Below, piece after piece: positions 1 through 64,000 of a stretch of 64,000 nucleotides of DNA. This stretch comes from Amoebophrya sp. A120 (Eukaryota; Protista; Dinoflagellata): the NCBI GenBank assembly GCA_905178155.1, contig CAJINV010000002.1, positions 434,376 through 498,375 on the forward strand. Direction: 5' to 3'. The position numbers and the translations under genes are program-made. Numbering within the stretch: the first letter of the stretch is position 1; each line of letters begins with the position of its first letter. The notes under the pieces were generated by a model. That model saw only the letters and a program-made list of their open reading frames with translations. It had not been told where the DNA came from and searched no databases.

Positions 1-3000
1 TATTCAACCTTCTGATTCTGTTTAGTTTCAGTGCGGTGAGGCACAGGCAGAACTTTGTGGTTACCACTCAAACCTCCTCCGTCAACTATCCGGGAGGAAT
101 CTGCGGCTATCGCCCCTTGCGCGATTTGTTTCCCCTTGGAAAGCTCGTCTGCTTCCTTTTTTTCCCTTTCCTCATTGTCGTTCTTGTTTCCCTTTCCAGC
201 AGAAGTAGTCGTACGAGCACAGTTTGACGAAGATGCATTTCTGTACACAACGGCCGTGTCTTCCCACTTCTCCGTTGTAATCATCCCCCGCTGGTTCTGG
301 TTGTAATTCGAATATGAATAATCGCCCGAGCATGTTGAAATAGGCTGCTTTTCTCGCCCAGAAGTTTTTCCTTGCGACGACGTAGTATTCTCAACAGAAG
401 AACGTTGCGCAGAAGAACGTGGACTGCGAGCAGCGGGCGCATAATTTGAGATACAATCCTCGACCTGCCGGCAATCATTATACGATCCTTTCTTGTTCTT
501 GTCAGGCCTTTCCGCTGCTCTTCCTCCTTTGTTATAGCCGTCACCAGATTTAGAATTGTTTTTCGAGGTTTTACTTTTCGACGCCCCCTCGCCACCTTTG
601 CTGAACCACACGGAATTTTTGTTGCGTGGATGATCTATTTTGTGGCTCTGATCATGTGTCGCGAGGACCGAAATGGAAGTAGGAATTATGTCCTTTTCAA
701 CAACCAATTCGTCCGTTTGTCGGCGATCTTCTTGATATTGTTCCTTTCCATGGCGGCTAGTGCCACTGCCGCCTTGTTCCTTTCCGCTAGTACTTTTAGA
801 CGAGGACATCTTCTTTGTGTTCGTGTTCAGGTGATCCGCGCCGCTTTTTTTGTCTTCAAGAATTTTTCCAGACGATGTTGAGGAACTGCAACTGGTGGTT
901 ACAACTTGAACATCAGGAATTGTTGCTGGTTCTTGTCCCGCACAACGACCTGCTGTTGGTGGGTCTTGATGTCCCGCACAACGACCTGCTGTTGGTGTAC
1001 TACTGTACTAAGTGGAATTTTGCAGGAAACGGGAAAATTGAAAAAAATTGCCCCCTGTGCTGGATGGGATGACGGCGACGGCGGCTGGGAGCGGGGACAA
1101 CGCGGCGGTCTTTCTTACAGTTTGTTCTCATCAAAAACCATCTACACTACAGGTACAAGGAAAGTCCTTCATCAAAGTACATTCCACAGGTCCAAATAAG
1201 TCCACAAATAAGGTACAAGCAGCTTACCTCGCACAGGGACCCGCGTTTCCGCTCCACACACACACACTACGATACAAATCATCACAGAAAGAAGTGCTCT
1301 CATCTGTTATTGTTCAAAAAATCCTCTGCACTACTCACAAATAAATCCAAATAGCACATATACTACTAGGCGGCTACCACTACCTCACCGGGCTTTACCA
1401 CGTCCCATGGCGCGGCAAGATCCCCCAGTCCTCAACTCACTGCAGGCACTTGACCGTGACCAAGATGTGTTGCGCCAGGTGGTGCAACAGAGCTACAGCC
1501 TGGCGACAGACCCATTTTGCTCGTGGCCATGGTCCAAGGCATGGCGGCGTTGGTCGGGCGTTCTAGCGGTGGGTAAGTTTAACAATGGTGAGCCTGGCGA
1601 TATTTGAGATGGTTTGAAAGTATGAGTAGAGCTGTATTCGTTGATGGATTTTCAATCTCTTGATGTTTGTGCTAGTGTAGTTCCTCCGTAGTGTGTGTGT
1701 GTGTGTGTGTGGGGACCCGGCCCGACCAAGAGCGGCGAAAGGTACCTGTTAAAAGTGAGTGCTTTTTAGTATTTTCAGACGTGAATGACGCCGCCTTGAC
1801 TCCAGAAAAGGCGGAAGAGAGTGGATGAAGAAGTGCAGGGCCTGGATGCTTCTGGAAGGTCTGCTCAAGGTCGGAGCTGCGGCGACATTACCTTACCTGT
1901 CGAGCGGCTGGAGGGGAGCAATTTTTTTCAAAATTCCTGTTTCCTGCAAAATTCCCGTTAGTACTGGGTCTTGTCCCGCACAACGACCTGCTGCTGGTGT
2001 ACTGGCATCAGCATTTTTTGTTTCATCACCCCCTCCAGTCCTCTGCTGAAGCCAGTCAGAAAACCGGGGCGACTGGTGGTTTTTGTCTTTACTATTACCG
2101 CCTTTGCCATTGCCTTTGCCACCCTTGGACGTCATCGTGTGGTCCTTGCTTATTTCCTTGTTGTTCGTCTCCTGCTCTACAAGTCCGTGGTGCTGGGACG
2201 ATGGGTGTCGTGTTTTACTGTAGTTGCCAGCTGCACTGGATGAGAAATTATTAGCTGCATATGAATTCTCCTGGTGTTGTTGCCACGAAGCTCCGGACGA
2301 CGCATGAGTGGCACCTGGACCTGATGATCCTTGATGTCCCTGGTAATAATCATTCCAGGCTTCACCTTCAGCTTCTTTTCCTTCTCCTCCTCCGGCACGC
2401 TTATTGTATCTGCCAGATTTTCTGCGCGCAGCAGCACCTGCACCAGTACCAGTAGCAGACCCATCGTGATAACAGCCACTGTAATAGTCGGTCGCAGCAG
2501 CACCAGTACGTGGAGCAGGCCTCTTGTTCATATTTTGACTCTCTTCATGCCACCAGCAGCTGTCTGGCAAGCGATTCAGTTGTGTGCCTGTGCCCTCTTT
2601 CATCGTCGTCGTACTAAAGCTGGCTTCGTTAGTACTAGCATTGTTTCTCCCCCCTGGGCCCCAGGTTCTCGTGCCGCATGCCGAGTCATAATGATCGAGG
2701 TATTTGTTGTAAGAACTGGCGCAAGAACTTCTACCAGGAGATGTATTCAATCCACCGTGGAGTTGTTGCTGTTGCTGTGTACTACACCTTCTTGGGGCTG
2801 CGGGAGGCGGTGGGGGTGGGAGCGGCCGAGTGTTGTTAGAACTCGCCATACAGCCTTGCTGTGATAGGAAATTGTGGGTAGCACTACTGCTGTTGATGTA
2901 CCAAGAATGTTGGTGGCCCGAGTTTTGTTGTTCAAAGTTGTTGTATATCGAATGCAAAAATGTCTGGGTCTGCAAGATTCTGAGACTTGTCATGCATTTT

Positions 3001-6000
3001 TTGCATGACCCATGATGTCTGTGATGTGATGCATGCCCTAGCATAACAGATTTTTTGAGGGCTTCTTGATGCCTATTCCGCATGACAAATGCCCTCTCCG
3101 CGTAGGAAAAATTACATTCCCATTGCTGCTCATCCAATACAGATATTTTTGGAATCCAAATGCAGCAGCACAAGTTGCATTCTTCCAGACCCAGACATTT
3201 TTTCATTTGATATTGTAGCCGGTTCCGAAGTCATACTCGCCGGCAGATATGGGAATGTCAGGATCGAAATCGACAAAATCGAAAAATTTGTGATGCATAA
3301 AATCGATACCAGTTGGAGCCCAGTTTGTAAGTGGTGCATGACAGATTTTGCCGCTACCTAAATCCAGTTTGTCATGCTGTTTAGGCAAAGAAGACTGCTC
3401 CTGTCGTGCTACTCTGGCAGCGCATTGCATACCCCTAGCCAGGCTTACAATCGGTCTCATTTGCCTGCCCGCCAATACAGGTCTTCAGTGCCCTACATTT
3501 TCTGCATCGCAAATTTTTCGATTTTGTCGATTTCGATCCTGACACATCCATAGCAGAAGGGTAAAAGTTGTAATTCATCTTGACTCGACGTCCAGCACCA
3601 ACAGATCCTGGTCCTGCACCCGCGACTCCCCCCGCATTATAGTTGCTGTCGGTCGTCGTGTAAAAACCTTCGTAATCTTTGTACAACCCAGCACTTGTAC
3701 CGCTACTGCAAGAACCACTTCCACCACCGCCGCTGCCGGCCTGGCTTGCTGTCACCACCACGGCTGTTCCATTATACATAGTTGCACTATCGCTGAAAAT
3801 AGCACTTGATAAATCGATAGATTTCTTCGGGTGCAAATTCTGCTCCCGGAGTTGTGAGAGGAAGGATTTGGTCTTGGACAAGAGCGCAGATGACTTCCCG
3901 TTTCTTTGCGTCTCCATAGAAGTACTACTGCAGCCGGCTTCATCAAAATCTTCGTCCTCGTCATCTGAAGATGGCACTCGGTTGTTGAAAATGTTATCCG
4001 CAGTTTTTTTCACGTCCAGCGCCGTGCTGTGCGCGCGACTGAGGGCGGGATGCAGGAGTTTACTTTCACGCGCCGGATGAACAACTTGTGGCCCGGATTT
4101 CGACTTTCGTTGCGAAGCACGTACGTCGCCCCGACGATCTTCGGCCCCTTTGTCCTCGACAGTAGTTACAGTTCTATCACGACCCTGGTGTGCTGCGACG
4201 TTGGAGTTGCTACTGCACTGGCTAGTAGTGTAGTCCACCTGCTGGTGCTTCGGTTTGCAGCTCACGTTGGCAGAAGTTGTACCAGCAGAAGGGTGCTCCT
4301 TCTGCTCGATGAGCTCCTGCTGCTGCTCGTCTTCACATGTTGTCAGCACCACTACACCTTGTGTAGTCCTCATACTGCGGCGAGCAGGATCAGAAATAGC
4401 ACACGGCATCAGCGGCCCACCGGAGCTAAAGCTTCCCTGATTGTCTTGTTGTTGCCAGCTGGTTTCAATTTTTGGCGCTTCAGCTGCTGAAAACACCAGA
4501 TCCGAGGCGACCTTTGCTCTAGTCGCCTTTTGTTCTTCTTGTTCTTCTTTTCCAGCTGTGCGGCCGTCGTTGTTCTTTGCAGTACTCTCGGTATCGTCCT
4601 CGCGGGAAGAACGGTTTGAAGGTAGAGCACGGAGGTCTTCTGTCTTGTTCCCCGCCGATAGGTCCTTATTTTTACACTCAACTTCTTCCGTCACGGCTAC
4701 TGTACTAGACCTTCCCTCCTCCGGTACAACTACGCTGATAATACTATTCGACGTAACTACCCGAGGTACAACGCTTGTTTGAGCTGCTTCCAGTGAGGAT
4801 ATTAACGGAAGAAACGGGGACTGCATCATTGATGTCCCTGCACCTCCTGTTCCTGCGTAAGAAAAGTAACCCTTTCCCGGGCTCGGGCTCGGGGTTTGTC
4901 CGATGGTGGGAAAACTCCTGTCACTTTTCAGCACCGCTGGGGTTGCGACGGGTGTGTACGCGGGATCAGACGCTCGTTGATGTGCAGGTGTCGTCGACAT
5001 GATAGACGCACCTCCGGGACTGCCATGCAGCGAAGCACTTAACATCAAGTTGCGACAACTCGGCGACGCGAGAACTTGTTGCTGATACAGCGGAAGCACC
5101 CCTGGTATAATAGCTGGTCCTTGCGAAGGCGTGGAGCAAGACGATCCCGGTCCTAAAATTGTTCCTGCTGGAAAGCAAGAACTCATAGAGCTACTATTCA
5201 AACCGTAGCCAGCGCCAATCTGTGACAGACAAAATTCTGCACTTGTAGATACGGAAATCCGTCCTGTACTGGCGAATTCTGCTAGAAGTTTTGAAGCGTG
5301 GGGATTTCGCGGAGTTGCCGTAGTCGGATGTTCTTGTTGGGCTGTGGTTATTTCATTCCGCTGCGGATCTTCATTTTGCGTAGTAGGAGATGTTACAGCT
5401 ATAGTGTTGTTCATCGCAATAGCATTACCCGTTGTGCTGGCTCGCTTGTCTAGTATTTCATCTTCAACAGCGCCGCTCTCCTGCTTTACAACCTCACACG
5501 GTTGCTCCTCCTCTACAGTTGCTGCTGGTTTCGCTACATCAGAAGCTTTTGGAAAGCACGAAGCGTCCGTTTCGGCTTGTTCCACCTGCTGTTGCTCATG
5601 GGCCACCAAGACATCATTGTTCAATACAGTGGCGTGGTCACATTGGTCCTGAGCGGCCTTCGTAGACGTGGTTTTCTCCGAGCTTGCATCGCTGCCTTTT
5701 GCAACGGTGCGCTGCAGATTTAAATCGTCCAATGGCTGTTCTTCCGCGACCTTATTCTGACCTTCTGGGGCGGGATGACCATGATCAGGGGCCGATGCAG
5801 TAATTGTTTCCTCTTCATCAAGAATCTCAGCATCATCCTTGTTCGACGCTTTCATCTTGTTCATTTCCGCTTCACCAGAGGATGAACCTTCCTTCGGTAG
5901 TTCTTGTCCCTGCTCTTCTTCCTCCTCAACGTAGTTCCCAGCGGCTTCGTCCAAAAGCCTCTTCTCTGCGCTGTAGTTCGCGCTCGGCATGACCATTTCG

Positions 6001-8582
6001 TCTAGCAAATTCCGAGGTCCTCGATAAAAAACAACCTCGCCGCTGATGTTTCTCGTATGCATTGTGGTGTAACAGCCGCGCTCAAAAGGCGAGCACATGG
6101 CGGACGACGGGGTGCCGTTGCCTACGGAGTGGGGGGAGTAGGCCGCCGCGTGCTGCTGGTTGTAGTAGTTTTGGTAAGAAGTATGGTCGTGTAGTTGCTG
6201 CTGATGCAGTTGTGCCATGGCAGTCGTGGGGGAAGCCGCCGCGAAATGATTCACCAGAGACAGGCCACTCGAAGACGACGTCGAAGACGTTTGCTGCATA
6301 TCCTCAAACGACCCTGATATCGCCATCGAGTTGTGGTTGTGCTCGTAGCTGTAGTTATTTGTGTTGCCAAAATTGTCATGCTGGAATGAAATGGCACTCA
6401 TTGCCGTTTCCAAATAACCTGCTTGATGTTCCCCGCGAGGCGTGCCGGTACTGGTCGCGAAAGTGAACGTCTTACTGATACAAGAACTGCCGGTGCTATG
6501 TAATACGCCGCCGTGGCTGTGGTCATCGTCAACATGGGCCGCAACTTTGTTACAACCGGCTGCGGAGCCAGAGCAAGCTGCTGTTGCCGCCGGCTCAGGC
6601 AGGTACACACCGCCCTGCGTTGTACTAGAAGAAGCTGTGTCGGCGGCGGCTGATGCATTTGTATCTCCTCCTACACGGCTAGTACAGCTTGCAGAACTAC
6701 CACTGTAGTCTTCGTGGCCTGCACTGTGAAGAAACTCGTATTGATGTTCCTCGTTGTAAAAATTTTCGCAGCTGTTGCTCTGGTGGTCACCATGATGATG
6801 ATACCAAGAGTTGTTGTATCCAGCACAAGAACTTCGGTCATGATTCCCACCATGACTATCAAATGCAAAAATGTCTGGGTCTGGAAGAATGCAAGTTTGT
6901 CATGCTTGTCTGGCATGACTCTTGAACCTGTCATGCACGTTACCCAAGAGCCCCACTTTGCTGTCATGCAGAAACGCAGTTTGTCATGCAGAATAGGCAA
7001 CACCTAGAAGCTCAAAAGCTTGTCATGCTGAGCCAGCACTTGTGGCCTCTTCATGATACGCCACCCAGCATCACAAGTTTCCAGACCCAGACATTTTTAC
7101 AATCCATAATGACCGAAGGTGTTGACCGATTGCGCTGATGATCCCGACGATGATTCAGGGTTGTTGTTGGCGTAAAAATGCTCCTGGTGTCCTCGGTGCT
7201 GGAAATCATTTGTCCTGCTCCGGTTAAATAAACCACTATAGCCGCGGCCACTGAGTAGTCTACCTGCTGCTGGTGCACCACCGCCCGAGTCTGTCACTGT
7301 CACACCTGCTGTGTCTGTGTCAACATTGTCGCGGTCGTCATTTCGTGCCGCGACCTGGTCACCATGCGCCGAATTATTCGAATTCTGTTCTTCCATGAAC
7401 GGACTCAAAGTGAATTCCCGATTCTCGTGCAAGTGATGCGGTGTACTGGGAAAAGTGGCGGAGAGGTCCAACACTCGCTGATAGTTATCGTCCTCCATAT
7501 CGTGACTGCTTTTGTCACCAGACGCAGGAAAGCTTCTAGACAGCATGTCGTGGCTGTCCTCGGCTTCTTGCTGGGCTGCTAGTGGTGCCTGGGAGATGGT
7601 ATATGTTTTTTGTAATTTTATTTTTTCCACCGGACCTGCCCGGGCCTGCTTTTTATTCAAGAATAACGAGTGATGATCATCGTCAATTTATTGCAATAAC
7701 AGCGGTTCCTAAATCGTGGGTCGCAGGAGACAAAGCTCTTTTCTGTTTCTAATCAACTCAGCATCGCAACGTCAAAATAACCTGATCGTAGCCCTGCTGT
7801 GAAAAATAGCTCGTCCTCTCCCCCTCCACTCTCGCCTGCGTATGCGCATGCCCCGCCGGCCGCCTATGAAGATCATACTCCTGAAATTCATACCCGCAAG
7901 AACCGCCACTGCTAGAAGTACTACTTCCCCATGGGAAATGATGATGATGAAGACTTCGGTGTTGTAGTTGCTCCGCCTGCTGTACTTGCCGCGCTTGCGG
8001 AACGAACTCGACCGCGTCGGAGTTCAATCTGTTCAAACTAGTACTAGGCTTCAACGTCGAATAAAATTCCTCACTACTTCCCGCCCCTACTACAACTTCT
8101 TCTCCGCGAGTATGTAGTTCTTGCGCCGGCTCTTCAGCAGGTGTATAATGTTCCTGCGACGGCAAGGTTACACTAATCTTCGTTCCCTCAGCATTATAGC
8201 CACCTGTCTGATGCGGACCACGATGTTGACCACGACCCGTGCTGCTGCGTGCTTCTTTACCAATAAAACCAGCAGAATTGATAGTAGAATCAGGCACGCC
8301 GTCAGCCTTGCTTCTATTCCCGCCTTCGGGAACTTCGCCGTCGCCAACCGTGGCCGACGTGCTGGCCTGCGCCTTATTCTTTCCTTTCTTCTTGCCCATT
8401 CTGGTGTCTACTTCACCGGTGCGTGGGGATCGCCTTGACGCACTATCTTCTAGTGAAGAAGAAGATGAAGTAGATGATTGCTTTTTCTCCTTTTCCGGAT
8501 AGCTCTGCTCGCCAACCGTGGCGGAACGGGGCAGTTTCGGAAGGTGTATGTTACGCGGCTTACTTCCGGGTCTGGTCCGCAT
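1..8582 (-). CDS. Very large (>2,100 aa) low-complexity/disordered protein, multi-exon, 3' end runs off window start
   Basis: ORFs 7758..8582, 7097..7660, 3435..6608 and 1893..3206 plus an open frame 1007->1 join in frame. Removed: GT-AG intron 7589-7781, introners 6857-7108, 3248-3552, 2946-3212 (each plus one TSD) and GT-AG intron 1008-1964. S/T/Q/E/G-rich, no recognisable domain; start codon uncertain. Confidence 0.75.
1006..1963. mobile_element. ~0.96-kb non-autonomous TIR element (MITE-like) forming an intron
   Basis: ~50-bp imperfect TIR gtactaagtggaattttgcaggaaacgggaaaattgaaaaaaattgcccc / ggggagcaatttttttcaaaattcctgtttcctgcaaaattcccgttagtac. Minus-strand GT...AG 1964-1008 restores the host frame. 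Confidence 0.75.
2946..3212. mobile_element. Introner family A (TIR core AAATGTCTGGGTCTGGAA)
   Basis: TAT...ATA ends, TSD TTGTA; removal gives ...GTGYN-NFEQQ in frame. Confidence 0.92.
3248..3552. mobile_element. Introner family C (TIR TATGGGAATGTCAGGATCGAAATCG)
   Basis: Long TIR, TSD GCAGA; removal gives YPSA-GEYD in frame; second copy at 22359. Confidence 0.9.
6857..7108. mobile_element. Introner family A
   Basis: TSD ATGAC; removal gives FGH-GGNHD in frame. Confidence 0.92.
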
Positions 8583-11396
8583 ATCTGGATTTGTGTTTTT
8601 GAAATTGAAAGGTTGGAGTCCGCTTCTTCTGAATATAGTAGTGGCTGCTCGATAGTTCTTCTTGTACCGCTACGACCGGGCTCTCTGGGTCGTTGATCAG
8701 TACCGCGACGAGGCAGTCGCAGTGGCTGGATTCCTGATGATGTTATTTCTTCAATACTTCACAAGGACTCAGCGAAGAGTCGGCTGCGTCAATATCCCTT
8801 GTTATTTCATCATCCGTGTTGTACTGCTATAGCGTTCTTTTTCGCTCCGGACGACACAGATGCGTAGCCTTCTTCGCAACATGTTGGAGCTGAAACACTG
8901 GGGGATGAAGTGCTGCCGGTCCACCTTCCTCGATGTTGAATTGGGCCTTCAAATCCAGCCTATGTAAAGATGAAGATGTCTGCTATGGTGTTCCTTTACC
9001 TCGTCTTGGTTCTTTCTCGTTGCTACTGCGAGCAGTGTGCAACAAGACCGGCGGGGAGAGAATGTCTTGTAAAGTTTGTCAGAAAAAGTTCAGGCCCTAC
9101 TTGTTCGAGATGTAGTTTTATTTCTTGCTTGCGGAAAAAGAAAAACAGAGTCGGGATCAAAATTGTGGTCCCCTAGGCCCGAGGTGAGTCTTTGCGAAAC
9201 CTTGACGCCAAGGCGAGATGACTCCTTCGTGCGGCTAGGAATACCACTTTCAGGCTACGAGCGGACAATCGTTTGATGAAAGGGCACAACAGCTCCTCAC
9301 TTCTTGTACACGTATGTCCAGCCGATTAGAGCACGACAAAGAAGCGTCTTACTGATGTACTTGCTAAAACGTGTACGTGTGAAAGGCCGGCGGAGCCTTT
9401 CCTGGTCTAATTCCTAGAAAAGTTATGTAGAGATGAAATTGCTTTTATGCTTGTTCAGCATCAAGCAGATCTGTTTCTACCACAACGCCTGTCCTTTCTC
9501 GTCTTAACAATGTTTATTTTCAGTCGAGTGGTAACAAACTCGCAATTTAGCATGAAAGCCAGGTACTAGGGTCAAGAATGCGTAAACTAATCAGAGAAAG
9601 AAAAAAAGAACCACCCCCGTGCGCGGTGAACGTGAACCACAACCATATCATAGTGACATCGAATGAGCTGCGCCGAGATCCAGATCTGCGTTTGTAGTGA
9701 CCAACACAAAATAAATGCCGCACAAAATTGATCCGCTTTCGCTTGATGATAATGAAGAGCCACTAAAAATGATGCTGGCGACATACTGATCGTCTTCACG
9801 CTGCACGAAAATAAGTACTCTACCAAATCTCAACTACCCACTGCAGCACAGACCGCCCTAGCTACACCACCATTTATCACAGACACCTCCAGGGAAGTTT
9901 CTTTTATCTATCAATCGCACGGCGGGCATAATACACACATCATCCACACGGCAACTGTTCTATAGTCCCACATCTGGTTAGAGGAAAAGATCCTTCGTTC
10001 CGTGGTCATTTTGTGTGTCGCAATTACTTCTTACAAGAATCAGATGAAAACAATAACGCACGGATCGTATCGCAGTATAGTAAGAGTAGATCTTGATCAT
10101 GATCCTCCATCCTGCTGCGCGCGGCGGTATTATTTGTAGTGACCGTATGAGTTTGCCTCTTGATCTTCAACCTCGCCGGTGGCTCAAAGGGCCGCCACTG
10201 TCCCTAGAAAAACTCAATTGCTTGTGGTTCGTGTCAACAATATTACGCACCACACGAAGCACGACTTTTTTCTGCCACTGATAGAAGAGTTGTAAACATA
10301 AGTCATCTCCTGATGTGTGAAGGGCCCGTGTCGCGGCTTAGCAAATAGAAAGTCCAACTTCGTCCTCCGCTATGTTCCCAACGACTGTTTTTTCTTGTCA
10401 AGAAATTATCTGCAAAACCTTAAAAGCACAGGTCGAAACAATCAGAAAGTCAACAGATCATGAACCTTTGCGTTTAAGCACAGAAAACTGAGAGAAGTAC
10501 AGCGGCTTTCGTACTATGTTCTTCCGTAAAATTCTATGTCAAGAAAACCAAAACATTTTCATCTCCGGTATTACTATTAATTCGCTATGCATCTTACATG
10601 TAGTGCGAGTTGTGCCACAATCTTTTTTCCTGCAACAGCTCAAGTCTAAAAAATAGAGTAATCGGCTCCAGGAATGATCCGTGCAAACAGAAATACAGCA
10701 AAAGCAAAATTAATATAGACAAGATTTCGACATCAAAGAAGAAGAACTACTACACTACAAGGCACATCAGTAGGAGTTTTCTCAGTATCGTGTTGACAAC
10801 ATCACGAGCTAGTGCAGCTATGATATTTTTACGCCGAAGAAGTAGCTTCGTGCCCACTTGGAAGAGAACGAGGAGCGCCTTCAACTTCAGTTGCATATCG
10901 CTACAACTCAAGTATGCAGCATCACGATGTTTGTGCCTACACGGATGAAAAAGTCAAGAAGAAGAGGCAAAGTGATCAATTTGCATAGACCCCGCCCGCC
11001 TTCTCGAATAAATTTTATCACTCGTGCGCCTAACAAGAAAGCACGTTCGAGAGAATATGTGTTAGTGCAACCAGAATGATAGACAAATTCGAGACAAAAA
11101 AGAGAGGACTTCTGTGGTCGCACGTACTATGAAAGGGCACAACAGCGCCAGCGAGGAACCATTTTTCTATCGACGCCTAATTTACAACTTTCAACAAGAA
11201 AGATGTGAATAGCAGTAGCTGCTTTAAGCAAAACCTCGCTTTTTACGACAAGCGTTTAAATTCGTAGTAGAAAAGGAAACAACACAATCAAAAAATGGAA
11301 TATCCTTCAAGATTTGCAAACAGACATGTAGAGCGCTTCAAGACCACACGGTTGGAAACTTTATCCTTTTTTTTGCAAACGTTAACAGACGACTTT

Positions 11397-12170
11397 CATC
11401 AAAGCGAATGCAAAGCCGAAATCTTGTACTAATACTAATTCTGTGTGGTGCAAAATTATAGTAGCTACCTCTGGATAAGCACAAAAACGTAAAATATTCC
11501 AGCTGTTCGTGCTCCCTGCTTGTTCTATCAAAAGCCTATACAAGGTGTTTGATATGAGACGAAATCGTTGTGTTTCTTGGCACGGGAAGACGAGGTCGTA
11601 GACGTGCTAGGAATGATCAACGCGAAAAACAAAATGAGAAGATGCATCGAAAGACCAATTTCATGTTGACACGCTGCCTTGCGGATCTTCGCTCAAGATG
11701 ATGCGAAACACAAAGAGCTTCAAACTTCTGATCTAGTTGTACTTCAAGACACGCTGCACGCTGCCTTTTCGGAACAAGTACAAGACGAAGTTGGAAACAG
11801 AAAAAATAATAAGTAAAAAACACACGAAAGCTTCGAAGCAGCTGCCGCACGGGGTAGCAGTACTTGTGAACAAGAAGAATTTTTCTTTTAGTTTTACGCG
11901 ATTAAATATACTTGCTGCCGGTGCGAAGAACACTTCAACTTCATCTTGTTCAGCAAGGCAGATGAACAAGTAGAGCAGCTGCTTTCAAAACAGGAGCTTC
12001 TGAAGATGATGAAGATCCTCGGTTTGTTGCAAGAAAGCTTTGCTCGACTTTTATCTGTGATGGCTGAACAAGCCTGCTCGGCAACGGCAAGAAACGGAAA
12101 AAATAATTTTGGTGATGGTGTAGTTCTAGTTCAACATCATAGTAAGCGCCACAAGTTCATCACGCATCAA
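11397..12170. repeat. Segmental repeat copy 1 (downstream region of coiled-coil gene)
   Basis: Near-identical to ~23326-24075 and ~25028-25730; the ORF track shows the same spurious ORFs three times. Confidence 0.9.
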
Positions 12171-15100
12171 TGGCACAGTTTGCTCGCATATGAACTGCAA
12201 AAGTATCGTACTAGTAGTAATTGCAATACAAATTAGCTCAGCATGACAAATGGAATTTGTCATGCTGTTTTGCCTTGGGGTGGAGATTTGTAATGCATGA
12301 TTGCAATTACTACGAGTACGATACTTTTGCACAGGATATCGCAACAGTTTCTGCTTCAACTCCGTTTCCAAATTGTCGCAATTTTGGTTCTATGAACTGC
12401 AAAAGTATCGTACTAGTATAAATCGCATGACAAAAAATTTCCTCAGAATGGAAAATGGAGTTTGTCATGCTGATTTACCTTGGGAACCTCCAGATTTGTC
12501 ATGCATATCTGCGATTAGTACGGTTACGATGCTTTTGCATTTGATAGGTTCTCCAGTTTTTCTCTTTCCAATTTCTTTTCCCTTTCCAATTCGGAAATTC
12601 TCTCCCGTTCTTGTTTCTCCCGAGCTGTTTCCTCTTGCAGTTCCAACTGCTTTATGCATTGCAAATATGTCTGGGTCTGGAAACTTGTAATGCTGCGTTG
12701 GGAATTATAGTGAGTGCTCTGTAATGCGCAGCCAAGCATGAGAAATATCTGCGTTTCGTTGTGTTGCGTTTTTCGCATGACAAACTGCGTTTTCGCATGA
12801 CAGACAAAAGGGTCTCTTCTTGGACACGCATCACAAACTTTTTGGTCATCCCAGACAAGCATGACAAATCGCGCAATCTTCCAGACCCAGACATTTTTGC
12901 ATTTGATATGCTTTTTATACACTCGTGCCTTCTCCGCCTGAATTTGCAGCAACAACTTCTCCCGAATCCGGCCGAATTTCTGTTGCAGCAGTTGCAGCTC
13001 GGTGTTTGCATTCTCCTCTTCGACTTCCTCCTTTTCGTCCTGATCGATCGTTCGCGGGTCGCGGGTGAGCAGCTGTTTTTTTTTATTTTCATTTGCACAT
13101 TTGTGCCATGCATGACAAATTCAGTTTTTATTGCAAATTTCTGCATGACAGATCAACACATCTTCATCCTCGCTTCAATTTTTCTACCTTGTCCTTGAAA
13201 TTCCCCACTTCCTCTTCCAATTCAGCCTTATGAACTGCAAAAGTATCGTATTCGTATAAATGTAATTACAAATTTCTTCAGCATGAGATAATAAAATTTG
13301 TAATGCTGATTGACCTTAGGAGAAACATTTGTAATGCATGACTGCAATTACTACGAGTAGGATACTTTTGCACAGGATAAGCCTTCTCGGTTTCCATTTC
13401 CTTCAAAATCCCCTTGTATTCCTTGATCTTCTCACTCCTTCGCCTCTCCAACGTGAGCAATTTCTGTTCCTCCTTAAACAGTATGAAATGCAATAGAACT
13501 AACGTACTAGGTAGTACAAATCGCATTACACTGCTTGCATCTACAGCATTTCAAGTGTGTTTATTTATTCATCGTCTTATCTTCATCTTCATCGTCATCT
13601 TGTGGATCGTCGTATTGGAACAAAGGGAAAACCCGTCGGAGAGCGAAAAACCTCAGCGCATATCGCTGGAAAATGTTCGTTTCATATTTTTCAATTTTTC
13701 GTTTTTCACATGAGAATTTTGAGAGCATCTAGTAACGGTTCAAAAAACAGCACGGCGAGATTATGAAAGTCCAAAAATTGTTCTTGCTGTTGCACCCTAC
13801 CGCGACGTACTTTGAGCGGTGCTTCTCGACTCTATGTTCCTGCATCGATGAAGAGATTTTTGCTTTCAAAAATTGAAGAAGTTACGACATTGGGGTCGTC
13901 GGGTTTGAAGATGTTTGTAGTGTGTTTGCGAAAAGTTGCGAAGTGTGCGCCAAGTTGCCGATCTAGCATTACAAATTCGCAAGATCGTCTTCATCTTCAT
14001 CATCTTCATCTCTTCTTCTTCTTTTGATTTCAACGAAAATAAAATAACCATCTTGTCGACAACATCACTTGCATTGCAACATCAAACGTCACAAGCTTCT
14101 GCACGTTACCATCTGCGTGCGTAAAACTTCCAAGACCACTCGCAGATCAGATCAACATCAAACCACTACTCGCGTGTACAGCCGTGCTACGAACAACATC
14201 CGCGTCGGGAAAGTGCAAAAAGCTCCGGGGGTTGAATCGCTGCCCACACTTGCCGGGGAGGTTATATCGCTTGCATGAACATCGTGTTTTACAATCTCAA
14301 ACAAACCCCACTCAGGGCGGTGAGATCGGCAGGTGGTTGAGGTTTCTCCGGAAGCAGGCCCGGATATACCGCGCCCGATCCCCCTGGTTCGCAGGCCACT
14401 GCTGCCCGTTGTTGTCGTTCTGCACTGCTGCGTTTTTCCGGTCGTCGTGGATGCGGCCGAGGATGGTAGTCAGACGCGCCACAGTGAGGGTTTGGAGCTT
14501 CTCCACGATGCTGTCGTTCCCCGCCGCGGCGAAATGGGAGTCGTTTCGCGCCGCAGGAGACATAATCGAGAAAATCCATCCTTTCTGGTAGTCATCGTCC
14601 ACATTCCCGGCACCCCAGTGCACGTCAACGCCGTCAATCCGCTGCACGATGGGTGCGCCGTTGATACCTGCTTGGGGGGCAGGCTGTAGGTTTTGGTTTG
14701 CGGCGGGGGCTCCACCAGCACCACCTCCTGCTGCGCCACCTCCTGCGCCAACACCTCCTGCTCCAAAACCTCCTGCTCCACCACCTCCTGCTCCACCACC
14801 TGCGCCTCCGGCAACACCTGCACCTCCACCAGCCCCTCCACCAGCGAATCCCTGTTGTTGCTGAAACGGGCCTTGTTGCTGGAAAGGAGCTTGCTGCTGG
14901 AACGGGCCTTGTTGCTGGAACGGGGGCTGTTGCTGGAAGGGAAATTGTTGCTGAAACGGAGCGGCTTGTTGCTGGAACGGAACTTGTTGTTGGAAAGGAC
15001 CAGGTTGCGGGAACTGCTGCTGGAGAGGAAACTGCTGTTGCTGGTTGTACTGCGGGAAGGGTTGGTTTTGGTACTGGGCGGGGTACTGCGGAACGGGTTG

Positions 15101-18100
15101 ATTTTGGTATTGGGCATGGGGGTGCATCATGTTGTGATTGTGCATGTAGTTCGGCATCATGTGTTGATTCGGGTTCTGGTAGTACATCTGGGCGTTGGGG
15201 GGTCCAAACTGTGCCGGCATGTTTGCATAATTCGGGACACCCTGGCTGAACATCATCGTGTTGATCTGCTGCTGCTGGTTCTGTTGTTGCTGTTGCATCT
15301 GCTGCAACAGCCTTAGCACCTCGGAACTTTCTTCCTTCTCTTTGTTCGCAACAACATCGGGTTTGTTCAGACCATAGACTGACGCCAGACCGTCCGAAAT
15401 CGCCTTCCCCATGTACACCCCCTTCCGCTCTTCCGCTTCCCGCGCCTTCTTCTCCTGCTCCTTTTCTTTGGCTTCGCGGACCAACCGCTCAAGCTCAAGA
15501 ATGCGACACTCCTCACGCACGTGTTCGTCGCGTCCCTTGCCGGGCTTCAGGAGTTCGTGGTCTTTCGGTGCCATCTTGGATCTCAGTCGTGCGTCGTTGT
15601 TGTTTGCGTTGTTCTTTTTGTTACGATGTGGAAGAAGATAGTCTAGCTCATAAGTTGCCTCAAAGGTTTTTGGTGCTACTACGCATGCCTTGATCAATGC
15701 GATTAGGAGGTTGAAAACTCGAGACCGTTCAAACAAAACCTTGCGGCTGCATCGGATTATTGTCAAAATTGTCTGTAGTCGAAAGCCTCGCTGTTGCCAC
15801 TGTTTCAGATCGTGAAAGACATGGAGGGCCGTCAATACATCTGTGGAACTCATTCGCTTGGGATCTTCTGTGTCATCGGTGTTTTTCTTTTGGAGGAATT
15901 TGGCAGTGATTGCTTGCGCGATGTTGTTGAACCTGCTGAAGAAAACTGAGCGGTAGTACTCTACGTCGGTCATGTCCCGAAACCGCGCGCCTAGCGGCTT
16001 AAGGACTGGCCTCGTGCTTACTTCGACACGTGACCCGGGCCCCGTGCTCTCTATGTCTGTGGCAAGGTTTAGCCACCTCATTGACAGCGGTATTGCCTTG
16101 CTGCGGATCATTCTGTCGTCGCTCGTTGCTTGCTCCAGGATTCTGTCGACTTCTACTTCTACCCCGTCGTAGATGTCCTCGACAATTTCGGCGAGGCAGG
16201 GTCGGCAGAAGCAGGTCGTTAAGTTCGCGGAATCATCGACGAAACGCTCCATCGCTAACTCGCTCGGCTTTACTTTCCCGGTTCGGAAGGCGTGGTCCTC
16301 TGCTGCTGTCATCGCGACGGAGCAGGCAGCTTTGGACGGTATCCCGCCGATCGGTGTGCCCTTTTCCGGGTCCTGTCGCAGAACCAAGGCGCTGCCGAGT
16401 GTGCTGAATCTCAGCGCTGTGATGTTGAACAGTAAAAATTCCAAGTTCTCCGCTTCTTCGTGTTCGCACCTTGGTAGCGTCTTGATGTAATCAATTCTGT
16501 CGCGCATCAGCTGGACCCTGACACGCTCGAAAAAGACTACGGCATCGACTACCAGGCCCGTGGCGTCCGGTTTCTCTGTTCCACACCGCACGCACTTGCC
16601 TGTGCACTTTTTCAACTTTTGCGCCTTTGCCTGGAACGAACTTGCCGCCTCGGTCAGCGAGCAATTCTCTTTGCCTTTCGTCAGCACCTTCTTCAGCGTC
16701 TTCTCCACTTGCTGCACGCACTTGCGCTGCGTCGCCCGGTTTCGTCCTGTGATGGCCCGCACCTGGGAAACTATTTTGCGAAAAAGTTTCTCCTCCGGCA
16801 CATCTTTGAAAATGACGGCGCTGTCGTTCTGCACCACCAAGTTCTTGCCCTTCGGCAGGATGTACACGTAGGCCAGTTGCGTCATCTCCCCGAGTTTGTG
16901 TTCCTTCCGTCGCCCCTCGGCACTGTTCCACTGCTGGATCAAGCTGTTTACCGCTTTCAGCGCTTCCGCCTCTGTCATCGGCACGACTTCAAGATTTTTC
17001 TCGCGGAGGATAATCCGGCAACACATTTGCTGGTAGAGATACCTGTCGACGAAAAGACCCAACTCTTTCCACTTGTCCACCTGCACCAACACCCGCCCCG
17101 CTTGTAACTGTTTCTGTGCGTGCTCTTCTGCTTCTCGCAGCGGGTGCGCTTCTTGCTCTCGCCTGTACTGCTTCCGGCTCTGCTTTACTTGCACTCGCTT
17201 GTTGCATGCTCTCTGCAACAGCCGCGTTTGCGTTGCTACGTGCTTCACGGACTCCGGTCCGGGTGGTAGTGGGTCGGTCAGATCAAACGGGGCCGCTTCC
17301 ATTTTTACCTCCTTGAAGTTCACTGCTTGGCTTACGCTGGTGATCGCCTTGGCCGCGCCTACTGCTGTTCGCGTGTAGTAGCGCATCCGTGGGGCCATTA
17401 CCCTTCGCAGCGTGATCTTCTCGGCCAGGTATGTGCGGATTCGTGGGCGTGATTCCGCCAGGATTGCGCCCCGGACCTTTGCGAGCTCCTGTCGCTCCCA
17501 GCGGTACCGCCACACTGCTACAATGCAGGCGCGACTTGGTGCGCCCCTGCTGTTCAGCAGTATGTTGACTTTGCTGCGTGCGCGGAGCTTTTCCTTGCCC
17601 AGCACGATGCTGCCGCCCTCGACTATCTCCCGCAGGTCGTACTCTGGGAACTCGCTGCGTCGGTGGAGAAGGAAGAGGAGCCGCACCACCTTCGTGTACT
17701 TCATGCCCAAAAACTTTGCGAGCAAGAAGTAGTTCGGCTGTGCGTAGATGTTGAGCGGGCCCTCCGTTCGTCTCTCCGTTTGCGTTTTCGTGTACAGCTC
17801 GTGGTAGCTGCTTGCTGTGTCGTCTTTGCTCCGGAACTTCTGTTCGTAGTACTGGAGAAGCCAGGTTGTCGCCGGCCCTTCCAGTTCTACGCGTCTCTGC
17901 CACTGCGGGGGGCGCCGTCGTTGTCGTGTTTTTGCTTTTTGTTCTGTCGCCCGGCTTCCCGCGGTAAGCCTCTCTAGCCACTCCGACTCGTCGCGGCCTT
18001 CTTCTTCTGTCCCGCCTTCGCCTTTTTCGTAGATGCCCGTCTTGTTTAGTGGCGGCTGGAAGATTCTTACAAGGGCGGCCTCCGTCTTCCGCGCGTCCCT

Positions 18101-20063
18101 TACGTCAGCGCAGATTCTGATGGCCAGGATGCAGACAATGGCGCGCCGGTACTTTTCCGGCTTCCACCCTGACTGCCTCGTGCCCCGCTGGTGTTCTTCG
18201 AAACGGCGCCGGAGGTCATCGGTTGACCCGATGTAGTAGCTGCCACAGTGGTCCCAATATGCGTAGACCACGCCGTGTAGCTTCTGCAGTTTGCGGTCTT
18301 TCTGCTCTTGTTTTTCTTGCCTGTTTTTCTCGGACACGTGCCGCGCTGCCTCCTGCAATTGCTCAAAGAAGGGGAATTCCGAAGGGTCGAACAGCTTCGA
18401 GTATTCCCGCAGCCTTTTGTTGATCTTCTTCGCCCACTGTGCTCGCTTCCATGGCTTTGCGCCAATCTGTCCCGCAGCAGCTCCGAGTACTTTTATGCGA
18501 TCGATTGCTGTCTGCTGTCCTTGTTCTAGTGAAAGCGGCATTTCTTCCGCGACGGTTTCCACTGCGTTGTAGATGGTGAAGGTGGAGAAGATGGCGAATA
18601 CGTAGAAGAAGAAGACGCGGGTGGCAGTCGGTCGGCTTCTGCTCCGTTGCCCACGACTTTTTACTTCTGTCTCCGTGCTTCTACTTGTTTGTTTTTGTTG
18701 CTGCATTTTTGTCGAGGTATTTCTAACCCGGCACGCCGTTCAGTTCCTTGCTGGATCCGCGGAAGGTGTCGGCGTACTACTCTGCTTGCATCTACAGCAT
18801 TTCAAGTGTGTTTATTTATTCATCGTCTTATCTTCATCTTCATCGTCATCTTGTGGATCGTCGTATTGGAACAAAGGGAAAACCCGTCGGAGAGCGAAAA
18901 ACCTCAGCGCATATCGCTGGAAAATGTTCGTTTCATATTTTTCAATTTTTCGTTTTTCACATGAGAATTTTGAGAGCATCTAGTAACGGTTCATTACAAT
19001 TTTTTCAGCGTGACGAATGACACCTGTAATGCTGATTCACCTGGGGAAATAGATTTGTCATGCACGCCTGCGATTAGTAGGAGTACGATGTTTTTGCATT
19101 AGATAAACAGCGTCAAGTCCAACGTTCCGTTCAGCGCCGTCCACGATTTCGAATTTTTCAGCGTATCCTGTGCAAAAGTATCGCACTCGTACTAATCGCA
19201 GTCATGCATTACAAATCTTTTTCTTGAGGTAGATCCGCATTACAAATTCAATTTGTATTGCTGGGCTAATTTGTATTGCAATTTATACGTAGTACGATGC
19301 TTATTTTGCGGTGCATACACCGTTTCCTTCGCTAGTTTCTCCTTCCAAAAAGCGATTTCTTTCACTATTTTCTCATTCTCCTGCTTCATGATCGCTACCG
19401 CCTGCTTCCGGTTGTTGTATGCATTGCAAAATTACAGTATCGCACTCGTATAAATGCATTACAAATTTCCTCAGCATGAGAGTTCAAATTTGTAAGGCGG
19501 ATTTGCCTTAACAAAGAGATTTGTAATGCATGATTGCAATACGAGTACGATACTTTTCCACAGGATATGTTGTCTTCTTTGTCCATGTCGAGTTCCAGTT
19601 GCTTCAGGTCCTGTTGCGCGTTTGTCACCTGGCGGGTCTTCTCTCCGAGTAACGCGAAGGATTTGGAGACCAGAGACCACTTGGCCAAAACGAAGTTTTC
19701 GGCTTTGCTGTTTGTTGCGGAAGCGGTGGCTTCCCGCGATTCGGTGATGGCGTCAATGTCGATTTGACGGTTTTGCTGTTGTATGCATTGCAAAAGCATC
19801 GTACTAGTATAAAATGCATTGCAAATTTTTTTAAGAAAAACAATTTGTCATGCTATTTCAGGTAGAAAGTTGGATTTGTCATGGTGCATATCTGCAATTA
19901 GTACGAGTACGATACTTTTGCACAGGATATGTTGTAAAGTAGATTCGGTCGTGGAGCTGGCTGTTGCGGTGGCTGTTTGCGAAATAGCTTTCGCGAAAAA
20001 CAGAAAGTGGGATGAGCAAAGAGCCGCTACGGTGGGAAAAAACACCGCCATCTTTTTCGTCAT
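12160..20063 (-). CDS. Putative secreted coiled-coil protein (signal peptide, E/K/Q/L-rich)
   Basis: MTKKMAVFFPTVAALCSSHFLFFAKA... to ...KQKLLRANCAIDA*. Frame restored by removing 8 introners (one containing the 5.46-kb retroelement) and a probable GT-AG intron at ~13073-13187. Confidence 0.78.
12189..12338. mobile_element. Introner family B (TIR core TGCAAAAGTATCGTACT)
   Basis: TSD TCGCA; empty site visible in paralogous copies (~24090 and ~25745: tttgctcgcaccagtttc). Confidence 0.93.
12391..12546. mobile_element. Introner family B
   Basis: TSD GGTTC. Confidence 0.92.
12653..12908. mobile_element. Introner family A
   Basis: TSD TGCTT; empty site caactgctttttat at ~24241 and ~22671. Confidence 0.93.
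13229..13379. mobile_element. Introner family B
   Basis: TSD AGCCT. Confidence 0.92.
13531..13742 (-). repeat. 3' terminal direct repeat (pseudo-LTR) of retroelement
   Basis: Appears identical to 18782-18993; AATAAATAAA about 30 nt from its 3' end on the minus strand. Confidence 0.93.
14312..18706 (-). CDS. GIY-YIG endonuclease - reverse transcriptase polyprotein with C-terminal Q/P/F- and Gly-rich region
   Basis: GVVYAYWDHCGSYYIGSTDDLRRRFEEH...E...LN (GIY-YIG); RT motifs VVDAVVFFE, GTPIGGIPS, RFVDD; intronless 1464 aa. Confidence 0.88.
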   Translation of the reverse strand: MQQQKQTSRSTETEVKSRGQRSRSRPTATRVFFFYVFAIFSTFTIYNAVETVAEEMPLSLEQGQQTAIDRIKVLGAAAGQIGAKPWKRAQWAKKINKRLREYSKLFDPSEFPFFEQLQEAARHVSEKNRQEKQEQKDRKLQKLHGVVYAYWDHCGSYYIGSTDDLRRRFEEHQRGTRQSGWKPEKYRRAIVCILAIRICADVRDARKTEAALVRIFQPPLNKTGIYEKGEGGTEEEGRDESEWLERLTAGSRATEQKAKTRQRRRPPQWQRRVELEGPATTWLLQYYEQKFRSKDDTASSYHELYTKTQTERRTEGPLNIYAQPNYFLLAKFLGMKYTKVVRLLFLLHRRSEFPEYDLREIVEGGSIVLGKEKLRARSKVNILLNSRGAPSRACIVAVWRYRWERQELAKVRGAILAESRPRIRTYLAEKITLRRVMAPRMRYYTRTAVGAAKAITSVSQAVNFKEVKMEAAPFDLTDPLPPGPESVKHVATQTRLLQRACNKRVQVKQSRKQYRREQEAHPLREAEEHAQKQLQAGRVLVQVDKWKELGLFVDRYLYQQMCCRIILREKNLEVVPMTEAEALKAVNSLIQQWNSAEGRRKEHKLGEMTQLAYVYILPKGKNLVVQNDSAVIFKDVPEEKLFRKIVSQVRAITGRNRATQRKCVQQVEKTLKKVLTKGKENCSLTEAASSFQAKAQKLKKCTGKCVRCGTEKPDATGLVVDAVVFFERVRVQLMRDRIDYIKTLPRCEHEEAENLEFLLFNITALRFSTLGSALVLRQDPEKGTPIGGIPSKAACSVAMTAAEDHAFRTGKVKPSELAMERFVDDSANLTTCFCRPCLAEIVEDIYDGVEVEVDRILEQATSDDRMIRSKAIPLSMRWLNLATDIESTGPGSRVEVSTRPVLKPLGARFRDMTDVEYYRSVFFSRFNNIAQAITAKFLQKKNTDDTEDPKRMSSTDVLTALHVFHDLKQWQQRGFRLQTILTIIRCSRKVLFERSRVFNLLIALIKACVVAPKTFEATYELDYLLPHRNKKNNANNNDARLRSKMAPKDHELLKPGKGRDEHVREECRILELERLVREAKEKEQEKKAREAEERKGVYMGKAISDGLASVYGLNKPDVVANKEKEESSEVLRLLQQMQQQQQNQQQQINTMMFSQGVPNYANMPAQFGPPNAQMYYQNPNQHMMPNYMHNHNMMHPHAQYQNQPVPQYPAQYQNQPFPQYNQQQQFPLQQQFPQPGPFQQQVPFQQQAAPFQQQFPFQQQPPFQQQGPFQQQAPFQQQGPFQQQQGFAGGGAGGGAGVAGGAGGGAGGGGAGGFGAGGVGAGGGAAGGGAGGAPAANQNLQPAPQAGINGAPIVQRIDGVDVHWGAGNVDDDYQKGWIFSIMSPAARNDSHFAAAGNDSIVEKLQTLTVARLTTILGRIHDDRKNAAVQNDNNGQQWPANQGDRARYIRACFRRNLNHLPISPP
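18782..18993 (-). repeat. 5' terminal direct repeat (pseudo-LTR) of retroelement
   Basis: Copy of 13531-13742. Confidence 0.93.
19164..19317. mobile_element. Introner family B
   Basis: TSD CAGCG/CACCG (1 mismatch). Confidence 0.88.
19418..19567. mobile_element. Introner family B
   Basis: TSD TGTTG. Confidence 0.92.
19782..19929. mobile_element. Introner family B
   Basis: TSD TGTTG. Confidence 0.92.
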
Positions 20064-20559
20064 GATTATGCTGCGCACCATCCTGACGCGCGAGCAGGGG
20101 CTGCTTGGGGTGCAACCGCCTGCTGCAGGGCGTAGGAGGTGCGCGAGGTGCGGGGAAAAGTTCTGGGACGCCGAGCCTGTGGAGAGAGCAGGAGCTGTGA
20201 CGAGATTGGACGAGCATGAGTAGGTTTGTGTGTAGTTCAGATAGATGCTCATATACTTCCTTGTCTCCGTTTCATCTTCGTGCAGCCTAGACACCTTCGC
20301 ACGCCTACAAGGAATAGAACACTACATCGCACGGCTGCGAGGGTGGAGCTTGTCATGCCTCTCGACACCGCGGAAAGCAACGCTAGTGGCATTCTATCCA
20401 GACGGGCGCCAATAGATAGCGCTACCGGACCGACCCCAAACAAGGAAACCTTTGGAGGGAGCCATCACGCAGAAGGCCGGACACCAGTTCCTGCGCCTAA
20501 CCGGGCTCACACAACACCCACCCACAGAAGCAAACAATGGGACTGGGGGGGGCAACACG

Positions 20560-21910
20560 ACGGCCACAAGATAGAGAGCCCACGCGCCCGGCCAGGTGGG
20601 TCACCACAACCTCACGGGCGCCCACACCTGCCCAAGCAAAGGGAACGCAGGCACGCCAGAAGTTAATGACCCCACGCCCTAGGCCCTAGTCAGGATGGGA
20701 AAAGAAACACGGCGCCACATCGGCCTGCCGGTACACAGAGCCGCGCCGGCTCCGCAGCTAGGCCCCCCGAATAACCGGCGCTGTCCAGCGCGCCCGCATG
20801 GCGCCGCGCTGGCTCGCCGACAGGCCCACGCACCCACGCGCGGGCGCGGGCGGCCCACGGCGGGAGCACTGCCAACCAACAGCAGGGGCAAACGGGGCGC
20901 CAGGATAGGGCCGGCAAAACCCAAGCACGGGCGGACGGCAAGAAACAAGCAACGGGGGCCGGCGCGCGGTGCTGTTCCGAGGCCGCCAAGCCCGCCCGCC
21001 CTGCGTTCCTCCCTCGGATACATACTGCGGCGCGAGAACTCATTTTCGCGAATGGCACAGCTTGCTAGGCACCCCAAAGACGAAGCCCTTTAGAGTTAAA
21101 AGGGCGCGCCGCCTGGTATCCACGACCGCGTCGCGCCAGCTCCAAAGAAATAGGACCACGCCCCAGGCAGGTACTTTCGCGCCCGGCCGCCCCCGCTTCG
21201 CTGCTGGCGATATTGATCTCCGCCGGCGGCTTCAGACGCCCGCCAGGGGGTCCCCGCCGCGTCGTCCTGCGCACATACACAAAAGGGAAAGACTTTGGCG
21301 GCGGGGGCAAAACGTTATACCACTGCGCCACTTTGTTCTCGAGGTTACAAACGTGCCCACGAAGACAGAGCAGCCTGCCCCCCCGAACATAACGCAACGA
21401 CCTGGGTGACCGGGTGGACCCGCGCCACCAACATGGCCTCAACATCGTTCAAACGGTTGCAGACGTCAAAATAAAGCTACGGCCACGGCGGACGGCCGGG
21501 CCAAAATAAAAGGGCCCACCCAAACAAGGCCCCGGCCGTGGTTCCTGGGCTCCACGCCGCTGCGCCTGCGTGCCTGCCCAAAGGGAGGCCGGCTCCGCCT
21601 GCCCCTCCCCCGCTCTAGGTTGGGCGGCACTACACAGGCACAGGCCGGGGCCACCGGCGGGCCACCTCACGGGTGAAGTTCATCTCTCCGCTGTTCATCT
21701 CAATGCCGGCCGCGTGGCGCTTCGCGTTCGCCGCGGTCTGTCGCGGCCGTGCCAGCGGCCCGACTAATCCGCCACAAAGAAAGGGACGGGGGCGCCCGCA
21801 ACCTGTCCGGCCTACGTACACGCGGGCAGCGGAAGCGCGGCCGCGCACTCGATGCAACTGTCAGCAAATTGGTAAGCGAAGTCGCAGCTGCTAGCTCCTG
21901 CCGCCCACCG
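20560..21910. other. GC-rich intergenic island 1
   Basis: Abrupt rise in GC/CpG content with short A/T tracts; no credible protein. Confidence 0.7.
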
Positions 21911-22358
21911 ACAGCCTCACTGCCCTCTCACTTACACTCAGACATCAGGAAGAGAACAAAACGAAAACCGTAGTCGCTTCGATGAAATAATTCGTTGTTG
22001 TGGTGACCTTGAAAGGCACACAAGTACAGTCGCAGCGCGAGGAGAGATGTGGATATCAATATCCCCGAATGGATTTATGTTTTACAAGCGAGCGGAAAAA
22101 AGAAAACCCTCAAAGTTGCAGCTTTCGGTTCTACGCCAGGTCGTTCGTCTCGGAAAAAAGAAAAACCTCTAACAAAAAATTCTTCAAAATCTTGTTCCTC
22201 CCAACAACACTGAATCACCACTCAGTGATCTCAATCTTCCCAAACATCAGCCCATCTCCCCTTCACGGCATCGTCGAACCTCCTCCCATCGTTCCCACGA
22301 CACCGCCCGACGCGGCAGTTCCAGCACTTGGCGTTGTAACAGCTCCCGCTTGCAGTTC

Positions 22359-22665
22359 TGTGGGAGTGTCAGGTTTGAAATCGCTAAAGTTGAAATAGTT
22401 TGTGATGCATGAAATGCAAGCCGCAAAATGCTTGTCTTGCTGAGTAGGCAAGGGAGCCAGATTGTAGGCCTGTTGATGGGTAGCAATAGAGCTGCTAAAG
22501 TAGCATGACAAAAGGCGTCTTCCTTGCCCAAACAGCATGACAAACTGGGTTTCGGCTCTTCCCAAATTTGTCATGCGCCACTTGGAAACTGGACACCAAC
22601 GGGCATCCACTTTATGCATGGCAAATCATTTCAACTTTGTCGATTTCAATCCTGACAGTTCCATA
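22359..22665. mobile_element. Introner family C
   Basis: TGTGGGAGTGTCAGG...CCTGACAGTTCCATA, TSD AGTTC. Confidence 0.88.
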
Positions 22666-22775
22666 AGTTCCAACTGCTTTTTATCCACTCGTCCCTTCTC
22701 CGCCTGAATTTGCAGCAACAACTTCTCCCGAATCCGGCCGAATTTGTGTTGCAGTAGTTGCAACTCGGTGTTGGT

Positions 22776-23045
22776 TATCAAACGAAAATATGTCTGGGTC
22801 TGGAAGATTCCGTGACTTGTGTTTGTGATGCAGATTTTCCATGACCCATGTCGGGTCTCGAATGCCGGACCTAGCATGACAGATTCTGTGAGATCCCTAT
22901 CAGGCCTATCCTGCATGAGAAACTTCCTCTTAACTTGGTCAAAAGTGAACATCTTATGGCATTCATGCAACACAAATTTTTGCACGATTCAGAATTAGCA
23001 TTACAAGTTGCAACCTTTCAGACCCCGACATATTTGCAATGCATA
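22776..23045. mobile_element. Introner family A (degenerate TSD)
   Basis: TTGGT/TTTGC flanks; empty site ctcggtgtttgcattctcc at ~12998. Confidence 0.85.
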
Positions 23046-24275
23046 TTTGCATTCTCCTCTTCGACTTCTTCCTACAAATAACTACTACACTACAAGCTAC
23101 AGTACGAGTTTTAGTTTTCCCTATCGTGTTGACCACATCACGAGCTAGTGTAAGTAACTATGTATGATACGCCGAAGAAGAAGCCCCGTGCTGCCCACTT
23201 GGAAGAGGACGAGGAGCGCCTTGGCAGCTTCATTTACATATCGCTACTTGCACAACGTCATGATGTTTGTACCTACACGGATGATGAAAAAGTCAAGAAG
23301 AAGAGGTAAATTGAGCAATTTATTGCATCAAAGCGAATGCAAAGCCGAAATCTTGTACTAATATTAATTCTGTGTGGTGCAAAATTATAGTAGCTACCTC
23401 TGGATAAGCACAAAAACGTAAAATATTCCAGCTGTTCGTGCTCCCTGCTTGTTCTATCAAAAGCCTATACAAGGTGTTTGATATGAGCCGAAATCGGTGT
23501 GTTTCTTGGCACGGGAAGACGAGGTCGTAGACGTGCTAGGAATGATCAACGCGAAAAACAAAATGAGAAGATGCATCGAAAGACCAATTTCATGTTGACA
23601 CGCTGCCTTGCGGATCTTCGCTCAAGATGATGCGAAACACAAAGAGCTTTAAACTTCTGATCTAGTTGTACTTCAAGACACGCTGCACGCTGCCTTTTCG
23701 GAACAAGTACAAGACGAAGTTGGAAACAGAAAAAATAATAAGTAAAAAACACACGAAAGCTTCGAAGCAGCTGCCGCACGGGGTAGCAGTACTTGTGAAC
23801 AAGAAGAATTTTTCTTTTAGTTTTACGCGATTAAATATACTTGCTGCCGGTGCGAAGAACACTTCAACTTCATCTTGTTTAGCAAGGCGGATGAACAAAT
23901 AGAACTGCTTTCAAAATACACAGGAGCTTCTGAAGATGATGAAGATCCTCGGTTTGTTGCAAGAAAGCTTTGCTCGACTTTTATCTGTGATGGCTGAAGC
24001 CTGCTCGGCAAGAATGGAAAAAAGAATTTTTGTAAAAATGGTGTTCGTCATAGTTGTACCACATCGATTTCACGCATCGATCGCACAGTTTGCTCGCACC
24101 AGTTTCTGCCTCAACTCCGTTTCTAAATTGTCGCAATTTTGGTCTTTCTCGAGTTTTTCTCTTTCCAACTTCTTCTCCCTTTCCAATTCGGAAATTCTCT
24201 CCCGTTCTTGTTTCTCCCGTGCTGTTTTCTCTTGCAGTTCCAACTGCTTTTTATACACTCGTCCCTTCTCCGCCT

Positions 24276-24420
24276 TATGAACTGCAAAAGTATCGTACTC
24301 GTATAAATGCATTACAAATTTACTCAGCATGAGAAGGAAAATTTGTAATGCTGATTTACCTTGAGAAAAAGATTTGTAATGCATGATTGCAGTACGAGTA
24401 CGATACTTTTGCACAGGATA
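24276..24420. mobile_element. Introner family B
   Basis: TSD CGCCT; empty site ctccgcctgaatttgc at ~12932 and ~22698. Confidence 0.93.
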
Positions 24421-24468
24421 CGCCTGAATTTGCAGTTCCAGCACTTGGCGTTGTAACAGCTCCCGCAG

Positions 24469-24622
24469 CATCCTGTGTAAAAGTATCGTACTCATTTCAT
24501 AGTAATTGCAGTCATGCATTACAATTTTTTTTGTGAAGCTAAATCCGCATTACAACTTTTATTTCTCATGCTGAGGAAATTTCTAATGCATTTATACGAG
24601 TACGATACTCTTGCAATGCATA
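24469..24622. mobile_element. Introner family B at a rearrangement junction
   Basis: CATCCTGTG...GCATA; flanks CGCAG/CTGGC do not match. Confidence 0.8.
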
Positions 24623-25801
24623 CTGGCCTTTTTGTCGCGATAAAGGCCGGTTCAGTTCTTGCGCTTGTTGTACTACCGCAGGGCCAATTTTTCCGTTGTC
24701 GTGCGAGGCGGGCGTGCTGTAGTTTATAGAAAAGAGTGCTGACTGGTGTGGTCATTCGCTTCTTCACTACATTAATACAGCTCTAGAAGTTGTACCAGTG
24801 CTGCTCAGTGGACGACTTGTTTCTGAAGCCAATTTATGCCCGCCTCAAGCAGCTATATCAAACTTGAAGGTACATATAATCTTGAAGCAAAATAACAGTA
24901 GCTGGCACCAAACTTTGTATCTATCTTTGAAGCAAAATAACAGTACATATAATGTGTGAAGCACCAAATAATTGAGGCTCAAAAGTGGTCCACCTAGAGA
25001 AGGCGGGTGTTGTCAAATGATTTTGCACTAATTCTGTGTGGTGCAAAATTATAGTAGCTACCTCTGGATAAGCACAAAAACGTAAAATATTCCAGCTGTT
25101 CGTGCTCCCTGCTTGTTCTATCAAAAGCCTATACAAGGTGTTTGATATGAGCCGAAATCGGTGTGTTTCTTGGCACGGGAAGACGAGGTCGTAGACGTGT
25201 TAGGAATGATCAACGCGAAAAACAAAATGAGAAGATGCATCGAAAGACCAATTTCATGTTGACACGCTGCCTTGCGGATCTTCGCTCAAGATGATGCGAA
25301 ACACAAAGAGCTTTAAACTTCTGATCTAGTTGTACTTCAAGACACGCTGCACGCTGCCTTTTCGGAACAAGTACAAGACGAAGTTGGAAACAGAAAAAAT
25401 AATAAGTAAAAAACACACGAAAGCTTCGAAGCAGCTGCCGCACGGGGTAGCAGTACTTGTGAACAAGAAGAATTTTTCTTTTACGCGATTTAAATATATT
25501 TTCTGCCGCCCGTGCGAAGAACACTTCAACTTCATCTTGTTTCTCAAGGCGGATGAACAAATAGCACTGCCTGAAAAACAGCACAGGAGCTTCTGAAGAT
25601 GATGAAGATTCTCGCTTTGTTGCAGACTCCGCGCGACTTTTATGTGTGATGGCTGAAGCCTGCTCGGCAAGAAACGGAAAAAAAAATTCGGTGATGGTGT
25701 TCATCATCGTTGCGCCACATCAAGTTCACGCATCAATGGCACAGTTTGCTCGCACCAGTTTCTGCTTCAACTCCATCTCCAAATTGTCGCAATTTTGGTT
25801 C

Positions 25802-25950
25802 TATGAACTGCAAAAGTATCGTACTCGTATAAACGCATGACAAATTCCCTCAGCATGAGAAATAAAATTTGTCATGCGGATTTACCTTCAGAAGAACATT
25901 TGTAATGCGCAAATGCAATTACTACGAGTACGATACTTTTGCACAGGATA
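25802..25950. mobile_element. Introner family B
   Basis: TSD GGTTC; same site as 12391-12546 in the paralogous copy. Confidence 0.92.
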
Positions 25951-25980
25951 GGTTCTCCAGTTTTTCTCTTTCCAACTTCT

Positions 25981-28900
25981 TCAGGCAGTTCCAGCACTTG
26001 GCGTTGTAACAGCTCCCGCAGCACCCCCAGATCCCGGTTGTTCTGCGTGCATCATCTTCTGCATATCAAATGTAAAAATGTCTGGGTCTGGAAGATTCTG
26101 AGATTTGTCATGCATGTTTTACATGACCCAGGATTGTGTGTGATGCATGCCCTACCATCACAGACTTTTAGAACCCTTCCTGATGCCTACTCCGCATGAC
26201 ATACGCCCTCCCCGCGTAGCACAAACTAGACTCCTCTTGCAGCTGGTCATGCAATACAGATTTTTTTAGAGTCCAAAGTTAGCATCACAAGTTCCATCCT
26301 CCCAGACCCAGACATTTTTACATTTGATACTGCATGTCGTCGTCCAAAATGGTCCCGTCATTCACGTGCGGCTCCGGTGTCCGGACGAATTCGTGTTCCC
26401 GCGGTGTGGTTGGCAGGGAGGAGATGATCTGCGAGTCTTCCTTTTCCTCATTTTCAATCCAATTCGCGACCTCCTCCGGCGTCGACGTCGCTAGGTCGTA
26501 GGGACCGCTGCCTGTCGTTGCTGCTGTCGCACCAGAGGACCCGCTGCCGCGGGGTATGGAAGCGGAAAGAAGAAGAACTGAGTGCACTGATTGGTCATGT
26601 GGGAGAGTAGGATAACGATACACAATTTCTAAATGCAATTTTCAGCAGCACGACAAGCGTTTTGCTTTATTTGATGCATTCAAAGGCAATTTCTGCAACA
26701 TCTTCACAAACAACAACTCCTCTTCCCACCCACGACCGAATTCATCTTCAAGTTTATTTTCTTCTGATACTGCTCCCAGCCGCAATCGGTTCTTGACACC
26801 TCGGATCCGGGCCGAATTTTCGCAAGCACAGCAACGTGCAGCCGTGAGCTGGTTTTCATTGATTTTGTTCTCCACCAGGAGGTCATGGTCATGCAAGACA
26901 AACGGATCTGGATTTATTGCAAATTTTGCATTACAAACAAACCCAAGCACCATAAACGTGTAAAATACTGATCGCCGTCGCCTTTTTCCCCGCATCCTCC
27001 TCCGGCAAAACGTGGTGCACGACGAAGTCCGAAAACTCCAAGCACTTTTGCAATGCCAACGGGCCCTTCAACCCCTCCTCGCAGCCCGCTTGAAACCGCC
27101 GCTTCGTCTCGACTTGGGTTGCGTGGAGATGTAAGTCGTGCAGCGTGTGGGTGAGCTTCTGCTTGCACAGGGGCAAGAAAGCGACGTCCATTTCCAACTC
27201 GAAATCGGGTTCGATTTCCACATCGGGGAAAGGAGAGAGGGGAAATGAGGTTGACCCACTCCCACCAGACACGACTGGTGCAGCTGGCGCTGGGACTTGT
27301 TTCTTGCTTTCTTCAGTGGCCGCATGCTGTTGTTTCGAGTCCAGCACTTTTTGTTGCTGTAAATGCGAAGATGAGGTAGTGGTAGTCTTGGTGTTTCCTG
27401 AACCCTTCTCATCAGCACCCTGGTTCAAAAAGACCACAGGTGCACCGGCAGGGGCAGCAGCAGCTGCGCCACCTGCAGTACTTGCCGTTTCGTTCAACAT
27501 CGCTGCAGATCCCGACCCGTACATGCCCTCTGCCCCGTTTCCCCAATCCGTCAACGTGGCCATTCCCAACACGTGTTGCAAGTGTCCGGTGAAGGTCTCG
27601 AGATAAAACGCCGGGTTGGAGTCAAATTCTTGGTGCACGGCGGTGATAATCTCCGGCGGCAACTCCGACCCGAACGCTTTCAAAGTCACGCCAGTGATGG
27701 AAGAGTCGTACGGGTAGTGGCCTTATCCTGTGCAAAATAAGTATCGCATCCGTACTGATTGCGTTTATGCATTCTTTCTTAAAAAGGCAAACCCGCATTA
27801 CAAATTCAATCTGGAGTGCTATAGTCAATTTGTGATGCAAGTTGCACTAGTACGATACTTTTGCAATGCATAGGCCTTGTGAAGGGCTGCTTCCACCTGG
27901 GTGCGAGAAAGCCGAACCCGGTCCGGAGCCGGCGTAGGTGTCGAAGTTATGGAGTTCTCAAACGTTACATTCTCAGCTGTTGCATGAATTTGTCATGCAA
28001 AACTACCATCATCATCCACAAGATCAAGCTGCTTCGCATGACAAATTTGCGAAAGGCTAAACACTACCTAAATCTGCGCGGGATTTGTAATGCAATTTTT
28101 GCAATCTTCCCCTTTTGGCTTTTGCCATTCTTGCATTACAAATTCATGTAACAGTTGAGAATGTAACGTTTGAGACTGCCATAGAAGTGCGGCACTGCTT
28201 CTGGTGTATGCGGTCCCTCGGTCCATTGCACGAAAAGTTTCTTTATCCTGTGCAGAAGTATCGTACTCGTAGTAATTGCATATATGCATTACAAGTCTCT
28301 TTCTCAAGTAGGTAAATCAGCATTACAAATTCAATGCAATGCTGGGGGTATTTGTAATGCAATTTATACTACTGCGATGCTTTTGCATTGCATATTCTTC
28401 TTGTTTTCTTTCTCCTTTTGCAGTAGTTCCTCGTTCTGCGTTTCAAACGCAGCTGAAAAGGAGAACTGCGTGCTGCCCGTCGGTATCCAGTCGTGCAAAT
28501 AATGTCTGGGTCTGGAAAGAAGAAGAACTTGTGATGCGGAAGTGTGAACGCCTGAAAGAAACAAATGTAACTGCAGCCAAGCATGACAAGTTTTCAACGC
28601 GGTTTCTATTCCTAGTGCACATTATGCGTTTTTGCATGACAAGAGAATCTACTGCACTCCTTTTGTTGGTCACGCAATACAGATTTTCCATGAGTGCCAG
28701 CAGACAAGCATGACAGCCTCCAGACTCTATTTCCAGACCAGGACATCATATTTGCAATCCATATTCGGACTCGAGGTCGACATCACTGCGGGTGCGGGTG
28801 TATCAAAAGTAAAAATGTCTGGGTCTGGAAGATTCTGAGACTTGTCATGCATGTTTTGCATTGGCCATGATGTCTGTGATGCATGCCCTAGCATCACAGA

Positions 28901-30329
28901 TTTTTTGAGGGCTTCGCGATGCCTATTCCGCATGACAAATTCCCCCTCCGCGTAGCAAAAATTGCATTCCCTTTGCTGCTCATGCAATACAGATTTTTTT
29001 GGAATCCAAATTCAGCATCACAAGTTGCATTCTTCCAGACCCAGACATTTTTACATTTGATAGGGTGGCTGCACAGCCGGCGCAGACGCTGTCGCTGGCG
29101 CGGGGGGCTCTGCGTCGTCGGATGCTGATGCTGCTGCGTCCGTTGGCTCCTCCGGTTCTTCTTCTTCCTCCTCCTCCTCTTCTTCCTCGGGATCTTGCTT
29201 GTTGCTCTTCTGTAATGAAGCCTTTCGTTTTCGTAGTTGTACCTTCCTATCACTGCTGGAGCTTGTCTTTCTAAACCGCTTGTTCATTTGGAGCAGCAGC
29301 GGTCCCACTGTTGGATTTTGACCCTCAGACGTTGATCCGGCACTAGTACCAGCCGGCACTGCGCCACTTCCCGCCGGCGCACTTCCGCTACCTGGCGCGC
29401 TGCCCAGCCGCTTCTCCGCGTGGGGAATGATGCCCTCTAACGCTTCCAATATGCTGTGCAAAAGCATCGTACTCGTATTGCAATCATGCATTACAAATCT
29501 TTCTCTTAAGGTAAATTCGCATTACAAATTTTATTTCTCATGCTGAGGAAATTTGTAATGCATTTATACGAATACGATACTTTTGCAGTTCATATCCAAA
29601 GTGCCCCGCTTCAACAGGATCGCCAATTCCTCGCGCGCGTTCTCGTATTCCGCGTAAAAACGATCCCAACATCCCAGGCTTGTCATGCAAATCCGCAAGG
29701 CTCAAGCTCATCAAATGTTTCTCATGCGTGGCCACGTTAGGGGCTTTTTCCAATGCCGTCTGGCAGGTTGTCATGCACGAATCAGGATGAGAAGGCGAAC
29801 ATGTGATGCGGCTGCACTTGTCAAAGAAGACTGGTAGTCCACTGCAATAAACCCAAACTTGTCATGCGCAACAGCCAAAGCGCATATAGATAGTTTGTGT
29901 AGCAACAAATCTCCCACCCTGACCCTGGGCAGCCGGGGACGTTTTTACTCAGGATATCTCGTGGCTGGGCTTGAGGAAATCGTGGTAGTTCAACCCGTCT
30001 AGCAGCAGCGTGAATTGCAACACCGGGATCTTCGGTGGATTTTTGTCATCCGGCTTACCGGGACTGCTCCCGGAGGAGAACGCGACGGGCGAAGGGGGCA
30101 GTGAGGACCCCGAACCGAGGCCAGGCACGGCCGGGGCCTGGTTGGTACTGCTTTTGTAGAAGGAAGCCCTCGACGTGTTTTCAACATGATTCCACTGCTT
30201 GAGCAGCTGCTTTTGCAGTTGCAGAGCGGCCACGAAGGGAAGATGAGCAGACGACAGGATTCGATGTGTTAGCAAGAACGAAAAAACACCAACGCCGGCC
30301 GCAAAGCGGCCGGGACGGGGCTTTCGCAT
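25981..30329 (-). CDS. Putative secreted protein of unknown function, introner-rich
   Basis: Hydrophobic N-terminus (MRKPRPGRFAAGVGVFSFLLTHRILSSA). In-frame joins such as SHE-NAREELAILLKRGTL-EALEG, ENKK-LFVQW, PHF-DTYAG and DDDMQ-KMMH...SAGTA*. Two short introns near 26620-26710 and 26915-26970 are unresolved. Confidence 0.7.
26064..26329. mobile_element. Introner family A
   Basis: TSD CTGCA. Confidence 0.92.
27724..27872. mobile_element. Introner family B
   Basis: TSD GGCCT. Confidence 0.92.
27948..28183. mobile_element. Introner family E (TIR core TCTCAAACGTTACA)
   Basis: TSD GAAGT; long TIR. Confidence 0.9.
28244..28394. mobile_element. Introner family B
   Basis: TSD TTCTT. Confidence 0.92.
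28484..28763. mobile_element. Introner family A (diverged)
   Basis: TSD GTCGG/TTCGG. Confidence 0.85.
28801..29062. mobile_element. Introner family A
   Basis: TSD GGGTG; very similar to 2946-3212. Confidence 0.93.
29450..29594. mobile_element. Introner family B
   Basis: TSD TCCAA. Confidence 0.92.
29646..29956. mobile_element. Introner family D (TIR TATCCTGAGTAAAAACGTCCCC)
   Basis: TSD TCTCG. Confidence 0.9.
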
Positions 30330-30809
30330 CGTTCTTTTCCTATCACAGATGTAGTGACCTTGTGTAGGAGAAACTTCTAATTCTGCTCAGCGTGGTTTCT
30401 TTGTTTCTTGCAAGAATTATTCTCACGTTGAGGACCGCCATTCACTCTTTTGCCTTGTTTTCCCATCCACCTCGCGCTCATGGAACCTGTTCAGATCTTT
30501 TTTCACCACTAGATTGATTAGTGTTGGATACGAGACGAGGGAGCCAGCTGCAAGTAAAAACTTTACAACTTGATCGCAGTCGCCGCGCCCGGGTTGTTCT
30601 TTTCCGTGATAATTAACTATTGTGGCCAGTCTGCTTGAAGATGCTACATTCATAGTGCTGATCTCCAAAACCGATCTCAGTCTACTCGTTCCGCGAACAA
30701 CATCTCTTACCTCGCGAAACGAGAGCGCAGTCCCCCGTCCAAACGGCGTCGGAGCGCTGCTTCCTGTAACGCGATCGATGCCAAGCGCATTGGCGAATTG
30801 TTTTCCACA

Positions 30810-31920
30810 CTCCCGGGCCGCCCGGGAGACAGGATAATGGGATCAGAGTGCGTGGGCCCACTGTCCAGCAGGCTGGGCACGCACAACGACCGCCCGCGTG
30901 CACGCACTGCACAGGCAACCAAGGGGGCGGCCACCAAAAATAACGAGAACAAACTGGCGGGCGCGCGCGGCGCGCCATTTGCATGCAGCCAACCAGCGAG
31001 GGGGCTTGCTGGCGCCAATAAGGGCGGCGCCGGGACTCCCCCGACCCCCCACTCACCTCCCCCCGCGCCCGGTGGCCAGGCGATGTCACTTGCCGGCCAC
31101 CGGCCGAGCGCGCGCCGGGGGCGAGAAGGCGGGTGGGCGGTGATGTGCCTATCAATTTATTTTTCCCCTGCCCCCCCGTCGGTCGGGCGGCTGGTCCGGC
31201 CGCACCGCCCAAAGAATGAAGCCTAGCGGGGGAGGCCCACCCACCGGACGGGCGGCCCGGCGCGATAGCGATAGGGCGGGCCCACCGCGAGGGATTGCGG
31301 GCCACGCGGCGGCAACTATCCAGGAACGGAGGGAGCAGGCGCGTGCCAGCGGGCACGCACACAGATACGCAAAAAGGCGGGGCCCCGGCGCCTTCGGAGA
31401 ACTTAAACGGGGGCCGGCGGTGTTCTTCCTGGTATCGTCGTCTAAGATCGCACCGGCCTGCCCCCTGGCTGCCTTCATCGAACAGGCCCGCGACAATGCG
31501 CGCCAAGTTCCCACCCACCCAGTCGCCAACCCGAAGCCCCTTCGTCTGCTCCTTCATCTGCCCCCGCTCGATCTACTTACGCAACAGGCGGGCCCCCCTC
31601 GCCCGGCCTGCCGAAAATACACAGGCAAAGCGCGCGGCGCGCGCGCACGCCACGGCCGGCGGGCCTTCTATTCTTGCCCAAGAGGCGGGGCGTCGCACCT
31701 GCGGGGCGCGCGCCAACACTCACAAGGCCGCCACAATGGACGGCGGCGCCCTACCATAACGGAAACAGGGCGGCGCCCTCGGTGCCTGCAGCAGAATACC
31801 GGCCCAAAAATTGGGCACGCTCCCCCGGGCGACGCGTCCAACGCGCGACCGCATAGGGCACGGACAAGCAGGCGCGCGCGCTGCTGGGCACCGGCCGCGC
31901 GCACTCTTCATGCCGCCGAA
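30810..31920. other. GC-rich intergenic island 2
   Basis: Same compositional signature as island 1; overlapping R/A/P/G-rich ORFs on both strands. Confidence 0.7.
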
Positions 31921-34108
31921 GCCTTTGCAGGCTTCTCCAATTTGCTGCGGTCCGTCTGATATCGTGGTGGGCAATAATACTTTACGAAAACAAGTAGAGC
32001 GTCAGTTATTTTCAGTTTCTTTGATGTGATTGTGCGGTGCAACAACGTATGCACAGGACACGGCAAGACCAGCAACAAACAGCCGCCGCTGCAAGACGTT
32101 CTCCGGCAGATGGTGAAGCGTCCGATCTCGAACACAGTTTAATCCAGCAGACGGACGTCCGTCTCGAGTTTTTGAGAACCGAGAGGGCGGAATCTTCATC
32201 ACTATTTCTGTCTTGAGGGGTAATCGATTCGTAGGCACGTCCTGTTGCGTGCTTACTCGACGCGCGAGTTAGCATTTCTCCCCGACATCAAATGTTTTTG
32301 AGCAAGACGACGATGATCCTTTTCTGAATGATGAGCGGCGCTGTAAGAAATAAATCAATTTATGGCATCACATGACTTGCTGCCCAAGACTAAGAAATAA
32401 TGAGCAAAAGCCGCGTACTAGAGGAATAAACGCGGGCATATTTTTTCTTCAACTTCTTATTCTTCCGCAGCTTCACAGATCCATAAAAAAATTCAAGTTC
32501 ACCCACAACGATGAATAAACTACTCATCTTCATAAGCTCCGCAGATCACAATTACAATTTACAATTGCAATTTATTCACGAGAAGATCTCGCGAGACTAC
32601 AACCCTATTGGTTCAACAGAGGAGTCAAAGTGAGAGGAGACTCATTCTTTCAGTCCTCGCGCGCGCAGGGACTAACTGCGCGAGGCTCAACGTTTCAGCG
32701 CCCTGACTCCGGGGTCGCTACCGGAGTGAACTGCTTCTTCAGATCCCGACCAAGTAGCTGTGCGTTGTGCGCTCGGCCAGGCGCGGGGTCGAGAAGGCCG
32801 TCGTTATCGCAGTTTCGTGTTACTACTGCGGCCCCTCGCGGGCCTCTCGCGCGCGTCTCTGCGCCCGGATCCTGGCAACGTCCTCCCAGGGGTCGACCCG
32901 CAGTGCGGCGCGGACCTCTTCGGCCGCTTCAACCGCTTCGTCTGCTGTCGCGTGTAGTTCCGGGTCGATGACGCGGGTCAGCGGGAGGATGTTCTCGGCG
33001 CGCATCATGCCTGACGGAGGATGTTCTCGGCGTGTGGAATAAATAGGCGGTCTTTTCCGAAAGTAAAAAATGTTTGGCTGGGGTCGACATGTTTCACCCC
33101 CTCTTCTCGACGATGCAAAAATAGCAGAAGAGGTACAAATACTTATCCGCGACACCACCACTTCTATTGCGCTTACTTGTAGTAGTTTCTCCTGCTTTTC
33201 TTGCAACGAGAGCGAGTTTTTGTCGGAGCCCGAGATGTAGTAGGACCGCCTAATAGTAATAAAACTAATTCTACACTTTCGAACGCGTTTTTCTTTTTGT
33301 TTTTGATTTTCATTCTGTTCTTTTTTTTTGTTGTACTCGGGATTTTATGGGAGATTTGTATACTACTCTTACTTTACTGGGAGGGGAATTGCGATTGCTA
33401 CGTGTGACTTCTTCGTAGTCCAACATGACAACTTTAACTTTTACAACACTTTGCTTTTGTACTTCGACTTCGTAAAATTGGAATAATGTTGTAAAATTTC
33501 TTCGTAAAATTGATTTGAAAGCGGAGGGCGACTTTGCTTTGTTCATGCGATGCGACCAATAAATTTAAATTGATGAAGGCAGAGAATAATAATTACCACC
33601 ACTGGACTTGGTTCTACTTCTATCCCCACCTGCTAGTTGTTCCGAGCAACTAGTACAACCCGTACGTCGCTACAAGAACTGACAGGGGTTCTCAATGTGT
33701 GCTAATGGGGCACAGAATCCAGTAGGGTTTTCCCCGAAACTCTCAACGCTAGAATGGATTCGATTTTCAATAAATTCTACTTCAACTACTATGATCATGC
33801 TGCGGTGTTGTACTTGTAATTGTATGCGCTATGTATCTAGGAGTATATCTTCATCTTGCCTTTTTCTTCACTGTTGCTCGAAGATGTCACTTCTTGCGAT
33901 GTTTCGCATATCACGTACAGAGCAGTAAGCTTGTTTCGTACGACTTTATTTCATCCACTCCAGCCCTGGGCATTTCGTCCCCGTTCTCACCCGGCTTAAG
34001 CGAAAAACATCGTCGTCTCCATTTATTACGGCATAGCGAACACTTTGTTCTCGTTCAGCTTCAGGCAGGTGTTGTTGTTCTCAAGGCCGACTACTTATCT
34101 TGATCTTG

Positions 34109-36744
34109 TTATCCTGCCAGATTAAAAGCGCCAAGTTGACGCAGCGTGCCAGGGGACACTCCAGCCCCAGAAGAAAACCCTTGGCGGGGAGACAAAACAT
34201 CAGCACTACCCGGTCCCCCGCGTGGCGGCGCTTTTCCTTCGGGCGAGGCTGGTGGCGTCGACCTCTTCGCAGGCGGGGGTGTTCCTGCGCGCGCGGGTGA
34301 CCGGGGGCGCATTAGCGACGAAGCAGTAGATGCCGCAGCTGGCGTGGCTGGCTGTGGCATCAAGCCAACATCTACTTCTCTCGCGTCCGCGGCGGAAGGA
34401 GCAGGTACAAGGTCTTCAATTTTCAGGAGTAGCTCGCGATGGTTGTAATCGTAGAATGGTGTGTCATGCTTCCACCACAAACCCAGAATGCCTTCACTCG
34501 GGCCCCTGCCAAAGACAAACTTTTCCAAAGTCGATCGCTGGTTGTCCGGGGTGGCTTGTTGTACTAATTGATGACCACCCATGGCCGGCCCAGTGCTACC
34601 AGTACCGCTTTCCTCTTTATGCCATTCTCAAACACAGACGTTAGTTGATGCACATCCGTTTGTACTTATACCATGATTCTGTGAAGATGATGCGAACAGT
34701 CCTCAGCAAAGCAAAAGTTTGGACTTTATTTTTGCAATACAAATCCGGAATGGATTCATTTTATTTTATGCCGTTCTCTACCGCACCGCAGGCTTGTCAT
34801 GCGCACCAGGCTATATAACCGTTCCTTCTACATGACTAAAAGCGAAAAAATCCAACGAAAAATGATGTACTAACAGGTGTCCATGCAACTACTATGTGAG
34901 AGAATGCCATACAATTGTGGTTCGTCCTCTTCATCCTCTGTTCCGCCCTCCTCGCCGATAGGCGCTAAAGTTGCTTGCGGCCTTTTCCTTCTGATTCGGC
35001 GTTGAGGGAGACCTAAAGTCCTAGTGGTTCCGTCTGTTGCTCGTGGTCGTCTAACACTTTCGGAAGCAGGTTGTAAAATCCGGTCCAGTAGCCTCCGCTG
35101 CTTCTCCGTGTGGTCGGTCACCAACTGGCCGCGCGTGGTGAGCGGCAGGACAACTCCGTTATGTCGCAAAGACCACGACAACAAAACCTGCGACGCATCT
35201 TCCTGAAGCTGGAACAGTCGGTAGGGCTGGAGCCCCCCGAGGATGGACGACGTGCCGAGACGTTTCTCCAAGTCTCTTCGTATCAAATGTAAAAATGTCT
35301 GGGTCTGGAAACTTGTGATGCAGGTCGCTGAATAAGAAGGACACTGTAATGCGCCGCCAAGCATGACAAGTTTTTTCATGCTTCTGTGTTGCGTATTCCG
35401 CATGAGAAACTGCGCGTTTGCATGACAGGCTAGGGGAGCTCTTGGTTGCCACGCAATACAGATCCCAGAGTCATGCCAGACTAGCATGACAAATCTCGCA
35501 ATCTCTCAGACCCAGACATTTTTACAATCCATACTTCGCACCGCCTCCCGACTGTGACAGGCCGGCACCTGAAGCACGGGGGCGCTTCCGGACAGCTCAG
35601 TGTCGTCGTCCATTTCGTAGACCAGAAGCGCCGGCCGCAGGAACACCACGTTCAGGGTTTTGGTGGCGGTAGTAGATGATGGCGCATCTTCTACTTCCCC
35701 CGCGGAACGACCTTCCCGATGTGGGCTTCTAACACCGGTGTAATTATCGACCCCGCACTTAGCGACCACATCTTTGAGGAGTAGTTTGGCAGACGCGACC
35801 TTTGTCACTGGGAGAAGAGTGTAGTTGTAGCTTCCACCCGGCGTCGTGGTCCCAGCACCTCGTCCTGCTGAGGGAAGATCCTGAGAGGACGACGTCGTTG
35901 CCCCCACAGGACACGCGATTCCGAGACGCCGGTCCGGAAACAGTTTTGGAACGCGCGGATTCGCGGCGAAGAAGGGTCCGTAGTGCCTCCTGACCCGCGC
36001 CGCGTGCGAACCGCTTCGGACTTGACTCGTAGCAGCGTCCTTCTGGAACAGCCCTCGCCCCAGATACTCCAGGAACTGCCCCGCGGGGTTATTCAGCTCC
36101 TTATTTTTGTCTTCTGATAAAAATTCTGAAGTAGGAGGTGCCAGGTCTTCAAATGTCTTATTGATGCCCACGTACGGGCCGCGGGTTCTGCTAACCGGAA
36201 ATACGCCCTCCGCGTTCAGTGCTGGCAACTCGAAAGGGGCAACACGGTCCATCAGTCGATCGGGAAGGCGGACATTGGTTCTCTCATCAATTGCGGACCA
36301 AAGCGGCTGGTCCTGCCGCAGATCTTCCTCGAGAAAAAAGCGCAACTGCAGCTGCAGCGTCGTAGGGGGCGTAGCTGTAGTACTCGGGCGCAGTTCAGCT
36401 TCAGCGGCCGCTGGATAAAGTGCACTTGCAGCATGTTGAAAACTTCTCTGCTGCATTTCGTCTGGACTGATACTGGCAGTCATCTCTCTGTGCGGAAGCT
36501 CGGTAGGCTGAGTCCACACAGACCCATGGTTCGTCTGTCCATCAAATGCTGAGGACGCAGCAGCGTCGCGTCTGCTGCGCCTCTCAGGACTTGAAGAACG
36601 AGATCTGCCGCTCGAGCGGGAACGGGAGCTTCGCCGCGTTGCTTCGCTAGATCCAAGGGCCCCTTCAACGTCCACCACGACATTTGTCAGCCACACGAGT
36701 GCTGCTACGGCACGAAAAAATGACCCACACTTGGACGATGCCAT
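34109..36744 (-). CDS. Putative secreted protein, paralogue of 41123-43165
   Basis: Signal-like MASSKCGSFFRAVAALVWLTNVVVDVEG; joins EAVR-RDLEK (35281-35533 removed) and DEPQ-EESGTG (34618-34911 removed). Confidence 0.75.
34618..34911. mobile_element. Introner, singleton TIR (TATGCCATTCTC...GAGAATGCCATA), aged
   Basis: TIR present, degenerate TSD CTCTT/CAATT; removal restores frame. Confidence 0.75.
35281..35533. mobile_element. Introner family A
   Basis: TSD CTTCG. Confidence 0.93.
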
Positions 36745-38374
36745 GGTTTTGATGATGCGGCCACAAATAGAAATTATACGAGGAATCACCTATTTAGGTA
36801 GAGTTAGGTCCGACGAATTTTTGATCGTGCGACCACAGATGTCTTTGGTCAATGCTTTTCTTTTTTGGTAAATAGAACGAGGAGTAGGTGCTATAGCTAT
36901 TTCATTGAGATTTCCATATCCTTCCGTGGGTCGTACAGGGATCCGATGCACCCGAGTAAACGTCTCAACTTTATAGGGTATCGGGACGATGGAAGCAACT
37001 TCTACAGAAGGAAAAAATGCCCAAAACGGTAAGAACAAATGCGCAAAACGGGGGAGAGATCAATACTCAAAACGGAATAACTGCTACAGCAGGATATAAA
37101 TATGGGAAAAAAGTTCCAAACGTTACAGAGAAAACACACATTGGGGCACGTTTACGGACGGGTTGTAGATAGAAGATGGATCGATCCTACTTTTCCTTTG
37201 GAGGTTTGTTGTTGTTTCCCTTCCTTGCCTTGAGAGGTGTAAAAGAAGTAAGTAAAAAGACCGAACTTGAATCTTTATCTCTACCTTATGCTACGAATGA
37301 TCTTCAAGAAGCTCAAGCAGCGCCGTTGTTCTACGACTTGTACTTTACAATAGTACTGCTCCTGTTACATTTTGAAAATGTGCAACAGTTGTTTTATCTT
37401 GGACACAGGATCCACCCCGTACCGATTTCAGATCCGCACGATTTTTTTGTGTCTACATCACAAATTCATTTCAACGAGGAATCCATCATGGCAGAAGAGA
37501 ATGAAAGAATTCAAATTTCAATTTATACTATTTGGTGCGCAGCCTTATCCTACTACCGATGCGCCGACCCTGTTTCAAGCTCACTGCGCTGATCTTTATT
37601 CACCATTTCTTCATCTTTTTACCGAATCCGAGCCAGGCTCTATAATTTGATCTTCGATTTTCAATATGGTCGATTCTTTTTCAAGATCATATGGACTTTG
37701 TTGCCAGAAGATCTTAGAGTCTTTGGACGAGGACCCTTAACAAATCGGCTTTTGGGATCCTAAAATTTTTTCACACGAGAGAAGAAGAAAGGAAATCAGA
37801 ATCACGTTACTTCACGAAATTGGATACAAGCACAGAGGTTCATCGCGTCTTGATGACGTAGCCACCCTAATTTTCCTTTGTTCTTCGCCTCTTTATCACC
37901 TTTGCATAGGTGCTACGGTTGTGTGCAGCCTGACGCAAGGCCGGCACAACTGTTCGCTCGGATTGATGCGTAGCTACAGTCTCCGTGCTGGTGGCAGGTG
38001 ATCTTCTTGCGCCTTGTCGGACCTCTCGGGAGGCTAGTACTACTTTCCAAGATCTTGATAGTGTTTTCGATGCAGAGACAAAATTGAACAAGTGGCCGCA
38101 ATAGCAGCTGCCTCTCGTCGTTGTACTGCATTCATTGCACAGCAAGCAGCCACAACACCTCCTTCCCTGCCGGACCACAAGGCAGCTCGCTCGTGCCAAC
38201 CGTCATTGTGTGTCGAGGACACGACGCGAGGACTACACGAGCCTGGTGTAAATGTGGCGCCAACAAGAAGGACTTTTTGCTCCTTTTACTCATGCTTCGG
38301 CTTCCTCGTGTTCTTTCACTACTCGGTTAATAATCTCGCTACTTTTCCAATGCGATAGAACATCCGCATTGTCG

Positions 38375-38702
38375 TATCCTGTGCAAAAGTACTATCGCAC
38401 TCGTATCACTGCAAGCCCTGCATTACAAATCTTGTCCCCAAAGCAAATAATTAGCGTGACAGGTTCAAGCTCCATATCTCATGCTGCTGGGCACATTGAA
38501 ACCATTATGATTATTATTTGTCATGCACTTTGTACTAGTGTGTTACTTTTGCAAAGTAGCATGACAGGCTCCATTTCTCACATTGACCAAAAAAGTCTGT
38601 CATGCGCTTTATCCTAGTAGATTGGAGTGACTGGCTTCAGTTCTTATGCTGAGCAAATTTGTCGCGCGCTTTATACTAGTGCGTATACATTTGCGGCTCA
38701 TA
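38375..38702. mobile_element. Introner family B-like, elongated (328 bp)
   Basis: TSD TGTCG; host gene not identified. Confidence 0.82.
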
Positions 38703-39133
38703 TGTCGACATGTTAAGCAACTCCACAGCGTTCGTCTTGTGTGTTCCACTAGCGTGAGCGACAATTGCCCTGCAGCTTTCCACGAACTCACTGTGCTGCT
38801 TGCCCTTTCCGTCCAGGTACTCAGTCTCCACTTCGGTCATTGGAAGGGAGGGAAGGCGCTCAGATATGCGCTGCAAACGCAAGGAAAACCGCCGGACCCC
38901 CAAAAGCGCCTCAGCCGGAGTGGCTGCGCGCTTGCACTTCTAATGCGCCCGCCTTTGTTGATCATTGCGAGCGAGAGCAAGACAAAGCTCTTCTGATTGT
39001 CATTCTCTACGAAGCTGAGAGCAGGAACCGAAGAGGGACAAAGGGCAGGAGTGGCTTTTCTCACCCGAGCACCCGTATGCCATGACCATTCCGGACATCG
39101 TGCAGTCGGGAATCCTGCTCACCATGGAAGACC

Positions 39134-39184
39134 GAACGGCACAATACCACGAACGGCACAATACCACGAACGGCACAATACCAC
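39134..39184 (+). repeat. Tandem repeat 3 x 17 bp (GAACGGCACAATACCAC)
   Basis: Three perfect copies abutting the captured gene fragment. Confidence 0.92.
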
Positions 39185-39665
39185 ATGGGACGACGAAATT
39201 CTAATCCGCATTCCGGAAAAACGATTTCTGAAGCAGGAGCCGAATGATCTCCAGGACCACCAAGGACCGTCGCAAAACAGAAACGGATCCCCCTTCGACC
39301 TGGTCCAATACCTCCAAACCGAAATTCTCCCTGACTCCACGAAAATGCAAAAGCTGCAATATCGCAAGAAGAAAGTGTAGTACTTGGAGTTACAGTTACG
39401 CATTGCATTGCAGGCCAAGGAAGACAGATAAGCCCTTTCATACAAGATCTGCCTAGGTTGAAGAAGCCTGGTTTCATACATGTTTTCCCGACGTAACAGG
39501 ATATCTGCATTGCAAGTTTTCTCGCTACTCATGTACTAGAGGAATTTGCGTTGCTGAATTCGAATTGACGAACGAAAAATCAATGCGTAAATGTGAACCC
39601 TTATTTTTCCATTTGATCTCCACGCCGGTCTCCAGAGCGTGAAAAAGGCGCTCTGCTACCAGCCG
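39185..39665 (+). pseudogene. Inverted copy of an exon-intron-exon fragment of the exostosin gene
   Basis: WDDEILIRIPEKRFL...SPFDLVQYLQTEILPDSTKM, the intron and the next exon start match ~62408-62877 in reverse. Confidence 0.88.
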
Positions 39666-41122
39666 TGAAAAAGGCTAAGTACTTTTTGCTTCTTTTACTC
39701 ATGCTTCCTCGTGTTCTTTCACTACTCAGTCAATAATTCGGTTTTTGCGTGCTTGGTGGTGCTACACTTTTTCATCTCATCTGCCACAAAACAGATTGGG
39801 TTAGATACAAAACTCTCTTACTTTGTCCAAAACTGTTGGGGTAATCCAGAACTGATGAAGAAGCCAACCCTATCCCTAGCACCTCATCAGCTTAATTATA
39901 CGCGGGTCATCTACAACTTGGAGATATGTTCGTAGTTCGTGTTCTCGTTCAGTAATACCCGGCGGTAAAAAAGCTCTTCTCGGATCCAGCACGCCCTTTG
40001 GGTCTAAGCACGCAAGGCTCGAAAGGTAGTTGCAACACAGGTCGTGTGGATCGTAATTGTAAACTAGTACATGACCAGTCGTGCAAGGGATTATACAAAT
40101 GGGCGACTTCGTTTTGGTTTTTACGGGAAAATAAACTGGGGTTTCGAGGAGCAGAGACAATTATAACTAGACATAGCATACCACTTCTGTTACTTCTCGG
40201 TGTCATTATGGTTCTTGTTCTTGATGCGTTAGGACGAAAAACTATTTCCCGCGTTCACGACGACTTTCGTGAATGCGAGATTTCTTCGTTCTGAAAATGT
40301 AAATTCCGTGCGGATAGATATAGCCTTATGGCGGTACTACACGTACAATACTGTTACAACTGATGCAAAGATGCTCGTGTAGTTATGGTCCTACTTCTAG
40401 GGCAGTTGGTACTTAAAGGACAAACAACACTCGCGTCATTTACTTGCGCAACATGTGATAGTACGATAAGTAACTGTTGTACCTACACCATCTGCTTGTG
40501 TTTTCATTTCCACACACTCACTGCAGCGCCGGGCCGTTTTCATGGCTACATCTTGGTAGTTATCCCTACCAAGCTTGTAGGCGAAATCATCTCAACATAC
40601 GGCTCTACAATGGTCTGTTTGTCGTTGTACTAGAGTACCAACTAAACTTAGGCTGAGCTCACATCTCTTTGGAAGATTGATTTAATTACTTATGATTTCA
40701 TACTGCTTCGTGCTTAAATAAATTCTACCAGGATGCAGCGAAGATGCACAAGACGTGATTTTCACAGAGAAGTTCTAATTCTTCTTTTTGAAAATCATCC
40801 GGAAAAAACATCCGGGAAAATCGTGACTACACCCGCTGCGAATGCGCTTTTCTCTTCCTGGTTGCCTTCGCGAGCACTCACGAGGCTTTTTTTACTCCGT
40901 TTAGTAATTGCTGCGTTTTGCTTTTCATTTTGTACTACTCCGGGAAAAATATAAAATCTATATAATCGTACGTCAGTTCTTCTTGCTCGCCCAGTCTTCA
41001 TTTGTTCACGCCCGATGGGCGCGACGGCCTATATAAGTCTGAGACGCGGCGGCCTTTACTCCTCCTAAGCGCTGTTTTGTCGTCGTTGCGATGGTCCCCG
41101 AGAGACCAACGCTTCTCCTCTT

Positions 41123-43165
41123 CTACCCTGCGAGGTCATCATCTTGTTCGCCTCTGGTCTTGGCCGGGACCGGCGACGGCGGCGGGGTTTTATCCGCGTA
41201 GGGCGGATCCGGCGTCTCCTGGCGTCGATGACCGCCATTTACTCCAGAGGATGCAGATGCTGACCCCCCGGCGGCCCTCCTGGTTGGAGATCGAGAAGCG
41301 CGTGGCGGGGATTGAAACCTCGTCATCTGACGAGGGTTTTTCTTTTTCTGGTCCTGCTGCTGAAGTGCAGAAGCAGCTTCTGCACGACTGGGGGAAGCGA
41401 CAGAGTCTCGCGAAGGACTTCTTGTCTTCGCCCGGTCAGCTGCACCCTCCACAGAACCCGGTCTGCTCTTGACGCCGCTTGTTTTCCTCCGGTCATCTCC
41501 TTCCGCGACTTGCTGATGGGGGAAATGATGGTGCGCAGGACGAGACCACTGTTCTGACGTTGACTCACGAGGCGCTTGTTTGGCGGAGCGCAACGCTTCC
41601 ATTCTCCTTTTGGCTTGCGCGCTCACGCCGACGCTGATATCAATGTCTTCGTGCTCGTGGAGGCGGCTGGGCCGCTCATGACTCGGCCGTCCACCCGACC
41701 CAACGTCGACGGAGGGATCGAGATCAACACCTTCTAAATCGCTCTCTGTGATATCCCCGTCGTCAGGACTGGGACCCGCTTCCGGCGCCCAGACCTCGGC
41801 GGGACGCGACAGAAGCTTTTTCCGAACTGCGCGCACCAACTCCTTCCGCTCCTCAGCCTCGATCAGCGCAGCCTGGTATTCCGCCTGGGTCAGGTGGGCA
41901 TTGGCCTGCTGTGAGCTGCCATCAGCGCCGGGACGCTGTCCGCCTCTGCTATCGTCGTTGATGTCTGCAGCCACATCATGATCTCCGGTGGCACGATAAG
42001 CAGGATGTTCATCGCTGGCACTTCTACTTCTCCCCCTGGAGGTGCAGCTTCCACCCAACGCGCCAGCACCTCCCGCCGTCCCCGATCCCGCTCCGCCGGC
42101 TAATTTCAGTACCTTCCAAGCACAACTGCGACCTGTAGTACAGTCATGCACCCCCGCACCACGTGCCTCGGACCCAAACTTCCAGTACCAGTCCAAGTCT
42201 GAAACGATTAAACCCCCCGAAGCTGCTGGTTGGCCGTATACCTCGGGTTTTTTTCTACGAAGTTTCTTCACAAAAACGTTCCCCACGTGAGACAATGCGA
42301 CGTCCTCTTGGACAAGTTCCGAGAGGGGATAAACCTTCACAGGCTTGACGTCCTCGTAGCCGCTCTGAAAAATCTTCAGATTGGGCTCCACGAACACGAG
42401 GGACAGATTGATGACTTCACGATCCTCGTGGTCTACTCCGTGTTCGTCTCCCCCCGCCGCGGCAGAAGTTCTTCCTAACGAAGTTCCGCAATCGTACACG
42501 ACTTGCTGGAACGAACCAGCCCGGGCGACATCCTGGCTGGGCAGCAGTCGGAGCAACTGCGGTCGACTTCCTGTTTTCCTTTCCGCATGTTTTTCATCCA
42601 CCGGGCAAGCGACCGCGATCCGCAAGAACCTTTCCTTCGCGGCAAATGTGTCCCCTCCCACCTGGGCCGCGCGTTTGTAATGCTCTTTCGCATTCTGAAC
42701 CACTTCCTTCACCTCGTCTAGGCCGAGAAACTCCGCAAAACTCGCCTCCTCGGGGGTTCCCAGATACCAGTCGCTGCGGTCAAAAATGGAGCCAATGGGA
42801 CGCGGGGAGGTCGCGTGGTAGGGGGGCACGAACGTTGTTTCCACTAACGCGAAGTTTTGCCTGTCCTTGCCCTTGTAGGACTTGCTTGTTCCCTTCCACT
42901 CCAGGTGCTCGTCTCCCCGATACAAGCTCAACATCAGCATCGGGCTGCTGGAGCTGCTGTCGTCGTCCGGTTCTTCTTGCGTCGGCGCTTCATCCTCCAC
43001 CGGCGAGCGGCGGACCCGCACCGCAAAGCAAAAATTCGGAGCCGTCTCATAGCCTAGCAACATCATAGCCGTTCCAAGAGATGACAAGCACCTCCGGAGT
43101 TGAACAGAAGATGAAAGAGCGGCATCCATCTTGCCGACACGATGATGTGCGCACTTGCTCACCAT
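41123..43165 (-). CDS. Putative secreted protein, single exon, paralogue of 34109-36744
   Basis: Long ORF (track 41123..43288); hydrophobic N-terminal segment; shares IA(V)ACPV...LLP...VV..C...L..VF..P.L and W.K motifs; start codon uncertain. Confidence 0.75.
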   Translation of the reverse strand: MVSKCAHHRVGKMDAALSSSVQLRRCLSSLGTAMMLLGYETAPNFCFAVRVRRSPVEDEAPTQEEPDDDSSSSSPMLMLSLYRGDEHLEWKGTSKSYKGKDRQNFALVETTFVPPYHATSPRPIGSIFDRSDWYLGTPEEASFAEFLGLDEVKEVVQNAKEHYKRAAQVGGDTFAAKERFLRIAVACPVDEKHAERKTGSRPQLLRLLPSQDVARAGSFQQVVYDCGTSLGRTSAAAGGDEHGVDHEDREVINLSLVFVEPNLKIFQSGYEDVKPVKVYPLSELVQEDVALSHVGNVFVKKLRRKKPEVYGQPAASGGLIVSDLDWYWKFGSEARGAGVHDCTTGRSCAWKVLKLAGGAGSGTAGGAGALGGSCTSRGRSRSASDEHPAYRATGDHDVAADINDDSRGGQRPGADGSSQQANAHLTQAEYQAALIEAEERKELVRAVRKKLLSRPAEVWAPEAGPSPDDGDITESDLEGVDLDPSVDVGSGGRPSHERPSRLHEHEDIDISVGVSAQAKRRMEALRSAKQAPRESTSEQWSRPAHHHFPHQQVAEGDDRRKTSGVKSRPGSVEGAADRAKTRSPSRDSVASPSRAEAASALQQQDQKKKNPRQMTRFQSPPRASRSPTRRAAGGSASASSGVNGGHRRQETPDPPYADKTPPPSPVPAKTRGEQDDDLAG

Positions 43166-44895
43166 TTTTCTTTTTGTGCCGTGACAGAACCAAAAAAAAT
43201 AAAAGTGTAGATTTGGAAAAAATTGCTGTGATGCTTGATGGTTGTAGTTTGAATTGATAGATACTTGCCAGTCCTCTACAAAAATCAAACGAAATTGCAG
43301 CTGGTAGTTTTATTCGGTACTAGCTCACTCCTGCTAGCTTCTCCTCTTTGTTCTTTAAATATGAGTGGGACGGGTGTAAGATTACTCTTGGTTTTTTTTC
43401 GCAATTGGGGTAAGTACAAGTAGTTGTTTTTGAACAAGATCTTCAAGATATTCTACAGTGAATGTGGTAAGATTCAATGCGTTCATCCATAGTAGACGAC
43501 AATTCTTCAAAATTCCTCAAAGAGCGGCTCAAATTAGTAGTATCACAACGTACAATTTGTTATTGTTGATCGCCGATTAACCATAACCATAAGTGATGCG
43601 CTCCTGTTTTCCAGGTTTGGAAGAAGGGTGGTAGGAATTGCATTTTGACACACAGGGCGGCAGCAACTACTTACTTCCGGTGCTGTATTCTGGATCCGCC
43701 CTGCACGACGATCTGAGGCTCCCATTTGCATTTTTGACATTGACTCTTGGCACAAGAACAGTAATTTTAACCGACCACTTCGAGCTTTTGCGATTGTCCC
43801 ACGCATTTTTCAGGATCGCGTAACACAAAATTTGAATTTCCTATTTCAGAATTTCGCACTTTATTGGGGTACGAACGATCCAACGATCCAGCACCTGGAC
43901 GTGATCTGTTTCATTCATGTGTACAACTCGACGATTTCTATATGTCAAACTCGACTACAAAATTTGTGTGATCACGCTGTTGAAAGAACTTGATAGCGAC
44001 TGAACGTTTATTGCGCTGCTCCGTCGCGGCCAAGGAGGATCTTCTTGTAGTCTATTACTATTTCGCTCAAGGATTTAATATTTTCGATTGATCGTTGTAA
44101 CGGTTTGTTACTGTTTCTACTAAGACCAAAGCGCTTCGGTTTCTTCAAAAATCCGTCTAACTTTCTACCTGCGAGGACATAAAAGCGCGCTACCGATTCG
44201 GGTAAGGCTAAAAATGGATCAACAGCTGCTCATCTTCGCTGGATTTGGTTTTTTGCGTCTTCCTCCAGCTACGCGTGTAATCGGGCATGGTTGAGGCTCA
44301 GACAACTTTGTTTGATCCAGGATTCATCCAGCCTTGTTGGCCCCGTTGATTCTCGACGACCTGTGATTACTACGAGCGCACGAAGGTCTTCAGATTTTCG
44401 TGTCACGACGTGGTAAGGTGATACGTATTTGCGCATCGTTACTGCTATCGATTTTTGCCGTTGCGCAACTTCATATGTATGATGCTGTGATCAGCGCCCG
44501 TGCCCCTCGGCCGCCGAGAGGCACTGATTCCTCGGCGTGATTTTTCTAGGCCGAGACTACTAGGCCTAAAATTTTTGTATAGGATGACAGTTATGCTATT
44601 TAATCAAGAAAGTCAAAGTATTCAACATCAACAGTTACTCGCGAAACGCAAAAATAGAAGGCAGGTCGTGCTGCCCAGGTCAAAAAATACAAATTTATTT
44701 TACGAGCGTGCTGGTTTTTTTGGCAAAATCTCTTTCATGCGCGTAGCTGAGACAGCTAATGAATAATTCACCCTCAACGGTTCTGCGTCGGCGATCAATC
44801 CAAGTACTCATTTTTGCATTCTACTTCATCTACGACCAAGAAAATACTTCTATACTGTACGACAAATGTTACAACAGCCGAAGACGTCGCGCTTC

Positions 44896-47800
44896 CTACA
44901 CCCCCTGCGGCACCAGCCCCCCGGCACTCACGTCCACGGCCCGATCGCTCATGCGCCAAACCCGCACCGTCCTATCGTGAGACCCGGAAAAGAGGTAGTC
45001 TCGCATGCACAGCACGGATGAGACCGGTCCGCGGTGGCCCACAAAAGCATCCAGACACTGCAGGTTCTCGGCGTTCCACACCTGGGTATAGTAAAGTTTC
45101 TGCCCATGGCAAAGTTGCATCAATAGAGTGGAGGTGGAGTTCTGCAAGACAAAGTTTTAATTGTCATGCGAAAAACCTAACCAGCATGATAGAAACGTCT
45201 ATATATACCTTGACCACACAGTCCTTCGAACCCGTTATCAACCTTTCTTCTTCCGGGTCCATGCAGCAGCAGGTAATCCAGTCTGCGTGAATGTTATGAA
45301 CTGCAAACGTACTATCGCACTCGTATTGCCAGCACGCATTGCAAATCTTTTTCTTAAGCGAAATCTGCACTATCTTAAGGCAGATCCGCATTACAAATTG
45401 TATTTCTCACGGTGAGGAAATTTGTAATGCATTTATACGAGTGCGATACTTTATTTGCGGTTCATAAATGTGCAACTGCTGCGATTCGTTCTCCAAACTG
45501 TTCACGTTCCATTGCTTAATCGACCGATCCCGGGAGATATGAGAGCGCACAAGTCCCGCTCCTCGTCCTGATTTGTATGGCACAAACAGCAATACAAGCG
45601 TCGGCAGGCATGCAGGTTTTGCATGACAAATTTCCTGCCCAGAATTGTAAGTGCTTCTTGGGCTTCCAGAACTTGTCATGCGAAAAGTGCAACCAAGAAG
45701 CAAAGGGCGGACTTGGTACTTTGCATGACAAATGAGGGGGAGTTCTTGTGTACTCTCATAGGAGACGGAGTACATTTTCTTCAACTTCCTCGACACGGCA
45801 AGAGAGGTCACTCCATCGTAGTGAGGTGGCAGCAGCGGTTTCAGCAAAGACCACTTGTCCGCCGTGTTCCAGAGCTTGATCTGTTGATTTTTTCGTCTCG
45901 TCATATGAGAATTTTCCATCACAAAGAAGATTCGTTTTGAAAAACGACCGAATCGCATGGCACAGACAAACTACGAGGAGATCAGATCGAAAATGCAAAA
46001 ATCGGGAAAATCGTAATTGATTATGCAACTGCCACTGCGAAAATAAAACAATACCGTCCGATCCCTTCCCCCAGTCATCAAAATGTTCGGCGCAAGCTGC
46101 TGAATGGAGAATATTCCGCTGGTATGCGCATTCTCGACTACCAGCAACGCCTCGTATGTTACCAAGTCCCACACGCGCATCGTCCTGTTTCATTATCTCA
46201 CTCTCACATTTTTTAATCTATTATTCAAGTCATAACAAACTACTTCTGCAGTACGTCTACGTGCCAGTACACTATACTGCAGCGGACTTCTGCACCTAAT
46301 CGCCAATGACGAAAGTAGTCAAAACCAAAAGTAGGAAAATAAAAGTCATGATTATCACCTACACGACACTAAAACCAATTTAATACTTGTCTTCGCTCCC
46401 ACTGATGAAGATCGTATCCAAGACCTTCACACAGTGCACCTCATCCGTGTGTTGCCCGCTCAGCGTCTTTTGACAGCTAAACGTTTCCAAACTCCACACC
46501 TTCAGTATACCAAGTAAACACGTCCCCTACCCATTGTTGTCATTCAGATTTGCAGTTACAGGAAGATTTGTAATGCGCCTCCCCATGAGAGGCATTTCCA
46601 ATCGCGATTTGGCCTTTGTAATGCTGTAAACAAGAAGCGTAGAGGAATTTGTGTTGCGGCTGTACTTGCTAAACTGCACTACAATAGAGAGACGAACTTG
46701 TCAGGCTCGACTCCCAAAACTTCTCGATTTGTGTTGCGAGATCCCCGTCTTGACTCTGGGGTGGAGACGTTTTTACATAGGATATTCAGCGTTTTGTCAC
46801 TACTACCGCTGATCAACACCTTTTTCGCGTAACTCGAATCCAGGCACTTGACGAACCCGCGGTGACCCGGAATATCAACAGAAAAAACTGTTATTTCACT
46901 GTAAACTTGTAATGCAGAAAATGCATCTCACAAGTGTTTGCCTTGCAGCTACACATGCGAGACAGTGGATTTTCAGCTGTGTTTTCTCTTGGGACCCTTG
47001 CATGGCAAACTTTTTCTGTCATGTAGAACACATTTGTGATGCAAAACCTGCAAAATCGTTACAGTGAAACACTTTTTTCGTACGATATGGAAGCGTGCCG
47101 ATGTACTGCAGATTGTTTAAATCCCAGATCTATGCATTGCGAATATGTCTGGGTCTGGAACATCGCAACACCTGTCATGCTTGTCTGGCATGACTCGGAG
47201 CCCTGTCATGCGTAGGTGCAAAAAGATCGTTTTGTCTGTGATGCGAAAGCGCAGTCTGGCATGTGGAATACGCTACGCATAGCAGCTCAAAAATTTGTAA
47301 TGCTTGGCCACGTAATATAGTGCGATCGTTTTTATTCCCTGGCTTGCATCACAAGTTTCCAGACCCAGACATATTTGCATTTGATAAGATCATGATGGTG
47401 GAATCCTGTGACCCAGTGAAAAGCACGTCCCCAACGACACCTGTTTTTTTTTTTGTTGGAGACTGGAGTGTTGTGCCTGGCCAGCTGCACCGTATCAGAA
47501 ACGAAAGCAGCTTTGATGTTCTTGCATGTGAAAAACTGCAACCACCATCCATGGGATTCTGAAATAAAAAATGTGGTGCAAGTACATAAGCTCAGCACGA
47601 ATCCCGTGTGGCCTTGCAGTATGTGGACACAATTCTCGTCACTGTCAGAAACCCGTAGCGGCGTTGACCCGTCCTTATCAAATGCAAATATGTCTGGGTC
47701 TGGAAACTTGTGATGCAAGTCAGTCAATAACAAAAACAAATGCACTGTAATGCGCCGCCAAGCATGACAAGTTGCTTCGTGCTTCGTGCTGCGCATTCCG

Positions 47801-50798
47801 CATGAGAAACTGCGTTTTTGCATGACAGGCGAGAGAGGCTGTTTGTGGCCAGGCAATACAGATTTAAGGGCCATGCCAGATCAGCATGACAAATCTCGCA
47901 ATCTTCCAGACCAAGACATATTTGCAGTTGATAGTCCTTCAAAGTGTCCAGCTTCGATATGCTCCTCGCCTTTAGCATGGCAGACTTGCTGTTCTGCCTC
48001 CTGCTTTGCCCAGAGTTATACCCTATGCACTGCAAATATGTCTGGGTCTGGAAAGGTGCAAGGTTTGTCATGCTAGGCTAGCAAGACTCTTAAGTCTGTC
48101 ATGCACGTTACCCAAACGCCCTCTTTTTCTGTGATGCAGAAACGCAGTTTGTCATGCAGAATACGCAACACTTAGAAGCTCAGAAACTTGTCATGCTGAG
48201 CCATCATTTGTGGCCTCCACAGGCTAAGTCACTCAGCATTACAAGTTTCCAGACCCAGACATACTTGCATTTGATATACCCACCATCCGCAGAAAAAGAA
48301 GTAGCCACTGGCGGAGGTCCTCCGGCGCCGCTAGTGCTATGCAATGCAAAAGTATCGCACTCGTACTAATTGCAGTTATGCATTACAAATCCAGATGTTA
48401 AGGAGGTGGAGACAAATCCGCATTACAAATTCCGTTTCTAGTGCTGAGGAAATTTGTATTGCAATCACTACTAGTACGAAGATGCTTTTGCAGTTCATAA
48501 GTACTGGATGCAAGCGATTTATTGTTGTGTGCTGTCCGCGATGCCGGCCTGAAAGCGTTTTGTTCTCCTCGCGACGCTCGGAGAGATTTTCTTCCAGTAC
48601 CAGAGGACGAAGCAGCAACGGTGGTTCCCGGTTGCGGAAAGCGGTTTGAAGCTTGGTTTGGATTTATTGTGCGATTGAAGTCACGACTGTACCGGTTACT
48701 TTCTGCTCCCGTCGCGGGTGAGGAGGATGAACCCAGTCCAGCTGCTGCTCCTCCACCACTCCCTTTCGGCGACGACCTCCCACTCGCATGCAGCTGCTGC
48801 TGTTGATACAGGGAAGAAGCTGTTCCTGCTGGTCCTGATTTTATTTGCTGATGCAGTTGCGTTGCTGCTTGCAGCTGCCCAGGACTAGCGGCGCTAGAGC
48901 GAGCCTGTAGTCCTGGTCTACTGGAAGTACTGTGATGTACTTTATCCAGGAAAAAAAGATTGTAGGTGTAACTTTCTTGGAGGATTAGCATGACAAATAT
49001 CTCTTGCATGACAGCAAAAACCTGTCATGCGCAGCTAGTACGGGAAAACTCCGTTGAATGACCCCTACAATGCAGGCACAGCATGACAGGCTCAAGCAAT
49101 TTGCATGTTGCGCATCACAAATTTACACTAACAACGTTTTTTTCTTTGATATACTTCCAAATTGGACTTCAAAATTCGCAGCAGAATCTTCGTGTCCTGT
49201 GGCAAAGAGGTCGATAAACTCAGCACCTCTCTATCTCCCTCCGCGGCGTAGAATTTGTATTCGCTGTTTGCGATGAATTTGTTGCTGTATCAACTGCAAA
49301 AGTGTCTGGGTCTGGAAGGATCCGAATTTGTGATGCGGCCTCCACAACACGCGCGAATCTCTCATGCATATTAGGCAGCAAAAGGTTCCCATTTTCTGTC
49401 ACCAACCAGGGGGATTTGTCATGCGGATTAAGCATTGCGGAACGTTTTCGAAATCTGTGATCATGCTAGGGCTTCCATGACAGACCTTCTGTGTCATGCA
49501 AAAACACCATGACAGAAATCTGCATTTTTCCAGACCCAGACATGTTTGCGTTTGATATGCTGTCGTTGTAGCCCAGAGCGGTGAAAACGGCGCGCTCGAT
49601 GTCGTCTACCGTGGCTCCGGGGTACCAGACGACCGGCGTGAAAGACGATGTTGTAGTATTGGCAGAGGCAGCTGCTTCTGCGAACATTTCGTCCGACAAT
49701 GTCGTTGTTGTACTACTACCCACCTGCTGCTCCGCATATCAAATGTAAAAATGTCTGGGTCTGGAAACTTGTGATGCTGTGTGGCATATCATGAGGAGGC
49801 CACAATTGCTGGCTCAGCATGACAAGTTTCTGAGCTTCTAGGTGTTGCCTATTCTGCATGACAAACTACGTTTCTGCATGACAGAAAAGTGGGGCTCTTT
49901 GTTAATGTGCATGACAGATTTAAGAGTCGTGCCAGACAAGCATGACAAACTTGCATTCTTCCAGACCCAGACATTTTTACATTTGATACCGCAGTTCTAG
50001 CGAGGATTTCCTTCACGAAAAGCCTTCTTTTCGACATATTCTGAGTAAAAACGTCGCCACCCCAGAGTTATCACGCAAATGCGCATGCCAAAAACGTTTC
50101 TCATGCGGAGCCCCATGAGAAGCGTTTTTTATTCATATTTGGGAATTTGTGATGCTAGAATCAACATGTTATGCTGGATCTCTGATGCCTCTGAACTAGC
50201 GAAACAGGATTACAATACGAAGATAAATTTGTCATGCGAAACAACCAACGCCGGTGGATTTGTGTAGCAGATTTCGCATCTTGACCCTGGTGTGGGGACG
50301 TTTTTACTCAGGATACGGCACGATGAGCTTGATGTTGCATCCGTCATACAACTGCTTCACTGCCTCGACCAAGGAAAACTGCTCGGGGAATTTGGGATGG
50401 GACACCACCAATTCCTGCCCAGTACCGACGTATGACCTGCTCAAGCGTTACAGTCTCAAACGTTACACTAGAGCCTGGATTTTGTATTGCATGATGAGCA
50501 GCATGACAGACTGGGACAGCACTCCACTTTCTGCAATACAAATTTCGCCAGATTGTAGTGCGGGATGGGACTGCGGAACTTGTCATGCGCAATCCTATGA
50601 GAGTTGGCTAGATAATGCACTTCTCGCATCACAGATTTCCATATTCTGTTGTAGCGTTTGAGACTGTAACACCTGAGCAGGTTATACGACGTCGAGCTGT
50701 TTTTTTAGTTGTTGGATGGTCTGCGGCAATTCCAGCTCCCGGCATATCTGCTCGTCGAAGTGGGGGAGTTTCAGGAAAATCGTGATGGTTTTGCTCAT
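44896..50798 (-). CDS. WD40-repeat (beta-propeller) protein with N-terminal extension
   Basis: About seven repeats after splicing: GHTGFVLSL, FTGSQDSTIMIWD, GHRGFVKCL..ISGSSDKTLKVWS, QHTDEV..ISGSEDK..MRVWD, AHTSGIF..MTGGRDRTIKLWN, SRDRSIKQWN, ITGSKDCVVKVWN, GHRGPV..FSGSHDRTVRVW. Contains 13 introners and several GT-AG introns. Confidence 0.9.
45295..45466. mobile_element. Introner family B
   Basis: TSD AATGT. Confidence 0.9.
45538..45760. mobile_element. Introner, singleton TIR (TATGAGAGCGCACAAG/CTTGTGTACTCTCATA)
   Basis: TSD GGAGA; joins YSVS-RDRS. Confidence 0.88.
46506..46784. mobile_element. Introner family D
   Basis: TSD TTCAG; joins DKTL-KVWS. Confidence 0.9.
46873..47087. mobile_element. 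Introner, singleton TIR
   Basis: TAT...ATA, TSD CGGAA/TGGAA; joins GTLP-GHRG. Confidence 0.85.
47131..47386. mobile_element. Introner family A
   Basis: TSD AGATC; joins TIMI-WDLN. Confidence 0.93.
47676..47933. mobile_element. Introner family A
   Basis: TSD GTCCT. Confidence 0.92.
48024..48276. mobile_element. Introner family A
   Basis: TSD TACCC. Confidence 0.92.
48338..48499. mobile_element. Introner family B
   Basis: TSD AGTGC/AGTAC. Confidence 0.88.
48943..49151. mobile_element. Introner, singleton TIR
   Basis: TAT...ATA, TSD TACTT, internal GCATGACA motifs. Confidence 0.85.
49288..49557. mobile_element. Introner family A
   Basis: TSD TGCTG. Confidence 0.92.
49737..49988. mobile_element. 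Introner family A (reverse orientation of 6857-7108)
   Basis: TSD CCGCA. Confidence 0.93.
50037..50315. mobile_element. Introner family D
   Basis: TSD CGACA/CGGCA. Confidence 0.88.
50431..50686. mobile_element. Introner family E-related
   Basis: TSD CGACG; TIR TATGACCTGCTCAAGCGTTACAGTCTCAAACG. Confidence 0.9.
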
Positions 50799-51519
50799 TT
50801 TTTCGCTCGGGTGTGGTTTGGCTTTGGTCCTAGAAGTCCTGAGGTCGGGACGTGAGAAGTCCGTCGACGGATTTTTGCGGAGCAGGGGTGTTGAAGGTCA
50901 GTTCGTCGAACAGCAGGAGAAGGCGGCGGACAGAGAAGTGACTCGTCTCACATGGCTAGCAACTACATGGCCGGAGCTGCTGAAGCGCATCATCTTCACG
51001 CCCGCGTCCGCGAAACACGGCGTTGCTCTTGGGCATTCAACACATCAGGAATGCGAATACATGCCGCGCTTGTGTTGCGACGATGAATAAACACTGGACG
51101 AAAAGACGGCACAACAAAAGCGGAATGAAGACTACTGTCATAAAACTATCCGTGGTTCTGGTTGCGCCGCGCTCCTGCTGCTCGCCCACACGCAATCGTA
51201 ACTGAGCGCTGTGGAGGTCGTCACAAACTCAACTCAAGACACCCACACAGCCCTCATCTCATTCACATCACAACATCTTTTGTATGTCCACTGACTGTCG
51301 CTCACGGTCACGCGGCGCTCCTCACCTTCGCTTCCACGTGTCGCAAAGAAAATGAACACGAAGATACTTCGGAGACAACAAGCCGAAACAAACCAGAGCC
51401 AGTCTTAGTCAGTCAGTGCCCACTGTAGGCGTTTCCACATCAATAAACCCGACCAAAATTTTATACCCGCCCCCGGAAAGACGAGGAGAGACAAGGCAAC
51501 AAACGTTGGACCACCCCAC

Positions 51520-52340
51520 TGCCTGCGCCTTGGCACGCTTCTTTTTATTCTGACTGCGGGGAGGGGCTCGGCTGGCAGCGGCTACAACACCCTTGCCCGG
51601 CCGTTGCCGGCGACCCAACGGGGACGGATAACAGGGGCGCGCAAGCAGGCCCGACGGGAGCGGGCGGGCCGGGTAAGGGTCGACCACACAACCACATGGG
51701 GACGGGCGGGGCCATCGCAAGCGACCGAGGCCCCCCCCGGGCGCCCGCCCGTGGCCCGCGCACAAAGTGCGCGGGCGAGGGCCTGGGTGCTCCTTCTACA
51801 TACTCCGGGGCGTGCGCGGCTGGGTTCATTTTCGTCTGCGCCCTCCTTTGCACCCCCGCCGGCGCACGGCCCCCCCCGCCGCGAGTGGCAGGCCTTCCAG
51901 AGAGAAAATTTTATTGGCCAACTCGCCAGCCGGGCCGGTCATAGCGGCCAAACCTCTCGCGCCGTGGCGCGCCCCCCTAAGGCGGCCCCCAGAAGCACAG
52001 CCACACAAGGAAGCCAAGCAAAGAAACCATGGCCCAACGGCGGGCGGCACCAGCGCACGGCCACGCGCCAGAAAGTGAAACTGCGCGGCTGCCGGAGCCC
52101 GACTTTAGTCCGCGAAGGCGCGCCGAAGTTGGCACAAAGTGCGCACGACGATAACGCGCAGGCGGCCGCCTGCTGCCATATCTATGCGCTGCGCCGCCCT
52201 GGCGCTGCGACGAACCCCCCACGCCGCGAGCTCTCTAGCCGCGTAGTGCTGCGCGTGAGGTTCTTTACTGGAAACGCACAAGCCTGCCAGTCATGGCCTC
52301 GCGCTTTCTTTGATTGCTCTAGCAGGGCCAGCCTGCGCGT
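51520..52340. other. GC-rich intergenic island 3
   Basis: Compositional signature as above. Confidence 0.7.
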
Positions 52341-52677
52341 TCTCTCACTCTCACACAGACGACGAGCCACCTGTGTTTACTAGAGTATTGCGGTGCTACA
52401 AAACGCGAAACATGCGAGGCATTTGCACCAACGCGTCGGAACCAACACGACCAGCCTCAGAGACAATTCCTCGGAGACAATTCCTGGGAAATACCAGTTT
52501 TTTTCCTGAGTCGGAACTCGGAAGTGCAGACGCGTCAGATACTTTCGATTCATATCGGATGCGCATTTAGATTTATATAGAATCCTCCTTGTCCTTGCCT
52601 CAGAATCTTGTTCAGAAATTCCCTTCCACTCGTCGTTTCAAAAACGTCGATACAACTCAAAGCACTTTCAAGCTTCT

Positions 52678-53801
52678 TTACGAAGCCAGCGTTTTCCACA
52701 GTGCCTGAAACACGAAGGAGAATTCCCTCTCACTGAACGTCGTAGTCCGAAAATCAAACTCCGTACCCGCAAGAATTTTCATGTTCGCCAACACCTTCTC
52801 CAATAATTCGTCTAGATCTTCCCGAATGTGCTTCTGCTCAACGTCGCCCCCGCCAAATCGCACCCCAAACCCTGTCACATCCAGTAACTGCATATGCCAG
52901 GAAAAAAATTAACCTTCCCTACCCAGTTTTTGCATGACAGACACAGAACTTGCTACATGTTTTGCATGACAAATCGGATGGGGATGGTTAATTTTCAGGG
53001 AATACTGCAGCAAAACTTCGACTCCGCACACATCCAGCAGAAAGGCCTTCACCTGGTTTTTCGTTATCCTCGGTTCGTAGCCCGCGTCGTTGGTCTCACA
53101 ATGGTGTTTCTCCATGTATCTTTTACAAACGTGCCGCTGCTCCGAATCGCTCCACTGATGCAGGAAGTGGGTCTCGAAGTGATAATCGTGGTTTTTGCCG
53201 GAACTATTATTATGGTGTGTAAGCTTCTGTACCACGGCGTGGTGATGTGGTGGAGGGAATGATGTAAGTCTCCTGTCAATTGTTGTGCCATGATCTTCGC
53301 CAATGCCGTCGAGAGCGAAAGCCCCTGTAGAAGTAGAAGAAGTCCTGCTTGACGATCTGTACCGCTCGCCATTTTGCATGGAGCGGATCGGCGTGAAGCT
53401 GTGATTCAACTTGCCGTGGGGTTTGTCAATGACGAACCGGTCAGTTTGCTTCATCTTTGTAGTCGTTGTAGCTGGAGAGGGCGGGGTCTTTCCGTTTCGA
53501 CGGCCTCTTTTCGACGCGCACGCGCTTATCTCCCGGGCCATGGGAAGCACGACCGGCGTGAACGAGTGAAGCGATATATCACACAGAAAAAAGCAGCCAG
53601 GTCAAATTTGTAATGCAAAAATAAATATGCAAAAAAATCTGTATTACATAACCGAAACAACATGCTATGTGGCCGCCCATGCCAGATTTTTCTGCGTATT
53701 TATTTTTGCATTACAAATCTGCCCTGCCTGCTTTTTTCTCCGGGATACGATACATCCGCCGTTGGGGACTTGGAACGGGGACGGGAGGTGGCGGAGGTCA
53801 T
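52678..53801 (-). CDS. Hypothetical protein; C-terminal half possibly degenerate EF-hand-like
   Basis: MTSATSRPRSKSPTADV-SLHSF...VEVLLQ-LLDVTGF...LWKTLAS* after removing two introners; ITKNQVKAFL and FSEREFSFVF resemble EF-hand exit helices (weak). Confidence 0.7.
52893..53004. mobile_element. Short introner (112 bp), singleton TIR
   Basis: TSD CTGCA; TAT...ATA; GCATGACA motifs. Confidence 0.87.
53577..53747. mobile_element. Introner, singleton with long TIR
   Basis: TSD CGATA; ~55-bp imperfect inverted repeat. Confidence 0.88.
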
Positions 53802-54199
53802 TATGCGTGCGATACTGTACCCTTGGAGCTCCTACCTTTACGTTAGTATGCGCCTTGTTCTTTTCTAATGTATAAAACAGGATTTCGGAGAAGTGTTTTT
53901 TAAAATTTAGTTGGCTAGTAGATGAAGGATGGAGCTATGCTCAAATCTCACTCTCAGAGGTCGTTCACGAAGAATAGAAGATCGCCGGGAACTACGTGAT
54001 AGGGCGTTTTTTTCCTGAAAAGCGTGGCCGATATGGTCGTCCTGGCGAAAGAAAGGGGCGCACACACTCACGCAACGATCGACAGCTGCCGCTACCCTTG
54101 TACGCGGTTCCACGCAGAGTTGAAAAGGAGGTGAAGCCGCCCAAAAAGCGGACGCATTCGCTTGTTAGTTGCCACGAAATACGCAAGCCTGTCAGGCAG

Positions 54200-55315
54200 C
54201 GGCCGGGCCAAATATCCGGGCGGCAGACGATCACTCGTTCGAAGAGACCGAAACGGCCGTGGCGCCCGCGGGTCGGACAGCAACCAAGGAGCAACCCGGG
54301 CGGCCGCGGCGCTGGCTTGCAAAAGGCGGCGCGGAAGGGGGGGCGCTCTGCCCTTGGCGCAGGGGGGTCCTGGTAAACAAAGGAGTCCCACCGGCAACGA
54401 ACAATGTATCAGCCTGGCTGCGCGCCCTTGGGCTTGGCGCAACGGCGGTCGGGGGGGCCGGCAAAGGCCGGGGCTATGCCGGGGGCCTTCCGGATTCCTC
54501 CCCCCCCCAAATGCGCAGGCGGACGCACGGGCCCGCGAACAGGCACTGCATGCAAAAACACGCCCGCGGCGCCGCGCCCGATCAAAAAAACCAAAACGCC
54601 CGGGCCCCGATTGGGCCCGCACGCGAAAGAAAGACCGGGGCGGGCACCCCCCCCCCCCCCCGGCGGGGTGGGGCTTCTTCTTAGTATATGGCGCCAGAGG
54701 GTCGCGGTCCGCCAGCCTCTTCTTGGCGCTGGGGGGACAGTTCGCCCCGGCTGCGCCAGCACTGTTTGGAAATGTGCGAAAGTCGGTGGGGCGCGCGCCA
54801 GAGGTGTGGCGCCGGGAGGGCGCCCGCCTTTCCGCGAGAAAAGAACCTTGGCGGGCCCGGCGGGCGCCGCCACTGACTCCGGCGCGCCCCCCCCTGGTAT
54901 GTTCATGGGACTTAGCAAAGCGGGCGGCGCACAGACGCGCGGGCCCGGCGGGCAGGCCCGGCCTGCGGGGCGCTCGCCGGCTGTTACTTACCTCGGCAAG
55001 CTTGCTGCCGGAACAGCACTGGCGCCGGCGCAGGCTACCCCCTCCGGCCGTGTGCCTTTGCTGGTGCCCCCTGTACTCTGCGCCGGCGCGGGCTGGCGCA
55101 TGGTTGGCAGGCAGGCAGCGCCCACGGCGCGGCCCGACAGCTGCGCGCCTTGCCTCCCCAACATCGTTCGCCAGGCACTGGCTGCCTGCGCCGCAGAAAA
55201 AGGCGCCGCCTCCTGCGTTCACCCCCCTCGCAACCCTTGGGCCGGGGGTGCGGCAGATCCGGCAAACTTGGGCCGGGCGCGCTGTCGCGCGGCTGCTGCA
55301 TCGGCGCGGCTATTC
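54200..55315. other. GC-rich intergenic island 4
   Basis: Extreme GC content with poly-C runs; stop-poor in all frames. Confidence 0.7.
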
Positions 55316-55942
55316 CCCAAAACAATGACCGAAGGCGCTACTTCTATTGACAGCTCATAGATACAGATCGTTTTTCTTTGGTTCTGCTCGTCTTGGTTCG
55401 ACCGACAGGTCCTGCGTCTGCAGCAAGAATGATAGCCGTCCGAGAATTTGCTTTTGCATTGGTTGAACACGCAGATCTTTTAGATTCACGAGAGCCTTTC
55501 TGCCCGTGAAGGTTTAAGAACTTCGAGTTCGTAGGTGCTCGACGTTAAAGTTTACTCTCACTTCTGTCAAAAGCTCGACAACAAATTTGCACCTATCGTT
55601 CAAGCAGCGATGTGCTGCTGGGTCATCAAAGTGGTCAATGCGTCAATAAAATCAAGTTTCAAATGAATTGAATACGTACTTCTATTCGCTTTGGGCGCGG
55701 GAAAAGATAAAAGTAAAAGCTCACTGTACTAGTACAACTAGCTCCGCTACACCGAAGATCTGTTTATTTCCATCATGATCATCTATTTGCGCGGCGGGGT
55801 AAAAGTTATAGGTATCATAAGTTTTCTTGTTCAATTTTAACATAAGTAAACACGAGTAGAAGTTGATGTGCTACTGGAAGAGGAAGATGAGAAGTAGATC
55901 TTCTTCACCCGTATTAATCACTTTTACGTCCAGCACGCAACC

Positions 55943-58900
55943 TCAGCCCCCAAACAGTTTATCCCACAACCGGGTGACCTTCGGCCACAGCCCGTCTTGC
56001 AAAAAAGTGTCGTTGTAAAAGCAGACCGCGAGCTGCCAAACGTATCAAATGTAAAGGTGTCTGGGTCTGGAAGACTGCGCGATTTGTCATGCAGCTTTTC
56101 CATGGCCCATGAGGTCTGGAATGCAAGCCCTAGCATGACAGATTCTGTGCGATCTTTCTCATGCCTATCCTGCATGAGAAACTGCCTCCCGACTTGGTCA
56201 AGAAAACTGGACGAATTTTGGTAATCATGCAACACAGATTTTTGCATGTTTCAGATTTAGCATGACAAGTTGCATGCTTCCAGACCCAGACACTTTTACA
56301 TTTGATAAAACGTACGCAAACGCCATTGCTGCGGAGATCAGGTGCAGCTCGCGGAGGAAAAAGATGAACAGCTGGAGAATTTTGACGAAGTGCAGCGCGA
56401 ACAGATATGCATCGCAAAAGTATCGTAAAAAAACTTGTACTAATTGCAGATATGCATGACAAATCTTCTTCCTAACGTAAAACAGCATTACAAATTGCAT
56501 ATAGATTTGATTGTCGTTGTGCTGAGCTTACTTTGTAATGCGTTTTATACTAGTACAATACTTGTGCAATGCATAACAGAATCCAAGTCACGACACTTGC
56601 TATGTGGTCGTTCACGATGGTCTCCGCGAGCTCTTCTGCGGAAGATGAGGAGGCTCCTGTTTGATTTAACATCCCTCCGTATCAAATGCAAAAATGTCTG
56701 GGTCTGGAAGATTGCGAGATTTGTCGTGCTTGTCTGGCATGACCAAAAAGTTTGTGATGCGTGTCCAAGAAGAGACCTTTTTGCCTGTCATGCAAAAACG
56801 CAGTTTGTCATGCGGAAAACGCAACACAAAGAAGCGCAGACATGTCTCATGCTTGACTGTGCATTACAGAGCATTCACTATTCCCAACGTAGCATTACAA
56901 GTTTCCAGACTCAGACATTTTTACATTTGATACTCCGCCCATGTCATCCGGGGACGAGGATGCCCCCGCCCCTCCCTGGTGATGATGGTGGTATCCTGTG
57001 CAAAAGTATCGCACTCGTATCGTACTAATTGCAAATATGCATGACAAATGTTATTCCTAAAGGCAAAACAGCATTACAAATTTCACTTTCCTCCTTGCCA
57101 AAATTTGTGAAGCAATTTATACTAAGTACGATGCTTTTGCAATGCATATGTGGTCTAGAGTCGCCGGAGAGATAATCGGAGAGTCGGGTATGTTGTGATG
57201 TAACTGACCAAGAACATTGGCGCCAGCGTTATAACTGTTCCCACTATTACTTCCACCTCCCATCGGCGGTGAGTCCACGCCTGAAAACGCTCCTGCTCCT
57301 CCTGAGGACCGGTCCTGATCCAAATTCAAATTCGATGGGGGGGAGTCACCGCCAGCAGAAAACTGCTGCTGCCCATGCTGGTTAAATACTTCGACGCTCC
57401 CTATCAAATGTAAGAATGTCTGGGTCTGGAAGAATGGAAGGTCTGTCATGTTCTGCCAGCATGACCCCAAAGTCTGTCATGCACGTTACCCAAGAGCCCC
57501 GTTTTTTTGTCATGCAGAAACGCAGTTTGTCATGCAGACTAGGCAACACCTCGAAGCTCAGAAACTTGTCATGCTGAGCCAGCACTTGTGGCCGCCTCAT
57601 GATACGCCAACCAGCATCACAAGTTTCCAGACCCAGACATTTTTACAGTTGATACTTCCGTCCCCCCCGCTAGGTCGGGTGCTGCCCGTGATGGTGGGCG
57701 AGCTTCCGTTGATGGGGCTTATCGTGAGAAAAAAGAAGTGTATACAGCTTACACTCTGTGTTGCAGATCAAACCAGAGAGCCTTGCTCTGTCATGCCGAA
57801 GATGGTGCACTGGAGCCCAGTTTCGTCCATGTTTTTTCCCTTATAGCATCTCTGCATTGCAAGTTCTGTGTGTCATGCCGAGCAAGAATATTGTGATGCT
57901 GGAGTTACTACAACAAATATGTAAGATGAGATCCTAGCACTGTTCTTGTATGTAAACTGTATAACACTTTTTCATCTGGGATAGTGCTGCCGTGACAAGT
58001 AGTACCATTGTGGTGACGCGACAGTGAGGAAGAAGTCATCTCGACGTTGTTTCTGCTACCAGAAGAACCACTACCGCTGGTACTATTGTTTGCGCTGTTA
58101 TTTCCTGGCGAAACGGTGTCAAACATCGTTTTGAAGAATTGCAACAGCCCCGGCCAGACGTAGTCGGGTAGGATCCAGGTGGAGAGGAAGCTGTCAAACG
58201 CAATTATGCACTGCAAAAGTATCGTACTCGTATTGCAATCATGCATTACAAATCTTTTTGTTAAGTCAAATCCGCATTACAAATTCCATTTTTCATGCTG
58301 ACGGAATTTGTCATGCGATACTAGTACGATGCTTTTGCATTTCATAGCAATCATGGGGAAGCAAATGTTGATATACGCTTCGGGAGACAACGCCATTAAG
58401 ACGAGACTCGTATCAAGTGCGAATATGTTCTGGGTCTGGAAACTTGTATTGCTAAATGGTCATGATTGGGTGAGCCTTTCAGTGCAGTGACGCATGACAA
58501 AATTTTCGAACGCTCTCTCATGCACAGCACACATTACAAACTGCGACTCTGCATCACGAAAGTGCGACGCTTTATTCGCTGCTCAACATGCAAGACAGAC
58601 TTCTCAGGAATGTGAGACACGCAATACAGGTTCAACCTTTCCAGACCCAGACGCATTTGCACTTGATAAATCGCGGCGCGACGCAAAATTCCGTAGGCGT
58701 GGGTTGATGTGATGTCGTGGTGCCACTTCTGCCAGGAAATGGGCTTCGTGGGGGTTGAGGATGGAGAAGTGAGAGAACAAAACGCTCGCAACAAGGGAGA
58801 GCAAATAATTTTGGCCCGCAGTGCGAGCGCAAGCGACCAGGTTTCGGTCGGACTAGTTTCGGGGTCGTTTGGTCGTGTAGTTGTTTCTGTGTAGTGTTCT

Positions 58901-60504
58901 TGGGGGTTTGATGATGTAGTCGATGAGGACGTAGTTCCCGGATGTCCTCCGCTCATGTTGTTTTCGCCACGTTGGCTGTGGTGCTGTTCAAAATCATGAT
59001 TATCTCCTTCTCCGATAGTACCGCTGCTACGACCGTTTATTTTACTCACAGCTCTACTATTGCTATTCTCCGAGCTTCCACCGCCGATGTTACTCATTTT
59101 TCTACTTCCGCCAAAACATCTCAACAGAGACATGACACAACCGCAGCAGAATCGCCAAACTTCCCAGAAGTCCGTGCTCCGGAGGGCCCGCTCCGCCAGG
59201 CTGTGCGCTTTGCTGATAAAGTGCAGGAGGAAGCCGACGAAGACAAATCCTTTCATCGGCACGGTGAGGTTGTGCTCCTCGTAGATTGTTTCCGCTGGCT
59301 GGAAGTTGTAGGAGGAGGGGTATGGTACCATTTCGTTGCTGTTAGTCATGTCCATCATGTGCTGTTCTTCCGTCCCGAGTTCTGCCACTGCTGTTGTGTA
59401 TTTGGTGGTGACCAACACTCTATGAATTGCAAAAGTATCGTACTCGTGTAAATGCATTACAAATTTCCTCAGCATGAGAAATAAAATTTGTAATGCGGAT
59501 TTACCTTAGCAAAAGGATTTGTAATGCATGATTGCAATACGAATACGATACTTTTGCACAGGATACACTCCCTTGTACCACAACCCATCGACATCGTACA
59601 GGTCCCACAGACAACTCATATGGATTGCAAAAGTATCGTACTCGTAGCATCAGATGCATTTATGCATTACAAATCTCTTTCTCAATTACTGGAGACGTAT
59701 ATTCTCACTTTTACGGTCCAAGAAACTTTTTCTCAAGGTAAATCAGCATTACAAATTTAATTTGTAATGCTGGGCTAATTTGTAATGCAATTTGTACGAG
59801 TACGATGCTTTTGCAATTGATAGCTCAGCCATATCGTTGATTTGACCGAAGAGATCATGAGGATCACCAAGGGGAGACCGTGCATCACCACGTTTTCCAG
59901 GTTTCCCACGGCCTCCTGCAAAAACTCGCCGAGTCTGCCCCAGTCCCTCAGCACAAAGCAGCTTGTGAAGAACACCAGACAATATCCACAGTAAATTTCT
60001 CGTACACCTACGCCCGCGTACTGTTTCATCTGCATGACAAAACTTTTCTTCGTTCCTACTTAGCATGACATTTGGCGGGAGGGGGACGCTCTACTAAGTT
60101 AGCGTGCGCATCGTGTACGGGAAAAAATTTGTGTTGCGTAGACAGGTAAAGCAGATCGGCTGGAAGAGTTGCTGCTGGAAGTAGCTGTTGAGCGACTCAG
60201 CATCGGGGGGCACCATGTAGCTGTATTCGTAAAAAAAGTCCTCCGGCGGTGTGAAAAATGTTGCCGAGGAAGCAACTCCGGCGGTGTGAAGATTGTGAAA
60301 CGGGGGGTTCTTGTAGTGGTTGTGCACCTGCTTGGAGGAACCGATCCCAGTGTAGTCGTACATGGAGTTGTCAAGAGAAGCTGCGTCATTCGCATCTTGT
60401 TGTAAACTCGCGACGACTTCTGCGATTGGGTTATTCAATGCTCCATGGGCGGCGGCCTGGTGCAACATCTCCTGTAGCTGGTCGTGGACCACAGATGACG
60501 GCAT
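55943..60504 (-). CDS. Putative multi-pass membrane protein of unknown function
   Basis: Several hydrophobic segments (YCGYCLVFFTSCFVL, LPLVILMISSV, GFVFVGFLLHF, ILQLFIFFL, AMAFAYVWQLAVCF); ends ...LWDKLFGG*; 10 introners; not every junction checked. Confidence 0.68.
56043..56307. mobile_element. Introner family A
   Basis: TSD AAACG. Confidence 0.92.
56406..56575. mobile_element. Introner family B
   Basis: TSD ACAGA. Confidence 0.9.
56680..56932. mobile_element. Introner family A (reverse orientation of 12653-12908)
   Basis: TSD CTCCG. Confidence 0.92.
56992..57148. mobile_element. Introner family B
   Basis: TSD GGTGG/TGTGG. Confidence 0.88.
57402..57654. mobile_element. Introner family A
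   Basis: TSD CTCCC/CTTCC. Confidence 0.9.
57720..57983. mobile_element. Introner, singleton TIR, aged
   Basis: TAT...ATA, TSD GGGCT/GTGCT; joins HGS-PING. Confidence 0.8.
58205..58346. mobile_element. Introner family B
   Basis: TSD GCAAT. Confidence 0.92.
58411..58668. mobile_element. Introner family A (diverged)
   Basis: TSD ACTCG/AATCG. Confidence 0.87.
59421..59565. mobile_element. Introner family B
   Basis: TSD CACTC. Confidence 0.93.
59619..59822. mobile_element. Introner family B with ~50-bp internal insertion
   Basis: TSD ACTCA/GCTCA; internal TTTCTCAA duplication. Confidence 0.88.
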
Positions 60505-61771
60505 AATCTTCTTGTTTACCCTGGAGTCGTTGTTCGTGTTCGTATTGTTGGAATGTTTATCTCCGAGTTACAAGGCTCCACCTATCCTTACGTCGGTCCT
60601 CGTGTAAGTACACCTGTTCTGCGCTGAAAATAACCGTAACGATGGTGCGTTGCCGTTCCGCGCTTGTTTTTCGAGGCTTCTTGATGTACTACGTCTGGGC
60701 GGTTCTTGTCATCGCCGTGACTCGTGCTGGGTGATCAACGCTATTTCATGATTTTCCCTTGCCGAAGCCGACAAGAAAATGCGCCGAGCGTTTTCGTACA
60801 GGCCTGTAAAGGCGGAATAAATAAACCGCCTATTTCTACAGACTCTTTCCCTTCGTCTTCCGGACTGACTCCGATTCGGTCTACTTGTTTTCTGGATATT
60901 CATTAACGTTTGACTTTTCGCCGTGAGAAGTGTAGTTGCTTTGATGTAGAGTTGGTCTTCTATTTCACTCGATGTCTCAGAGAAAAGGTAAATGTATCTC
61001 AAAAGAAACTACGGCAAGACCGTCCACTTGATGTTACAACTCGACTTGCTAAAAATAGGTACTCATTCGCACAACAACTCTACCGTGCTGTCGCTGTGTG
61101 TTCTTCTCAATGTTCCTCATCAGGCCACACGACCGCTTCCACGAGAAAATATAATTGCGAGTAGATGTAGATCATGTACTTCAAAACGAACAACGCGTTG
61201 CTCTCTGTGTAAGTATTTTAGAGTCTCTCGTCAGCGTCCTCGTGGCCATTCTCAAAAATCTCAGGGTGGGATATTAGAGCAGTCCATTTTATTTTCCAGA
61301 TTATCGGCTGCGAACGGCGCGCGGCGCCAGTAATGAGTGGTAGAACTACAAAAACAGATGGAGATCTTCGTGTTCCACCACATCCACGCTGCGCTAGAAG
61401 AAGATGATCACACTTCCTGCGAGACGAAATGTCAAGCACAAGCAGATGAATGCAGTCCGGATTTGGTTTTGGTACTTCTGCCCAATGCCTGGGAGTATCT
61501 TAATCTTCGTAAACAGTTGCAAACTGATAACGAAAAATGCAGTTTCTTTCTTTGTGCATTTCAATGCTCGTGGTCCCTCAACGTCATTCTCAATGTGCGT
61601 GTTTTTATCACTTGTGGTTGTGTCTAGGTCTAGCTGCCGCTACGAACGAACGAGGAACGAGCGTCGTCAATGCGTCATCATGATGACACAGAGACAGTGA
61701 GGTCGGTTGCTCTGCACCGAGGCGCATTTTTAGAGGACACCAAAGTTGATAGGTCACTTTGACTTTGACTT

Positions 61772-63688
61772 TCATTCCTCATAGCGGTACATTCCGCCCG
61801 TGAGATAATAAAGTCCACTGTCGTAATCTTCGACCGCTTCAGATGAAATATCTTCTCCTTGGTTGAATTGTTTTTCGGCGAAGCTACGATCGTCGCCTGT
61901 AGTTGTTCTCGTAGTTGCACCGCTCGTCCTTGTTTTTACCGGCGAATGCACAACATTTTGACTTCCTGTCATGGTGGTCCTCGTCTGCGCCACAGGCTGC
62001 ACGACAGGTGTTGTCATCAGCTCCCGCACGATGAACGACATCGCCCCACCGGAAAACTCGTCCCGTAACAGCACTTTTGCTGCGGCTGCATGGATATCAC
62101 ATGCAAATATATCTGGGTCTGGAACTTTGCTAGACTTGTCATGAAGGTTTTCCATGGCCCATATGATCTGTAATGGAGGACCTAGCATGACAGATTCTGC
62201 GCGATCTCTCTCATCCCTATCCTGCATGAGAAACTCCCTCCCGACTTGGTCAAAACTGGACGACTTTTGGTAATCATACAACACAGATTTTTGCATGCTT
62301 CAGATTTAGCATGACAGGTTGCATTCTTCCAGATCCAGACATTTTTACATTTGATAATGGAAACTTTCCCCCGCGTAGCGGTTCAGGTTGCGCTCGCAGT
62401 GGCTGTCCGGCTGGTAGCAGAGCGCCTTTTTCACGCTCTGGAGACCGGCTTGGAGATCAAATGGAAAAAAGGTGTTTACATTTTCATTTACGCTGCACTG
62501 ATTTTTCGTTCGTCAATTTGAATTCAGCAAGACAAATTCCTCTACATGAGAGAGTTGCGAGAAAACTTGTAATGCAGAAATCCTGTTACGGGAAAACACG
62601 TACTAAAACCAGGCTCCTAGGCATATCCGGCATGGAACGGCTTACGTGACTTGTTTGGCCTGCAACACAATGTGTAAAAAAATGTATAAACACATTTTTC
62701 TTGCGATACTGCAGCTTTCGCATTTTCGTGGAGTCAGGGAGAATTTCGGTTTGGAGGTACTGGACCAGGTCGAAGGGGGATGCGTTTCTGTTTTGCGACG
62801 ATCCTTGGTTTTGGAGATTGAGCTCCTCATTCAGAAATCGTTTTTCCGGAATGCGGATTAGAATTTCGTCGTCCCAATCCCACGACGTCCAGGAAGTGGC
62901 GGCCGGCGAAGATGATGCTGATGCTGTCATCGGTATTTTATTTTCAGATGGGGGACGACCTTCATGGTCATCTTTATCCTCGAGGTGTTGAGCCACGTGC
63001 GGAACAAAATCGGGAGCCGTCCTAACGGTATTCGAGCTCCTGCCAAATCTGCTGTTGAACGGCAGCCCAAGCTTATGGAGAGAAAAAAGTTCGCGTTCGC
63101 CACAGTCACGACTAATTTGGAGGCTTTGCGTCACGATTATACAAATTTTTTAGCATCACAGCTTTTTCTTGTATTGCAGAAAAACTAAGGGAAATCCCGT
63201 ATGAAGTTTGGCTGTGATGCATTTTTACGCATGACAGGCATTTTTTGTATTGCAGAAATGTTGCCCATGAGTGATCGTGACGAACTTTTTTCTTTTGATA
63301 AAGCTCGTCGTCAATTAAGACTGGGATGCAGTCGGATGAGACCAAAACGGAGAACAACCTGCGCGTGCTTCTCGCGTATCAATTGCAAAAATGTCTGCGT
63401 CTGGAGGAATGCAGGTCTGTCGCGCTTGTCTACTCACATGAGAGTGGAATCTGTAATGAGTGAGCAGGGAAAGCCCTCTTGCCTGTCATGCGAAAGTGCA
63501 GTTTAATATGTTTACCATGCGGAAAGCGAAAGACAAAGGAACCCAGAAACTTGTTATGCGTGGCTGCGTATTCTTGGGGTAAGTCCACAAGCCACAAACT
63601 AGCATCACAAGTTTCCAGACCCAGATCGATATAATTTGCAATGCATATCGCATCGCCGGGAACGATTGCACAGAAGACGGATTTCTGG
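61772..63688 (-). CDS. Exostosin family (GT47) glycosyltransferase, 3' part (5' end outside window)
   Basis: Spliced translation QKSVFCAIVPGDARSTRRLFSVLVSSDCIPVLIDDELGLPF...WDDEILIRIPE matches the exostosin motif S.FC..P.GD....RLF.....CIPV......LPF. Confidence 0.85.
62095..62356. mobile_element. Introner family A
   Basis: TSD ATGGA. Confidence 0.92.
62455..62708. mobile_element. Decayed introner-derived intron
   Basis: GATCAAATG...GCGATA ends, flanks TTGGA/CTGCA; removal plus 5 nt joins RKLQ-AGLQ in frame. Confidence 0.7.
63074..63300. mobile_element. Introner, singleton TIR
   Basis: TSD AAGCT; joins DDEL-GLPF. Confidence 0.88.
63377..63647. mobile_element. Introner family A (diverged)
   Basis: TSD TCGCG/TCGCA; joins PGDA-RSTRR. 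Confidence 0.88.
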
Positions 63689-64000
63689 CATCGAAAGGAA
63701 AAATGCCCCCTCCCCATATCAAAACGGAATTTCTGATGCTGGATTTGTGTACACAGATCAGCTTTGTACTGCAGGAAGGCATTGCGGCCAGATCCCCAGG
63801 CTAGGTAGGGGCGCATGGGTCTAGTTGTTCAGCATTGCAAACGGCTCCCCTTTAGGCCCAACAGCGTGACAAATCGCTTCCATAATGGGACGGAAGCTTC
63901 TGCCCTTCTCTTCTTGCGAGACAAATGTGATTTGTGACCTCAAATCAGCAACACAAATTTTCGGAAACATACCTTTCAATATGGGGAGGGGGAGTTTTTC
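63689..64000. mobile_element. Introner truncated by window end
   Basis: Inverted repeat GAAAAATGCCCCCTCCCCATAT / ATATGGGGAGGGGGAGTTTTTC. Confidence 0.7.

What the first reader, a model, noticed from the sequence alone, without database searches (positions are those of the whole stretch)
2946..63647. About 55 TAT...ATA, 5-bp-TSD introners acting as non-canonical introns with precise removal of one TSD
Seen: about 19 family A (~252-280 bp), 21 family B (mostly 142-172 bp), 2 C, 3 D, 2 E and 8 singletons. Almost all start TAT, end ATA and are flanked by a 5-bp repeat of unconstrained sequence, with no consistent GT/AG. At every junction translated, deleting element plus 5 nt restores the frame, including conserved WD40 (TIMI-WD, DKTL-KVW) and exostosin (DDEL-GLPF) motifs. 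Established: IR/DR-bearing introner elements with non-canonical splice sites have been described in Amoebophrya, with an unresolved splicing mechanism. Inference: one strict rule (TAT/ATA, 5 bp, stem) unites unrelated families. Excision could be at RNA level, or even IES-like DNA excision.
Basis: partly seen in the sequence, partly recalled or inferred. Interest (0 to 1): 0.75.

Follow-up and report, generated by a model that had tools for sequence, protein, structure and literature searches.

The report
Fixed cut rule for hairpin introns
About 55 small mobile DNA elements, of a kind already described in the marine parasite Amoebophrya, interrupt genes here without normal splice signals, and transcript assemblies lack each tested one exactly, in a way that fits a single cut one base before and four bases after the element, likely made by a relaxed splicing machine.

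Summary
In detail: 55 TAT...ATA elements with terminal inverted repeats and 5-bp target duplications (TSDs); 39 strict hits against 0 in 8 controls. They match the introner elements published for Amoebophrya A120 (Farhat 2021), so the elements are known; that paper left the cut position unknown.

New here: all 15 joints shown in transcript contigs remove element + 5 nt. Mismatched TSDs leave one common register, predicted before the second lay: intron = last TSD base + TAT...ATA + first four TSD bases. It does not flip with element orientation, so it follows transcription. The T of TAT becomes intron +2, like host GTAT donors; +1 and the acceptor are free. The same contigs lack plain GT-AG introns, so they are mRNA. 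IES-like DNA excision and reverse-transcriptase artefact are unlikely. An 8-bp box, GCATNACA, occurs in 54 of 54 elements.

Best reading: a modified spliceosome (0.55); rival: spliceosome-independent cut and ligation (0.33). Limits: one RNA sample, contigs not reads, all genes on one strand, no lariat data. The scan noted similar signal-less introns in other genomes, not this register.

The parts
2946..3212 (-). Family A element, exact 5-bp TSD
   Evidence: ORF restored
3248..3552 (-). Element of the two-copy family, exact TSD
6857..7108 (-). Family A element, exact TSD
12189..12338 (-). Family B element; empty paralogous site with one TSD copy near 25730
12391..12546 (-). Family B element, same site as 25802; the empty paralog has 3 extra bases
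12653..12908 (-). Family A element; empty paralogous site near 24225
13229..13379 (-). Family B element, exact TSD
13482..19105 (-). Family B element with exact TSD, carrying a nested 5.46-kb insertion; would be a 5629-nt intron (not tested on RNA)
19164..19317 (-). Family B element, TSD mismatch at + position 3
19418..19567 (-). Family B element, exact TSD
19782..19929 (-). Family B element, exact TSD
22359..22665 (-). Element of the two-copy family; sense 3' end ACA instead of ATA
22776..23045 (-). Family A element, two TSD mismatches; the empty paralog near 12985 equals the right-hand copy
24276..24420 (-). Family B element; empty paralogous site near 12915
24469..24622 (.). Truncated family B copy without matching flanks (not among the 55)
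25802..25950 (-). Family B element, exact TSD
26064..26329 (-). Family A element, exact TSD
27724..27872 (-). Family B element, exact TSD
27948..28183 (-). Singleton element, exact TSD
28244..28394 (-). Family B element, exact TSD
28484..28763 (-). Family A element (divergent), TSD mismatch at + position 1
28801..29062 (-). Family A element, exact TSD
29450..29594 (-). Family B element, exact TSD
29646..29956 (-). Element of the three-copy family, exact TSD
35281..35533 (-). Family A element, exact TSD
38375..38702 (.). Long family B element, exact TSD; host gene not established
44280..51082 (-). WD40 gene: 13 elements and 4 GT-AG introns; modelled mRNA 3006 nt equals the X4 contig length; 734-aa ORF
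45082..45208 (-). GT-AG intron with decayed inverted repeats and TSD-like flanks in the same register
   Evidence: contig piece ends at 45079
45295..45466 (-). Family B element, exact TSD
45538..45760 (-). Singleton element, exact TSD
45881..46054 (-). Plain GT-AG intron (donor GTATTG), absent from the X4 contig by length
46185..46386 (-). Plain GT-AG intron (donor GTATTA), absent from the X4 contig by length
46506..46784 (-). Element of the three-copy family, exact TSD
46873..47087 (-). Singleton element, TSD mismatch at + position 1 (joint not shown)
47131..47386 (-). Family A element, exact TSD
47441..47585 (-). Plain GT-AG intron (donor GTACTT), absent from the X4 contig by length
47676..47933 (-). 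Family A element, exact TSD
48024..48276 (-). Family A element, exact TSD
48338..48499 (-). Family B element, mismatch at + position 4; contig piece starts at 48500 without differences (offset at most 3)
48943..49151 (-). Singleton element; one of five whose summed loss (1291 nt) matches the X4 contig
49288..49557 (-). Family A element, same group of five
49737..49988 (-). Family A element, same group of five
50037..50315 (-). Element of the three-copy family, mismatch at + position 3 (joint not shown), same group of five
50431..50686 (-). Singleton element, same group of five
52893..53004 (-). Shortest element (112 bp), singleton; contig piece starts at its end
53577..53747 (-). Singleton element; contig piece stops at 53571, before its left TSD
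56043..56307 (-). Family A element; joint 56037>56308, skips 270
56406..56575 (-). Family B element; joint skips 175
56680..56932 (-). Family A element; joint skips 258
56992..57148 (-). Family B element, mismatch at position 1; joint 56987>57150 forces offset of at least 1
57402..57654 (-). Family A element (minus orientation), mismatch at position 3; offsets 0-2
57720..57983 (-). Singleton element, mismatch at position 2; offsets 0-1
58205..58346 (-). Family B element; joint skips 147
58411..58668 (-). Family A element (plus orientation), mismatch at position 2; offsets 0-1
59421..59565 (-). Family B element; joint skips 150
59619..59822 (-). Family B element, mismatch at position 1; joint 59614>59824 (3 of 4 runs) forces offset of at least 1
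59983..60140 (-). Singleton element, sense 5' end TAC, mismatch at position 5; joint skips 163 (2 of 4 runs)
62095..62356 (-). Family A element; joint skips 267
62455..62708 (-). Singleton element, sense 3' end ATC, two TSD mismatches; joint 62450>62710 (3 of 4 runs), offsets 1-3
63074..63300 (-). Singleton element; joint skips 232
63377..63647 (-). Family A element, mismatch at position 5; joint skips 276
63689..64000 (-). Probable further element running off the window (sense 3' end ATG; not among the 55); contigs leave the window sequence at 63688 in 4 of 4 runs

Best explanation
These are short non-coding elements with inverted ends and 5-bp target duplications that transcript contigs lack exactly, at joints that all fit one register (intron = last duplicated base + TAT...ATA + first four duplicated bases), likely cut from pre-mRNA by a modified U2-type spliceosome. 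Steps: (1) insertion as DNA duplicates 5 bp of any sequence, in either orientation (duplication shown by empty paralogous sites; the transposase is inferred, not found). (2) Both ends carry the same signal, TAT-S-N6-AAA, so either end can serve as the 5' end (shown). (3) The transcript is cut 1 nt before TAT and 4 nt after ATA (the only register common to all joints; that every intron uses it is inferred). (4) This puts T, A, T at intron +2, +3, +4 as in the host's GTAT donors, so the spliceosome would read TA as a donor while ignoring G+1 and the AG (inferred). (5) The 3' site would be set by distance from the element end; the first A of ATA sits at -7 and could be the branch point (speculative). 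The mRNA regains the pre-insertion sequence, so any insertion is silent. My odds: RNA-level removal 0.92, single register 0.85, spliceosome as catalyst about 0.55 overall.
For: 15 of 15 joints shown (2 more not shown) skip element + 5. Eight have mismatched TSDs: three force at least one left-copy base, two allow at most one; the common offset is 1. A ninth (48338) agrees. The prediction was noted; chance that all nine allow offset 1 under independent uniform cuts is 0.009, but three of the nine were partly seen beforehand. Family A copies 58411 and 57402 lie in opposite orientations and both exclude the mirror offset 4. The X4 contig over the WD40 gene (3006 nt) equals 13 x (element + 5) plus four GT-AG introns removed. 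Those four donors all begin GTA, three GTAT. Sense 5' T and A are invariant in 54 of 54. In 204 elements from other loci, changes at end positions 1-2 fall 10 times at the sense 3' end and 2 times at the 5' end (P 0.039; 13 to 2 with the window, P 0.007). All nine commonest A120 site pairs in Farhat Table S4 have T second and any first base (aligner bias possible). A120 keeps most spliceosomal proteins and U2, U4, U5, U6; U1 was not detected. Tunicate precedent for a relaxed U2 spliceosome.
Against: Splicing depends on a non-Watson-Crick pair between first and last intron base (citing Parker and Siliciano). Here +1 takes all four bases (AT 18, GT 13, CT 12, TT 12 of 55) and +1/-1 pairs show no clear excess of G-G or A-C in 202 elements (both 1.17-fold, table P 0.07). 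GT..AG at this register is not enriched (5 of 148 loci elements). No branch site at a fixed distance: the nearest sense GCATNACA lies 39-157 nt from the 3' site and 7 of 54 lack it. The four RNA runs are one sample of one study, contigs only, and 'RNA' is the tool's guess. All window genes are on one strand, so no plus-strand joint was seen. A mixture of registers (0-1 at some introns, 1-3 at others) is not excluded. One 5' end has lost A+3 in a strand-called locus (L022).
Confidence: 0.55

Rival explanations
1. Same RNA-level register, but cut by a spliceosome-independent endonuclease and ligase that recognise the paired element ends (3-bp TAT/ATA helix, loose positions 4-7, then a longer stem), as suspected for euglenid nonconventional introns.
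For: No constraint on +1, -1 or -2. Ends are predicted to pair, with 1 unpaired base 5' and 4 unpaired 3' (two folds, z -1.9 and -2.2). Euglenid introns also have an offset terminal stem, TSD-like repeats and leave as circles. U1 not detected in A120.
Against: The register places TAT exactly on the host's GTAT donor. A GT-AG intron with decayed repeats fits the same register (45082-45208). The 5' TA is more conserved than its 3' partner, which pairing alone would not predict. Fold z-scores are modest and reflect the inverted repeats.
Confidence: 0.33
2. Reverse-transcriptase template switching between the 5-bp repeats across a hairpin; the joints are cDNA artefacts.
For: Short direct repeats around a hairpin are the classic setting for this artefact (recalled). 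Only cDNA-derived contigs were seen.
Against: A switch needs homology copied from the downstream repeat, yet only its last base is kept, and at 56992, 59619 and 62455 that base differs between the copies. Thirteen elements must go to make one WD40 protein. The element-free form is the long contig in all four runs.
Confidence: 0.04
3. Programmed DNA excision (IES-like) at some life stage yields element-free genes.
For: Precise loss of element plus one repeat copy. Only one element-bearing run was laid (X1), stage unknown, and contigs drop rare variants.
Against: The element-free contigs also lack GT-AG introns, three of them without repeats. The cut is asymmetric and does not flip with element orientation. 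End conservation follows transcript direction. X1 pieces 57629-58232 and 59786-62141 run through whole elements without differences (X1 may be the window's own source).
Confidence: 0.04
4. The cut position varies between introns within the repeat and the single register is a coincidence of a small sample.
For: Only five joints bound the register tightly. Farhat et al. describe splice sites as variable relative to the hairpin.
Against: All nine informative sites allow offset 1 (P 0.009 under uniform cuts); the five joints named came out as written.
Confidence: 0.04

Closest known systems
Introner elements / non-canonical introns of Amoebophrya sp. A120 (Farhat et al. 2021, PMC7789003)
   Same: Inverted repeats starting TAT, seven variable bases, then at least three A; 3-5-nt direct repeats (5 bp in their Fig. 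S19 legend); many families; about 240 nt; RNA-supported; no GT-AG.
   Different: The paper calls the splice position variable or unknown and the repeat length variable. Here the repeat is always 5 bp and one register fits all joints. The shared GCATNACA box is not in the sections I read. Figures 3, S19, S23 and S25 were not visible and may show part of this.
Fritillaria borealis non-canonical MITE-derived introns (Henriet 2019 via PMC11282704; Soo 2026, PMC13326754)
   Same: Transposon-derived introns with TIR and TSD removed by an adapted U2 spliceosome.
   Different: Mostly AG-AC and AG-AT ends, at least 55% able to form near-isosteric terminal pairs, U1 present, duplicated U2AF. Here only +2 to +4 are fixed and the last four bases are free.
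Euglenid nonconventional introns (via PMC11282704)
   Same: Offset terminal stem, TSD-like repeats, no GT-AG, mechanism unresolved.
   Different: Stem at +4..6 with -8..-6 and pyrimidine|purine junctions there; +2..4 with -7..-5 and no junction consensus here. Their circles were not testable here.
Introners that co-opt splice sites from the TSD (Symbiodinium, Florenciella; Gozashti 2022, PMC9860276; A120 families in Gozashti 2025, PMC12130899)
   Same: TIR DNA elements whose intron borders lie inside the TSD; two A120 rows seen are labelled 'TIR DNA, Unknown, co-opt both'.
   Different: Those recruit real GY/AG sites from the target; these need none (0 of 54 with a GT-AG register).
Ciliate internal eliminated sequences (recalled, no call)
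   Same: Precise loss of an element plus one copy of a flanking repeat restores reading frames.
   Different: IES leave the DNA; here removal is seen only in contigs that also lack spliceosomal introns, and the cut follows transcript direction.

Membership tests
Amoebophrya A120 introner elements | Terminal inverted repeats of 8-20 nt | tested here: met
   39 exact-TSD hits with at least 12 of 20 complementary bases, 0 in 8 controls; per-position pairing
Amoebophrya A120 introner elements | IR begins TAT, seven variable bases, then three or more A | tested here: met
   T 54, A 54, T 53 of 54; A at positions 11-13 in 48, 49, 52 of 54; definition
Amoebophrya A120 introner elements | Direct repeats of 3-5 nt at the borders | tested here: met
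   Always 5; in other loci 56 of 61 exact at k=5, 1 at k=4, 0 at k=6
Amoebophrya A120 introner elements | Removed from transcripts without GT-AG | tested here: met
   15 of 15 joints shown; 0 of 54 GT-AG registers
Amoebophrya A120 introner elements | Lies in the A120 genome | not testable with these tools
   No genome held; organism inferred only from the match to the published end motif
MITE / non-autonomous TIR DNA transposon | Fixed-length TSD made on insertion | tested here: met
   Empty paralogous sites carry one copy for 4 of 6 elements with a paralog; the other two share one site whose paralog has 3 extra bases
MITE / non-autonomous TIR DNA transposon | Autonomous partner with a transposase and matching ends | not tested
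   None sought beyond the window; Pfam on five long ORFs gave only GIY-YIG; Farhat found no transposase in A120
Canonical U2 spliceosomal intron | GT or GC donor | tested here: not met
   GT in 13 of 55 under the fitted register; T at +2 in 55 of 55
Canonical U2 spliceosomal intron | AG acceptor | tested here: not met
   AG in 3 of 55; 17 of 202
Canonical U2 spliceosomal intron | G-G or A-C pairing of first and last base | tested here: inconclusive
   1.17-fold each, table P 0.07 in 202 elements
Canonical U2 spliceosomal intron | Branch point and lariat product | not testable with these tools
   No raw reads cover the locus
Euglenid nonconventional intron | Pyrimidine|purine at both junctions, stem at +4..6 / -8..-6 | tested here: not met
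   +1 takes all four bases; stem at +2..4 / -7..-5; definition
Euglenid nonconventional intron | Excised as full-length circle | not testable with these tools
   Needs RNase R or non-polyA reads
Ciliate IES (features recalled) | Removed from DNA in a somatic genome | tested here: inconclusive
   One run with element-bearing contigs; contigs cannot show absence of a rare excised form
Ciliate IES (features recalled) | Cut symmetric about the element, independent of transcription | tested here: not met
   Offsets 2-5 excluded at two joints, offset 0 at three; no flip with orientation

The most novel reading that the evidence does not exclude
Most introns of this nucleus are removed by a pathway that needs no terminal dinucleotide at all: a spliceosome-independent cut-and-join (or a spliceosome rebuilt around N-T-A at the 5' end and a branch A at -7) that measures 1 nt before and 4 nt after a transposon end. 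It makes every insertion of every family silent at any site and in either orientation, and one protein reading arrays of GCATNACA boxes serves all families.
Probability: 0.33. Interest if true: 0.88.

Novelty: already known. Interest (0 to 1): 0.58.

Why it matters
The elements are published, but their splicing mechanism is an open question and the cut position was reported as unknown. A fixed register turns 'no splicing signature' into a rule: N-T-A-T donor, free acceptor four bases past ATA. That rule can be checked at once on public reads, lets gene finders place tens of thousands of junctions, tells where to look for lariat or circle ends, and explains how a transposon can invade coding exons without cost. 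The family-independent 8-bp box gives a handle on the missing mobiliser or splicing factor. I rate the system as already known and the register and box as additions not found in seven literature searches.

Tried and rejected
No whole genome is held, so no genome-wide test and no search for U1, U2, U6 or a transposase. Rfam found nothing in the window. No holder was on record as RNA. Bins without cover in X4-X7 are not used as evidence. In one search the joint table was swamped by repeat noise from X1, so element-free DNA joints could not be read. Exostosin: no Pfam hit on two exons. GCATNACA as branch site: distance to the 3' site is not fixed and 7 of 54 lack a sense copy, so I favour a DNA-binding site; the three plain GT-AG introns have no copy. 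Purine excess at +1 (G 64, A 64, C 39, T 35; P 0.02 against window exons) is post hoc and not relied on. Position-wise 5'/3' end logos beyond the first three bases show no asymmetry. Hit 34618-34911 (two mismatches) was dropped before counts; 24469 was left out of the end-asymmetry count because it looks like a deletion junction. The strand call for L004, one of the two 5' exceptions, is weak, but it was kept. A brute-force intron search timed out and its successor was degenerate; one search fixed three introns by consensus and found the fourth from the remaining length. Roy et al. 2023 (Curr Biol) is not held. One search returned no Amoebophrya paper among the 30 listed of 1635.

Full report
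1. Observation. The window holds 55 short elements that begin TAT, end ATA and are flanked by a 5-bp repeat. A strict scan gave 39 hits with exact repeats and at least 12 of 20 complementary terminal bases, against 0 in each of 8 Markov-chain controls. A relaxed scan gave 52; one weak hit was dropped and four added. Families are A (19), B (19, plus one nested and one truncated copy), a trio, a pair and 11 singletons; both large families occur in both orientations. The repeat is a true target duplication: for 4 of 6 elements with a paralogous exon elsewhere in the window, the empty site has exactly one copy; the other two share a site whose paralog has 3 extra bases. Anchoring on the internal family A core there, 61 of 64 elements end TAT...ATA (one end was partly fixed by the pattern) and 56 of 61 have an exact 5-bp repeat, 1 a 4-bp and none a 6-bp repeat.

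2. Host genes. Removing element + 5 gave the longest minus-strand ORF in 7 of 7 regions, against removal of +4, +3 or +0. The gene at 44280-51082 encodes a WD40 protein (Pfam E 1.6e-7 on its last exon). The exostosin label could not be confirmed (0 hits on two exons).

3. Transcripts. Eleven runs were listed. X1 contigs carry introns and whole elements without differences, for example 57629-58232 and 59786-62141; I read X1 as DNA, possibly the window's own source. X4-X7 (one sample, one study, 'RNA' a guess) skip the elements. One X4 contig of 3006 nt spans 44280-51082; between 48937 and 50687 it lacks 1291 nt, the sum of five elements + 5. Its full length equals 13 x (element + 5) plus four GT-AG introns of 127, 174, 202 and 145 nt; three were chosen by consensus, and the remaining 174 nt had one GT-AG solution, which gave a clean 734-aa WD40 frame. 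So these contigs are spliced mRNA. In the second lay, 15 joints were shown of 17, and all 15 skip element + 5; 12 were seen in 4 of 4 runs, two in 3, one in 2.

4. The register. After the first lay I noted a prediction: on the + strand the RNA keeps TSD base 1 from the left copy and bases 2-5 from the right copy. met it at the five joints named (56992, 59619, 57720, 57402, 63377) and at 59983, 58411 and 62455. Three joints need at least one left base, two allow at most one; the only offset common to all 15 is 1. With 48338 there are nine informative sites; under independent uniform cuts all would allow offset 1 with probability 0.009, though three were partly seen before the prediction. On the sense strand the intron is N-TAT...ATA-NNNN. 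Family A copies 58411 and 57402 are in opposite orientations and both exclude the mirror offset 4, so the register follows the transcript, not the element. All window genes are on one strand, so this rests on orientation, not on a plus-strand joint. Independent support comes from 204 elements in the metagenome loci, strand-called with a codon model (44 of 48 window elements called correctly, partly on training exons): changes at the first two end positions lie 10 times at the sense 3' end and twice at the 5' end (P 0.039, or 13 to 2 and P 0.007 with the window). Changes at the third position lie the other way (3 at the 5' end, 0 at the 3' end), a weak hint that the A at -7 matters.

5. Anatomy. 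Donors under the register are AT 18, GT 13, CT 12, TT 12; acceptors are scattered, AG 3 of 55. No element has a GT-AG register and 8 of 54 have GC-AG or AT-AC. Both ends read TAT-S-N6-AAA; positions 1-3 pair in 53 of 54, positions 4-7 in only 25, 29, 32 and 19, positions 9-13 in 43-51. The four GT-AG donors fitted to the contig begin GTAT, GTAT, GTAT and GTAC; two more seen by eye begin GTAG and GTAT (not tested on RNA). One GT-AG intron (45082-45208) has decayed inverted repeats and near-repeat flanks in the same register. An 8-bp box, GCATNACA on either strand, occurs 181 times in 12,079 bp of elements and 14 times in 51,921 bp outside, in 54 of 54 elements including all singletons, and in 198 of 204 elements of the other loci, 76 of 81 outside families A and B. 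Same-strand boxes are often 31-33 bp apart (5.2 observed against 0.8 expected per lineage-balanced set; window chosen after seeing the data), about three helical turns, which suggests a DNA-binding protein such as a shared transposase (inference).

6. Mechanism. Shown: 5-bp duplication, exact loss in mRNA contigs, a common register, direction-dependent end conservation. Inferred: a TIR transposase, not found; a modified U2-type spliceosome that reads the element's TA as +2/+3 and sets the 3' site by distance. For: the register lands TAT on the host's GTAT donor; A120 keeps 83 of 89 spliceosomal proteins and lacks a detectable U1; tunicates show that a U2 spliceosome can relax. Against: the first and last intron bases normally pair, and here they are free. 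A spliceosome-independent cut-and-join, as suspected in euglenids, remains a strong rival. Template switching is unlikely because only one base of the downstream repeat is kept, even where it differs from the upstream copy. DNA excision is unlikely because the element-free contigs also lack plain introns and the cut follows transcription; rare or stage-specific excision is not excluded by contigs.

7. What is known. Farhat et al. 2021 (PMC7789003; sections 5, 10, 11, 12, 16, passages and supplement passages read; figures not visible) describe A120 introners starting TAT, seven variable bases, then three A, with 3-5-nt direct repeats, 1954 families, and state that the border position remains unknown. 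Their Table S4 lists nine commonest A120 site pairs, all with T second; this agrees with the register but may reflect aligner preference. Their sentence on repeats lying four nucleotides on one side and within two on the other, and Figs 3, S19 and S23, may show part of the register. Also seen: PMC12130899 (passages; 2 of 58 A120 rows of a supplement), PMC9860276 (passages), PMC11282704 (section 6), PMC11453091 and PMC12005148 (passages), PMC13326754 (abstract, section 30). Roy et al. 2023 was not held. Seven searches listed no paper that fixes the cut position or names the box; most subscription papers and bioRxiv supplements are outside the library. The organism is inferred from the motif match, not shown. 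Earlier scan notes report signal-less hairpin introns in two other genomes, unchecked here; none exist for this genome.

8. Verdict. Real, and already known as a class. The fixed, direction-dependent N|TAT...ATA-NNNN| register and the family-independent box are additions that make the open splicing question directly testable. Interest 0.58.

Noticed in passing
window 13531-18991: A 5.46-kb insertion inside the family B element 13482-19105: direct repeats of about 210 bp (203 bp identical), a 7-bp target repeat that is the GCATNACA box itself, and a 1475-aa minus-strand ORF with a GIY-YIG domain (E 1.4e-5). Atlas look-alikes carry GIY-YIG, some RVT_1; no reverse transcriptase was found by Pfam. 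Penelope-like is a recalled lead.
   Followed up: partly
window 39186-39665: Inverted, 82% identical copy of 62408-62876, including a paralog of the 62455 element at about 39360-39618 on the + strand with A instead of G before TAT; a possible plus-strand test of the register.
   Followed up: partly
window 10742-13400, 22650-24440, 25029-26000: Three to four partial tandem copies of one coiled-coil-like gene end and its downstream 800 bp (90-95% identical), with different elements at different sites: insertions postdate the duplications, except the shared site 12391/25802.
   Followed up: partly
window 13073-13187 and 26908-26968: Candidate GT-AG introns on the minus strand; host acceptors here are A-rich before CAG rather than pyrimidine-rich. 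The first carries two GCATNACA boxes, as does a decayed element would.
   Followed up: partly
window 19418 and 19782: Two neighbouring family B elements have the same 5-bp TSD sequence; both read AT-AC under the register.
   Followed up: no
window about 20300-21900, 30700-31950, 51500-52300, 54000-55300: G+C-rich stretches (60-63% in 2-kb bins) between genes, free of elements, not similar to each other at E 1e-12; nature unknown.
   Followed up: no
window 34618-34911: Degenerate TAT...ATA hairpin with two flank mismatches and two boxes; possibly an old element.
   Followed up: no
X9 reads on window 56221-56307: Raw RNA reads with the same species label match family A ends at 90-95% with other flanks but no exon of the window: a relative appears to carry and transcribe family A.
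   Followed up: no

Follow-up and report, generated by a model that had tools for sequence, protein, structure and literature searches.

The 64,000-bp window, by which we mean the whole stretch of Amoebophrya sp. A120 DNA analysed here, carries 56 short elements with terminal inverted repeats (TIRs), alongside GT-AG introns (Table 1). These elements match the published introners of A120 and fit all the traits reported for them in the accessible text of the genome paper (Farhat et al. 2021, PMC7789003): non-canonical introns of about 240 nt in many families, in genes arranged as co-oriented blocks, with inverted repeats composed of TAT, seven looser bases and at least three A, and with direct repeats of 3–5 nt. 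That text regards the A120 families as unrelated and speaks against a general mobilisation by a transposase; it leaves open how the non-canonical introns of Amoebophrya, tens of thousands in number, move and how they are spliced, with neither a transposase nor U1 reported for A120. Its text and supplement text contain no description of a shared internal motif or spacing rule (0 matches for three 9-mers).

Clustering of 297 elements from the window and an outside assembly gave 24 clusters, 13 of them with at least three members; the 242 elements added to those of the window came from JACKZZ01, a metagenome-collection assembly, among the matches listed. The first-pass annotation had described the TIRs of the families as unrelated. 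On the contrary, all families have TAT-N7-AAA-like ends and a 5-bp duplication in common. TAT begins 107 of the 110 element ends in the window, partly by construction of the detector, and A occupies positions 11, 12 and 13 in 94, 97 and 103 of them, with family-balanced A frequencies of 0.67–0.90 at positions 11–14. An exact 5-bp flanking repeat borders 215 of 295 elements, compared with 5, 1 and 1 elements for repeats of 3, 4 and 8 bp and none for 6 bp. The family-specific part of the TIR is confined to positions ~14–30, and three elements have empty paralogous sites (Table 1). Introners of A25, by comparison, have TTA ends. Overall, the common TAT ends and 5-bp target-site duplication (TSD) point to one integration chemistry.

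Table 1. Introners and GT-AG introns in the 64,000-bp window.
Feature	Position	Strand	Remarks
Introner, family 1 (A-type, TCTGGGTCTGGAA ends)	2946..3212	.	TSD TTGTA; 4 motif 8-mers; removal restores 1651-aa minus-strand ORF
Introner, family 4	3248..3552	.	3 motif copies
Introner, family 1	6857..7108	.	minus copies 6897, 6928, 6961, 6981, 7020 (gaps 31, 33, 20, 39); plus copy 7068
Introner, family 0 (B-type, AGTATCGTACT ends)	12189..12338	.	
Introner, family 0	12391..12546	.	
Introner, family 1	12653..12908	.	empty paralogous site near 24238
Predicted GT-AG intron, no TIR	13073..13187	-	same-direction copies 13110, 13143, 33 bp apart; IR z -0.3
Introner, family 0	13229..13379	.	
Introner, family 0	13482..19105	.	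split by 5.4-kb GIY-YIG retroelement-like insert, landed in motif copy
Introner, family 0	19164..19317	.	TSD with 1 mismatch
Introner, family 0	19418..19567	.	
Introner, family 0	19782..19929	.	
Introner, family 4	22359..22665	.	one end TGT; copies at 22503 and 22535, spaced by 32 bp
Introner, family 1	22776..23045	.	TSD degenerate; empty paralogous site near 13003
Introner, family 0	24276..24420	.	empty paralogous sites near 12925, 22695
Introner, family 0	24469..24622	.	degenerate end (CAT) and TSD
Introner, family 0	25802..25950	.	
Introner, family 1	26064..26329	.	
Probable GT-AG intron (predicted, ends approximate), no TIR	26851..26968	-	copies GCAAGACAA, GCATTACAA about 35 bp apart
Introner, family 0	27724..27872	.	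628-aa ORF
Introner, family 7	27948..28183	.	copies alternate in direction, 46-49 bp apart
Introner, family 0	28244..28394	.	
Introner, family 1	28484..28763	.	TSD with 1 mismatch
Introner, family 1	28801..29062	.	
Introner, family 0	29450..29594	.	
Introner, family 3	29646..29956	.	copies all one direction
Degenerate introner, unclustered	34618..34911	.	1 strict copy; excision restores 707-aa ORF
Introner, family 1	35281..35533	.	
Introner, long family-0 variant	38375..38702	.	
GT-AG intron, RNA-confirmed	45082..45208	-	1 strict + 1 variant copy; terminal repeat weak at most (z 1.8)
Introner, family 0	45295..45466	.	excised with one TSD copy (joint 45289/45467)
Introner, family 5	45538..45760	.	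excised with one TSD copy (joint 45532/45761)
GT-AG intron, RNA-confirmed, control	45881..46054	-	no motif
GT-AG intron, RNA-confirmed, control	46185..46386	-	no motif
Introner, family 3	46506..46784	.	excised with one TSD copy
Introner, family 2	46873..47087	.	excised (220 nt)
Introner, family 1	47131..47386	.	excised with one TSD copy
GT-AG intron, RNA-confirmed, control	47441..47585	-	no motif
Introner, family 1	47676..47933	.	excised
Introner, family 1	48024..48276	.	excised
Introner, family 0	48338..48499	.	excised
Introner, family 2 (not singleton)	48943..49151	.	removal implied by RNA-type contig size
Introner, family 1	49288..49557	.	
Introner, family 1	49737..49988	.	6 motif 8-mers
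Introner, family 3	50037..50315	.	one direction only
Introner, family 12	50431..50686	.	
Introner, family 6, 112 bp	52893..53004	.	same-direction pair of copies, spacing 32 bp; RNA contig skips 117 nt
Introner, family 9	53577..53747	.	
Introner, family 1	56043..56307	.	651-aa ORF
Introner, family 0	56406..56575	.	
Introner, family 1	56680..56932	.	
Introner, family 0	56992..57148	.	
Introner, family 1	57402..57654	.	
Introner, family 2	57720..57983	.	
Introner, family 0	58205..58346	.	
Introner, family 1	58411..58668	.	
Introner, family 0	59421..59565	.	
Introner, family 0	59619..59822	.	
Introner, family-10-like (family by eye)	59984..60141	.	one decayed end GTA; TSD GACAA/GACAG; copies 60032/60063, 31 bp apart
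Introner, family 1	62095..62356	.	no strict copy; two GCATGACAG
Degenerate introner	62455..62708	.	GAT end; TSD decayed; 1 strict copy; removal implied by RNA-type contig size
Introner, family 11	63074..63300	.	no strict copy; three 8-mers
Introner, family 1	63377..63647	.	
Family-8-like element, cut by window end	63690..64000	.	motif copies degenerate

The elements are also united by an internal motif, defined in strict form as the 9-mer GCAT[GTC]ACAA / TTGT[CAG]ATGC on both strands and in broad form as the 8-mer GCATnACA, within a wider 9–12-bp consensus word, GCA(T/A)(G/T/C)A(C/G)A(A/G). Its enrichment in introners is real: the window contains 139 strict copies (66 GCAT[GTC]ACAA and 73 TTGT[CAG]ATGC) versus 2.5 expected and a maximum of 7 in 40 dinucleotide shuffles. 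Elements account for 132 copies in 12,931 bp (10.2/kb), whereas the remaining 51,069 bp hold 7 (0.14/kb; 1.3 expected, maximum 4), in keeping with the earlier remark that the motif is rare outside introns. At least one strict copy occurs in 54 of the 56 window elements and the 8-mer in all 56, with both orientations inside a single element in 33 (strict) or 45 (broad). The individual copies cited by the first-pass annotation are present, in strict form at 6897, 6981, 7020 and 13110, as CTGTCATGC at 6928 and 6961, and as GCATGACAG at 13143. The elements at 48943, 52893 and 53577, which it took for motif-bearing singletons, do carry the motif but belong to families of 23, 9 and 3 members, outside loci included.

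Copies had been described as occurring in both orientations and often lying 20–35 bp apart, and quantitative analysis confirmed this while sharpening the spacing to a main peak at 31–34 bp and smaller peaks at 15–18 and 46–50 bp. Of the 13 families, 12 have a same-direction pair 31–33 bp apart. When the 78 search-seed elements are excluded, such a pair occurs in 8.6 of 23 families on average, versus 1.45 under the null (maximum 6 in 2000 draws), and window elements alone gave 7.1 of 13 families versus 0.88. The proposed check for periodicity revealed a lattice of ~16 bp, with neighbour gaps showing a period of ~16.5–17 bp (resultant 0.53 vs 0.31 null, P about 0.0007). The signal for a 10.5-bp period was lower than that for ~16 bp, both over all pairs (0.06 vs 0.41) and among same-direction pairs (0.32 vs 0.36). 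The motif lies at least about 30 bp from the element end, its centre at least 36 bp in most families.

Eight of eight elements in 44800–48940 were skipped with one TSD copy, and none with CT..AC ends, in RNA-type contigs from four runs of one sample, RNA status being a program's guess. Removal of 14 further elements is implied by RNA-type contig size or a skipped stretch. A 2026 raw RNA run, X9, has only 66 partial reads on element copies and was uninformative. The motif had also been noted in short GT-AG introns, which holds for a minority: one of four RNA-confirmed and 10 of 31 predicted introns, the latter being rough counts because the predictor is noisy (both ends correct for one of the four RNA-confirmed introns). 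The further proposal that the motif marks sequences for excision finds no support as a general splicing rule, given the three RNA-confirmed GT-AG introns without it and its decay in degenerate copies. An excision mark restricted to non-canonical introns is possible, since no RNA-supported TIR element is without a copy. Moreover, a few GT-AG introns without terminal repeats (13073–13187, L019, L043 and the search seed L025; terminal-repeat z of -0.3 to 2.5, versus 6–19 in elements) hold motif pairs 32–33 or 16 bp apart, which leaves room for a host or splicing role.

Searches for coding partners found neither an autonomous element nor a transposase, whether in the window or among 48 longer outside loci. 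Among three long (>700 bp) autonomous candidates, two were short elements with nested inserts; the long candidate at 32361–34911 was judged a chance occurrence because excising 34618–34911 already restores the ORF. A 728-aa ORF (41126–43309) had no Pfam or Atlas match, Rfam gave no match in the window, and viral contigs contained neither matches to two element-end patterns nor relatives of the GIY-YIG ORF. A reading of 59984–60141 as a canonical intron was rejected, as this is a TIR element. Among the matches listed, 39 of 40 loci outside JACKZZ01 were examined, one human-gut-labelled record being left out; these other-organism loci were tandem repeats or chance, with one marginal TAT..ATA candidate (L041).

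One short word and one spacing rule common to all families argue that one machine handles them all. From these sequence comparisons we conclude, with moderate confidence, that the motif is likely the dsDNA-binding site of one shared mobilising protein, a transposase or helper, resembling the subterminal repeats of MITEs. A single protein would mobilise all families with TAT…ATA ends and 5-bp duplications, cutting at the common TAT-N7-AAA end, and the family-specific inverted repeat (~14–30) would matter as a self-complementary structure rather than as sequence. The spaced array (about 16, 32 and 48 bp) may load several protomers cooperatively; lineages retaining it would go on spreading, and the motif would decay in copies no longer moving. 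The earlier idea of a cis-acting site for a common trans-acting factor thus survives, with the subterminal-site option favoured and guide RNA disfavoured.

Precedent comes from Emigrant/Lemi1, where, according to the accessible text of PMC1636448, non-autonomous elements bear several short internal repeats that transposase binds cooperatively in either orientation, their number and arrangement governing that binding; Sleeping Beauty IR/DR, hAT and CACTA are named there as further cases. MITE repeats are, however, family-specific copies of part of the TIR, whereas the introner word is common to at least 13 families with differing TIR bodies, is only partly TIR-like, follows a ~16-bp lattice over the whole element and belongs to elements that undergo splicing as well. 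This partial likeness counts against the shared-mobiliser reading, the mean match between TIR positions 4–13 and the motif being 4.3 of 9 bases (6.0–6.7 in families 0 and 10, 2.1–3.1 in four families), as do the lack of an autonomous element or transposase in the loci searched, the scatter of sites over the whole interior and not just in subterminal zones, and the report, in the accessible part of PMC7789003, of putative transposases in A25 only, not A120. Spaced pairs in GT-AG introns without terminal repeats are unexplained by mobility alone.

Those pairs would be expected if a host DNA- or chromatin-binding protein read the array and earmarked the element to be excised co-transcriptionally, or to be both excised and mobilised, with the host selecting at least one or two copies per non-canonical intron. 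We regard this as rather unlikely, although each of the 56 window elements retains one 8-mer or more, including the degenerate yet removed 62455–62708, 14 broad sites (a rough count) fall within 5,165 bp of predicted GT-AG introns, and a DNA-level site would be strand-neutral, as observed. U1 snRNA is moreover undetected in A120, and a novel protein subunit was proposed by the authors (PMC7789003, accessible text). Weighing against host selection, three of four GT-AG introns confirmed by RNA and 21 of 31 predicted ones are devoid of the motif, and a putative in-frame element in L037 has no intact site. Site density also falls with TSD mismatch (1.38, 1.20 and 0.92 per 100 bp), a clock too weak for dating copies. 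In 95 intact-TSD copies, motif bases diverged from near relatives by 4.0% versus 10.8% for other interior bases, but in 27 end-degenerate copies the values were 11.6% and 14.5%, a sparsely sampled set chosen by its degenerate ends. A second conservation comparison gave the same direction. In end-degenerate copies, motif bases are thus lost no more slowly than the other interior bases. Redundancy of 3–5 copies could mask host selection on the motif. Slightly less probable still, in our estimation, is a combined scheme in which one protein binds the spaced sites on DNA, mobilises carriers with self-complementary ends and tags nascent RNA for excision, replacing the missing U1; such a DNA-encoded intron-definition code would explain both the motif in every family and the spaced pairs in GT-AG introns without terminal repeats.

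Common ancestry is suggested by the shared ends and TSD, and the motif might be a functionless remnant of a single ancestral element, spread and made uniform by descent, internal duplication and ectopic gene conversion. The decay in degenerate copies and the resemblance of the 13073-intron spacer to family 6 (0.62 vs 0.49±0.05 shuffled) would fit such a relic. It is nonetheless an improbable account: every one of the 13 families with three or more members carries the motif and the 31–33-bp spacing is kept, yet flanks and spacers differ from family to family, and with motif and ends masked, BLAST finds no link between families beyond that of one family-0 variant. Conversion would homogenise the flanks as well, and motif bases in intact copies are ~2.7x more conserved than neighbouring interior bases. 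Least credible of all is action in RNA, through snRNA or guide-RNA pairing, binding of a protein to ssRNA, or a self-pairing stem. Splicing without GT-AG ends and the two orientations found within most elements would permit it, motif-on-motif folding included. However, no transcript-strand bias was detected (359 sites against 377, from 203 elements whose strand was called), and single-orientation elements of both polarities (25 sense-only, 23 antisense-only) lie inside reading frames, for example at 6:4 in family 3 and 3:3 in family 6; a guide RNA or ssRNA-binding protein is disfavoured on these grounds. In families 3 and 6 most or all copies point one way, which rules out a motif-motif stem there. 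Between inverted copies the core variant agrees in just 19 of 63 close pairs and 24 of 83 outer pairs (G-U wobble not scored), which indicates separate sites and not stems.

For the shared mobilising protein favoured here, the motif offers a ready bait for pulling down candidates, as well as a simple signature for annotating non-canonical introns and recognising GT-AG introns of introner origin; should it also drive excision, the site would amount to a DNA-level splicing code. One A120 introner family is described with TIRs and a Copia/Gypsy-like putative transposase ORF (PMC12130899, accessible text). Family 38 of A120 is published as integrase-like. In the available text of PMC10045372, IS3EU/GingerRoot elements resemble the introners in their TA..TA termini (occasionally TG..CA) and Ginger2 in its 4–5-bp TSD, but the IS3EU/GingerRoot TSD is usually 6 bp, unlike the introners' 5 bp, and all these are DDE transposons, with an IS3-like DDE transposase in IS3EU/GingerRoot, whereas no coding element was found in the window or the 48 longer outside loci. 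Euglenid nonconventional introns are likewise non-GT-AG, with terminal base-pairing, TSD-like repeats and a probable MITE origin, and their splicing code, as given in the accessible portions of PMC12501133 and PMC11282704, is a short paired CAG/CTG motif at the very ends. In contrast, the introner motif is internal and is not kept as a pair.

The 9-mer GCAT(G/T/C)ACAA occurs 66 times in the window and its complement TTGT(C/A/G)ATGC 73 times, giving 139 strict copies against a mean of 2.5 and a maximum of 7 in 40 dinucleotide shuffles; the motif coordinates in the first-pass annotation proved correct against the window sequence. A detector for TAT…ATA inverted ends (TIRs) with a 5-bp flanking repeat (target duplication, TSD) returned 72 candidates versus 0-2 in each of five shuffles, and the resolved candidates together with degenerate copies added by eye afforded 56 elements. 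Their 12,931 bp, in which a split element, a relic and an element truncated by the window end are counted, hold 132 of the 139 copies (10.2/kb), compared with 7 copies (0.14/kb; 1.3 expected) elsewhere, bearing out the earlier impression that exons and intergenic DNA rarely contain the motif. A strict copy is present in 54 of the 56 elements, and the 8-mer GCATnACA in all 56.

In-silico removal of each element with one 5-bp repeat regains long minus-strand frames (table). RNA-type contigs from four runs of one sample, whose RNA status is the tool's guess though they skip introns, revealed 12 joints in 44800-48940, none of them missing from any run. Four are GT-AG introns; the other eight are elements that lack GT-AG ends and are lost together with exactly one copy of the repeat. 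Two runs show a 13th joint inside one of the elements, which probably represents a further copy. The removal implied at 48938-50686 is exact (1749 - 1291 = 458 nt), contig sizes likewise imply element removal at 52887-53003 and 56038-58668, and the 5-bp duplication is directly visible at paralogous empty sites within the window. In ends, duplications and excision the elements match the introners described for A120 by Farhat et al. 2021 (PMC7789003). TAT, an A-rich stretch at positions 11-14 and a 5-bp TSD are common to the element ends, with only positions ~14-30 of the TIR being family-specific; contrary to the first-pass annotation, the ends are therefore not unrelated.

A metagenome scan with two motif copies 31-32 bp apart as query matched at least 136 stretches, and assembly JACKZZ01, which contains the same introner families as the window, was the source of 95 of 135 loci taken from the matches listed. 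The JACKZZ01 loci yielded 242 elements, compared with 4 after shuffling, and a strict copy is present in 229 of the 242; the 78 containing the search pattern (seeds) were dropped from the spacing and conservation tests. Window and outside elements together number 297 in 24 clusters, 13 of which have at least three members. With the motif and outer 14 bp masked, no family pair was linked at E<1e-5 save one family-0 variant. The motif is nonetheless present in 13 of 13 families despite different flanks, as had been proposed, within a wider consensus GCA(T/A)(G/T/C)A(C/G)A(A/G)(A/G)TT whose frequent variants are GCATGAGAA, GCATGACAG and GCAATACAA.

In 12 of 13 families, two copies pointing the same way are separated by 31-33 bp, with spacers that differ from family to family. 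Drawing one member per family gave such a pair in 8.6 of 23 families versus 1.45 for the null (maximum 6, 2000 draws), and in 7.1 of 13 versus 0.88 for the window only. Gaps between neighbouring copies, in any orientation, group at 15-18, 31-34 and 46-50 bp (13 of 44 gap values take 70% of the weight, the gap windows being chosen after the fact), a sharper spacing than the 20-35 bp first proposed. The spacing is periodic, with a best period of 16.5-17 bp (resultant 0.53 versus 0.31, P ~0.0007 allowing for the period scan); 32 bp would correspond to three helical turns, and a pure 10.5-bp period fits worse. In most families the first site centre lies 36-38 or 43-57 bp from the element end.

Gene strand was called for 203 of the 297 elements, with mixed calls at no locus, and their sites divide into 359 sense and 377 antisense. 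Single-polarity elements include 25 sense-only and 23 antisense-only, and the one-directional families 3 and 6 occur in both polarities relative to the gene. Inverted copies share a core variant in 19 of 63 close pairs and 24 of 83 outer pairs (wobble not scored). The lack of strand bias and the mismatched inverted copies argue against a stem, a single-stranded-RNA protein or the guide RNA suggested earlier, making an RNA-level signal very improbable, and argue for the copies being independent double-stranded DNA sites.

Comparison with near relatives, using 95 intact-TSD copies sampled from families 0-7, revealed differences at 4.0% of motif bases versus 10.8% of other interior bases. The corresponding values for 27 full-length copies whose ends are degenerate were 11.6% and 14.5%, and a separate conservation comparison agreed. 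The motif is conserved in spreading lineages and decays after the ends decay, albeit with sparse sampling; this is the pattern expected of a mobility signal. A motif that is simply a relic spread with conversion, for which the near-level values in degenerate copies would speak and the intact copies would not, appears improbable. We lean towards a single transposase or helper that would bind the spaced sites cooperatively, with cutting at the common TAT ends giving 5-bp duplications and the family-specific inverted repeat serving as a structure for clean RNA excision; we infer both roles. No transposase was found among the window elements and outside loci examined, and TIR and motif are only partly alike.

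Counting against mobility, some predicted GT-AG introns without terminal repeats (end-repeat z-scores of -0.3 to 2.5 versus 6-19 for elements) still carry spaced copies (table). Such introns fit the earlier idea that the motif marks sequence for excision, but the motif is missing from three of four RNA-confirmed GT-AG introns and from 21 of 31 given by a noisy predictor (41 predictions, 10 removed as element-like); the reported occurrence in GT-AG introns thus holds for one of four and 10 of 31. A host factor that binds the DNA and links the array to excision is a lesser possibility, and a DNA-level intron-definition code seems somewhat more doubtful still. The 3-5-fold motif redundancy per element could mask host selection in the decay test. 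The introns with spaced copies may be domesticated introners, which leaves a core outlasting its ends unexplained; the 13073 intron has a core like family 6 and unlike flanks. The element at L061:2950-3075 still has its inverted ends intact, along with a perfect 32-bp motif pair, but the two copies of its duplication disagree at 4 of 5 bases. The upstream copy can be read as a GT donor, which may mark a move in the direction of a canonical intron, though this element is a seed and hence biased.

Positions of features (L numbers, outside loci from the metagenome scan) and restored frames
Feature	Position	Detail
Predicted GT-AG intron	13073-13187	copies 33 bp apart
Predicted GT-AG intron	about 26851-26968	spaced copies
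Predicted GT-AG intron	L019	copies 32 bp apart
Predicted GT-AG intron	L025 (seed)	copies 32 + 16 bp apart
Predicted GT-AG intron	L043:700	inverted copies 16 bp apart
Nested insert in introner	L018:433-1641	
Nested insert in introner	L042:1614-2251	
Nested insert in introner	L043:4583-5397	
Nested insert in introner	L034:2733-3180	
Restored minus-strand frame		1651 aa, 3 elements removed
Restored minus-strand frame		628 aa, 7 elements removed
Restored minus-strand frame		707 aa, 2 elements removed
Restored minus-strand frame		544 aa, 10 elements removed
Restored minus-strand frame		651 aa, 10 elements removed
Restored minus-strand frame		286 aa, 2 elements removed
Restored minus-strand frame		340 aa, 4 elements removed

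The introners themselves are already known, as are transposase-bound subterminal repeats of MITEs (PMC1636448), and one A120 introner family is reported to combine TIRs with an integrase-like ORF (PMC12130899). IS3EU/GingerRoot elements share TA..TA ends but, in the part consulted, usually have a 6-bp rather than 5-bp TSD (PMC10045372), and the introners are therefore not assigned there. The shared motif and spacing had no match in the text of the Farhat et al. supplement, whose figures (S19, S25) may bear on it, nor was the motif found in passages of PMC11282704 and bioRxiv 2020.10.14.339549 or in the abstract and outline of PMC12501133; subscription papers and bioRxiv supplements may also bear. 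One of the 9-mers occurs in 759 papers, of which the 20 listed by title deal with unrelated subjects. The motif is a real feature, a spaced site in known introners that neither depends on family nor favours a strand, and provides a direct handle on how these elements move and are spliced.

Element 13482-19105 contains a 5.4-kb insert (13530-18990) that has long direct repeats at its termini. Within it, a minus-strand ORF of 1475 aa (14315-18739) matches the GIY-YIG domain (Pfam E 1.4e-5) and gives Atlas leads <0.9 to GIY-YIG/RVT clusters; the insert is probably Penelope-like. It landed in a motif copy, duplicating 7 bp; three of five nested inserts, this one included, lie at or in a copy, a number too small for a targeting test. 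An intron-free 728-aa ORF (41126-43309, minus strand) had no Pfam and no usable Atlas match. GC-rich (60-69%) intergenic blocks without elements (20400-21900, 30800-31950, 51500-52330, 54200-55330), possibly another repeat class, include two ORFs without a Pfam match. A partial duplicate of gene pieces (39100-39660 resembling 62400-62900, and 38270-38340 resembling 39680-39740), probably a pseudogene fragment, carries a relic element that lacks the motif (39360-39618). In a family of repeated coiled-coil genes, paralogous sites with and without an introner (12189/24090, 12653/24238, 24276/22695/12925, 22776/13003) show introner gain after duplication. Loci 12391 and 25802 have their insertion site and TSD in common yet hold rather different family-0 copies, reflecting repeat insertion or conversion, and three near-identical ~600-bp segments (11400-12000, 23330-23990, 25030-25620) lie upstream of the repeated coiled-coil genes.

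Follow-up and report, generated by a model that had tools for sequence, protein, structure and literature searches.

The stretch of Amoebophrya sp. A120 DNA that was analysed (64,000 nucleotides, hereafter the window) contains what we regard, with moderate confidence, as a Penelope-like retrotransposon that has an N-terminal GIY-YIG endonuclease and a telomerase-like reverse transcriptase (RT), that was likely inserted by nicking and target-primed reverse transcription into a 156-bp hairpin introner, and that is predicted to leave the host mRNA when this introner is excised. The locus is made up of the following features, with positions given relative to the window.

13380..13474, minus strand: host exon downstream of the split introner, in a coiled-coil gene (X3 contig record 3, no differences; open frame)
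13477..13481 (left) and 19106-19110 (right), no strand: AACAG direct repeat flanking the introner (from the sequence)
13482..13530, minus strand: left part of the split introner, 49 bp, ending in GCATTACA (six-sister alignment; nhmmer, 13480-13530 matching profile positions 4-47)
13531..13742, minus strand: 3' (downstream) terminal repeat, a pseudo-LTR of 212 bp, every base equal to 18782-18993
13743..14311, minus strand: unique part of the 3' UTR, with an exact GCATTACAAATT copy at 13966-13977
14312..18706, minus strand: single ORF of 1464 codons without interruption, ATG at 18706, stop at 14312-14314
14705..15322, minus strand: low-complexity C-terminal extension of the ORF, Q/P/M-rich and then G-rich (ORF translation)
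15665..17398, minus strand: telomerase-like RT, P0001 residues 448-1025 (profile, AlphaFold model and fold searches)
18056..18274, minus strand: GIY-YIG endonuclease domain, P0001 residues 156-228 (Pfam PF01541)
18707..18781, minus strand: leader of the full-length unit, 75 nt, beginning with AGTAGTACGCC right after the upstream repeat
18782..18993, minus strand: 5' (upstream) terminal repeat (pseudo-LTR), 212 bp, interpreted as a partial tandem copy truncated at its 5' end
18994..19105, minus strand: TTACA copy (18994-18998) and right part of the split introner, 107 bp (nhmmer, 18990-19105 matching profile positions 39-155)
19104..19158, minus strand: host exon upstream of the split introner (joints 13474 to 19104 and 19158 to 19318 in X3 contig record 3; open frame)

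The element spans 13531-18993 on the minus strand (5,463 bp) and is bounded by direct repeats (13531-13742 and 18782-18993) that show 0 differences in 212 bp. To the left of the repeat, mismatches start only at 13530, 13526 and 13524; with this ragged edge included, the repeat measures 221 nt at 99% or 216 nt at 99.5% identity. As in the pseudo-LTRs of Penelope-like elements (PLEs), the upstream one of the two identical copies adjoins the leader of the unit. A TTACA duplication flanks the element (13526-13530 and 18994-18998), and removal of the element plus one TTACA rebuilds the empty site as ...AAATCGCATTACAATTTTTTCAGC...; in sense orientation, the element ends in ...GATGCAAGCAG. The minus-strand frame 14312-18739 runs uninterrupted for 1475 codons between stops, its first ATG being at 18706. 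The ORF has the catalytic D in RT motif A, VDD in motif C and the residues of the nuclease. The first-pass annotation had described a 5.46-kb element with identical 212-bp repeats and a TTACA duplication, all of which are present in the sequence, and had deduced recent activity from the repeats and the intact ORF. The element is indeed young and unbroken, the identity of the terminal repeats indicating a recent insertion. Neither BLASTN with the element nor TBLASTN with 21 family proteins found a second copy or fragment in the window. The C-terminal extension was also considered as a homologue of the P0002 tail, and this was rejected because the likeness was compositional only.

Nuclease and RT are encoded in one ORF, with the GIY-YIG domain at residues 156-228 and the RT motifs at 555-890. 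The nuclease matched PF01541 with an E-value of 1.4e-5 (25.7 bits against a cut-off of 22.6), and the family alignment (A1) shows GIY, YIG, R, H, E and N in place, with neither CCHH nor an upstream Cys linker. The RT motifs are DK at 555, LVVDAVVFF (motif A) at 728, GTPIGGIPS (motif B) at about 795 and RFVDD (motif C) at 832, followed by the thumb. The RT was absent from the Pfam results for the whole ORF and three sub-pieces, phmmer searches of PDB sequences with the ORF and with the RT core gave low-complexity matches or none, and a word-indexed protein search with the protein or alignment A1 gave no match. In A1, the blocks DK, DA.SFFE, GTPIGG..S, RYVDD and WLD are conserved and stand in RT order. 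The A1 profile found 12 PDB sequences at E<=10, and 8 of the 12, including all of the best five, were RTs aligned at motifs A to C, among them the GsI-IIC RT with a marginal E-value (0.0012, on the order of 1e-3). AlphaFold modelling of the RT with an 18-row alignment gave a pLDDT of 83.0 and a pTM of 0.79 (the model made without an alignment, with a pLDDT of 36, was unusable). When this model was used for fold searches, TERT occupied all of ranks 1-16 in Foldseek (best E 3.6e-9) and all of ranks 1-14 in VIA-align (Z 13.7-16.8 over 321-459 residues, rmsd 4.3-8.0, model range 129-706), an R2 RT leading the non-TERT structures in the latter (Z 13.4). From fold similarity rather than from a tree, the RT is predicted to be of the PLE/telomerase type; because Pfam and single-sequence searches miss it and the profile E-values are marginal, this call leans mainly on the predicted structure. 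The pairing of GIY-YIG with RT that had been noted earlier is supported by Pfam for the nuclease and by profile and structure for the RT, which is not readable from Pfam.

Among 1.84 billion representatives searched with HMMER, 19 scored as relatives at E<=1e-3, of which 14 reached <=1e-10 and 4 reached <=1e-30; the best of them is 35% identical, and the family comes from Amoebophrya and marine metagenomes. A GIY-YIG domain near the N-terminus was scored in 4 of the 19, and a weak RVT_1 match (E 0.0037) in one. The viral-contig scan yielded 66 stretches matching the pattern and 0 relatives, and the metagenome scan with P0003 as the query yielded one locus. The relative in L001 encodes a protein 28% identical and is flanked by direct repeats of 314 bp at 99.4% identity.

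The rejoined introner (13482-13530 plus 18999-19105) is 156 bp long and aligns end to end with six neighbouring family-B introns; it is a diverged copy, 75-81% identical to its sisters. Since the alignment runs across the site without a gap, the element is nested in a pre-existing introner; this continuity and the AACAG copies confirm the earlier proposal that a 156-bp family B introner with an AACAG target site duplication had been split. Terminal inverted repeats forming a hairpin, a direct repeat at the borders, non-canonical borders and many copies were all found, as expected of an Amoebophrya-type introner, and the introner profile (nhmmer) had 54 matches in the window counting both strands, covering 6.4% of it. 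The sister introners fold as long hairpins with paired ends (-63.2 kcal/mol in one example vs -23.8 for shuffles), and the fold of the host introner is weak (-34.0 vs -27.8 +/- 3.5 for shuffles). The rebuilt empty site places the insertion within the motif shared by the introners, as had been suggested, and this motif is far above chance in the window: GCATTACA occurs 59 times vs 2.1 expected and GCATBACAA 139 times vs 2.3 expected, with three to four copies of the GCATTACAA(ATT) motif per family-B introner.

In the mechanism that we propose, the plus strand would be nicked after GCATTACA (13530), and the nicked 3' end would prime cDNA synthesis from the 3' end of the element RNA (...GCAAGCAG). 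A second nick 5 bp away would give rise to the TTACA duplication, and the upstream 212-bp repeat would represent a 5'-truncated partial tandem copy from the same event, as in other PLEs. As the outer inverted repeats are intact, the introner ends could still pair and direct non-canonical excision around the 5.5-kb loop.

The insertion site is best explained by tolerance, and a nuclease preference for TTACA/GCATTACAA is unnecessary to account for the data. Introns occupy 1476 of 2423 nt (61%) of the host gene span examined, and an insertion in them does not alter the protein; 5-bp sites lying wholly in GCAT[TGC]ACA make up 6.7% of the host gene's introns and 1.2% of the window; with such a motif share and so much intron, tolerance of intronic insertions alone would often give the picture seen here. 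It is also conceivable, as the first-pass annotation had inferred, and in our view rather unlikely, that the element homes to introners, with its nuclease recognising GCATTACAA(ATT) and the introners being preferred as splice-protected safe havens. The sole insertion examined does fall exactly within the motif, small as the above shares are, and the 3' UTR of the element has an exact 12-nt motif copy (13966-13977), a word with 24 copies in the window vs 0 expected, the other 23 being in introners; in addition, 6 of the 9 nt that open the full-length unit are the same in the 3' flank. Published accounts of PLEs with an N-terminal nuclease include a strong microsatellite bias, and some related families insert into one 28S rDNA site (PMC8557442). 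Among the A120 introner families described, fam3, fam38 and fam135 have retroelement ORFs between introner-type inverted repeats, in several near-identical copies (PMC12130899), which repeated nesting would explain. However, the case is a single copy noticed after the fact, for which a conditional probability of 0.067 falls short of significance and would be raised by degenerate motif copies, and selection alone enriches intronic insertions in a gene that is 61% intron. Moreover, the L001 relative, the one with readable flanks, sits in a GT-rich tandem array without an introner-like repeat at the site, some 2 kb from the closest dispersed inverted-repeat element, in a contig with 0 copies of GCATBACAA, and the internal motif copy in the 3' UTR is a 14-nt match (E 0.034) that may be due to chance. 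That this copy is a captured introner fragment was rejected, the match being only 14 nt. Slightly more doubtful still is the wider proposal that a Syndiniales lineage of endonuclease-first PLEs homes to GCATTACAAATT, a protein-binding-type motif in MITE-like introners, has its own copy in the 3' UTR and spreads as a passenger of non-canonical introns excised at any length, as a parasite of a parasite. Homing, if true, would also account for the puzzling published introner families of Amoebophrya in which inverted repeats enclose retroelement ORFs.

The RNA data bear on whether the insert is removed. In RNA run X3, contig record 3 (639 nt, depth 295) contains the joint 13474 to 19104, which skips 5629 positions and has 7 ambiguous letters, together with five neighbouring joints, and its four listed exon pieces are free of differences from the window. 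The exons joined across the insert translate as a single open coiled-coil frame, and of the 9 host-gene intron joints seen in X3, 8 are without GT..AG ends. Given the 13474 to 19104 joint and the open frame, the host exons are joined precisely across the locus in this run. The first-pass annotation had expected the host gene to stay in frame after excision, which is the case, and had proposed RNA junctions as a check, which the exact exon joint now provides. It is likely that the whole 5.6-kb insert is spliced out of the host mRNA, where we infer that the element-bearing allele was the source of the joint. The raw-read RNA runs X6-X8 gave 85, 1 and 39 reads, all of them partial fits at introner repeats and uninformative on the locus.

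An allele or sub-strain free of the element could also have given rise to the joint, with the element-bearing allele mis-spliced and a recent, possibly deleterious polymorphism. Such an allele could be the source because X3 differs in sample and study from the DNA-like runs and has zero depth over 13908-19024, including the element ORF, and the identical terminal repeats point to a recent insertion. We nevertheless consider this unlikely, because the exon pieces of X3 equal the window and a 246-nt X3 contig (13561-13806) equals the 3' end of the element without a difference, so that the element exists in the X3 organism. Furthermore, the published Amoebophrya introner data sets include intron alignments up to 16-18 kb (PMC12130899), i.e. 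long nested introns are annotated as spliced in Amoebophrya. Far less probable than this is mobilisation of the composite as a unit, in which a family-B introner already with its retroelement would have been moved by the introner's DNA-transposon-like machinery and landed as a 5.6-kb introner. The outer AACAG duplication and the inverted ends are intact, and A120 family 38 is described as having retroelement-like ORFs between inverted repeats in near-identical copies (PMC12130899), but the outer introner has diverged from its sisters whereas the inner repeats are identical, as befits an old introner with a young insertion, and the BLASTN and TBLASTN searches revealed no second composite in the window.

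Splicing of a nested insertion thus remains the favoured reading, and the nested element itself is Penelope-like, since the GIY-YIG domain is accompanied by an RT that profile, model and fold searches find to be telomerase-like. As the nuclease is N-terminal to the RT, the domain order is the permuted one of Naiad/Chlamys, in a very divergent form that is placed by architecture and not by a tree. The Penelope-like identity assigned earlier accordingly stands as regards a GIY-YIG retroelement of the PLE kind, but not as regards a canonical Penelope. Like Naiad and Chlamys, the element is without a hammerhead ribozyme, none being found in 13000-19500 by Rfam at E<=1 (4 sub-threshold matches were to other families), and A1 has no conserved Cys pair within or upstream of the GIY-YIG core, as in Chlamys vs Naiad. 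From the Asp of motif A (732) to motif B (~799) there are about 65 residues, where an insertion-in-fingers domain might lie, and the AlphaFold model has two helices and a hairpin in this interval (model positions 423-470). The third residue of the DK motif is not conserved, being DKW in the window and DKN, DKD, DKG, DKH, DKQ, DKS or DKM in relatives, and the DK column reads GK in 1 of 11 covering A1 rows. No Cys is located between the KR block and GxKY in the window protein and the other long A1 rows, and hence no CxC (zf-CDGSH-like) motif. An element of another class, such as an LTR retrotransposon or a DNA element with a homing-type GIY-YIG gene, is suggested by the LTR-like direct repeats with a 5-bp duplication and by the lack of an RT in Pfam, yet it is highly improbable and its LTR form was rejected, because the ORF gave no Pfam matches to integrase, protease or RNase H (whole or in sub-pieces), the RT fold is telomerase-like and not retroviral, primer-binding-site features are missing where the upstream repeat meets the leader, and the 19 relatives share the architecture.

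PLEs with an N-terminal nuclease, previously described from the green lineage, a slime mould and invertebrates (PMC8557442), thereby gain an alveolate (Syndiniales) lineage; the terms alveolate and dinoflagellate are absent from that paper. Such elements are probably under-counted in protist genomes, because their divergence escapes Pfam-based RT annotation. If the element-bearing allele is spliced, the non-canonical and still unexplained excision of introners tolerates a 35-fold larger intron interior, which would point to recognition of the paired ends alone and make this locus a natural test substrate. Published introner families 'containing' retroelement genes may likewise be nested insertions, and the locus invites a genome-wide comparison that would tell targeting of introners by retroelements from simple persistence in them.

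In Xenopus, the LINE Tx1L has the DNA transposon Tx1D as its insertion target. If homing were true, R2, Utopia and the Tx1 clade would be analogues, as they are described as sparing the host through insertion in repeated dispensable sequence; they differ in having many copies at one target vs a single copy here, and an AP-type or restriction-like nuclease vs GIY-YIG here (PMC4640811). With the Amoebophrya introners described by Farhat et al. (2021, PMC7789003), whose main text contains neither of the terms Penelope and GIY-YIG, the host introner shares end inverted repeats forming a hairpin, a short direct repeat at the borders, non-GT-AG ends and many sisters, except that the present copy holds a 5.46-kb autonomous retroelement. 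The A120 introner families of Gozashti et al. (2025, PMC12130899) have in common with it a retroelement coding sequence framed by introner-type inverted repeats in an annotated intron. According to their descriptions, the ORFs there are Copia/Gypsy-like and were taken as hints on the introner's own origin, whereas the inner element here has its own repeats and duplication, by which nesting is demonstrated; the supplementary table of that study, files 13 and 14 aside, has no row for the Penelope class.

The closest likeness is to Chlamys, the N-terminal GIY-YIG PLEs of green algae, spike mosses and a slime mould (Craig et al., 2021, PMC8557442). From the account of these elements, common features include an N-terminal GIY-YIG without CCHH and without a Cys linker, a KR-rich block after the nuclease, the GxKY and DK motifs, a PLE/TERT-type RT that may be lengthened between motifs A and B, pseudo-LTRs formed by partial tandem insertion, the lack of a canonical hammerhead, a body length inside the reported 3.3-8.2 kb, and accessory C-terminal extensions and internal tandem repeats. 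In contrast to Chlamys, all long members of the present family are without CxC, which is reported in all but one Chlamys/Naiad type, and have two other conserved Cys pairs flanking RT motifs A and C; the present sequence has diverged beyond the reach of Pfam RVT_1, the family is hosted by Amoebophrya and by organisms of marine metagenomes, and the target is a transposon motif in an intron rather than a microsatellite. The one exception as to CxC is Physarum_Pp1, likewise a PLE with an N-terminal nuclease, although its nuclease is reported to be reduced and without the R, H, E and N that are present here (PMC8557442). The Naiads of invertebrates share the permuted domain order, the pseudo-LTRs and the lack of a hammerhead, but are described as carrying the CCHH, Cys-linker and DKA motifs, both Cys motifs being missing from the present element (PMC8557442).

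The intron that carries the element in the coiled-coil host gene was found to be a family-B introner interrupted by an insertion with its own repeats and its own short duplication, and the features of the insertion and its gene were located as follows.

Features of the element and its gene (window coordinates)
13531-18993, minus strand: insertion of 5,463 bp, delimited by sequence
13531-13742 and 18782-18993: terminal direct repeats, 212 bp each, with 0 differences between the copies
13526-13530 and 18994-18998: TTACA duplication, directly left and directly right of the element
18739 to 14312, minus strand: open frame without a stop
First ATG at 18706, minus strand: ORF of 1,464 codons
14705-15322, minus strand: low-complexity tail, Q/P/M-rich and then G-rich
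About 16576-16606 and 16195-16216: conserved cysteine pairs of A1, the alignment of the element protein with its relatives

Repeat comparison showed that repeat similarity ended at 13530, 13526 and 13524. Upon removal of the element and one TTACA, a 156-bp introner (13482-13530 plus 18999-19105) was regained with AACAG on either side and an empty site reading ...CGCATTACAATTTT..., and alignment with six family members among the neighbouring introns revealed no gap at the insertion site. The G+C content is 51-59% in the element and 40-42% in the flanks, which are rich in introners. In the window, GCATTACA occurs 59 times (2.1 expected) and GCATBACAA 139 times (2.3 expected). The repeats, TTACA, split introner and motif described in the first-pass annotation were therefore right in every particular checked, and the nesting is unambiguous, since the insertion brings repeats and a duplication of its own and the surrounding introner is continuous across the site. 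The identical repeats (0 of 212 positions different) and the uninterrupted ORF were likewise borne out; together with intact catalytic positions, they indicate that the insertion is recent and that the element, judged from its sequence, is probably active.

The host gene and the element ORF lie on the same strand (minus). Evidence for splicing came from X3, a run kept as contigs whose RNA label is only a guess: a 639-nt contig of depth 295 contained the joints 13072|13188, 13223|13380, 13474|19104, 19158|19318, 19412|19568 and 19776|19930, with 0 differences over the four listed exon pieces, and six such joints in one contig identify it as a spliced transcript. At 13474|19104, 5,629 bases were skipped with 7 ambiguous letters, accounted for by the AACAG repeat and the terminal TA of the introner, so that the proposed TAT...ATA borders are compatible with the joint but are just one of eight equivalent placements. 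Joining the exons gave, as had been predicted, one open coiled-coil frame; it ends with a stop near 12150. Precise joining of the host exons across the locus was thus seen, whereas the allele of origin is inferred; X3 had zero depth across 13908-19024, one of its contigs (13561-13806, 246 nt) was identical to the 3′ end of the element, its sample and study differ from those of the DNA-like runs, and three raw-read RNA runs gave no usable reads at the locus. It is likely that the element-bearing allele is the one spliced, and introner excision apparently still works with the element nested inside. Folding predicted long hairpins with paired ends for the sister introners; the split introner is a weaker hairpin copy, the outer arms of which lie outside the insertion site.

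GT..AG ends were missing in eight of the nine intron joints of the host gene in X3, and introns account for 61% of its span with the element removed. The gene (12184-19929) has nine introns in about 8 kb, and the sole one readable as GT..AG (12386-12546) is also a family-B introner. It was also noticed that a 261-bp intron at 12648-12908 belongs to a different introner family and has a terminal inverted repeat (TATGCATTGCAAATATGTCTGGGTCTGG...) and six GCAT[TGC]ACA-type words, indicating that the motif is not confined to one introner family. In the raw-read run X8, 33 RNA reads join 12271 and 19801 on opposite strands; all reads of X8 fit only partly, so the 33 probably originate elsewhere, at a locus where two introners are inverted relative to each other. 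The parts of Farhat et al. (2021, PMC7789003) used here describe Amoebophrya genomes with a majority of non-GT-AG introns, introners with terminal inverted and short direct repeats, and a very divergent, mostly unassignable proteome; these published hallmarks are present in the window, where none of ten other ORFs of 263-1154 codons (e.g. 3438-6899 and 41126-43309) had a Pfam match at E<=0.001.

The only domain that Pfam recognised in the whole ORF of the element was GIY-YIG (residues 156-228, E 1.4e-5, over the curated cut-off), and no reverse transcriptase (RT) was found in its sub-pieces; single-sequence search of solved structures and a word-indexed protein search found neither an RT nor relatives. 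When 1.84 billion representatives were searched in full with HMMER, 19 relatives were found at E<=1e-3, 14 of them at <=1e-10 and 4 of them at <=1e-30; the best one was 35% identical across 860 residues. Cluster look-up assigned three of them to Amoebophrya sp. AT5.2 and Amoebophrya sp. A120, the remainder coming from ENA, JGI and Logan assemblies. Pfam scored GIY-YIG near the N-terminus in four of the 19, and a weak RVT_1 (E 0.0037, under cut-off) in one, a fragment. In the alignment A1, the block order is GIY and YIG with downstream R, H, E and N positions, a KR-rich block, PLNIY.P.NY.LL.KW (GMKY in the window protein), a DK block, LPY..K.KC, RKI(V/I)S, CxxC, DA.SFFE (RT motif A), GTPIGG..S (motif B), RYVDD (motif C), a second Cys pair and WLD (motif E). 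The RT names were given partly from what we take to be the motifs of Penelope-like elements (PLEs) and telomerase, and partly after the portions of Craig et al. (2021, PMC8557442) used here. Four cysteines are conserved in the family, with CxxC immediately preceding motif A in 11 of 12 rows and Cx2-3C immediately following motif C in all 12; they may form a zinc site in the palm, a feature absent among the motifs described in those portions (PMC8557442). A C-terminal segment of about 110 residues follows the low-complexity tail of the ORF; the tails of two family proteins (P0002 and P0015) are similar in composition, with undetectable sequence homology.

When the A1 profile was compared with all PDB sequences, eight of the 12 entries listed at E<=10, including the best five, were RTs, and these aligned at motifs A to C. 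The top match was the GsI-IIC group II intron RT (E 0.0012), followed by three reverse-transcriptase-domain entries (one also labelled UG15; E about 0.006) and an entry named RNA-directed DNA polymerase (E 0.022). An AlphaFold model of residues 320-1040 built with an 18-row alignment had a mean pLDDT of 83.0 and a pTM of 0.79, the model without alignment being useless (pLDDT 36). Foldseek against PDB placed telomerase reverse transcriptases (TERT) of Candida, human, Tetrahymena, Tribolium and yeast at ranks 1-16 (best E 3.6e-9), followed by DRT2- and DRT9-titled entries and by group II intron, LINE-1 and R2 RTs. In VIA-align, TERT held ranks 1-14 (Z 13.7-16.8, 321-459 residues aligned, rmsd 4.3-8.0), the best other match being R2 RT (Z 13.4), and the match spanned model range 129-706, i.e. 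from before the fingers through the thumb. The combination of GIY-YIG and RT claimed earlier therefore holds by Pfam for the nuclease and by profile and structure, but not by Pfam, for the RT.

The position of the insertion had led to the proposal that the element aims at introners or at their motif. According to the parts of PMC8557442 used here, N-terminal-nuclease PLEs are strongly biased in their choice of target, in one case to a precise rDNA site. An exact GCATTACAAATT lies in the 3′ UTR of the element (13966-13977, plus strand); the window contains this word 24 times (0 expected), and the other 23 copies are in introners. In addition, bases 1-9 of the full-length unit (18773-18781, sense AGTAGTACG) match the 3′ flank at 13522-13530 (TGTAATGCG) at 6/9, a similarity that may reflect a former target site carried along in the tandem junction, or chance. 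However, a single insertion is weak evidence for homing, and no second copy or fragment of the element was found in the window. GCAT[TGC]ACA wholly encloses 1.2% of 5-bp sites window-wide and 6.7% in the introns of this gene, which occupy 1,476 nt of the examined gene span of 2,423 nt; with exon hits lethal in a compact genome, survival alone would leave many insertions in introners and about 1/15 of these in the motif. Moreover, the only relative with readable flanks, on the metagenome contig L001 (protein 28% identical, 314-bp terminal repeats 99.4% identical), is located within an array of GT-rich tandem units of roughly 300 bp each; the dispersed inverted-repeat element closest to it is about 2 kb away, and GCATBACAA is nowhere on that contig. 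This setting matches the preference for repeats and microsatellites described for Chlamys (PMC8557442, in part), not introner homing, which we consider unlikely.

The copy of GCATTACAAATT at 13966-13977 is set in a small palindrome (GATCT...AGATC), and its origin as a captured introner fragment was ruled out, the introner-profile match being just 14 nt. On L001, a 20-bp-period minisatellite and three GT-rich units of ~300 bp lie directly upstream of the related element (8003-8862 and 8757-9663), and the first about 117 bp of such a unit reappear directly downstream (14444-14560), so that this element was apparently inserted into the array. A dispersed ~130-bp repeat without GCATBACAA (222-333, 1575-1702, 7253-7324 and 16882-17032, some copies inverted) is possibly that organism's MITE or introner family.

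To the observed anatomy, domains and exon joint, a proposed route of insertion can be added. The GIY-YIG nuclease would nick the plus strand after GCATTACA, and the freed 3′ end would prime reverse transcription of the element RNA from ...GCAAGCAG; a second nick 5 bp off would create the TTACA duplication, and a 5′-truncated 212-bp copy placed in tandem upstream would form a pseudo-LTR. The host would then go on excising the introner, now 5.6 kb, via its intact paired ends.

A TERT-like RT, a GIY-YIG nuclease and partial-tandem terminal repeats, with no integrase, protease or RNase H found in the element and no hammerhead ribozyme found by Rfam, together define a Penelope-like element, as far as model and sequence indicate. 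Based on its N-terminal nuclease, it has the permuted arrangement of Naiad and Chlamys (PLE types with an N-terminal nuclease), assigned by domain order, and is more like Chlamys than Naiad because the CCHH motif and Cys linker are absent. It differs from the published Naiad/Chlamys description in lacking the CxC motif between nuclease and RT, in having two other conserved Cys pairs flanking the motif A-C stretch, and in an RT too divergent for RVT_1. Alveolates and dinoflagellates are not mentioned in Craig et al. (2021, PMC8557442), the words 'Penelope' and 'GIY-YIG' are absent from the main text of Farhat et al. (2021, PMC7789003), and no report of Penelope-like, Naiad or Chlamys elements in dinoflagellates was found in the literature collection searched; the element is thus a highly divergent N-terminal-nuclease PLE in a lineage for which none was found reported.

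In the parts of Gozashti et al. (2025, PMC12130899) used here, A120 introner families with Copia/Gypsy-like ORFs between DNA-transposon-type inverted repeats are described, such as fam3 (3,852 copies, RVT_2 and integrase matches, alignments up to 16 kb), and are treated as a puzzle over introner origin; none of the supplementary table rows searched is assigned to a Penelope class. The novelty of the present locus is tempered, since published annotations already imply that long introners filled with TEs exist. Compared with those families (PMC12130899, in part), the inner element here shows unambiguous nesting, which suggests a plainer reading of the ORF-containing introner families of A120.

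Follow-up and report, generated by a model that had tools for sequence, protein, structure and literature searches.

An intact, young-looking retroelement in the genome of Amoebophrya sp. A120 probably represents an undescribed clade of Penelope-like elements (PLEs) of parasitic dinoflagellates. Target-primed reverse transcription is its predicted mode of movement. The element lies on the minus strand of the stretch of DNA analysed here (64,000 nucleotides, hereafter the window), where it carries a GIY-YIG endonuclease and a reverse transcriptase (RT) in one open reading frame and sits inside an intron of a host gene. Together with its relatives it forms a clade separate from the PLE references that we used. 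Its layout is ordinary for PLEs, to a new clade of which it likely belongs; the clade is what appears new.

The whole element spans positions 13531 to 18993 (5,463 bp, minus strand) and neither blastn nor tblastn found a second copy of it in the window. It is bounded by a 5' terminal repeat (18782..18993, minus strand) and a 3' terminal repeat (13531..13742, minus strand), each 212 bp long and 100% identical to the other, which begin with TG and end with AG; in the 3' repeat, AATAAA lies 39 nt ahead of the 3' end. A 3' UTR of 569 nt (13743..14311, minus strand) separates the coding region from the 3' repeat. A first-pass annotation of this DNA had proposed LTR-like perfect repeats with a 5-bp target duplication. 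Both the repeats and the TTACA flanks (13526-13530 and 18994-18998) were recovered as described, and the duplication can also be read as 7 bp (CATTACA; 13524..13530 and 18992..18998, plus strand), with two bases overlapping the repeat, given that the CA preceding the right-hand TTACA is common to the repeat end. We agree with the same annotation that there is no tRNA primer-binding site and no polypurine tract, since neither is recognizable in the sequence that follows the 5' repeat (AGTAGTACG..) or in that preceding the 3' repeat (..GCTGTTTTT). No tRNA genes were found within the window. Inverted segments and 30-40-bp tails are common in PLEs, and neither was seen at this element. No unusually stable fold was detected in the repeats or in a 47-nt UTR stretch shared with other contigs of run X1 (13781-13828); relative to shuffled sequences their z was -1 to +2. 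The identical repeats and the unbroken ORF point to a recent insertion.

Deleting the retroelement together with one TTACA restores a 156-bp introner-type element with inverted ends and AACAG on either side; the window contains many more of this kind. With the insertion, this host intron occupies 13482..19105. Introner layouts of this kind have been described for Amoebophrya (PMC7789003), and matching 5-bp flanks were found at 6 of 8 introner intervals tested, the boundaries of the other two having been set by eye. Excision of the introner joins the upstream exon (19111..19163, minus strand) in frame to the downstream exon (13385..13481, minus strand), so the retroelement sits inside an intron, in the same orientation as the host gene. 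The rebuilt empty site can be aligned over the junction with other copies of the host repeat (~70% across ~340-410 bp), which identifies this as a true insertion. None of the 21 host frames in the window had a Pfam match. RNA runs X4 and X5 yielded 1 and 2 partial reads, respectively, which fell only on the flanking host repeat and have no bearing on expression.

The assembly was checked against the contigs of run X1, which is possibly the source of the window and so serves as an assembly check rather than as independent evidence. There, the element body has a depth of 41, the repeat-holding contig a depth of 71, and the left junction is held in a contig of its own; a contig with 182 of its words at double and 68 at single depth would average ~71, as expected for one body flanked by two repeats. 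Three other run X1 contigs, and one in run X7, match the 3' end of the repeat from 13527, TACA included. One run X1 contig of 1,024 nt, at a depth of 80 (double), contains both repeat ends and continues into the 3' UTR; it fits a sister family with either a longer partial tandem or two truncated copies, and hints that repeat length may vary.

A single intact ORF (14312..18706, minus strand) encodes 1,464 aa with no stop or frameshift and is 31% identical to the L003 protein over 1,210 columns; its true start may be a later Met, and a possible 5' intron would end near 18562. Every motif that had been quoted from it is present, namely GVVY..YYIG..RRRFEEH (aa 145-172), CVRC (705-708), VVDAVVFFE (D721), GTPIGG (783-788), RFVDD (821-825) and CRPC (834-837). 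The N-terminal GIY-YIG endonuclease (aa 145-221; 18044..18274, minus strand) was recognized by Pfam PF01541 above the cut-off (E 1.4e-5, aa 145-217), along with a weak match to T5orf172, and a family profile of 14 sequences matched the GIY-YIG structures UvrC and UPF0213. The domain has R168, H172, E209 and N221, is without a CCHH zinc finger, and is followed by an R/K-rich block (aa 257-272; 17891..17938, minus strand) seen in 8 of 8 aligned rows covering it. In line with the first-pass annotation, no protease, RNase H or integrase was recognized in the ORF, with no such Pfam match at E up to 10 and none in NCBIfam. The C-terminal extension (~aa 1040-1464; 14315..15589, minus strand) consists of a charged coiled-coil-like stretch, Q/P-rich repeats, a G/A-rich run and a short terminal region, and 9 of 13 family members likewise have more than 400 aa after RT motif C. 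A SAP-like domain in this part was considered by eye and set aside, the last 115 aa of the window protein matching no relative significantly.

The RT fold is supported by an AF2 model of aa 315-1000 (15707..17764, minus strand) built from 21 sequences (pLDDT 82.7, pTM 0.71), which comprises an N-terminal helical part, a DK motif (D544-K545), and RT fingers, palm and thumb. A single-sequence fold reached a pLDDT of 36, and a single-sequence PDB search gave 0 matches. Used as a Foldseek query, the RT model returned telomerase at all of ranks 1-17 (E 4e-9 to 4e-6), and VIA-align placed telomerase (Z 16.8, rmsd 4.6, 334 aligned) ahead of R2 (12.9) and group II RT (12.2). The element's RT is predicted to resemble telomerase most; there is no PLE RT among the structure matches, so TERT at the top rank fits any PLE. 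The best sequence match of the family profile to a solved structure was a group II maturase (E 4e-4, motifs B-C only), and the viral structure library returned only generic RdRp palms. Atlas neighbours of the modelled region, and of that of P0020, were eukaryotic clusters (scores 0.93-0.96), several of them with the HTH_animal or RVT_1 families, which we treat as leads only.

RT motifs A (D721), B (GTPIGG) and C (RFVDD) lie at 16232..16546 (minus strand), with an A-to-B spacing of 62 aa and hence no IFD insertion. They are bracketed by two CxxC pairs, one ahead of motif A (C705, C708; 16583..16594, minus strand) and the other behind motif C (C834, C837; 16196..16207, minus strand), each a predicted pair of metal ligands and each present in 13 of 13 family members and in 0 of 61 reference PLE frames, a reference sample that contains near-duplicates. 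In RT structures generally, the motif A strand begins next to where the motif C hairpin ends, which could allow the four cysteines to form a single zinc site.

A HMMER scan covering all of 1.84 billion representatives recovered 20 relatives at 24-42% identity, two of them in named Amoebophrya proteomes (P0010 and P0012); like the introner layout, these two point to a syndinian host of Amoebophrya type. Word-index protein searches returned no relatives (0 of ~8,000 candidates scored in each), and neither did family scans of viral contigs and prokaryotic genomes; a viral motif scan gave two loci that were set aside, their long frames showing no RT motifs. We counted the signature of the family over the 13 members with a full core. 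The DK motif is present in 13/13 and aligns with the reference DK, and a C..C..H motif between RT1 and RT2 is present in 11/13, having been lost in the window protein and in P0002. CxC at the expected place (<=150 aa before DK) is found in one member, is not conserved, and is absent from the window protein. A-to-B spacing is 58-71 aa in 11 members and 88 aa in the other two. In the family, motif A reads DAxxFFE and motif B GxPIGG, neither being the PLE form, and no conserved GxK[FY] before DK was found in a 9-row family alignment read by eye; GxKF/Y is said to be general in PLEs in one figure legend (PMC8557442, Fig. S4).

Prokaryotic genome records scanned for the PLE motif-B pattern provided the references for placement. 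The resulting 112 loci are mostly apparent eukaryotic PLE contaminants, and 36 of them were sorted, by architecture and not by name, into 18 of Naiad/Chlamys type (GIPMG, long A-to-B spacing, and an N-terminal nuclease in frames long enough to include it) and 18 of canonical type. HHalign matched the family to both sets at 99% (E 9e-18 for Naiad/Chlamys-type, 7e-16 for canonical) over ~360-376 columns, from DK to thumb. The two reference sets scored 317 against each other, compared with 143 for family and Naiad/Chlamys and 128 for family and canonical, and median bits were 88-116 between Naiad-type and canonical RTs as against 9-33 to the family. The reference sets are thus far closer to each other than to the family, and PLE membership accordingly rests on distant similarity.

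An RT tree of 23 rows (7 family, 8 Naiad/Chlamys-type, 7 canonical and one group II intron outgroup; 27 of 50 rows were dropped because of shortness or redundancy or to save computing time) recovered the family (100/100, stem 1.79), the Naiad/Chlamys-type references (97/98) and the canonical references (92/95) as clades, and a 37-row tree gave the same three groups. Grouping of the family with the canonical references had a support of 47/23 in the 23-row tree. In AU tests, where long branches limit all placements, p was 0.33 for the family as sister to Naiad/Chlamys and 0.42 for the family outside both. Joining it to three Chlamys-like references was rejected (p 0.019) and joining it to a Poseidon-like four weakly so (p 0.04); neither placement with L060 alone (p 0.06) nor with a Neptune-like trio (p 0.058) was rejected. 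The long stem of the family may reflect the fast protein evolution that has been reported for Amoebophrya (PMC7789003). The RT thus falls outside the Naiad/Chlamys-type and canonical clades of the reference set used. With both folds supported as well, the new dinoflagellate PLE lineage suggested by the first-pass annotation is likely, on a tree without TERT, Athena, Coprina, Hydra and named green-algal Chlamys.

Four loci came from a metagenome scan, two of which (L001 and L002) hold both ends. With the window element, these make three complete insertions in all, one per family, and direct, non-coding repeats are present in 3/3 with no common end motif. The repeats of L001 are 314 bp long, 99.4% identical, and end in GC..GT, and those of L002 are 428 bp long, 100% identical, and end in CG..CA. 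TG..CA was dropped as an LTR signature, such ends not being shared by the relatives. Counting overlaps, the maximal duplications are 7, 8 and 8 bp in the window element, L001 and L002, respectively; they overlap the 3' end of the repeat by 0, 3 and 7 nt and its 5' start by 2, 1 and 1, the chance of a 7-nt overlap being ~1e-4. From the junction sequences, these overlaps appear to be the pattern of nick-primed integration with short pairing, like that of Adineta PLE insertions. In Adineta, PLEs are described with 193-218-bp pseudo-LTRs, direct-only forms, 8-10-bp target duplications and junction microhomology (PMC3846280), and direct pseudo-LTRs in PLEs have been described as products of partial tandem insertion (PMC2377424). 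The combination of LTR-like repeats and target duplication, which had been put forward as unusual, is a known PLE layout (PMC3846280) and not the novelty of the element. PLE pseudo-LTRs, and not true LTRs, are the best reading of the repeats.

The L002 ORF is also of interest for its code. It contains 14 in-frame stops (11 TAA/TAG and 3 TGA), with no frameshift and between identical repeats. Reading them as Gln and Trp gives an open frame, and they match Q and W of relatives at two places compared by eye. The same code has been reported for Amoebophrya ex Karlodinium (PMC6394959), and L002 appears to use the code of its host, with stops reassigned. A neighbouring frame of 1,990 codons contains no such stops, so this host code is likely, not settled.

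No ribozyme was recognized. CTGANGA is absent from 7/7 repeat and UTR regions on either strand, as had been noted for the hammerhead core in the window, so that a hammerhead with an intact core, canonical or scrambled, is missing from these regions; the exact matches that the window does contain fall in the ORF. Rfam gave no family in the window element, its 6 matches at E up to 5 all lying far below gathering scores, and 9 matches on L001-L003, all below gathering and none inside an element.

As in Chlamys (PMC8557442), a group of PLEs with an N-terminal endonuclease, the element has a single ORF with the GIY-YIG domain before the RT, a nuclease without CCHH and with R/H/E/N catalytic residues, an R-rich block, a DK motif, pseudo-LTRs, no canonical hammerhead and a protist host. 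Unlike Chlamys as described there, the window element is without CxC and GxKF/Y, and the IFD is absent in its branch. The family further differs in its motifs A and B (DAxxFFE, GxPIGG), the CxxC pairs around the palm, the C..C..H between RT1 and RT2 in 11/13 members, the long C-terminal extension, the lack of a microsatellite target at the three sites seen, and its position in a clade apart from the Chlamys-like references used. Naiad shares the domain order, a KR-rich block and pseudo-LTRs, and the IFD is also missing in some Naiads, but Naiads come from animals and have CCHH, CX2-5CxxC, CxC and DKA, all absent from the window element (PMC8557442). The element shares with the Naiad/Chlamys group the endonuclease-before-RT order to which the first-pass annotation had pointed. 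The absence of CxC means that it should not be filed with that group, of which it may still be the sister (AU p 0.33). Canonical PLEs (Penelope/Poseidon, Neptune, Nematis) also have direct pseudo-LTRs of ~200 bp, with target duplications (8-10 bp) much like those here and microhomology at the junctions. They resemble the element too in their low copy number, an A-to-B spacing close to 60 aa and low-complexity inserts in the ORF, and differ in having a C-terminal nuclease with CCHH, a DKG motif and, usually, hammerheads (PMC3846280, PMC2377424). Structurally, the RT model matches TERT best, also over part of the sequence preceding the RT core, but TERT shares 10-15% identity and a TM-score of 0.31-0.37 by query length, is without a nuclease and is not mobile.

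Several of these features would also suit a fast-evolving Naiad/Chlamys offshoot that lost CxC (and in one branch also the IFD) and gained RT zinc sites, in which case the family would be a subgroup and not a new clade. The nuclease order, the R-rich block, a DK without G, the absence of CCHH (as in Chlamys) and the absence of a canonical hammerhead are all compatible with such an origin, as is the A-to-B spacing of 88 aa in P0020, P0021 and P0023, similar to the 81-92 aa of the IFD-bearing references, a range that covers most of the Naiad-type ones. Top Atlas clusters are mostly streptophyte and chlorophyte (judged on 3-9 members with a record), HHalign is slightly in its favour (143 vs 128), and a sister position has an AU p of 0.33. 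We nevertheless consider it unlikely, given that CxC is not conserved (1/13), that the Naiad/Chlamys-type references form a clade that excludes the family (97/98), and that nesting with the Chlamys-like trio was rejected (p 0.019). A bolder version of our own reading would make the family a deep telomerase/Penelope branch apart from all named PLE clades, with its own gain of an N-terminal GIY-YIG, a four-cysteine zinc clamp on the RT palm unknown in other PLE RTs, telomerase-like pairing of the RNA 3' end with the nicked target as priming, and clean LTR-like repeats routinely rebuilt without integrase, RNase H or tRNA primer. This we entertain tentatively, as a rather doubtful extension.

The repeats raise the alternative of a true LTR-type element, with repeats restored precisely through strand transfer from a terminally redundant RNA, fixed ends, and GIY-YIG in place of integrase. 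Plain direct repeats in all three complete copies, 99.4-100% identical, non-coding and with no inversion or tail, would be expected of such an element, and the window repeat starts with TG and has AATAAA close to its 3' end. Yet searches for a primer-binding site, a polypurine tract, RNase H and integrase found none of them, the ends differ between copies (TG..AG, CG..CA, GC..GT), the duplications are not of a fixed 4-6 bp and overlap the repeat ends, and PLEs have direct pseudo-LTRs of such size (PMC3846280), described as partial-tandem products (PMC2377424); a true LTR origin is thus highly improbable. We give still less credence to an assembly artefact, or a domesticated host gene with repeats flanking it by chance. 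The element is single-copy in the window and at single-copy depth in run X1, and a right-hand junction contig is not among the run X1 matches listed, all of which such an explanation would accommodate. It is contradicted by the empty site, which rebuilds as a normal introner of 156 bp whose 5-bp flanks match and whose neighbouring exons are in frame, by the left junction in a separate run X1 contig, and by the same layout in two metagenome relatives.

For the undescribed PLE clade that we favour, we infer a route of insertion from the anatomy of the element and from published Penelope work (PMC2377424, PMC8557442). Transcription would start in the 5' repeat. The GIY-YIG nuclease would then nick the target DNA and the telomerase-like RT extend the freed 3' end, aided by pairing of a few bases of the RNA 3' end with the target. 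The RT would next jump to the 3' end of a template, and copy 200-430 nt, the product then joining the target through 1-2 bases of microhomology and leaving an identical upstream repeat. A second nick 7-8 bp away would account for the target duplication, and the copy would have survived owing to its landing in an intron.

We found no dinoflagellate PLE described in the literature searched, which had Repbase, Dfam and most subscription papers outside its scope. Word searches of PMC7789003, PMC12005148, PMC11453091 and PMC12130899, supplements aside, gave no PLE from dinoflagellates, and the main text of PMC8557442 names no dinoflagellate, alveolate, Amoebophrya, Symbiodinium or Perkinsus. Telomerase has its closest mobile relatives in the PLE RTs, and how PLEs make pseudo-LTRs is described as an open question (PMC2377424, PMC8557442). 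Simple, intact, clean-ended copies such as these would lend themselves to in vitro assays of how priming occurs and repeats form, and the element provides a case of a retroelement residing inside an introner intron. A divergent alveolate clade would extend nuclease-bearing PLEs to a group absent from the main text of the 2021 survey (PMC8557442), and would add a taxon to the PLE/TERT tree.

The first 50 codons of the element's ORF (window 18562-18706) contain a pyrimidine-rich run with a terminal CAG at approximately position 18562. A 5' intron resembling that of Penelope could have its 3' splice site at this CAG. If such an intron is real, the true start of the ORF may be the Met at codon 56.

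Complete relatives of the element at two metagenome loci were also considered. At L001, the relative's target (6003-7664) is a GT-rich array with units of approximately 300 bp, adjoining a 20-bp tandem repeat, and the insertion site is possibly subtelomeric. At L002, the element's repeats are 100% identical, and the relative's ORF (7206-11162) carries 14 in-frame stops and no frameshifts; the frame is open if TAA and TAG are read as Gln and TGA as Trp. To the left of this ORF lies another frame, seemingly also peppered with stops, and to its right a 1,990-codon frame with none.

A single scan of prokaryotic genome records for a PLE motif returned 112 further loci (L007-L118), most of them apparently eukaryotic PLE contaminants in those records. 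Tandem arrays are found among them, as are the Chlamys-like elements L039, L082, and L060. Within the window element's own family, proteins P0020, P0021, and P0023 form a distinct sub-branch (support 100/99) that lacks the long C-terminal extension and has an insertion of IFD size (between RT3 and RT4).

Host genes across the whole window are interrupted by two abundant introner-like families (window 2946-63640; approximately 150 and 255 bp), whose members have inverted ends and are flanked by 5-bp repeats. Another repeat, 300 bp or longer and belonging to neither family, is present in three copies (window 11394-11693, 23323-23622, and 24987-25286; identity 99% and 90%).

Other contigs of run X1, a public sequencing run with contigs matching the element, share parts of it. 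In the 3' UTR, a 47-nt segment (window 13781-13828), in which we looked for a stable fold and found none, recurs at 96-100% identity in at least two of these contigs, which diverge beyond the shared part. The 3' end of the ORF (window 14330-14750) has matches of approximately 88-90%, and the RT core has no comparable matches among run X1 contigs. The ORF matches may represent truncated sister copies or non-autonomous derivatives; the 47-nt segment is possibly a cis-acting signal or a short non-autonomous partner.
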